Below, piece after piece: positions 1 to 64,000 of a stretch of 64,000 nucleotides of DNA (positions are counted from its first letter, which is position 1; every line of letters begins with the position of its first letter). The notes beneath the pieces were generated by a model that did not search any database, had not been told where the DNA came from, and was given only the letters and a program-made list of their open reading frames with translations. The stretch is from positions 240,146,689 through 240,210,688 of the forward strand of contig NC_085841.1 of the NCBI RefSeq assembly GCF_035594765.1. Reading direction: 5' to 3'. Position numbers and translations under genes: made by a program. This stretch comes from Anolis carolinensis (lineage: Eukaryota).

Positions 1-404
1 CTTCATGAGGAAGTGGTGTGCTTGTCTTACACTACTCACAATTTAGTCTCACAGCAGCTATGTGAGGTAGTTTAGGCTGAGCAGAAGAATTTTACACAGA
101 ATTGTCAAATGAGCTTTATAGCTCAGCAAATATTTGATCCTCATCCAAAGTGCTGTGACCCCACTGCACCACACTGGCACCTCTGTAAATAATTGCTAGA
201 GGGGTGTGGCAGGACAATGTAGTTGCTTAATAATATTATACTACAACAAAGTACTTAAAATCACCATAAAACAGAACCTTCACATTCGTAATATGAGCAT
301 TACATGTATTAGTATCAGCATTCAAGATATGTGTATTACCAACATAATTTTAAAATAAATTCAAGTATGATATATGCACACACACATGCACACTCTGAAA
401 AAGG

Positions 405-688
405 TTTTTTTGTCCATGTCAGGAGTGACTTGAGAAACTGCAAGTCACTTCTGGGATGAGAGAACGTCTGCAAGGACATTGCCCAGGGGACGCCCAGATG
501 TTTTTGATGTTTTACCATTCTTGTGGGAGGCTTCTCTCATGTCCCCAAATGGAGCTGAAGCTAACAGAGGGAGCTCATCCACGCTCTCCCTGTGTTGGAT
601 TTGAACCGGCAACCTTCAGGTCAGCAACCCAACCTTCAGGTCAGCAGTCCTGTCAGCTCAAGGCTTTAACCCATTGTGCCATGGGGGT
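405..688 (-). mobile_element. Anolis SINE2-like tRNA-derived SINE (partial copies also at about 4010-4238 and 36408-36537)
   Basis: Reverse complement of the 34401-34656 element. Confidence 0.8.
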
Positions 689-1679
689 AGCGATGATGGA
701 GTCTTATGCAAACAGATCACAAGCTTAATAATTTTCAAACCACACACATCCACATCTAGTTCCCTGCTTCAGCAAACTCCTTTATTTGAAAGATGATGCA
801 GATATTAGCACTGTCATGTGAGTACAGTTCCTCTACTATCAGGTTCCTCACGTAACTCACAACGCTATCCCTCCCCAGTCACATGGAGGCAGCCCTTGCT
901 CTGCAGCTCAGGATTCAGTTGTAAGCAAGTTCTAAAATGGGTTTTCAGTCCTCAGCTTCCCCCTTAAACAAGCTTTCAGCCAAACAAACAGTGACACAAA
1001 AGCAAAACCTTTGCTTCTGGAACTGGCATGTTCATTTGAGAACATCATGTTCCTGGAGAGGACCTGTCAGTAACAACAACCCTCCAAGGCTGAAAGGGAG
1101 CAAAGGAAAAAAACAGAACTGCTGAAAGTAGGTTCAGCCCCTGGGCAGTTCCCCTGCCCAAAGTTTCCATTGGGTTTATTAAGTGGTCCCTTTTATAATC
1201 CCGATGTAATAATCTGTATGGGGTAAAAATTGAAAACAAATGATGCTGTCGATAGGCTTAGCAAGATGAAAAAACACAGATCAGGCAATATAATCTGGCA
1301 GCTCACAAAATAATACAGCTCAGCTAACTCTCAGCTATTTCCCCTCCCTCCTTCATCTACCATTAGGCCCCATGCAAAATGTGGAGTGGATTTCTTTGAA
1401 GATGTTAATCCTTTTGGACACTGTGCTGGTTAGAACTGGAGGAGGGGGAATCCATAAATATGACGTTCCCCTTCTGTTATTTTGTTGCCTCGGGCACTCA
1501 ATAGGCTAATTTCTCCTCTAGCCCAGTTTGACACAATTCAGATACTTTGCTTCCTCTGCAATTCTGCAAGGGATTTGTTTCTCTCTCCCCTCCCCACAGT
1601 TTTATTATTTCAGCCAGCACTGGGTCAATCCTGGCATAGCGAGGTGGTTCTGCTGCTTCTACTTGATTGTTAACTAAAC

Positions 1680-1945
1680 AAAATTCTTTGGCTGGCCAAT
1701 CATTTCCCTCTCAAAGTCCGCCCCATGTACTTGGCCGCCCTCCCAACCATTTCTCCCAACGACTCTTCTCGCACTGCTGCACCGCATGCGTGCCCACAAG
1801 GGCCCTGGTTTTTGCTAAACTGGAGCATTTCCTGTCTCTAGCCGTGCTGGGGTTGTTGACAGGCCGCTTATGCAACACTGGGTCTTGCCCATCTGTCAGC
1901 TAAACCACAGACACACCCCACGGGGTTGGAGGACATCCGCTGGGT
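1680..1945. promoter_or_regulatory. Promoter-like segment of unknown target
   Basis: GGCCAATCA, two CCGCCC boxes, an NRF1-like CGCATGCG, locally raised CpG, and a donor-like TGG|GTGAGA at 1943/1944. Confidence 0.4.
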
Positions 1946-2438
1946 GAGAGAGGCCCTGTCCTGTCTGTTCTCTAGCCTCTTGGGAGCTGTCTCTATGAGA
2001 GAAAGGCTCCTGGGTTCCTTACAAAACCATACTCTGCAAGTTACAGGAGCCTACTGACAACCTTAGGAGCTGTTAGTAACCATTTGTGACTGCCTTCTCC
2101 CTTGCCCTGCTCCCCACAGGGCTGTTCTGTGCTCTGCCGATCAAAGGGCAAAGTATATGGTTTTTGCCCTGCCCTGCCCTACCTTAACAAGCAGCTCTGG
2201 CCGCCAGCCAGGGAGCTCTACAAATGTCTATGCCTGTAATGAGTTTTTCTTTCTCTGTTTAACAGCAGCTGAAGGAGTGGAATTGTTTCTGGACCATAGC
2301 ACAGGAGAGACCTACTCCTTACTTTGTAAACCCTGAGGAATTTGAATGGCAGAGTGTGGTGAAAACTGTCACCTGTCTGTCCTCACATCTCGAGGCAGAG
2401 CACAACACAGTTATATATACATCAGCATAAAATACATA

Positions 2439-2768
2439 AGGTAAAGGTAAAGGTTTCCCCCTGACGTTAAGTCCAGTTGTGTCTGACTCTGGGAGTTGGT
2501 GCTCATCTCCATTTCTAAACCAAAGAGCCAGCATTGTCCATAGACACCTCCAAGGTCATGTGGCCAGCATGACTGCATGGAGCAGCGTTACCTTCCCACC
2601 GGAGTGGTACCTATTGATCTACTCACATTTGCATGTTTTCAAACTGCTAGGCTGGCAGAAACTGAAGTTAACAGTGGGCGCTCACTCTGCTCCCCGGATT
2701 CAAACCTGCAACCTTTCGGTCTGCAAGTTCAGCAGCTCAGCACTTTAACATACTGTGCCACTGGGGAC
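2439..2768 (-). mobile_element. Sauria SINE
   Basis: (ACCTTT)n tail read as GGTAAAGGTAAAGG, conserved core, tRNA-like head. Confidence 0.9.
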
Positions 2769-2785
2769 TTATATTGAAACAAATA

Positions 2786-3108
2786 CAGTAGAGTCTCACT
2801 TATCCAAGCTAAATGGGCCGGCAGAAGCTTGGATAAGCGAATATCTTGGATAATAAGGCGGGATTAAGGAAAAGCCTATTAAACATCAAATTAGGTTATG
2901 ATTTTACAAATTAAGGATCAAAACATCATGTTATACAACAAATTTGACAGAAAAAGTAGTTCAATATGCAGTAATGTTATGTTGTAATTACTGTATTTAC
3001 AAATTTAGCACCAAAATATCATGATATATTGAAAACATTGACTACAAAAATGGCTTGGATAATCCAGAACCTTGGATAAGTGAGGCTTGGATAAGTGAGA
3101 CTCTATTG
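2786..3108. mobile_element. Tc1/mariner (Tigger/pogo-like) MITE
   Basis: TIR CAGTAGAGTCTCACTTATCCAA with TA TSD. Confidence 0.85.
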
Positions 3109-3127
3109 TAACTATAAAATACATATA

Positions 3128-3586
3128 CAGCAGAGTCTTACTTATCCAATATAAACGGGCCGGCAGAACGTTGGATAAGCGAAAACATTGGATAATAAGG
3201 AGGGATTAAGGAAAAGCCTATTAAACGTCAAATTACGTTATGATTTTACAAATTAAGCAACAAATCATGTTTTATAACAAATCGACAGAAAAAGCAGTTC
3301 AATACACAGTAACGTTATGTAGTAATTTCTGTATTTACGAATTTATCACCAAAACATCTCAATGTATTGAAGACATTGACTACAAAAACATTGACTACTA
3401 AAAAATTGACTACAAATAAATATAGAATTGCATAAAATGAGTTTATAGTAACAACACTGTTGGAAGTTAAATCCGTAAAAAGTACAGTCCTTGCTTCCTA
3501 GAGAAACAGCTGTGGATCCAGGTGTGAGGCAGAAAGCGTTGGATAAACGTTGGCTAAGTGAAGGTTAGATAAGCGAGACTCTACTG
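3128..3586. mobile_element. Tc1/mariner (Tigger/pogo-like) MITE, longer variant of the same family
   Basis: Same TIRs and TA TSD. Confidence 0.85.
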
Positions 3587-4257
3587 TATTAAAATATATG
3601 GCACAAAGATTAAAATACAAGAGTGATAGAATGTAAAGGTAAAATGTACAGTTCTACAGCCTCATCACACCATAGCATGGATCTGCCTCCTGCAGAATTC
3701 TGGGGTTTGTAGTTTAGCGAAGCCCCAGACCTGCCTGACTGAGCAGTTTAAAGGCCCCTCCCTAAACTACAAGCCCCAGAATTCTGCAGAAGGCAGAAAC
3801 TGGATTTAAAGTGGATCCATTCTCTAGTGTGATGAGGTCCTAAAACTGGCTGGGTAGGCCTGTCAGAAGAGATACATCTTCTGTTGTGGCTTGAATTCTG
3901 ACAGCTCATATAGCTGTCATAGCTCTTCCAACAGGTCATTCCAGTCATGGGGCAGCCAATGAAAACGTCCTCTGGGTGACAGTTACAAGTTGGGTTTTGG
4001 CTGGTTGGAGTGTGAGAGAATTGGCTGTCTGCAAGGACGTTGCCCAGGGGACGCCCGGATGTTTTGATGTTTTTACCATCCTTGTGGGAGACTTCTCTCA
4101 TGTCCCCACATGGAGCTGGAGCTGATAAAGGGAACTCATCCACGCTCTCCCCGGGTGAGATTCGAACCTGGCAGCCTTCAGGTCAGCAACCCAAACTTCA
4201 AGTCACAAGGCTTTAATCCACTAGGCCACGGGGGTTCCTGACTATTGGATTATGACG

Positions 4258-4847
4258 TGTTAGGATCATAACCTATTGTGTAGCAGAGTTTCAGGAGTGT
4301 TCCTTTAGTTTATTGACTAAAAGATGGTCAAAGGGTGCATAAATATCTTGCTTCTATTCGACGCTCTCAGCAGACAAAGATTCAAGTAGACTTCTTTAAA
4401 ATAACATGTTTGTTTTACTCACAACTTCATGCATTTAAATATACAGGTACATTTTTGATGGATTAAGCTTTAAAACATTTCAATTTATATCTCTAATTTA
4501 TAATCTTTAACAGTCTCTTCAAAGCTATATTGCTGTGTACAGCTCTCTTTAATAAAAGTCTATTTCTAAGGAACTCAAGCCTCAACTGACTTCTAACTTC
4601 CTACACTGGCTTTTGTACTCAAGCAGACTCAAGCCTCAACTGTCATTCCTCAGCTATCATTCTTTTAAAACTGCATTCTAAACAGTCACTGAACCAGTCA
4701 CATGGTCTGCAGCCCCTCCCACTGCCTCAAGTGCATAGAGCTAAGAAAACTGCAAATCAAAGAAGACATACACTTCAGGAAATAAACAACACATTATAAA
4801 CAGACAAAATAGATAGAGGAGGCTTGAGAAGGTTGCTATCTCCAACA
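4258..4847 (-). mobile_element. Probable solo LTR (~590 bp)
   Basis: Termini TGTTAGGA...TCCAACA; imperfect 4-bp TSD GACG/GAAG; minus-strand AATAAA near the left end. Confidence 0.55.
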
Positions 4848-4867
4848 GAAGTACTCTGAAAGCCATG

Positions 4868-5804
4868 TGTAGTGAACCTTACCTATTAGGCCGGGAATGA
4901 AGCCTGGGTAACAGTGAGTGAGGCAGGCCTCCATTTTGTAGAGGAATGCCAGGCAGCCATCTTGAGTGTGGTTAGAAAGAGGGAGGGGCTTAGAGAGAGA
5001 ATCCTAGGATTGGCCAGAGCAGATGGGAGGAGCCAAGTCTTAGAGTTCAGAGGGGGAAAAAAGAGCTCCAAGGCAGTTTGGGTTTGGGAGAGGAAAGAGC
5101 AGTTTGGAGTTTTGGTTGTGTGTGAGAGAACTGAGAGCTGTGAAACTGACAGGATAGGTCAGGCAGTTTGGATCTCTTGGGGGAGATAATCCAAGAGATT
5201 GACTCTCACTACTGGGCTGGTTAATAGAAGGACTCTAGGTTAGAGTTAATTAACACCCAGGGGGCTATCTAGATTAGGTTAGTTGAACTCGTGACTATTC
5301 TCAGCAAATAGAGCGAGGGTTTCTGTGACCAATAGGTAGTTTGATTTGATTGGAACTGTTTGAAACTAGGTGAAGTAATCTGAAACATACAACTAAGTTA
5401 AGCTGAAGAACTTCTGTAACCGTTTACACTTATGTACCTCTCTAAAGTAATTATTTTCCTGTTTTAAGAAAATAAATTTTTATTCTATTTTCAACTTTCA
5501 AAGCCTCAACAGTCTATCTTTCTATTAAGAAGCCTTTATAATAGTTCCAGCAATACAACAATTAAATACCACAGAAAAGCCTCATAGTAAACATCAGTTT
5601 GGGAGCAAGGGGGTGGAAACAGTGTGAGCAGCGAATGGGAGAAACTTATCTCAAGTACATTTAACAACAAAAATCCTAAAAACATTTTCGGTTGGTGGCA
5701 GCTACCATTTTAAAAGAAAATCTAAAAACAAACTGACATCCCTCGCCTCTCACATAAGGGTGCTTGCGTGTGTGAAGAGTGTAGAGTGAGGGGTGTCCGT
5801 TATA
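4868..5804 (+). mobile_element. Solo LTR (937 bp) with 5-bp TSD CCATG
   Basis: CCATG at 4863-4867 and 5805-5809; termini TGTAG...TTATA (degenerate TG..CA); internal AATAAA at about 5471. Confidence 0.75.
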
Positions 5805-7170
5805 CCATGGCAGGATATCAATTGTTTAACTGAAGGAAGGAACCTTTCTTCCTAAGGCTAAGTGGATGGGGATATAATCTGGCTCCAAAATGGCCAGACA
5901 CAAAAGTGGGCAGAACATTTGTACCTTTAATAGTTGTGCAGAAGAGGGAATTCCAGTAGTTATAACTTGTTATGAAAAGCAGTACTTGCTGAAATACTTT
6001 CCTTTACCTTGTTCTTAAATGTGGAGGAGCCCTGTAGTTTTGTATACACCGGATATGGTGCTTACTTCCTATTAAAACATATTTGTCCTTTAACAATCTA
6101 TTCAAAATTATGTTTTCCAATTAAACTTGTTTCCAGAGGCCCTTCATACTTCATAACGACAGTGCTGTGATTCCACTTTAATAGCAATGATGACTGTAGC
6201 CTTTGGAATCCTGGGGTTTGTAGGAGGCACTTCAGCTTCTGGGCAGAGCAGTCTAGGTTTCCCTCCCTGAACTGCAAATCCCATTAATATGTAGGATGTT
6301 GTCATTGCAGTCAAAGTTAAATCACAGCATTGTAATTGTGTAGTGTGAAAGCACCCCTGGTATGTAATGGAATTACAATTCAGAAGCACTGTGCACTGCA
6401 TTGCTGCAGAGATTTGGGAGTACACAGCATTTTTAAAAATCCACTAAAATCAAGGGAAGGACACAGAAAAAGGTATGTCATTGCTGCAAGAAGGAGGGAG
6501 CAGCTTTGCTGATTTTCATTCTGCTTGTTTTTTTTTAAAAAAAGACTAGTAGAATATCCTTGTAATTACCTTGCACAAGGCTGTGAGTATCCAGTCTCGA
6601 AAGATTTAGGGTTGTTGTCATAACATGTTTCTTAGATTAAGATTATCTGTGCTTGGTGAGATAATTTACAGGTCATAATATGCAGAATTAGGATGTTGAT
6701 GGACTAAAATATTTTAAGTGGGCCTTACTTCAGGATAAGGTGGCTAGGAGCAAAAAAAATAGGGATTCTGCATCCTAAATAGTTGGCTACAAGAGGGAAT
6801 TCTAATACAAGCAACACCTTTCAACATTCTCACTTTCTATACAACTGTTAAAATTTTAGTATTGGACTAGGACTTTGGAAGTCTATTGTTTGAAACCCTA
6901 CACAGCCATGGGAACTGCTGAATGGCTTTGGGCAAGTCATATTGTCTCAACATTTTGTTGTGTGCCTTCAACTCATTTCTGACTTATGTAAACCCTAAGG
7001 TGACTCTATCACAGGGTTTTTTTGGCAAGATTTCTTCAGAGGAGTTGTCATCATCACGTCCTCTGGGGATGAGAGAGTGTGACACGTCTAAGGTCACCCA
7101 GTGGATATCCGTGGCCAAGTGGAAATTGGTCATGGAAATCCATTGGGTGACCTTAGTCTCCACAGTCATA

Positions 7171-7495
7171 GGTAAGGTAAAGGGTTCCCCTGACGTTAAG
7201 TCCAGTCATGTCTGACTCTGGGGGTTGGTGCTCATCTCCATTTCTAAGCCGAAGAGCCGGCGTTGTCCATAGATACCTCCAAGGTCAAGTGGCCAGCATG
7301 ACTGCATGGAGCACCGTTACCTTCCCACCGGAGCGGTACCTATTGATCTACTCACATTGGCATGTTTTCGAACTGCTAGGTTAGCAGAAGCTGGAGCTAA
7401 CAGCGGGCTCTCACTCTGCTCCCGGGATTTGAACCTGGGACCTTTCGGTCTGCAAGTTCAGCAGCTAGGTGCTTTAACACACTTTGACACCGGGA
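7171..7495 (-). mobile_element. Sauria SINE
   Basis: Full-length match to the other copies in the window. Confidence 0.9.
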
Positions 7496-7519
7496 TATAA
7501 GTATAGTCAATACTTAAAC

Positions 7520-7666
7520 GACGCTCCATGCAGTCATGCCAGCCACAGGACCTTGGAGGTGTCTACGGACAACGCCGGCTCTTCGTCTTAGAAATGGAGA
7601 TGAGCACCAACCCCCAGAGTCAGACATGACTGGACTTAACGTCAGGGGAAACCTTTACCTTTACCT
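7520..7666 (+). mobile_element. 5'-truncated Sauria SINE with TSD ATACTTAAAC
   Basis: ACCTTT tail; the TSD is at 7510-7519 and 7667-7676. Confidence 0.85.
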
Positions 7667-8976
7667 ATACTTAAACCACTATACCACACAATTGGAATGA
7701 CTCAGCCTTATTGGAAGCCAATGACAAACCTCTTTTGCATTAATCTTGCTAAGAAAACCTTGTCATAGGGTTGCCTTAGGGTTACCAGACAAACAAGCAC
7801 AACTATTAAAGGTATATGAGCCCTGCCTTGTTTTGCTTTTGATCACATAGATCACAATACACAGACGTAGAACTGTACTGTGCACACACTTCCTTCTGTC
7901 ATTCAGGTGCCAGGTGATTTTTCTTATATTTCCAGTACTTTCAAGTAGCATTTTAATTTTGAATGATTATATTGATGCATAAATTGCTCTGTTTTAATTG
8001 TTTGACCACAAGCTGCCTTGAGTATTTGGTTGTGGAAAAGTAGAGAGACATATTATAAATAAATAAATAGATGGATAAAATGCAACTGTGTGCTGCATTG
8101 CTCATTTCCCTTTCTGTGTCCTCTCCCCTAATGCCATGCATACATGGTGGACATTAACTTCCATCACCCCAGCCAACATAGTTGATGGATGATGGGGGCT
8201 GTGGTTCAAAATTAGACTTGCTATCGGGTTGGGGGAAAGTACCCCATAAATTTCTCTGCAGCATTGCCTAGGCAACAGTTTCTGAGACTGAACAGCAGAG
8301 TTTTTCCTGATACAGAAAATCAGGTGACAAGCCCAAGGCGAGGGGACGGATGCAGCCCAGCTCACTTGTGGAATGCTTCACCTGAGTGGTTCAAAGCAAA
8401 CATTCAAAGCTCTTTAACTCTGTGTCTGCCTCCATACTGGTACTTCAAAACTGATAAGGCAACATGTTTGGGATTTCTCTCCCCCAGCTCTCTCAAGTAA
8501 GCAGAGACTTTACTTCTAAAGGAATAGATGAGCTTTATCTTATTTCTCTTTCCAGGATTCCATGTTCATGGCTCATCAGAAAATCCACCGAATGGACTGG
8601 AGAACTCTTACGTATATCTCAGGTGCCCACGCAGGAAAGTCCAAAGTTGTATCTTTGGGCTTGCCAAGCTAGGAGTTCATCCTTGCTACCCAGGTAAGAC
8701 TTATCAATGCTTCTTTGGTTTGTCTTTTGAAAATAGGCTGTCCTGGGTATCTGGGCATCCCAGGCAATGACCTATATTTGCACACTTGTATGTCCGGTTC
8801 TGAACCAATGACTGGACTAGGACTTTGGGAGACTAGGGTTTGAATTCCTATTCAGCCACTGAAACCCATTGAGTGAATTTGGAGAAGTCATATGCTCTCA
8901 GTCTTAGAGGAAAGTAATGGCAAAGATCTCTGAACAAATCTTGACAAGAAAACCCTGTGATAGGTTCATCTTAGGG

Positions 8977-9378
8977 CAATGGTTCTCAACCTGTGGGCCA
9001 CAGCCCAGCAGTGAACCTCCTTCCTCTTTGTTTGTTTATTTTATTAATTTTATTTACACTCCTTTCCACAGAACTGACCATTGCATTAGATAGACCACAT
9101 CAGATCTAGATGATTAAATATGGTTTTCTGTGGGTGAGCAGATGGTGACAACTGGATGGCATATGTTCTGTATCAGAGACTAGAGCTGATGTGGTCTATC
9201 CAATGCAATTTTCTGAATCAGCACCCCAAATAATCAAACCGAATCTAAAGTTGACCAAAAACTGATTCATAACCCTTTGGATACTAATGTTGGAGAGTGG
9301 TTCCTGGTCAAGTGGGCCCTAGTTAAAGTAGTCCCTTGTCAAGTGGGCCCTGGTCAAAAAAAAGGTTGGGAACCACTG
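8977..9378. mobile_element. hAT-type non-autonomous element (related copy at about 12348-12700)
   Basis: TIR CAATGGTTCTCAACC / GGTTGGGAACCACTG. The interior is shared in inverted orientation with the 12348 copy. Confidence 0.65.
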
Positions 9379-10196
9379 TCTTATGGCCATCCTAAATTGG
9401 AAACAACTTAACAACATAAAACAACAAGTTTTTTCTTCAGTTCATAGTGTGGTGCATCTTGACCCTCCTTTCCCCTTCATCTTGGACACTCAAATTCATA
9501 TTGCTTCTTCAGTTAAAAGCACTAATTTGATATCAGAATTTAGAGTTCTAAAGACCGCAGATATTGAGTCCTAGAGTCCGCGCCTGGTGAGGCTGGCAAA
9601 CCCCAATGGTCTCAGAAGATATGATTCACCAGTGAAAGGCAAATAAAAGAGGCTTTATTCAATCTGCAGAAGAGATGTGAGTACAGCAACAGGTGCCAAA
9701 TTGTACAAGCATAAGCATTATGGGATGTGCAGCCATTTTTATACAGTAGAAAACCCATGCATTGACACTGTCTAGTTTTGAATTTCCCTCCCTGTTCTTA
9801 ATGGGCTGAGAGCAGGAAACCGGCCGGTGTCCCCTGCACTCCTGATTTGGGGGGGGGGGGGGGGGCTCACATGGACTTGCTCTGCAATTGGCTCTGACAC
9901 CAAAGATGCTGCTTGGTGGGAATGTCCTGGAGTCGCCAATCAGCTATTGGAGGCATTGCTAGGGATGGAGAGGAGCTTCCGGGAAGCAGCAGCACATCTG
10001 GAAGCTTAAGATGAAGATGTTTTTTATTTAATATATTTATAGGATAAAATGGAAATAAAATGAAATATTAGGGATTTGGAGGGAAAAAGCAAGGATCAGG
10101 GGGTGCCAAGATGGTGTCATGGTGGGCATGCATGAAGGGGTTAGAAAGGTTGTTTCCTTTTCTTTCAATTATTTAGCTCCTGCTTCAGTGGAAGTG

Positions 10197-10527
10197 GGAG
10201 CCCCGGTGGCGCAGCATGTTAAAGCGCTAAGCTGCTGAACTTGCTGACCGAAAGGTTGCAGGTTTGAATCCAGAGAGCGGAATGAGTGCCTTCTGTTAGC
10301 CCCAGCTTCTGCCAACCTAGCAGTTCAAAAACATGCAAATGTGAGTAGATCAATAGATACTGCTCCGGTGGAAAGGTAATGACACACCATGCAGCCATGC
10401 CGGCAACATGACCATGGAGGTGTCTATGGACAATGCTAGCTTTTCAGCTTAGAAATGGAAATGAGCACCAACCCCCAGAGCCAAACATGACTGGATTTAA
10501 TTCCAGGGGAAAACCTTTACCTTTACC
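10197..10527 (+). mobile_element. Sauria SINE
   Basis: GGAGCCCCGGTGGCGCAG head and AACCTTTACCTTTACC tail. Confidence 0.9.
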
Positions 10528-13282
10528 TCAGTAGAAGTACAGGTGATCAGAGAAGAATAGAGGGAGGTATTGCCAAGGATAGAAAATTTAAGGCGTTCAT
10601 CCTAAAATATACTTTTTGCGTTAAAATTCAAGAGGTTATATATTTAGTTACTCAGATATTTAAGGAACAGTAAATGGATTGCTTTGGAAATAGTTGAGAT
10701 ATGTTCTGGTTTGAATCAGCTCATATCTTGGGATTTAAAACAAAAAGGAGTTGTAGTTTTGGGAGGGAGTTATTGGAAGGGTTAGGCTGCTGCTGGTCTG
10801 TTGCGGGTTGAGGGAAAGGACACTACTGCATTTCATTCTGGCTTGATGTCCTTAGGAAACTATAAATTTTTTGGGGTGGGGGGTCTTGGGTTTGACAACA
10901 TATAGACAAAGCTTAGAAAATCTAACTGCAATTACCAGTCTTGAAGTCTTTCCAAAGAGACATGAAGTCAGCTACAAAACCAGAGGTACTTTGTTTAACA
11001 GGATAGATTCCTCTTAGAGACAGTGCCCTGAGGATGGGTTACCTGTCCCAGCAGGCACACCTGGAAAGGCACAAGACATGCAACTCACATGCTTGGGCTT
11101 GTCATTGCCACAGGCAGCACTCCCAAACAGAGATGCTGTCGAAGGGTGGGGCCTCTGCATCCCTAAGGACAACGGCTAATCTTAGTGCAGTGAAAGGGAG
11201 GGTACAGAACTGCAGATGTTGCAGAACTGCAGCTCTCTCTATTCCTCATCTTGGCCTATAACAAGCCTGCACAGCCTGTGACCTTCTCAGTGTTTTGGAA
11301 TTTCTGGCCATTGGAATAGCTGGCTAGAGCTTCTGGGAGTTAGAGACCGAAAGACCTGAGGGCCTCAGTTTGTGCAAGCCTGGCCTATACAGTCATGATT
11401 ATAGCTGATGTGAGTTGCAATTCATCCCCTGGAGGGGCACACTTTGCCCAACTTTGGGCCCTTCCACACAGCTGTATAAATCCATATTGAACTGGATTAT
11501 GTGGCAGTGTGGACTCAGATATTCCAATTCAAAGCAGACATTGTGGTTTATCTGCTTTGATATTCTGAGTTATATGGCTGTGTGGAAGGGCCCGTTGTCT
11601 CATTAGAGAAGATACTGCACATCTTCCTTGATTTTTCTACGTCCAGGATCTTTTAAGGTCAATGCCTATTGGCCAACTCCCATTTATTGTTCAGAAAGGT
11701 GAAGAGGAAATCCTTCATGTGGTTTCCTATCAGTGTAATAATACCTGGGGGAGAGACTAGTGTCTGTGCATTTTCCCCACCCTGATTGCCCTCCTGAGGT
11801 TTTCAGAGTGTTGTTATTACTGAGCAAAGTCTCCCTCCTACAACTATGATTTTCAGAATTCCCAGTCAGCATGCAACTGGCCAAACTGGTTATAGTTTCT
11901 GGAAATTGCAGACCAAGGCATAAATGCAGTTTATGTTGTTGGTAATATGGTAACTTGGAGGTATCTCAGTCATGGGGCAGCCATGAATCAAAGTCAGCTT
12001 GAAGACAGTTAACAATAACAGTACAGAAAGCATGTGACTTATATAAGATCCCATGAGTTCCCATGGCTGAACAAGAATCTTGGTCTCCTGAATTTATTTA
12101 TTTATTTATTTATTTGCAGTATTTATATTCCACCCTTCTCACCCCGAAGGGGACTCAGGGTGGATCACATTCCACATATAAGGCAAACATTCAATGCCAT
12201 AACATAGAACAAAGACAGAGGCAGACGCAGGCACCGGGCTGGCCTCGAACTCATGACCTCTTGGTCAGAGTGATTTGTTGCAGCTGGCTGCTAACCAGCC
12301 TGCACCACAGCCTGGCCTAGTCCTAGTCCATGTCTTAAACTCTAGATCAGTGGTTGCCAACCTTTTTTTTAACCAGGGACCACTTGACCAGGGACCACTT
12401 TGACCAGAGACCATTCTCCAGCATTAGTACCAAAAGGGTTATGAATCAGTTTTTGGGCAACTTTAGATTTGGTTTGGTTATTTGGGATGCTGATTCAGGA
12501 AATTGGATAGACCACATCAGCTCTAGTTTCTGATACAGAACATATGCCATTCATTGGTCACCATTCCCTCGCCCATAGAAAACCATATTTAATAATCTAG
12601 ACCTGATGTGGTCTATTCAATGCAATTTTCTGAATCAGCACCCCAAATAACCCCAGGAAATGGCCTAAAAATGAAAACATCAAAATAATTTTTTGGTTGG
12701 GCTGTTATTTTCTGTGTTTTTTGTTAAGACTAATGTAAAACAAAGAAGTGGAGGTGGCTAAGGTTGACAAAAATACAAAAAGTGGAGCATGAGACCCAAA
12801 AAATTGTCCCTAACTGCTTTCTCTTACCTTCCCACTAATACTGAATGGTAGAAAATTAAAAGATGTGTCGTATTTCTTCACATAACTCATAGTTAAATTC
12901 TGAAATTTTCTACCAACAAGATGCATTATCAGTTACCAAGCTAAAACTCTTTAAAGAGGATTTAAGCAAATAAATGATGCAATCCCTGAGTTACAAACAT
13001 TTGACTTACAAACAATTCAAGTGTGCCCCTCCAGATGTTGTAGAACGGTAGTTCTCGACCTGTGGGCCCCCAGGCATTTTGGCCTGCAACTCCCAGAAAT
13101 TCCAGCCATTTTACCAGCTGTTCGGGTTTCTGGGAGTTGAAGGACAAGACATCTGGGGTCCCACAGGTTGAGAACCACTGTTGTAGAGCTATCAGCACTA
13201 GCCAGCTGAGCCAATGGCAAGAGACAATGTGAATTGCAGTCCAAAAACATACAGAGGGCTTCAGTTTGCTCTTTTGCTGTAA

Positions 13283-13512
13283 AAGGTAAAGGTAAAGGTT
13301 TTTCCCTGACGTTAAGTCCAGTCGTGACCGACTCTGGGGGTTGGTGCTCATTTCCATTTCTAAGCCGAAGAGCCGGCGTTGTCCGTAGACACCTCCAAGG
13401 TCATTTGGCCGGCATGACTGCATGGAGCGCCGTTACCTTCCCGCTGGAGCGGTACCTATTGATCTACTCAAATTTGCATGTTTTCGAACTGCTAGGTTGG
13501 CAGGAGCTGAGG
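13283..13512 (-). mobile_element. Sauria SINE, 5'-truncated
   Basis: Tail and core match the other copies. Confidence 0.85.
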
Positions 13513-14593
13513 CTGTATAAAAATCTAAATCAGATATGCCTTTTGTTTGATCCGATAGGTTATTTTTATAGGTCCGCCCCCCGCCCCCCCAAAAAAAACA
13601 AGGAGGCAATCCAATGCAAGAGTATATGAGGGTTGGGTTCTACTGGATTCTTTGGGATGGAGTGGGAGTTACTTCTGAGTAGATAGGTCTCTGTAAATGC
13701 AGCCTTACACAGAGGACACATGTACAAATGACACTGAAGTTGTTCACAAGAGGTTGGAAGAACTCTGACATTTGGTCATATTTCTCAGGAATTCTTTTCT
13801 GATCCTAACTTGTGTTCATTGCCTCTTGCCAGGGACTCTTGCTTTCAGAAAGCAACCCCACCCCAACATGTTCTTGCATCTTTTATTTTGTCTTCCACCC
13901 CTGACATGCTAGGGAAGTAAATCTCGGCTTAGAAAGCCAGTCTTCTGGTACAGCCATACATCAGTGTCATAGACCAGGGCAAAGCATAGTTTGTAGCAGC
14001 TAGTTCAGACATGGGCAAATTTAGGCCCTCCGGGTGTTTTGGACTTCAACTCCCACAATTCCTAACAGCCGATAAGATGGCTGGGATTTCTGGGAGTTTT
14101 CCTTATTTTCCTTTTTTCCCCCATTTATTCTTGGAACACTCTTTCTTCTCCAGTGGCCAGTGGGGGAAAAGATAGGGTTTCTCTCGCAAAGGATCCAAAG
14201 TCATTGCCTGCTGAGTTTTGATAGTGGATAAAGTGTTGCAAAATAGATCATCCTGGTAGAGAGATACCCATGAGTTACATTTTGCTATTTTCTAGAAACA
14301 GCTACATGCTGCAACATTCTTTCTCTTATTTTTTTTCCTTGCCATGACACTATACTCTTCCCTATGACAGGTGTAGATAAATAAACCAATAAAAATGGGT
14401 GAAGCTAGAGCCAGACACTGGATTGCTTGTTTTCCTCAAGGTCACAGATACTGTGCTTTGAATAACTGCATGCTATCTCCAGGTTTATTTTGGTTAAATA
14501 TGAAGCTCCCACAGGAACGTTTTGAATGGTGTCAGTCCAGTACATGGTAACACATTGAATATGTGGTATTAAAATAGGGGGCCCTACCACTAA

Positions 14594-15578
14594 GGCCCTT
14601 TCCACACTGCCACATAATCCAGATTAACAAAGCAAATAATCCACATTATCTGTTTTGAACTGGATTTTATTTATTTGTTTGTTTGTTTTCTATCTCACCT
14701 CGCAGGGGACTCAGAGCAGCGTACACCATATATTTAGGCAAACATTCAATGAGTTTTATGGGCTGTATGACAATGTTCCAGAAGCATTCTCTCCTGACGT
14801 TTCACCCACATCTCTGGCAGGCATCCTAAGAGGTTGTGAGGTTTGTTGGAAACTGGGCAAATGGGGTTTATATATCTGTGGAATGTCCAGGGTGGGAGAA
14901 AGAACTTTTGTCTGTTGGAGACAACCTTGAATGTTGCAATTGGCCAGCTTGATTAGCATTGAATAGCCTTGCAGCTTCAAAGCCTGGCTGTTTCCTGCCT
15001 GGGGGAATCCTTCGGAAGTGTTAGCTGGCCCTGATTGTTTCCTGTCTGGAGTTCCTCTGTTTTTTGAGTGTTGATCTTTATTTACTGTCCTGATTTTAAG
15101 CCAGGTGGCCAATTGCAATATTCACACTCTCCACAAACAGACAAAAGTTCTTTCTCCCATTCAGGGGATTCCACAGACATATAAATCTCACTTGCCTAGT
15201 TTCCATCAGACCTCACAACCTTGAAGGATGCCTGCCATAGATGTGGGTGAAACGTCAGGAGAGAATGCTTCTGGAACATGGCGATACAGCCCGGAAAACT
15301 CACAGCAGCCCAGTGATTCCTGCAATGAAAGCCTTCAACAACACATTAAACATTCAATGCCTCAATTATACAACTATTAAAAACATAACATAACATCATT
15401 AAAACAGTAGACATAAACAATTTAAAACCAACAGCATTAAACATAATCTAGTACACAATTACCACGTTACACAAATCCTTAGTTATAATTCAGCTGCTTC
15501 ATTTCCACTGTCTACACTGCCATATAATCCAGTTCAAAGCAGATGATCTGGATTTTATATGGCAGTGTAGAAGGGGCC
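14594..15578. mobile_element. PIF/Harbinger-like MITE hosting nested insertions
   Basis: TIR GGCCCTTTCCACACTGCC / GGCAGTGTAGAAGGGGCC with TAA TSD on both sides. Related copies at about 11457, 17825, 18500 and 19173. Confidence 0.65.
14750..15345. mobile_element. Penelope-like retroelement remnant with inverted arms (duplicate at about 44276-44871; related fragment at 43495-43632)
   Basis: About 14750-14950 is the reverse complement of about 15105-15305 (GTTCCAGAAGCATTCTCTCCTGACGTTTC / GAAACGTCAGGAGAGAATGCTTCTGGAAC). Family assignment is from recall. Confidence 0.65.
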
Positions 15579-16558
15579 TAAATATGCATGCAATCTAACA
15601 CCACTTCAACTGCCATGGCTCAATGCAGTAGATTCATGGAAGCTGTAGTTTTTTGAGGTACCAGCAATCTTTTACAGAGAAGGCTTTGAAGGCCTTGTAA
15701 AACAACAACTCACAGGATCCCCTAGCATTGAGCCATGGTATCAAACTGCATTCATTCTACAATGTAGGTGCACCCTACAAAACCAGGCACAGCATATGTA
15801 GATCATGTACTTTTTAGGGTGGCAAATTAAAGATGAGATGGGATATTGGCACACTTTTCTTACCAAAGATGGACCCTAGCACCAGCCAGGGCCAATGAGA
15901 GAGGACTTCAGCTTATACATCAGTCTGGGACTAGAAGCCAAGGAGGAGCTCCTATGCATTTCTGACATCGGTAGCTGCCTGCTTTGTTTGTATTTTATCA
16001 TAATCATATTTTTCTACAAAACTGAAAACAGAAACTATAATATTTCATGTTATAAGTACTATTATTTTTGTTGAAAATAATTAAGATCCTTAAATTGTTG
16101 AGAGGAGTCCTCAACACCTAGGTCCCAAAACCATTTCTGTGGCTGCATCTATACTGTTGAATTAATGCAGTTTGACACCTCTTTCAGTGCCATGGCTCAA
16201 TGCTATGGAATCCTGGGAATTTGCACACTCTTTTGCTTTCTCACTTCATCACATTTATTAAATTCTACTGGGTCTTATACTTAAAATCTGGTAACCCACT
16301 GTGTTCATCACATTAGGTTGGATTCAAGTGTAGAGCAGAGCATTATTTCCATATTTTAAGCATGAGGCCAGCATTCTTTTCAAATGTTTCAGGAGGTGGT
16401 GGGAAAGTGGATTTTGGGAAAAGATTCGGATGAATGGCCAGTTCAGTAATGTGATGGCATTCATTGCTCTCAGGATTAAAATGAGACATGTCCCCAATTT
16501 GTGGGAGGGGAAATCGTGGGAGGCGCCAAGATAGCCTTGTTAGAGAAAGTGTATTGTG

Positions 16559-16891
16559 CCATGTCTCCATGCTGTGCAGTCCTGGGAGTTATAGTTTCCC
16601 AAGGTCCATACCCTTCTCTGGGTGCATTTACACTATGGAATGAATGCTCTTGGACCCCACTTTGAATACCATAGCTCCATACTATGCATTCCTGGGAGTT
16701 TAGTTTCCCAAGGTCCATACCCTTCTCTGGGTGCATTTACATTATGGAATGAATGCTCTTGGACCCCACTTTGAATACCATAGCTCCATACTATGCATTC
16801 CTGGGAGTTATAGTTTCCCAAAGTGCATACACTTCTCTGGGTCCATCTGCACTGGAGAATAAATGCAGTAGGGACCCATTTTAAATGCAAG

Positions 16892-16939
<48 letters not shown>

Positions 16940-17230
16940 CATGTCTCCATGCTGTGCAGTCTTGGGAGTAAGAGTTTTCCAAGGTCCATACCATTCTTTT
17001 GGTGCATTTACAATACGGGGTGAATGCCCTTGCACCCCACTTTAAATCCCATGACTCCATGCAATGGAGTCCTCCTGGGAGTTATAATTTCCCAAAGTCA
17101 ATGCACTTCTCTGGGTGTATCTACACTGTGCAGCTGGACCTTACTTTAAATGCCATGTCAGCATGAGATGGTCTTGGGAACTGCAGTTTTCCAAGGTCCG
17201 TGAACCTTCTCTGGGTGCATCTACACCATG
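16559..17230 (+). repeat. Tandem array of about six ~110-bp units interrupted by a (TTA)n microsatellite (duplicate at about 46085-46756)
   Basis: Units start at about 16559, 16669, 16778, 16939, 17049 and 17153. The (TTA)n tract is at about 16894-16938. Confidence 0.9.
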
Positions 17231-17469
17231 AACTGACGGCAGCTGGGCCTAAGGCTGTTAGGAATGTTGGGAGTTGAAGTCCAAAACTCCTGGCGGGAAG
17301 GCCCAAGTTTGCCCCAGCCTCTGAGTCTGGGCTCCCAGCACTGCGAAATGCTTGTCTATTTCTGTCTCTCTGGCGTGGAAAGAGCCAGCACGGCGGAGAT
17401 GGGGGATTTACAGGGAGTAAGCTGCCGAGCTAACACGACAAAAGCCTCCCATCAACAAACAACCTTTAA

Positions 17470-17636
17470 GGGCATTAAGGGGCGGGGCATTGCCTGGCCC
17501 CGCCCCCTCCCGAGAGGCCCCGCCCCTCCCTTATAAGACCAATGCGGCAGGGCAGCGGGCACTAGGCGTTGCTGCTTCTCATAGAGATATCGTCGCCCGT
17601 ACTCTGAAGTGAGAGCTTAGCCCCGCCGTTTGCACC
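17470..17636 (+). promoter_or_regulatory. TUBA4A core promoter and 5' UTR, copy 1 (CpG-rich)
   Basis: GC boxes at about 17479, 17498 and 17518; TATAA at 17532-17536; CCAAT at 17539-17543; Kozak-context ATG about 100 bp downstream. Confidence 0.8.
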
Positions 17637-27256
<9,620 letters not shown>

Positions 27257-27289
27257 CTACAGATGGCCTTTGTTTGGACCTTCTTTTCC

Positions 27290-27295
27290 ATTAAA
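27290..27295 (+). terminator. Candidate TUBA4A polyadenylation signal ATTAAA (copy 2 at about 56683)
   Basis: ATTAAA lies 34 nt after the stop codon and is followed by GT/T-rich sequence. Confidence 0.5.
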
Positions 27296-29747
27296 GTATG
27301 CTTGGCTTTAATTGCATTCCTGTCAAAAGTGTCTTTCTTGCCCAAGATTGTGGTTTCTCCATTCTCATAATGTAGGATGTGAAAATGGGAAGTACATTTC
27401 TTAGTAGCGAAAATTGAGCAACATTGTGGAACAGTATTGCTTCTGATTTTCAGGGTTTTTTTTTTTAAACCCTTACTACTGGCACATGATAAAGTGAAAC
27501 ACTGGCTTTTTGCAAAATCCAAGAATGCCCCTAGGCAACATGAAACATTAAGAAATGGAAATGTAGACTTTGTTTAGAAGCTTAGCTAGTCAGCCAAATA
27601 CAATCCTGGGAGATTACTACCACCGGTTTCGTTCTGTGGGATGGGTTTCATTTAATTTTGTGACAGCAAAGTATCCAATTTGGCATTTTGGGGATTAGAC
27701 CACATCTGTGCCATGCTACTTATCTCTGGGTTTCATCAGTTTCCTGGATTTGGTAAGGTGATTTTGTGTTTCATAATGAAGACCTAATGTCTGAATGATT
27801 CTCAAGGTCCTGGGAAAGTATCTTTCTTTTGGTCTGGATGTTTTGTGACAGGCTATACCCACTGTGTGACTGCTATTTTGCAACTTGCCACACTCACTCT
27901 TGCAGCCATTTTGTGACTCTTCATACAGTTCCCTAAAAACTCATAAACTCCTTTAAATAAGATAAGCGGAATAGGATTAGCCAATAAGTTTGTCAGTCAG
28001 TGGGAGCTAAAGAAATCTATGGGTATCTCTATCTACTTCCCTCATTCTGGTAAAGATTTCAGATGCAGATCATCAAAACGCCTGTATTGCACTCTTTCTC
28101 CAAAATGCTGAGCAGCATTTCACTGCACATCAATCTTTTTCTAATGCACTCATGATTTGCCTAGGAGAATTTTGCCAAGGCTTAATTTGAAAAGAAGCAT
28201 TTTGTATGTGTGTCACATCTAGTACTCAGAAGGTTTTGGCTGCCTTACTGAAGTAAATACGGCAGTTTACAGCATTGTGTCCGTAGATATAATTTTGAAT
28301 GAAAACATTCATAAATCAGAACCATTGGATATGCAAAAACAAAAACATAACCCTATATCCACTTCCAGCTGGGCTAATGACAGGTAATGCTTAATGCGAT
28401 GAAAAGACATTATAAAGGTTCATGGATTTGCCCTGCATCAGGGCGATTCCATGGGCTCCTGGGGGAGGGGCATGGAGAAGCTGCCGCTCCACACCCCGCA
28501 TTGCCCAACTTTCCATGTTCCTTATCCCATGGGGGAAAATGTTGCCGCCCAGCTCCCCCACCAGTTGAAAGGAAGGCATCGCAGGAAGGCTCACGTGTTG
28601 TTGCGGCAGTGGCCTGTCTGATGAGGTTGTACAGAGTCTTTGGGAAAACAACAGAGCCAGGCTAGAAAGCGTTAGTTAAGGCTTTCTATTTTCCATTTCT
28701 CAACCTTTCTATCTCTTAAAACACTACATCTGCTTTTCTATCCTGTTTTAGATTAGAAATGTTTTCTTTAACATCATAAAAACCTTTTTGTATTAGATAA
28801 CAATGTAAGAAGATGAAAGTGTAAGGTGTTAAAATGCCCATTCTATATTCACTATTGTACCCTTCCACATTGCTTGTATATTTGCAATATAAATTATATG
28901 GGGAAAAATCTTCAGCTCACAGAACAATTTAAAATCTGGAGAAAAAGCAATAGCTTCCCCTTTTCTACCTGCTGTTTTTTAAAACTGCTTAATCATTCAT
29001 CTATGAATTTCACAATTGCTGGGCTACTTAGAAGAGAGTCCAACTTGAAAAAATCTTCTCGCCCCAAGTTAGTCTCCAGTAGCCTTGCCAACCTATGATC
29101 CACCCTCCTCCATACAAGGCGGAGATCCAATCCTCTTCCACTCCACTTTTTTCTGTATACACAAGTACAGTATCACAAGAATCTAAAAAGAGATGTGCCA
29201 GTCTTCATCCACCCTCATAAACGGAGGTGAGTGATATGTTTATGGTATGAACCTCCTTGGCCTTTCTGTACTTTCATTTACACACTGATGCTCGCCCTGG
29301 CACCATTTTCTTTCAATACAAATGCTTTCTATCTGCTAACCTTGTCAAGAACAGCCACTGCACTTGCTGTATTTGTCTTATGTGTGAATTCTTAAGACAA
29401 AGGTGTTGCAGCTCTACACAAAACTAACCTTTTGGACTGTGTGAAGAATACATACTATAATTGGATATTATACATTTGTCTGGAGTTCGTGTTCATTGGA
29501 AATCACTGGAACCTGAGTCAGTTAAACAAGATCTCCTATTCTATACCACTCAACCTCCCTTCACCTAAACAATTAGATTAGCAAAAATTAGACAAACATG
29601 GCTAATACACAATGATATAGAAGCCACTTGATGTAGAAGAGGAAACTGACCGAAGTGAAATGAATAGGTAAGAAAAAACCAGTATGGTTAGGTCATCCCG
29701 TTCATTCCTCAACTTAAAAACCACTGATGCAGCTGCATTGTAAAGAC

Positions 29748-29753
29748 TTTATT
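29748..29753 (-). terminator. Candidate STK16 polyadenylation signal AATAAA (copy 2 at about 58902)
   Basis: TTTATT on the + strand, about 410 nt past the STK16 stop codon. Confidence 0.55.
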
Positions 29754-30162
29754 GAACACATAGGCACTGAGGGTGTGCCTGCACCAAAATAAATAGGGCG
29801 CCAGTCCCTCAATAATTAGCCGCAAGCAATACTTAAGATTTTTAAAAAGCTGGCCATTTCCCCATCTATTGTTGAGGTCCCTTGTACAACATCCTATGAA
29901 GGGAGCTGGTAAGTTGCCAAACAGACCAGCTGAGACCCAAATATATTCTTGAGGTGCATGCTTGGACACCAGTGAGAATGGCAAGGTAACTGCCAAGAAA
30001 GTCCCAAACTTATCAGCTCCAAAGCAAGAGGTGGCCCCACTCTGGAAAGTGGCAAGCACAGAACAGAACATACCATGTCCTGGCTTTGAACTTAACCTCT
30101 TGAGGTCCCATTTGGGCGGCAACGCCTCTCCTGGCCCCATCTCTACTACACATTCAGTGGGC

Positions 30163-33100
30163 TCAGATGCGTGTGGTGTCCTGTCCAGCAGGTGGTGGCT
30201 GTATCTCTTCAAGCTGGCAGATAATGCCAGCAATGTATGGGCGCTGTTGAGGATTCACTATCATCATCGAGCAGAGGAGACATTCCAAGGCAGGCGAATA
30301 CCTGTAATTTAGAGGCCATTCACATTGGATCTTCCTTGAAATCTGGGCAGCTTTGAACTTCCCTTTCATGCAGCACTTCCTTACCTTGTATTCTGGGGCA
30401 CAGTGAGATCATTCTGTACAGCCAAGGCCACACTGTCCCCCTTTTGGAAGATCATGTCATAAGGCCCCTCACCAAACATCATACAGTACAGAACACAGCC
30501 TAAGGACTAAGGAAAGGCAAGATGAGTATATGTAGCAGAAGGCTGGCCCTAGAATGGAGAGAGGCCACAAGAACATTCCTCCCTTGTATAGGAATAAACC
30601 ACATGACATTATTTAGAGCATTTGCAGATGTGCTTTTCTAAGTGGAAATTAAGGCCCTTACCCAGACATCAGTACGTTCATCAATAACACAGTCACGTTC
30701 AACAGTGAACAGTTCTGGTGCTCGGTAAGAGATGGTACAGCGCTGGGCAGCCCAGTCCTGTGAGATAAAGAGACAAAACTGAACTTCAGCTACAGAACAT
30801 TAGTAGGGTAGGGGCATGATCAGAAGTCTTCAGTTCCACCTTTTCTCCCTGGACTATTCCTGTGATGCCCCTTGGTGGTTATGTGGCAACAGCCACAAGA
30901 AGATGTTTCAGTGCAGTGGTACTAGCATTAAATCAAAAAGGGGAGCAGAAATCCAGCACAGCCACCAGACAGCAAGGCATGCTGCTTATGAGCCTTATAA
31001 TACATTAATAGAAAGTGTTTTCTTTCTTTTAAGCATCTATTTTTGTTTGTTGATTTGCTAATTCTTTGTCTCCTGTTAAGATAATAGCTGCATTAGATAT
31101 GGGGAAATTGAAAAATTGGGGAAATTGGTTTCCTTTTGGATCATAGCTGGAGCTGGTTAGCCTAGGTGACATCCAGTCTGTAAGGATTTTGAGGAATAGG
31201 GAGAGGTAGCTTGTGGGAACACAAAATAGCTTTTAAACTGAATGACATCCTTGACCTGAGCAGAAGCAGCTGAGGTCTTGAGAAAGAGCTGTAGCTCAGT
31301 GGGAATGTGCACATGCTTTGCATGAAGAAGGTTCAAGACAGTTTGAAATGTCAGGGACATGCTGCGAATAGGATCAGACAATACTGGCATGGATTGATCA
31401 GCATTATAGCCTTGTACAGGGTATCATCTTATGTCTTCCTCTCTGCTTCATGAACTCTTCATGTAAAACACATTGTCTTTCACTGATTCCTCTTTTAACG
31501 TGCTCCTCTGTATAATGAAACACATGTTAGGATCACACCTCTCTTTTTGCATGTGCTAACATCTTGTTAACATTCTCCTTCCCTAAGTCATTAATCAGCC
31601 TTGTTTGGGGAGAATTAATCTAAATCTTCTATTTTCTATGTCCAAGAAACTAACATGTAACTCATAATAACATCCAGTAGCAATGACTACTAAGCACTGT
31701 TCGAGCCTCATTAATGTAACAAACCTGTTGCCCATTCTATTCACACTGCAATGAGAGCAAACTCCTCAATATTACCAAATATGGTTCCCACTACCAGCTG
31801 CCACCTTAGCTGATTTCTGTTTGTTTTTAATTCTAAAACTCAACCTAGGTAGAAAATATTCATGTTCACAGAAAAAATAATGTGAGATACTTCTATAATG
31901 TGTTAATATCAATTTTTCTCTGGTAATGCCACATCAGGACTCCATAGAGCAATATCTCTAAGGTTCCCTAGAGTTGTAGGTTGTTTTCTAAAAGTAGAAC
32001 AATGCTTTTTTTTAATATAGCAATGTTAGTGCTAGCATTTTAACACATAATGCATACAGTTATTTTTTTGAATTCAGATGCAATATCCTCCCTCCAAAGC
32101 CCTGAATAATGTGATAATGTAATAATGTGAATAGTCACAAGTGGAGTGCCGCAGGGTTCCGTCCTGGGCCCGGTTCTGTTCAACATCTTTTTAACGACTT
32201 AGACGAAGGGTTAGAAGGCACGATCATCAAGTTTGCAAATAACACCAAACTGGGAGGGATAGCTAACACTCCAGAAGACAGGAGCAGAATTCAAAACGAT
32301 CTTAACAAATTAGAGAGATGGGCCGAAACTACAAAATGAAGTTCAACAGAGACAAATGCAAGATACTTCACTTCAGCAGAAAAAAATGGAATGCAAAGAT
32401 ACAGAATGGGGGACGCCTGGCTCGACAGCAGTACGTGTGAAAAAGATCTTGGAGTCCTCGTGGACAACAAGTTAAACATGAGCCAACAATGTGATGGGGC
32501 AGCGAAAAAAGCCAACGGGATTCTGGCCTGCATAAATCTGGGTATAGCATCTAGATCCAGGGAAGTCATGCTACCCCTCTATTCTGACTTGGTCAGGCCA
32601 CACCTGGAATACTGTGTCCAATTCTGGGCACCGCAATTGAAGGGAGATGTTGACAAGCTGGAAAGCGTCCAGAGGAGGGCAACTAAAATGATCAAGGGTC
32701 TGGAGAACAAACTCTATGAGGAGTGGCTTAAAGAGCTGGGTATGTTTAGCCTGCAGAAGAGAAGGCTGAGAGGAGACATGATAGCCATATACAAATATGT
32801 GAGGGGAAGTCATAGGGAGGAGGGAGCAAGCTTGTTTTCTGCTGCCCTGGAGACTAGGACGCGGAACAAACTACAGGAAAGGAGATTCCACCTGAACATC
32901 AGGAAGAACTTTCTCACTGTGAGAGCTGTTCGGCAGTGGAACTCTCTGCCCTGGACTGTGGTGGAGGCTCCCTCTTTGGAGGCTTTTAAGCAGAGGCTGG
33001 ATGGCCATCTGTCGGGGTGCTTTGAATGAGATTTTCCTGTTTCTTGCAGGACGGCCCATGAGGTCTCTTCCAACTCTACAATTCTATGAGTTTTAAATTT

Positions 33101-36100
33101 GCACCCCAGGTTATGGGAGTGGGAAGGTATGCATCTAGCTTTCATAGTTAATCTAATTTAGATTCTTCCCTCTTATCTTTGTTGGAAATTCCCACATCCT
33201 TTTCACTGGGCGACTCTTGTACCTGCAATGTCATGGCTTCCCGGGAGCTCCGTACTTCAATGCGTGCTTGATTCATAGAGCCTAGGTCCATCAACAATGG
33301 TTGGTCATCGTCATCCAGAAGCACATTTGTTGGTTTCAGGTCTCTGAAAGAAGCAGAATGGAATCTCCAGAATTGTCCAGTCACGGCCCTCTGTTTCTTA
33401 CTTGAAGTTATCTTTTAATCTCCTGATTTCTCAACCTCAGATTTCTTCCTATTGACAATACTGCCAGGGATGCTTCACACCAGCATGCAGTTTCTTACTT
33501 CTATTCACTCCTTCACTGTGCACTTAATGGCACTTGTGTATCTTCACTCTATGGCTCCCCCACCCCAGCCTACACATGGCTTGTCCCACAACATCATTGC
33601 TAACAATCTCTGCTTTAGAACCAGTTTCTCACCTGTGTGCATAACCCTTATTATGAATGGCCTGCAGCCCTCGGCAAAGACCATGAAGAATGGCAAGGAT
33701 CCGCTCCTCAGGCATGAAGGCACCTTTGTCTTTCAGAGCTTCAACTTCCTGCCAAAGAGTTCCTCTCTACAAAGAAAAGGACAGCAACTCTGGTGATTTG
33801 AATCAGGTATATTTTTTTCAAATTTACTACGTGAGGTTGAGATTATTTATCCTTGAGTACCCTCATTGCTTCTGTCCGAATACACTCCAGAATGGGATGA
33901 GGTCTTTTAAATATTGCAAAACAACAACTTCCATCAGCACAAATCAGCATATACAGGGGAGATTAATGGAGTTAGTCTACCACTTGGAGAGTCACATGCT
34001 CCATATCCCCAAACAAGAAGAAGCAACCAAAGCAAGCCTGAGAGATGTTTTGTCCATCCCAGAACCCTAGCTGCCATCAGTCCTAGACAGTCTGACTAAG
34101 AATGAGGCATGATAAGTAGTATTTATTTAGCATCTGAAGGGCTTACGGTCCCCTACTCCTGCACCAGTTTACTCAGGGAAGAGCTTGGCAACAGATTTGC
34201 AGCAGTGCTATTCCAACACACTTATATGCAGTTATTCTTGTTTTACCAGGGATCATTATGCATGTATCTCTGAAGTTATTGTATCACCCTGCTACAGTCT
34301 GCAGTTTTTAGATGACTGCTGCTGTGAAAGACTCTAAAATGCAAACACATCAGAAATATGGGAGAGGCAGAATAATTTGATACTAATATAGTAATGGCAT
34401 GGAGCCCCCAGTGGTGCAATGAGTTAAACCCTTGTGCCAGCAGGACTGCTGACCGAAAGGTCGGCGGTTCGAATCCAGGGAGCAAGGTGAGCTCCCGTCT
34501 GTCAGCCCTGGCTCCCCATGCGGGGACATGAGGGAAACCTCCCATAGGATGGTAAAACATCCGGGTGTCCCATAGGAGCAACATCTTTGCAGACGGCCAA
34601 TTCTCTAACACCAGAAGCAACTTGCAGTTTCTCAAGTCGCTCCTGACATGGAAAAAAGTAATGGCATCTGTTGTTCTCAGTTTGCTACTATAGATTTGAA
34701 CATGGTAAAATGACTGAATACCAGAAGCTCTGAGATACGTTGGTACAGTTTTGTCTTGAATACCTTATCTTCAATGTTTACGTGGCAATAATAGCTGTGA
34801 GTACTTTTGGCTGGTACCCTATCAACACTGTTCCTTGGAAAAAGCAGGTATCTCTAATATAACAAACACATAGGTTACACCTAGAGTATTATCATGCATG
34901 GTATGATAATGCATGGTATGAAAAGCATTTTTGAATACTTCTGCTATTAATAACTAAAGCCATCAGGCTTTTGTTTGGACTTCTTTTTCACAGCATATAA
35001 ATTCTTATTTTGTTCATCATGTCAATTTATTTCCAAGCACAATTTTTTTCAAATTGTGCTGCTTATTGCCTGTAAATCCCCAAATAGCTTGGAACCAGAA
35101 CAATGAATAGCCATCTTTTCCCACACTAGTTGACATCTTCACCAGAGTCTTTATTTGCAAAAGAAACTATTAGAATTTCTCAATTGTAGCAGGATGATGG
35201 AAAGCAAAACAGCATATCCTAGGAATTTTGTTTCTTCCATCGCATTTATATTTCAGTAATCTAGTTAAAGCTTTTAGACTGACTTATTTTGTCAGGAATT
35301 TTGTTTCAGTTGGTTCTTGTTTTGATTCTGTTTTGATATTAGAAAACTGTTTTCTGTATTCATCTTAGTCTCAAGCCCAAGCAAGACAAAAAAACAAACA
35401 AACACAGAACCCAGGAGGCTGAGCCACTGTCAGAAGGTATTAGCCTCTATTATTGGCATCTCAGTATACTGTGCACATCTCAGTCATGCTTGTGTGAATC
35501 CACAAATACACATTCCTCTGCATGCTAAGCAGAACCCATATGTATCTCAAACAGAAACACTAGGTATGAAGCCACTTATCTCTCACCTTGAGGAAAGGTA
35601 GTAGCAGCCAGGCCTCGTGTTTGGATCCTTTCTCCACAACAGCATGTGCACATAGGGGCAAGATATTTGGGTGATCAAAGAGCTGATGCATCTCAATCTC
35701 ATGCATGGCTTCCTGGCGATCATCCTTGTCATGGCATACGATGCGTTTCAGTGCATAGAAGCGTCCATCATGCAGCCCCTCTACAAGATCTACATAGCTG
35801 AAGCCACTGGGTCAGAGAGGAATTGGGTCAAGAACAGAGTGGGTTGGTAATGGAAAGAAGCTCATACTACGCTGAGATTATTTTCTCCTTCTCCTGCTGT
35901 CTGCATACTAAGGACTTTATCACACTAGCCTGTTGTCTTATCACAATGACATTATGTAAACATATGGAAACATTGTTATTGGAACAATATATATTACACC
36001 TCAACACAATTGTGCAAATGCTGGTACTTAGTTGTGAATATCCTACTTTGAGTTTTCTGCACAGCCTCACTTCCGATCCATGTCTGCCCTACCTAGTGCA

Positions 36101-38963
36101 TATGCAATGCTTCCCCCCCCCCCCATACCCACCCCCATTCTTTTGCAAAACTTTCCTCCACTTCACAAGATTGGGACTGCAGCAGAAGGACATTATTATA
36201 CAAAGAAAAGTGATGGAACAACAGTAATACCGGATTTCTTTACGGATTCTTCCCATCAGTGAAAAGAAACAATCTTGATTCAGATACAATGCAACTATGG
36301 GACAACCACAGCAAAATGCAATAAGCCCAATCAAAAGGTGCTATTATCTTCGCATAATTGCACTTAAGCAACTTTGTGTGATAAAGTCCTAGGTTCCCAT
36401 TCATATCCATGCGGGGACATGAGAGAAGCCTCCCACTAGGATGGTAAAACATCAAATATCCGGGTGTCCCCTGGGCAACGTCCTTGCAGACAGTCAATTC
36501 TCTTGCAGCTTCTCAAGTTGCTCCTGACATGAAAAAATCATATCCCATATTTTGCTGCTTGACGTAACATTGACAATCAAGAGGGAAAGGTGGCACAAAC
36601 TAGGGATGACACAGAACACCAGTGAGCAAATGCTCCGGAAGAAGAGTCTTCACTAAAAATTACAACTAGAAATAATTTCTAGAATTTCTAGTGCAACTTC
36701 TGGATCTGGGTATGGATTAGTGTGTAAAATAAATCCAAATAAAAATCAGTGTTAACTGAACTTTTGGGGTCTTCTCCCCCCCCCCCCCTCCCCACCAACA
36801 CATAATTTTGAAGGCATACTGGAAGCTTTGGCGGAACTGGGGGCTGTACATGACCCACAGAGTTCCCAAACTCTTGAATAAAAAACCCAAGATGTGCATT
36901 CCTTCATCACAGACCTAGAGAAAACTGAGAGAAGAGAGGACTATAAAGGAAGGTTCATCTCCTTTCCTCTTCCAGCCCCCAGACGAGGGACAACCTGCAT
37001 GCCATGGCACAAGCATGCAGGTTCCTTATTACTGTGGCTCCTTATTTCCACTTATCAGAGCTTTGACAAGTAGTGCAAAGAGGCATAACAATATTCTAAT
37101 CCATAACCTACTTTGCAAATATCTCTAACCCACTGGGTATAAACAGGGACAGCTCACTCCACATTCTGAATTCCACAGTTTCTTCTGAGACAAGACATTT
37201 TCCATTGTCAGATACAAAACAGAACTAGAAACATTGTTGGTTTGACAACCAAATAGTTCAGTGTGCCTTAGATAGCTAGGAAATTACATAAACAGGAGGG
37301 AGATGGCCTATTTATCAAGTCTACTGAGCGAAGACAAGCACGGGTTCAAGTTACAGCAAGGCAGACTTTGGTTACATACCAGGATTAAACTTTCCAACTG
37401 TAATGAATGACTAGGCAATTGTCAGGGTCCAGGCTGCAGAGCACCAATAACCATGCGCAGAGACCAGAATCTATCTAATATCTTTATTAAAGAAATATAT
37501 AAAGTCAATAAAAACAAGTGAAGAATATAGTTCAGAAGCAGACCTTTCAGGAAAGGCCAAATATAGTCCAGGAAAATAATGTCCAATATAAGATATTAGA
37601 GTTCAAAGTTATAATCCTTTAACCGAAACACACACTTTGCCAAGCAATAGTGTGGGGAGATGACAAGGTCTTTAGTCCATTGAAGCTTGACAACAAGGCT
37701 GGATCAAAGGCTTGGTTCTTGGCTGGATCAAGGACTTGGAACGTGACAACTTGAAGCATGAAACAAGGTCCGTGGCTAAACGTGAAGCAAGGCAAGACTT
37801 GAAACTAGATCCGGGAAGCAGGGAACAAGGAATACGAAGTCCACACACGATCTCTCTCCTCAAGCTGAACAATTGACTCCGCAAGGTTCCCCTTGCGGCA
37901 AAACCCCTATATAGGGTCTTGTTTTCCCGCCAACAGAACACTTTCCCTGGAGAACAAGAAGTGAAACCCAACTCTGTCCAGATGCATGACTTCTTAGAAT
38001 TTCCCAAGGGAAGCAGACCTAATCAGCTAATTGTCTGGCAGCGATTCTGAGGCTCCGGCGATTAGCCTCCCTGACTCCTCTATCTCTATTATAATTGTCC
38101 TTTCGGGAAAACGGGGGAGAATTCTGCCCAAGGCTTGTTTGGTTAACTTCCTGAGGACAAACATCTTCCAGGTGGCGAGGCTCCGATTCGAGCTGAACCG
38201 GTGGAAATCCCATGTTTTCCTCCTCATCTGCCACAATAGCACTAGGAACGGGACTACAAGGCCCATGAGACATCACAGCAATGGAATGAGTGGCCTTAGG
38301 GGGATTGTGGTGTCATGTTCTCTAACAGGATTTCCAGCTCAATATTTTTATTCAGCAGTAAGCTCAAATGAGCATAAACCCACATCAAACATGAACAAGA
38401 TTGTAACATTATGCCAGAGGTTTAGAACCTCTGCCCTCACTGCCAGTGGTTTGGACTACAGCACTCAGTGCTTTATCATTGGCCATGCTGGGTGGGACAA
38501 AAGGGAATTCTAAATAAAAACATATGGGGAGTTCAATATTCCCCATCTCTATTTTAAAGAAGCTTGAAAATGATGGGGAGTGGGTTACAACAAGTCTATC
38601 ATACTTTGCAAATACCTCTAATCCAATGGGTTGGACTAAGCTGGGATAGGCAAAGTGTGACTCTCCAGACTTTTTGGACTGTAGCTCCCAGCAATCCACA
38701 CAACTGACTGATTATTAAGACTCGTGGGAGTTGCAATTCAACAAAAAGGGATAGAGGGATAACATTTCTCCATCCTACATGAGATAAATTTCAAATTCCA
38801 TCAGTTGCATAAAGTGGCCATACTTGGTGTGTACAATCAGTTATGCAAAAACCCAGATTTTTCTGTGTTATACTCACCCTTCTCCGAGCCTATGAATTGA
38901 AAGGTAACGTTTGTTATTGATAGTGATGGTTCCCCTTGAACAGATACATAGGGCATGGCCCAT
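30163..38963 (-). CDS. STK16: Serine/threonine kinase 16, copy 1; coding exons 38963-38878, 35806-35587, 33766-33633, 33343-33223, 30757-30662, 30506-30385, 30301-30163 (305 aa)
   Basis: N-terminus MGHALCICSRG (myristoylation/palmitoylation motif). Kinase motifs LGEGGFSYV, YALKRI, HRDLKPTN, the atypical DLG, YRAPE and DVWSLG. Exon sizes 86+220+134+121+96+122+139 = 918 nt, all GT-AG. Confidence 0.96.
32131..33090 (+). mobile_element. 5'-truncated CR1 LINE (C-terminal RT region of ORF2 plus 3' tail)
   Basis: [34 protein letters not shown] and VRQWNSLP motifs; frameshifted; ATTCTATGA tail. Confidence 0.93.
34401..34656 (+). mobile_element. Anolis SINE2-like tRNA-derived SINE with TSD
   Basis: A box and B box (GGTTCGAATCC); TSD AGTAATGGCAT at 34390-34400 and 34657-34667. 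Confidence 0.85.
37420..38277 (-). mobile_element. Solo LTR (858 bp) in an STK16 intron, inserted into an old CR1 3' fragment
   Basis: TGTCA...TCACA termini; perfect TSD GCAAT at 37415-37419 and 38278-38282; TATA-like CTATATAG at about 37907; minus-strand AATAAA at about 37483. Confidence 0.85.
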
Positions 38964-39430
38964 GATGGTCACTCCAACATCCTTCTGGCTCTACAGAGGA
39001 TAAGGTAACACAAAATCATATTTAATCTATTTATTGTTATTAGTATTATTATCATCATCCTGCTATTTCATATGTAAATATCCATGGCAGCCAACAATAT
39101 TAAAATCCCCAAACATGCAAACATAGAAAAATATAATAAATGCAACAAAGAGAGACAAAATGACAGCAGTCAAAATAAAAATAGTATGGGTAAGATTCAG
39201 CCAACTGAAGCAATTATTTGTCTGGAGGTGAACAACTGTTTCTGAAGTATGTACATTGGGGATAGGCTAAGTGCAACCACTCGGATATTATTGGACTGTA
39301 GCACCCATCAGTCCTAGCTATATAGCCACTGGTGGAGAATAGTGTGAGTCCACCAACATAAGGCAAGTTGCCCTTTGCCTATCCCTGATATGATGAGTCA
39401 TCCTTGGAAGGAAGATTCAAAATCCAAATA

Positions 39431-39753
39431 CAGTGTTCCCTCACTACTTTGCAGTTCGCTTTTCGCAAACTTGCTGTTTCACATTTTTTTTATAAACACT
39501 AAAATAATATTATAAATTATAAAATAATATTATAAATCCCTCTTTCTACTTACTTCCTAAGGAGAAGCCTAAGGAAGGAAGGAAGGAAGGAGAAGCCGAA
39601 GGGAGAGAAAAGGAGGCTGAAGCAGCTTTGTTTTTGCCTCACAAGGCAGCGGCAGCAGCGGGAGTGTCCCTATATAGCGTCCCTATTTCGCTGATTTTCA
39701 CTTATTGCGGGTGGTCCTGGAACGTAACCCCCGCGATAAGTGAGGGAACATTG
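39431..39753. mobile_element. Tc1/mariner-type MITE
   Basis: TIR CAGTGTTCCCTCACT / AGTGAGGGAACATTG with TA TSD. Confidence 0.75.
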
Positions 39754-41039
39754 TATAGCCACTGAGAAGACCCTCAACGATACCAATCACATTTTATATA
39801 TTGATAGGATATTAATAAGAGACTTTTTATTGGGACCAATCATTCTTCAAATAGGTTATACAGTTGGAAAGGAACACAATTCCAATCTGTTGGCCACAAA
39901 TGGGATTATCTACCAACCAGCTTCCCCTTCCCGGCAGTTCATTCACTTTAAAGTTAACAATCCACAATAATCAAATAAGCTCAGACTACTCCAGCAACTG
40001 ACTCAAGTCAGATGTTTTGGGGAAGGACTCTCTATCTTTCAAGCTATCACTAGCAAATTCTCAGAGCAGATCAGGAGGGGGAGGGTGAATTCCAAAGCCA
40101 TAAATGGCACTTAGATATGCAATGCGAGAAGAAATGTTTACTCATTTTCTAAAAGGAAACATCCTGGTTACATAGAACAGAGTCTGTAGTTTCGGCAATC
40201 CTCTGCACAGCCCAAGGAAAGTGAAACACCAGTATTTATTTGAACAGGGAAGTACGTAAGTAAAACACTTCTGTTGTATTTATTGTTGTTTTAAATTTTA
40301 TTTCAACAGATAGATTACAGTTATGGGGAAAGGGGGAAAAATCACAGACACAAAATCCAAAATAAATTAGCTATTACAATTCAATTCAATGCGAATGATT
40401 CATACTAAAGATTGGAACCAGATAATTAGAAGGAATTATTTGCAAGTAATGTGCCAACTGAACAAAATGTCACTCCTATAATTATCAATATTGGGAAATA
40501 TTGCAGCAGACAAAATGCAACTACTTCCAAACCCCTTCTGTTTACTCCCAGCATAGGCATACTATGCATACTTTGCTGCAACATTCCTATTGTGATACAT
40601 ATTTGGCTTCAATCCATCAGAAGAAAACAGCCTCACCAGTATGCAGTGGATATTCACACATATTAACAACTTGCAAAGAAAGAGGGGAAATTGAATTTCA
40701 GGATGCTTTTCAAACACTTGTGGACAGAAGTCAGGCATCCTATTACAGTGTGCACTTGTAAAACATGGTTTCTAACAATGCCTTATCTAAGTCAGTGGTT
40801 CCCAATCTTTTTTTGGCCATGCCCCACCTAAGCATATCTTAAATCCTGATGCCCCCCGCCCATGACATATAATTCTTATTATTAAAAAATGAACTCTATT
40901 TACATAGAGGAAGCCTAAAAGGCCTTAACAAGCTTCCAAAAACATGGCATCCATAAAAGATAAAAATTAAAGAACAAATTGATTTGACTAATCTGCACTG
41001 AATTCAGGGTAACTTAAATGTTCAACTTCATGGCATGTA

Positions 41040-41459
41040 CCGTGTTTCCCCGAAAATAAGACAGTGTCTTATATTAATTTTTGTTCCCAAAGATGTGCTA
41101 GGTCTTATTTTCAGGGGATGTCTTATTTTTCCATGAAGAAAAATTCACTTTTATTGTTGAACAAAAAAAAAGAACATTTATTATATACTGTACAGTAGAT
41201 ATCATCACAAACCAGCATAACGAGACAAACTGTGAATCATATCAAGAATTTCTTGTTACTACCATTATTTTCATGTACAGCAATCTATGGTACGTATATT
41301 TACCAATCCTGCATGCTCTGGTGTTCTGTTTGGCAGGCATGCTTCCAAACAAAAACTTTGCTAGGTCTTACTTTCAGGGGAGGCCTTATATTTAGCAATT
41401 CAGCAAAATTTCTACTAGGTCTTATTTTCTGGGGATGTCTTATTTTCGGGGAAACAGGG
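41040..41459. mobile_element. Tigger-like MITE
   Basis: TIR CCGTGTTTCCCCGAAAATAAGAC / GTCTTATTTTCGGGGAAACAGG with TA TSD. Confidence 0.8.
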
Positions 41460-42522
41460 TATTTGGTGAGAATATGCAAGAATATCCTGTCACCTGACAT
41501 TAATTTTCTTGCGGCTGATAATCTTTTGTAATTTTTTCCATACAAACATATTGACTTACCTATGAAAATAATAATTACGCTTTGGATTTTTTTACAGATT
41601 TATTGCTGCATTCATGTACAGAACAAAAAGACACACACACTATAGCTTGTAATGTTAAAAGAACACTGAGTGAGGTGTTTGGCATGAAAGTAGCCTCCCT
41701 TTTCTGTGCTCATGCCAGTGGTTCTCAACTTGGGGTCCCCAAATGGTTTTGGCCTTCAACTCCCAGAAATCCTAACAGCTGGTAAACTAGCTGGGATTTC
41801 TGGGAGTTGTAGGCTAAAAACATCTGGGGACTCCAGGTTGAGATCCACTGCTCTATGCTCTCCCCACTCCTTTCTCTCTATAAGCAGGCTTCCCCTCATG
41901 TACATTCTGATTTTAATTTTATAAATGTGTATGTCACTATATATAGCACACACACATACACACACACACATATATAGAGGCAGTCTGCAAATTACAAACA
42001 TTCAACTTACATACAACTCATAGTTAGGAACAGGGGTGAAGCAACAGGAAGTGAGAGAAATCTACCCCTAGGAAGGGAAATTCACTCCTGAAAGAGTTAT
42101 CATGAGGAAAAGGGGCCTCCACTGAAGTTTTATCGCCAATCCTTTTTGCCACAGCAAGCCAAATCTTTCAAATCCAATTATCACAGGGACAGAAAGTGAC
42201 TTGAAGTCTTATGAACAGGGTCACAGACAGCAAACCAAACAAGACAGCGGTGTTAACTCTTCCCTATGCTCTCTAGATCATATACACATGCATATTTCGC
42301 TGGAGTTATAAATTCAACTTAAGAACAAACCTACAGAACCTATCTAGTTCGTAACTTGGGGACTGCCTGTATATGTGTGTGTATAGTGTATATGAAGTCC
42401 CTAGAACCATAAGAAATACAAAAAATTAACTGTTAATAACTCATTCTTGAAAAAGAGAGACACCATTTCAGTAAACTAAGACTGATCATTACGAAATAAA
42501 GGGAAAGCACTCTAGAAACAGA

Positions 42523-43290
42523 TAGAATCATAGAGTTGGAAGAGACCACAAGGGCCATCCAGTCCAACCCCCTGCCATGCAGGCATTAAAACACCCTCAA
42601 TAGATGGCCATTCAGCTTCTGCTTAAAAACCTCCAGAGGAGGAGAGACCACCACACTCTGAGGCAGCATACTCCACTGCCATACAGCTCTTACTATAAGG
42701 AAGTTCTTTCTAATATTTAGGTGGAATCTCTTTTCCTGCAATTTGATTCCATTGCTCTGTGTCCTAGTCTCCAGAAGACAAGTCTGCTCCCTCTTCCTTA
42801 TGACATCCTTTCAAATATTTAAACATGGCCATGATGTCCCCTCTGTCTTCTCTTCTCCAAGCTGAACATCCCCTGCTCCCTAAGCTGCTTCTCATAGGGC
42901 TTGGTTTCCAAACCTTTGATAATTTCTTTAAAATGTTCCAGCTTGTCATGCTTCCTTCTTGAATTGTGGTGCCCAGAAATGGACACAATATTCCCGGTGA
43001 GGTCTGACCAAAGCAGAATAGAGTAGGACTACAACTTCTCTCGATCTTGACATTATACTCCTATTGATGCAGCCTAGAATCACATTGGCGCTTTTAGCTA
43101 CTGCACCACACTGCTGACTTGCACTTGTGGTTCCTCTGACACTCCTAGATCCCTTTCACATGGACTGATGTCAAGCCAAGTGTCACCCCTTTTATATCTG
43201 TGCATTCCATTTTATTGCCTAAATGCAGAACCTCACACTTGTCCCTGTTGAATTTCATTGCGTTGCTTTGAGCTCTGCTCCCCAGTCTGT
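42523..43290 (-). mobile_element. Degenerate CR1 LINE 3' fragment
   Basis: Reverse-complement CR1 tail (ATAGAATCATAGAGTTGGAAGAGACC) and degraded ORF2 (GDIMAMFKYLKGCHKEEG). Confidence 0.85.
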
Positions 43291-43633
43291 TAAAGGGTGC
43301 ACCTACACTGTTTGGTACCACTTGGACTGTTGTGGTTCAATGCTATGAAATCCTAGTAGCTGCAGTTTTACAAAGCCTTTATCATCCCTCTCTTCCCAAG
43401 TGAGCTGGTGCTCACCAAACTACAACTCCTATGATTCCACAGCACCGAGCCATGGCAGTTAAAGAAATGCCAAACAGAGTTAATTCTGTTTTCAAAAGCT
43501 TTCATGGCTGGAATTGCTGGGTTGCTGTGAGTTTTCCGGGCTGTGTGGCCATGCTCCAGAAGCTTTTTCTCCTGATGTTACACCCACATCTGTGGCAGGC
43601 ATCCTCAGAGGTTGTGAGGTCTGTTGGAAACTA

Positions 43634-44099
43634 GTCCTGTTTAAGGAGCTCCACTGGCTGCCGTTTATTTTCCAGACCCAATTCAAGGTGCAGGTGTTGA
43701 CCTACAAAGCCCTGAATGGTTTGGGACCCACTTACCTTTCTGACCACATCTCCCCTTATGAACCTGCACGATCCCTTCATTCGTCGGGGGAGGCCCTCCT
43801 CTCGCTTCCGCCTCCGTCACAAGTGCGGTTGGTGGGGATGAGGGAGAGGGCCTTCTTCGTGGCAGCCCCCCGGCTCTGGAACACGCTCCCGGGGGAAATT
43901 AGGCAAGCTGTCACCTTGGAAGTGTTCAGGAAGAGCCTGAAAACCTGGCTCTTCACACAGGCTTTTGAATAAGTACCACCCACTGTACGCTAAACCCTTA
44001 TACTAGCGGTTACTTCTGACCAGTTGTACCTGTTGGTTAACTCCTTGACATAGGCACAGAGTTCACCCCAGTTTAAGGTTCTCCCCATGATCTTATAGC
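43634..44099 (+). mobile_element. L2-type LINE 3' fragment, truncated at the duplication junction
   Basis: Encodes ELHWLP..FKVQVLTYKALNGLGPTYL..RAFFVAAPRLWNTLP..FRKSLKTWLF, a typical L2 ORF2 C-terminus. No (TAAA)n tail precedes 44100. Confidence 0.8.
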
Positions 44100-46417
44100 A
44101 TAGGGGGCCCTACCACTAAGGCCCTTTCCACACTGCCACATAATCCAGATCAACAAAGCAAATAATCCACATTATCTGTTTTGAACTGGATTTTATTTAT
44201 TTGTTTGTTTGTTTTCTATCTCACCTCGCAGGGGACTCAGAGCGGCGTACACCATATATTTAGGCAAACATTCAATGAGTTTTATGGGCTGTATGACAAT
44301 GTTCCAGAAGCATTCCCTCCTGACGTTTCACCCACATCTCTGGCAGGCATCCTAAGAGGTTGTGAGGTTTGTTGGAAACTGGGCAAATGGGGTTTATATA
44401 TCTGTGGAATGTCCAGGGTGGGAGAAAGAACTTTTGTCTGTTGGAGACAACCTTGAATGTTGCAATTGGCCAGCTTGATTAGCATTGAATAGCCTTGCAG
44501 CTTCAAAGCCTGGCTGTTTCCTGCCTGGGGGAATCCTTCGGAAGTGTTAGCTGGCCCTGATTGTTTCCTGTCTGGAGTTCCTCTGTTTTTTGAGTGTTGA
44601 TCTTTATTTACTGTCCTGATTTTAAGCCAGGTGGCCAATTGCAATATTCACACTCTCCACAAACAGACAAAAGTTCTTTCTCCCATTCAGGGGATTCCAC
44701 AGACATATAAATCTCACTTGCCTAGTTTCCATCAGACCTCACAACCTTGAAGGATGCCTGCCATAGATGTGGGTGAAACGTCAGGAGAGAATGCTTCTGG
44801 AACATGGCGATACAGCCCGGAAAACTCACAGCAGCCCAGTGATTCCTGCAATGAAAGCCTTCAACAACACATTAAACATTCAATGCCTCAATTATACAAC
44901 TATTAAAAACATAACATAACATCATTAAAACAGTAGACATAAACAATTTAAAACCAACAGCATTAAACATAATCTAGTACACAATTACCACGTTACACAA
45001 ATCCTTAGTTATAATTCAGCTGCTTCATTTCCACTGTCTACACTGCCATATAATCCAGTTCAAAGCAGATGATCTGGATTTTATATGGCAGTGTAGAAGG
45101 GGCCTAAATATGCATGCAATCTAACACCACTTCAACTGCCATGGCTCAATGCAGTAGATTCATGGAAGCTGTAGTTTTTTGAGGTACCAGCAATCTTTTA
45201 CAGAGAAGGCTTTGAAGGCCTTGTAAAACAACAACTCACAGGATCCCCTAGCATTGAGCCATGGTATCAAACTGCATTCATTCTACAATGTAGGTGCACC
45301 CTACAAAACCAGGCACAGAATATGTAGATCATGTACTTTTTAGGGTGGCAAATTAAAGATGAGATGGGATATTGGCACACTTTTCTTACCAAAGATGGAC
45401 CCTAGCACCAGCCAGGGCCAATGAGAGAGGACTTCAGCTTATACATCAGTCTGGGACTAGAAGCCAAGGAGGAGCTCCTATGCATTTCTGACATCGGTAG
45501 CTGCCTGCTTTGTTTGTATTTTATCATAATCATATTTTTCTACAAAACTGAAAACAGAAACTATAATATTTCATGTTATAAGTACTATTATTTTTGTTGA
45601 AAATAATTAAGATCCTTAAATTGTTGAGAGGAGTCCTCAACACCTAGGTCCCAAAACCATTTCTGTGGCTGCATCTATACTGTTGAATTAATGCAGTTTG
45701 ACACCTCTTTCAGTGCCATGGCTCAATGCTATGGAATCCTGGGAATTTGCACACTCTTTTGCTTTCTCACTTCATCACATTTATTAAATTCTACTGGGTC
45801 TTATACTTAAAATCTGGTAACCCACTGTGTTCATCACATTAGGTTGGATTCAAGTGTAGAGCAGAGCATTATTTCCATATTTTAAGCATGAGGCCAGCAT
45901 TCTTTTCAAATGTTTCAGGAGGTGGTGGGAAAGTGGATTTTGGGAAAAGATTCGGATGAATGGCCAGTTCAGTAATGTGATGGCATTCATTGCTCTCAGG
46001 ATTAAAATGAGACATGTCCCCAATTTGTGGGAGGGGAAATCGTGGGAGGTGCCAAGATAGCCTTGTTAGAGAAAGTGTATTGTGCCATGTCTCCATGCTG
46101 TGCAGTCCTGGGAGTTATAGTTTCCCAAGGTCCATACCCTTCTCTGGGTGCATTTACACTATGGAATGAATGCTCTTGGACCCCACTTTGAATACCATAG
46201 CTCCATACTATGCATTCCTGGGAGTTTAGTTTCCCAAGGTCCATACCCTTCTCTGGGTGCATTTACATTATGGAATGAATGCTCTTGGACCCCACTTTGA
46301 ATACCATAGCTCCATACTATGCATTCCTGGGAGTTATAGTTTCCCAAAGTGCATACACTTCTCTGGGTCCATCTGCACTGGAGAATAAATGCAGTAGGGA
46401 CCCATTTTAAATGCAAG

Positions 46418-46465
<48 letters not shown>

Positions 46466-46995
46466 CATGTCTCCATGCTGTGCAGTCTTGGGAGTAAGAG
46501 TTTTCCAAGGTCCATACCATTCTTTTGGTGCATTTACAATACGGGGTGAATGCCCTTGCACCCCACTTTAAATCCCATGACTCCATGCAATGGAGTCCTC
46601 CTGGGAGTTATAATTTCCCAAAGTCAATGCACTTCTCTGGGTGTATCTACACTGTGCAGCTGGACCTTACTTTAAATGCCATGTCAGCATGAGATGGTCT
46701 TGGGAACTGCAGTTTTCCAAGGTCCGTGAACCTTCTCTGGGTGCATCTACACCATGAACTGACGGCAGCTGGGCCTAAGGCTGTTAGGAATGGTGGGAGT
46801 TGAAGTCCAAAACTCCTGGCGGGAAGGCCCAAGTTTGCCCCAGCCTCTGAGTCTGGGCTCCCAGCACTGCGAAATGCTTGTCTATTTCTGTCTCTCTGGC
46901 GTGGAAAGAGCCAGCACGGCGGAGATGGGGGATTTACAGGGAGTAAGCTGCCGAGCTAACACGACAAAAGCCTCCCATCAACAAACAACCTTTAA

Positions 46996-47162
46996 GGGCA
47001 TTGAGGGGCGGGGCATTGCCTGGCCCCGCCCCCTCCCGAGAGGCCCCGCCCCTCCCTTATAAGACCAATGCGGCAGGGCAGCGGGCACTAGGCGTTGCTG
47101 CTTCTCATAGAGATATCGTCGCCCGTACTCTGAAGTGAGAGCTTAGCCCCGCCGTTTGCACC
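46996..47162 (+). promoter_or_regulatory. TUBA4A core promoter and 5' UTR, copy 2
   Basis: Duplicate of 17470-17636 with GC boxes, TATAA and CCAAT retained. Confidence 0.8.
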
Positions 47163-56649
<9,487 letters not shown>

Positions 56650-59316
56650 CTACAGATGGCCTTTGTTTGGACCTTCTTTTCCATTAAAGTATGCTTGGCT
56701 TTAATTGCATTCCTGTCAAAAGTGTCTTTCTTGCCCAAGATTGTGGTTTCTCCATTCTCATAATGTAGCTCCACTGAATACAGTTCTTTTTCAGTGTCAC
56801 CAAGTAGTAATAGCTGTTTCCTTGCTCTGTGGCAGGATGTGAAAATGGGAAGTACATTTCTTAGCAGCGAAAATTGAGCAACATTGTGGAACAGTATTGC
56901 TTCTGATTTTTTTTTTTAAACCCTTACTACTGGAACATGATAAAGTGAAACACTGATTCTCAAGGTCCTGGGAAAGTATCTTTCTTTTGGTCTGGATGTT
57001 TTGTGACAGGCTATACCCACTGTGTGACTGCTATTTTGCAACTTGCCACACTCACTCTTGCAGCCATTTTGTGACTCTTCATACAGTTCCCTGAAAACTC
57101 ATAAACTCCTTTAAATAAGATAAGCAGAATAGGATTAGCCAATAAGTTTGTCAGTCAGTGGGAGCTAAAGAAATCTATGGGTATCTCTATCTACTTCCCT
57201 CATTCTGGTAAAGATTTCAGATGCAGATCATCAAAACGCCTGTATTGCACTCTTTCTCCAAAATGCTGAGCAGCATTTCACTGCACATCAATCTTTTTCT
57301 AATGCACTCATGATTTGCCTAGGAGAATTTTGCCAAGGCTTAATTTGAAAAGAAGCATTTTGTATGTGTGTCACATCTAGTACTCAGAAGGTTTTGGCTG
57401 CCTTACTGAAGTAAATATGGCAGTTTACAGCATTGTGTCCGTAGATATAATTTTGAATGAAAACATTCATAAATCAGAACCATTGGATATGCAAAAACAA
57501 AAACATAACCCTATATCCACTTCCAGCTGGGCTAATGACAGGTAATGCTTAATGCGATGAAAAGACATTATAAAGGTTCATGGATTTGCCCTGCATCAGG
57601 GCGATTCCATGGGCTCCTGGGGGAGGGGCATGGAGAAGCTGCCGCTTCACACCCCGCATTGCCCAACTTTCCATGTTCCTTATCCCATGGGGGAAAATGT
57701 TGCTGCCCAGCTCCCCCACCAGTTGAAAGGAAGGCATCGCAGGAAGGCTCACGTGTTGTTGCGGCAGTGGCCTGTGATGAGGTTGTACAGAGTCTTTGGG
57801 AAAACAACAGAGCCAGGCTAGAAAGCGTTAGTTAAGGCTTTCTATTTTCCATTTCTCAACCTTTCTATCTCTTAAAACACTACATCTGCTTTTCTATCCT
57901 GTTTTAGATTAGAAATGTTTTCTTTAACATCATAAAAACCTTTTTGTATTAGATAACAATGTAAGAAGATGAAAGTGTAAGGTGTTAAAATGCCCATTCT
58001 ATATTCACTATTGTACCCTTCCACATTGCTTGTATATTTGCAATATAAATTATATGGGGAAAAATCTTCAGCTCACAGAACAATTTAAAATCTGGAGAAA
58101 AAGCAATAGCTTCCCCTTTTCTACCTGCTGTTTTTTAAAACTGCTTAATCATTCATCTATGAATTTCACAATTGCTGGGCTACTTAGAAGAGAGTCCAAC
58201 TTGAAAAAATCTTCTGGCCCCAAGTTAGTCTCCAGTAGCCTTGCCAACCTATGATCCACCCTCCTCCATACAAGGCGGAGATCCAATCCTCTTCCACTCC
58301 ACTTTTTTCTGTATACACAAGTACAGTATCACAAGAATAAAAAGAGATGTGCCAGTCTTCATCCACCCTCATAAACGGAGGTGAGTGATATGTTTATGGT
58401 ATGAACCTCCTTGGCCTTTCTATACTTTCATTTACACACTGATGCTCGCCCTGGCACCATTTTCTTTCAATACAAATGCTTTCTATCTGCTAACCTTGTC
58501 AAGAACAGCCACTGCACTTGCTGAATTTGTCTTATGAGTGAATTCTTAAGACAAAGGTGTGGCAGCTCTACACAAAACTAACCTTTTGGACTGTGTGAAG
58601 AATACATACTATAATTGGATATTATACATTTGTCTGGAGTTCGTGTTCATTGGAAATCACTGGAACCTGAGTCAGTTAAACAAGATTTCCTATTCTATAC
58701 CACTCAACCTCCCTTCACCTAAACAATTAGATTAGCAAAAATTAGACAAACATGGCTAATACACAATGATATAGAAGCCACTTGATGTAGAAGAGGAAAC
58801 TGACCGAAGTGAAATGAATAGGTAAGAAAAAAACAGTATGGTTAGGTCATCCCGTTCATTCCTCAACTTAAAAACCACTGATGCAGCTGCATTGTAAAGA
58901 CTTTATTGAACACATAGGCACTGAGGGTGTGCCTGCACCAAAATAAATAGGGCGCCAGTCCCTCAATAATTAGCCGCAAGCAATACTTAAGATTTTTAAA
59001 AAGCTGGCCATTTCCCCATCTATTGTTGAGGTCCCTTGTACAACATCCTATGAAGGGAGCTGGTAAGTTGCCAAACAGACCAGCTGAGACCCAAATATAT
59101 TCTTGAGGTGCATGCTTGGACACCAGTGAGAATGGCAAGGTAACTGCCAAGAAAGTCCCAAACTTATCAGCTCCAAAGCAAGAGGTGGCCCCACTCTGGA
59201 AAGTGGCAAGCACAGAACAGAACATACCATGTCCTGGCTTTGAACTTAACCTCTTGAGGTCCCATTTGGGCGGCAACGCCTCTCCTGGCCCCATCTCTAC
59301 TACACATTCAGTGGGC

Positions 59317-62300
59317 TCAGATGCGTGTGGTGTCCTGTCCAGCAGGTGGTGGCTGTATCTCTTCAAGCTGGCAGATAATGCCAGCAATGTATGGGCGCTG
59401 TTGAGGATTCACTATCATCATCGAGCAGAGGAGACATTCCAAGGCAGGCGAATACCTGTAATTTAGAGGCCATTCACATTGGATCTTCCTTGAAATCTGG
59501 GCAGCTTTGAACTTCCCTTTCATGCAGCACTTCCTTACCTTGTATTCTGGGGCACAGTGAGATCATTCTGTACAGCCAAGGCCACACTGTCCCCCTTTTG
59601 GAAGATCATGTCATAAGGCCCCTCACCAAACATCATACAGTACAGAACACAGCCTAAGGACTAAGGAAAGGCAAGATGAGTATATGTAGCAGAAGGCTGG
59701 CCCTAGAATGGAGAGAGGCCACAAGAACATTCCTCCCTTGTATAGGAATAAACCACATGACATTATTTAGAGCATTTGCAGATGTGCTTTTCTAAGTGGA
59801 AATTAAGGCCCTTACCCAGACATCAGTACGTTCATCAATAACACAGTCACGTTCAACAGTGAACAGTTCTGGTGCTCGGTAAGAGATGGTACAGCGCTGG
59901 GCAGCCCAGTCCTGTGAGATAAAGAGACAAAACTGAACTTCAGCTACAGAACATTAGTAGGGTAGGGGCATGATCAGAAGTCTTCAGTTCCACCTTTTCT
60001 CCCTGGACTATTCCTGTGATGCCCCTTGGTGGTTATGTGGCAACAGCCACAAGAAGATGTTTCAGTGCAGTGGTACTAGCATTAAATCAAAAAGGGGAGC
60101 AGAAATCCAGCACAGCCACCAGACAGCAAGGCATGCTGCTTATGAGCCTTATAATACATTAATAGAAAGTGTTTTCTTTCTTTTAAGCATCTATTTTTGT
60201 TTGTTGATTTGCTAATTCTTTGTCTCTGTTAAGATAATAGCTGCATTAGATATGAGGAAATTGAAAAATTGGTGAAATTGGTTTCCTTTTGGATCATAGC
60301 TGGAGCTGGTTAGCCTATGTGACATCCAGTCTGTAAGGATTTTGAGGAATAGGGAGAGGTAGCTTGTGGGAACACAAAATAGCTTTTAAACTGAATGACA
60401 TCCTTGACCTGAGCAGAAGCAGCTGAGGTCTTGAGAAAGAGCTGTAGCTCAGTGGGAATGTGCACATGCTTTGCACGAAGAAGGTTCAAGACAGTTTGAA
60501 ATGTCAGGGACATGCTGCGAATAGGATCAGACAATACTGGCATGGATTGATCAGCATTATAGCCTTGTACAGGGTATCATCTTATGTCTTCCTCTCTGCT
60601 TCATGAACTCTTCATGTAAAACACATTGTCTTTCACTGATTCCTCTTTTAACGTGCTCCTCTGTATAATGAAACACATGTTAGGATCACACCTCTCTTTT
60701 TGCATGTGCTAACATCTTGTTAACATTCTCCTTCCCTAAGTCATTAATCAGCCTTGTTTGGGGAGAATTAATCTAAATCTTCTATTTTCTATGTCCAAGA
60801 AACTAACATGTAACTCATAATAACATCCAGTAGCAATGACTACTAAGCACTGTTCGAGCCTCATTAATGTAACAAACCTGTTGCCCATTCTATTCACACT
60901 GCAATGAGAGCAAACTCCTCAATATTACCAAATATGGTTCCCACTACCAGCTGCCACCTTAGCTGATTTCTGTTTGTTTTTAATTCTAAAACTCAACCTA
61001 GGTAGAAAATATTCATGTTCACAGAAAAAATAATGTGAGATACTTCTATGATGTGTTAATATCAATTTTTCTCTGGTAATGCCACATCAGGGCTCCATAG
61101 AGCAATATCTCTAAGGTTCCCTAGAGTTGTAGGTTGTTTTCTAAAAGTAGAACAATGTTTTTTTTTAATATAGCAATGTTAGTGCTAGCATTTTAACACA
61201 TAATGCATACAGTTATTTTTTTGAATTCAGATGCAATATCCTCCCTCCAAAGCCCTGAATAATGTGATAATGTAATAATGTGAATAGTCACAAGTGGAGT
61301 GCCGCAGGGTTCCGTCCTGGGCCCGGTTCTGTTCAACATCTTTATTAACGACTTAGACGAAGGGTTAGAAGGCACGATCATCAAGTTTGCAAATAACACC
61401 AAACTGGGAGGGATAGCTAACACTCCAGAAGACAGGAGCAGAATTCAGAACGATCTTAACAAATTAGAGAGATGGGCCGAAACTACAAAATGAAGTTCAA
61501 CAGAGACAAATGCAAGATACTTCACTTCGGCAGAAAAAAATGGAATGCAAAGATACAGAATGGGGGACGCCTGGCTCGACAGCAGTACGTGTGAAAAAGA
61601 TCTTGGAGTCCTCGTGGACAAGAAGTTAAACATGAGCCAACAATGTGATGGGGCAGCGAAAAAAGCCAACGGGATTCTGGCCTGCATAAATCGGGGTATA
61701 GCATTTAGATCCAGGGAAGTCATGCTACCCCTCTATTCTGACTTGGTCAGGCCACACCTGGAATACTGTGTCCAATTCTGGGCACCGCAATTGAAGGGAG
61801 ATGTTGACAAGCTGGAAAGCGTCCAGAGGAGGGCAACTAAAATGATCAAGGGTCTGGAGAACAAACTCTATGAGGAGTGGCTTAAAGAGCTGGGTATGTT
61901 TAGCCTGCAGAAGAGAAGGCTGAGAGGAGACATGATAGCCACATACAAATATGTGAGGGGAAGTCATAGGGAGGAGGGAGCAAGCTTGTTTTCTGCTGCC
62001 CTGGAGACTAGGACGCGGAACAAACTACAGGAAAGGAGATTCCACCTGAACATCAGGAAGAACTTTCTCACTGTGAGAGCTGTTCGGCAGTGGAACTCTC
62101 TGCCCTGGACTGTGGTGGAGGCTCCCTCTTTGGAGGCTTTTAAGCAGAGGCTGGATGGCCATCTGTCGGGGTGCTTTGAATGAGATTTTCCTGTTTCTTG
62201 CAGGACGGCCCATGAGGTCTCTTCCAACTCTACAATTCTATGAGTTTTAAATTTGCACTCCGGGTTATGGGAGTGGGAAGGTATGCATCTAGCTTTCATA

Positions 62301-62920
62301 GTTAATCTAATTTAGATTCTTCCCTCTTATCTTTGTTGGAAATTCCCACATCCTTTTCACTGGGCGACTCTTGTACCTGCAATGTCATGGCTTCCCGGGA
62401 GCTCCGTACTTCAATGCGTGCTTGATTCATAGAGCCTAGGTCCATCAACAATGGTTGGTCATCGTCATCCAGAAGCACATTTGTTGGTTTCAGGTCTCTG
62501 AAAGAAGCAGAATGGAATCTCCAGAATTGTCCAGTCACGGCCCTCTGTTTCTTACTTGAAGTTATCTTTTAATCTCCTGATTTCTCAACCTCAGATTTCT
62601 TCCTATTGACAATACTGCCAGGGATGCTTCACACCAGCATGCAGTTTCTTACTTCTATTCACTCCTTCACTGTGCTCTTAATGGCACTTGTGTATCTTCA
62701 CTCTATGGCTCCCCCACCCCAGCCTACACATGGCTTGTCCCACAATATCATTGCTAACAATCTCTGCTTTAGAACCAGTTTCTCACCTGTGTGCATAACC
62801 CTTATTATGAATGGCCTGCAGCCCTCGGCAAAGACCATGAAGAATGGCAAGGATCCGCTCCTCAGGCATGAAGGCACCTTTGTCTTTCAGAGCTTCAACT
62901 TCCTGCCAAAGAGTTCCTCT
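59317..62920 (-). CDS. STK16: Serine/threonine kinase 16, copy 2, partial (last five coding exons 62920-62787, 62497-62377, 59911-59816, 59660-59539, 59455-59317; 5' exons lie beyond the window)
   Basis: Exons match copy 1 at an offset of 29154, with intact splice sites and the same motifs (HRDLKPTN, DLG, APE). Confidence 0.93.
61285..62244 (+). mobile_element. 5'-truncated CR1 LINE, duplicate copy
   Basis: Matches 32131-33090; ORFs 61299..61493 and 61545..62183. Confidence 0.93.
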
Positions 62921-64000
62921 CTACAAAGAAAAGGACAGCAACTCTGGTGATTTGAATCAGGTATATTTTTTTCAAATTTACTACGTGAGGTTTAGATTAT
63001 TTATCCTTGAGTACCCTCATTGCTTCTGTCCGAATACACTCCAGAATGGGATGAGGTCTTTTAAATATTGCAAAACAACAACTTCCATCAGCACAAATCA
63101 GCATATACAGGGGAGATTAATGGAGTTAGTCTACCACTTGGAGAGTCACATGCTCCATATCCCCAAACAAGAAGAAGCAACCAAAGCAAGCCTGAGAGAT
63201 GTTTTGTCCATCCCAGAACCCTAGCTGCCATCAGTCCTAGACAGTCTGACCAAGAATGAGGCATGATAAGTAGTAATGTTTACGTGGCAATAATAGCTGT
63301 GAGTACTTTTGGCTGGTACCCCATCAACACTGTTCCTTGGAAAAAGCAGGTATCTCTAATATAACAAACACATAGGTTACACCTAGAGTATTATCATGCA
63401 TGGTATGATAATGCATGGTATGAAAAGCATTTTTGAATACTTCTGCTATTAATAACTAAAGCCATCAGGCTTTTGTTTGGACTTCTTTTTCACAGCATAT
63501 AAATTCTTATTTTGTTCATCATGTCAATTTATTTCCAAGCACAGTTTTTTTCAAATTGTGCTGCTTATTGCCTGTAAATCCCCAAATAGCTTGGAACCAG
63601 AACAATGAATAGCCATCTTTTCCCACACTAGTTGACATCTTCACCAGAGTCTTTATTTGCAAAAGAAACTATTAGAATTTCTCAATTGTAGCAGGATGAT
63701 GGAAAGCAAAACAGCATATCCTAGGAATTTTGTTTCTTCCATCGCGTTTATATTTCAGTAATCTAGTTAAAGCTTTTAGACTGACTTATTTTGTCAGGAA
63801 TTTTGTTTCAGTTGGTTCTTGTTTTGATTCTGTTTTGATATTAGAAAACTGTTTTCTGTATTCATCTTAGTCACAAGCCCATGCAAGACAAAAAAAAAAA
63901 CACAGAACCCAGGAGGCTGAGCCACTGTCAGAAGGTATTAGCCTCTATTATTGGCATCTCAGTATACTGTGCACATCTCAGTCATGCTTGTGTGAATCCA

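Follow-up and report, generated by a model that had tools for sequence, protein, structure and literature searches.

A 64,000-nt stretch of the Anolis carolinensis genome assembly, hereafter the window, carries two near-identical copies of a segment that contains TUBA4A and STK16, which raises the question of whether the anole genome holds a recent duplication or whether two haplotypes of one locus were assembled in tandem. A first-pass annotation had set out these alternatives, and they proved to be the right pair of readings to weigh. Judged from the assembled sequence, the repeat is probably real, a young tandem segmental duplication with a 29.5-kb unit.

Self-BLAST and a MAFFT alignment confirmed the earlier claim that the sequence from 44100 to the window end repeats 14574–35502 in the same orientation, with a period of 29,526 bp (Table 1). 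The units are arranged head-to-tail with around 99.6% identity, and across about 19.85 kb of aligned sequence they differ by 78 evenly spread substitutions (0.39%; 54 transitions and 24 transversions) and 20 indels. Two adjacent direct copies that retain high identity over a long stretch are what a real tandem duplication presents. The figure of 29.5 kb refers to the repeat period; the visible part of unit 2 is 19.9 kb and runs off the window end, and the partner of 35503–44099 in unit 1 would fall beyond it. Self-BLAST shows no resemblance of 1–14573 to 35503–44099, so the array starts with unit 1. The indels are found at microsatellites and homopolymers, with a few larger ones (Table 1). One of these, the 652-bp segment present in unit 1 only, has repeat-like sequence inside it and is not flanked by a clear target-site duplication.

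Table 1 Features of the repeated TUBA4A–STK16 region (positions in the window)
Feature	Position	Strand	Details	Method
Unit 1 of direct tandem repeat	14574–44099			Self-BLAST and MAFFT
Unit 2, visible part	44100–64000		19.9 kb, collinear with 14574–35502	Self-BLAST and MAFFT
Junction, end of unit 1 to start of unit 2	44099/44100		Sharp, without N	
Collinear direct block 1	14574–19404 = 44100–48937			Self-BLAST and MAFFT
Collinear direct block 2	19540–27375 = 48939–56768			Self-BLAST and MAFFT
Collinear direct block 3	27796–34121 = 56954–63275			Self-BLAST and MAFFT
Collinear direct block 4	34773–35502 = 63275–64000			Self-BLAST and MAFFT
134-bp segment	19406–19539		Unit 1 only	
293-bp segment	27503–27795		Unit 1 only	
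652-bp segment	34121–34772		Unit 1 only; empty site 63274/63275 in unit 2	
67-bp segment	56767–56833		Unit 2 only	
TUBA4A copy 1	17637–27256	+	Exons 17637–17639 (ATG), 24053–24275, 24777–24925, 26285–27256	
TUBA4A copy 2	47163–56649	+	Exons 47163–47165, 53447–53669, 54170–54318, 55678–56649	
STK16 copy 1	30166–38963	-	All seven coding exons found (approximate): 38963–38878 (ATG), 35805–35569, 33763–33647, 33345–33220, 30760–30656, 30506–30375, 30312–30166 (stop)	
STK16 copy 2	59320–62917	-	Five 3' coding exons visible; coding sequence identical to copy 1	

The transition between the units is abrupt. In the MAFFT alignment, homology sets in at 14574/44100 without a gradient, and the 300-base flanks that precede 14574 and 44100 do not align with each other. 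Open reading frames that span the junction reach 39 codons at most. The annotation had reported no run of N at this point, and we found the entire window to be free of N bases. Given that the left flanks are unrelated, we infer that a contig path across the junction needs reads that truly contain it. Unequal crossing-over would fit the missing flanking homology less well than an origin by non-homologous or replication-based processes, on the evidence of the left side, with the right-hand breakpoint falling outside the window.

TUBA4A is complete in both units, with four exons, canonical AG/GT splice sites and a coding sequence of 1347 nt each time. The product of copy 1 has 448 codons, carries Val7 and Lys60, and ends in Glu, bearing out the description of this tubulin as Tyr-less. 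The copies contain Pfam Tubulin and Tubulin_C domains and have 96–98% identity to bird TBA4A (P0020) by tblastn; these domains, the Tyr-less C terminus, the convergent orientation relative to STK16 and the bird-like gene order identify them as TUBA4A orthologues. In copy 1, the ATG exon sits in a CpG island at 17.1–18.6 kb, and each unit has kept this promoter exon, the CpG island and all splice sites of its TUBA4A gene, as expected of a clean genomic duplication.

STK16 exons were traced from stop-free segments and by tblastx against the bird STK16 locus, whose seven exons all map collinearly. Their best match among solved structures is STK16 (2BUJ; E 1.9e-33 and 2.7e-9 for two exons), with the next-best kinase in the PDB at 3e-5 compared with 1.9e-33, and Pfam Pkinase matches to these exons were weak; best kinase match and synteny agree on an STK16 orthologue. 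For copy 2, the two coding exons at the 5' end would lie beyond 64000. Thus the annotation of two STK16 copies, and of intact frames in both units, stands for the two TUBA4A genes and for the seven-exon STK16 copy 1, but extends to five exons of STK16 copy 2, which the window end cuts. In the 5.1 kb from STK16 copy 1 up to the junction there is no CpG island, and tblastx with the bird locus detected no GLB1L exon there or elsewhere in the window; no motif match to GLB1L or DNAJB2 exons was found within the window either. In birds the native promoter of STK16 also serves GLB1L, and STK16 copy 1 has probably lost its link to this promoter; in that case the intact STK16 would be copy 2, past the window end. 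Rfam and tRNA scans of the window for RNA genes were empty; LINE-like open reading frame fragments at 42.5–43.3 kb had no Pfam support, and four translations from 42.6–43.3 kb returned no matches.

TUBA4A copy 2 differs from copy 1 by V7I (53462), K60N (53623) and two silent substitutions (54291 and 55743), and comparison with bird TUBA4A places both amino-acid changes in copy 2. K60 is invariant in 232 of the 232 matched homologues fetched, and the contact between alpha-K60 and alpha-H283 has been described as a vital lateral microtubule interaction (bioRxiv 10.1101/516591). By a rough estimate based on these four substitutions in all, the probability that at least two of the four would be non-synonymous is about 0.02 if tubulin constraint has acted over the long term, about 0.26 if the differences are polymorphisms that segregate and about 0.84 when one of the copies is free of constraint. 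The changes in copy 2 suggest relaxed constraint on a redundant copy, and with K60N this paralogue is likely to be weakened or in decay and not just an added dose. In its duplication reading, the annotation had the dose of a Tyr-less tubulin doubled; given that the invariant lateral-contact lysine is replaced in copy 2 (K60N), a clean doubling is doubtful. Our search with the last exon of TUBA4A returned no anole protein, only 90%-cluster representatives of other animals. The copy-2 exon-2 segment with its intron-encoded flanks matched no anole genomic open reading frame, no anole was among the members of four TUBA4A-like clusters, and a literature search on Anolis and TUBA4A found nothing relevant.

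False gene gains are known to arise commonly from false 'heterotype' duplications, in which two haplotypes of one single-copy locus are assembled in tandem (Ko et al. 2022, PMC9516828). If that had happened here, the sequenced animal would have one TUBA4A and one STK16 and would be heterozygous for a V7I/K60N TUBA4A allele, and the genes apparently gained would be false ones, misleading counts of the tubulin and kinase families in anoles and warranting an assembly flag. We regard this as a serious but rather unlikely explanation. The repeat resembles the published cases in being adjacent, in the same orientation and near-identical, at a divergence compatible with heterozygosity. Its differences are allelic in type, and two alleles would also show this pattern of evenly spread substitutions, microsatellite and homopolymer indels and a few larger indels. 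Nucleotide diversity in green anoles is 0.00155–0.00341, with a standard deviation of about 0.002 per 5-kb window (PMC6681179); the 0.39% observed is near this range of 0.16–0.34%, slightly above it but within about one standard deviation, and is compatible with both explanations, as the annotation had argued for the low divergence. By contrast, in published false duplications a gap in the assembly or in read depth mostly separates the copies, and depth is at the haploid level, properties that Ko et al. did not find in true duplications (PMC9516828), whereas no assembly gap lies at or near the junction described here. The left side of the junction also offers no common sequence to mislead an overlap assembler. 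Moreover, under an assembly artefact a tubulin allele with both amino-acid changes, including the one at the invariant lateral-contact lysine, would have to be segregating.

A third reading takes the two tubulin genes for an old amniote tandem pair. In birds, two tandem alpha-tubulin genes lie upstream of STK16 (loci L001–L004), so alpha-tubulin at this locus is not strictly single-copy across amniotes; human TUBA4A with its neighbour TUBA4B is of the same amniote type, an alpha-tubulin pair next to STK16 and GLB1L. The anole and bird loci are alike in having TUBA4A convergent with STK16 and a history of tandem alpha-tubulin duplication, and from the bird arrangement one could argue that an old pair has been homogenised by gene conversion in the anole. 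However, the identity between the anole units spans around 20 kb and takes in introns, intergenic DNA, repeats and STK16 itself. In birds STK16 lies downstream of both tubulin genes, in the anole between them, and over exon 4 both anole TUBA4A copies are nearer to the STK16-adjacent bird gene (97.8% versus 96.2%). Birds have old paralogues and a single STK16, whereas the anole repeat is recent and includes STK16. The extent and content of the repeat effectively refute gene conversion of a bird-type pair, and we give it next to no credence.

We favour a real duplication because the junction is gapless and the coding changes in TUBA4A copy 2 are of the kind that relaxed constraint would permit. 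The duplicated unit would take in TUBA4A and STK16, which are transcribed convergently, together with about 3 kb upstream of the CpG-island promoter of TUBA4A at one end and about 5 kb upstream of the start-codon exon of STK16 at the other. A divergence of 0.39% would place the event around 2 to 9 million years ago, depending on the substitution rate that is assumed; the duplication could also be polymorphic, or present in heterozygous form in the animal that was sequenced. The resulting arrangement has two complete TUBA4A genes with their own promoter regions and STK16 copy 1 between them, facing the CpG island of TUBA4A copy 2 head-to-head at a distance of 8 kb. A more elaborate version of this history, in which the duplication is fixed and both new arrangements are used, would have the Asn60 TUBA4A expressed as a lineage-specific isotype with altered protofilament contacts and the promoter-less STK16 copy 1 driven by the CpG island of TUBA4A copy 2; we consider this combination improbable.

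A real duplication here would be a young segmental one of the ordinary sort, with nothing unusual in kind. Like other young tandem segmental duplications of vertebrates, it is head-to-tail, tens of kilobases long and more than 99% identical, copies a whole gene with its promoter while cutting a neighbouring gene at one breakpoint, and has one copy that starts to gain amino-acid changes. It differs from them in that the gene is a very strongly conserved alpha-tubulin. A real event would be a very young duplication that can be dated and that affects a gene among the most conserved in vertebrates, and would capture the first steps after duplication, namely a change at an invariant tubulin contact residue and the splitting of a kinase gene from its promoter, as a useful, if unsurprising, example.

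Self-BLAST of the window, which contains no N, revealed four direct collinear blocks with a period of 29,526 bp, confirming that 14574-35502 recurs in the same orientation from 44100 with no N at the junction. The 29.5 kb given by the first-pass annotation holds as the period but not as the extent seen, because unit 2 is visible over 19.9 kb; it runs past the window end, so the window does not define its right limit. Unit homology begins abruptly at 14574 and 44100; the 300-base stretches that precede these two positions cannot be aligned with each other. Because self-BLAST detected no similarity of 1-14573 to 35503-44099, the array begins with unit 1 (14574-44099). Near its beginning, each unit carries a pair of inverted arms of ~206 bp (84% identity). 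A third relative (85-88%) sits in the last part of unit 1, ~0.5 kb short of the junction; the family is too diverged for an obvious role in mediating the rearrangement. The single-copy flank carries four copies of an interspersed repeat (84-91% identity) that is SINE-like in size.

Global alignment of the units over ~19.85 kb gave 78 substitutions (54 transitions and 24 transversions) and 20 indels, a substitution divergence of 0.39% that is evenly spread (3-13 per 2 kb). None of the four large indels has a clear target-site duplication, and the others are homopolymer, microsatellite or short changes. A complex difference ~120 bp past the TUBA4A stop, at which unit 2 has 67 additional bp and lacks 293 bp of unit 1, means that the 3' untranslated regions would differ between copies.

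Coordinates of repeat blocks, genes and sequence differences in the window
Feature	Unit 1 or copy 1	Unit 2 or copy 2	Strand or orientation	Remark
Block 1	14574-19404	44100-48937	direct	
Block 2	19540-27375	48939-56768	direct	
Block 3	27796-34121	56954-63275	direct	
Block 4	34773-35502	63275-64000	direct	
~206-bp arms	14750-14955, 15097-15302		inverted	third relative at 43479-43634
109-bp unit and (TTA)15	~16565-16853	46091-46379		
Interspersed repeat, 230-330 bp				flank: 2435-2765, 7167-7494, 10201-10528 (-), 13283-13510
Indel, 134 bp	19406			unit 1 only
Indel, 293 bp	27503			unit 1 only
Indel, 652 bp	34121			unit 1 only
Indel, 67 bp		56767		unit 2 only
Complex difference	27373-27796	56768-56954		
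CpG island	17.1-18.6 kb	46.6-48.1 kb		holds TUBA4A exon 1
TUBA4A exon 1	17637-17639	47163-47165	+	ATG only
TUBA4A exon 2	24053-24275	53447-53669	+	
TUBA4A exon 3	24777-24925	54170-54318	+	
TUBA4A exon 4	26285-27256	55678-56649	+	
TUBA4A G>A	24068			V7I
TUBA4A G>C	24229			K60N
TUBA4A C>T	24898			silent
TUBA4A T>G	26350			silent
STK16 coding exons (approximate)	38963-38878 (start codon), 35805-35569, 33763-33647, 33345-33220, 30760-30656, 30506-30375, 30312-30166		-	
Antisense ORF, 212 codons	32391-33029	61545-62183	+	ATG-started

Each unit carries an alpha-tubulin gene (Pfam Tubulin and Tubulin_C), whose exons we placed using a bird TBA4A protein (P0020) as a guide. Both copies have AG/GT splice sites throughout and 1347 nt (448 codons plus stop), with frame continuity judged from exon lengths and phases; two intact TUBA4A frames had been proposed, and both are present. 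The gene is assigned as the TUBA4A orthologue because the protein ends in Glu (the Tyr-less terminus noted earlier), is 96-98% identical to bird TUBA4A and is encoded convergently with STK16, the layout also seen in birds. Just upstream of its CpG island lies a 109-bp unit repeated 2.6 times (92% identity), followed by (TTA)15.

In four suboscine bird genomes (L001:4037-23493 and L002-L004), two tandem alpha-tubulin genes are followed by opposite-strand STK16 and then GLB1L, which starts head-to-head ~0.8 kb upstream of STK16. Both anole copies are closer to the STK16-adjacent bird tubulin (97.8% versus 96.2% over exon 4), and no counterpart of the upstream one is present in window positions 1-23,900. 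Whereas the bird pair is an old tandem, we read the anole repeat as a separate and recent event, because its identity spans introns, intergenic DNA, repeats and STK16.

Coding divergence between the TUBA4A copies amounts to four positions (4/1344, 0.30%), scarcely below the non-coding 0.39%. Because bird TUBA4A has V7 and K60, both replacements are assigned to copy 2. Residue 7 varies among fetched homologues (V in 100, I in 100 and M in 18); K60 is present in 232 of 232, and cryo-EM work describes the lateral contact that it makes with alpha-H283, between protofilaments, as vital (bioRxiv 10.1101/516591; see also PMC11006419). With approximate counts of ~1030 non-synonymous and ~314 synonymous sites, the probability of at least two replacements out of four is ~0.02 under long-term tubulin constraint (omega ~0.02), ~0.26 for segregating polymorphism (ratio ~0.1) and ~0.84 if one copy is unconstrained. 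These four substitutions give a modest signal that copy 2 lies outside normal tubulin constraint.

STK16, on the minus strand, best matches human STK16 among solved structures (2BUJ, E 1.9e-33; next kinase, 3e-5). Of the two copies originally annotated, copy 1 is complete in its coding exons, and copy 2 is visible only as five 3' exons, identical in coding sequence. An antisense ORF in an STK16 intron, present in both units, matches nothing in Pfam and probably derives from a repeat or is a chance frame.

Could the repeat be two haplotypes of one locus laid in tandem? Published green-anole nucleotide diversity (0.00155-0.00341, SD ~0.002 per 5-kb window; PMC6681179) makes 0.39% compatible with alleles. 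It also fits a duplication dating back a few million years (~9 Myr with the rate of 2.1e-10 per year used in PMC6681179; ~2 Myr with one near 1e-9), bearing out the earlier remark that low divergence suits both readings. The window holds no N, unlike published false duplications, which are mostly gap-separated (Ko et al. 2022, PMC9516828), and a contig crossing the junction should rest on reads containing it, because the left-side sequences are unrelated. Tandem haplotypes would also require that a tubulin allele carrying two replacements, one of them at an invariant contact residue, segregates; this is possible, but a decaying redundant copy is the likelier explanation. We therefore consider an assembly artefact rather unlikely and a real duplication, fixed or polymorphic, probable; the interpretation leans, on indirect evidence, towards a real, young, ordinary segmental duplication.

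The left limit of the unit lies 3.06 kb upstream of the TUBA4A ATG exon, and its right limit is 5.1 kb upstream of the STK16 start-codon exon, which is apparently preceded by a splice acceptor. Across 38964-44099, the 5.1 kb upstream of that exon in copy 1, we found no GLB1L exon or CpG island. The native STK16 promoter would thus lie beyond the right breakpoint, present only after unit 2, so copy 1 may have been severed from it and would sit head-to-head with the second TUBA4A CpG island, ~8 kb apart. A real duplication would therefore not cleanly double either gene: in place of the doubled tubulin dose first suggested, the anole would carry one normal and one K60N TUBA4A, together with an STK16 that probably lacks its promoter and, outside the window, a second STK16 that is presumably intact.
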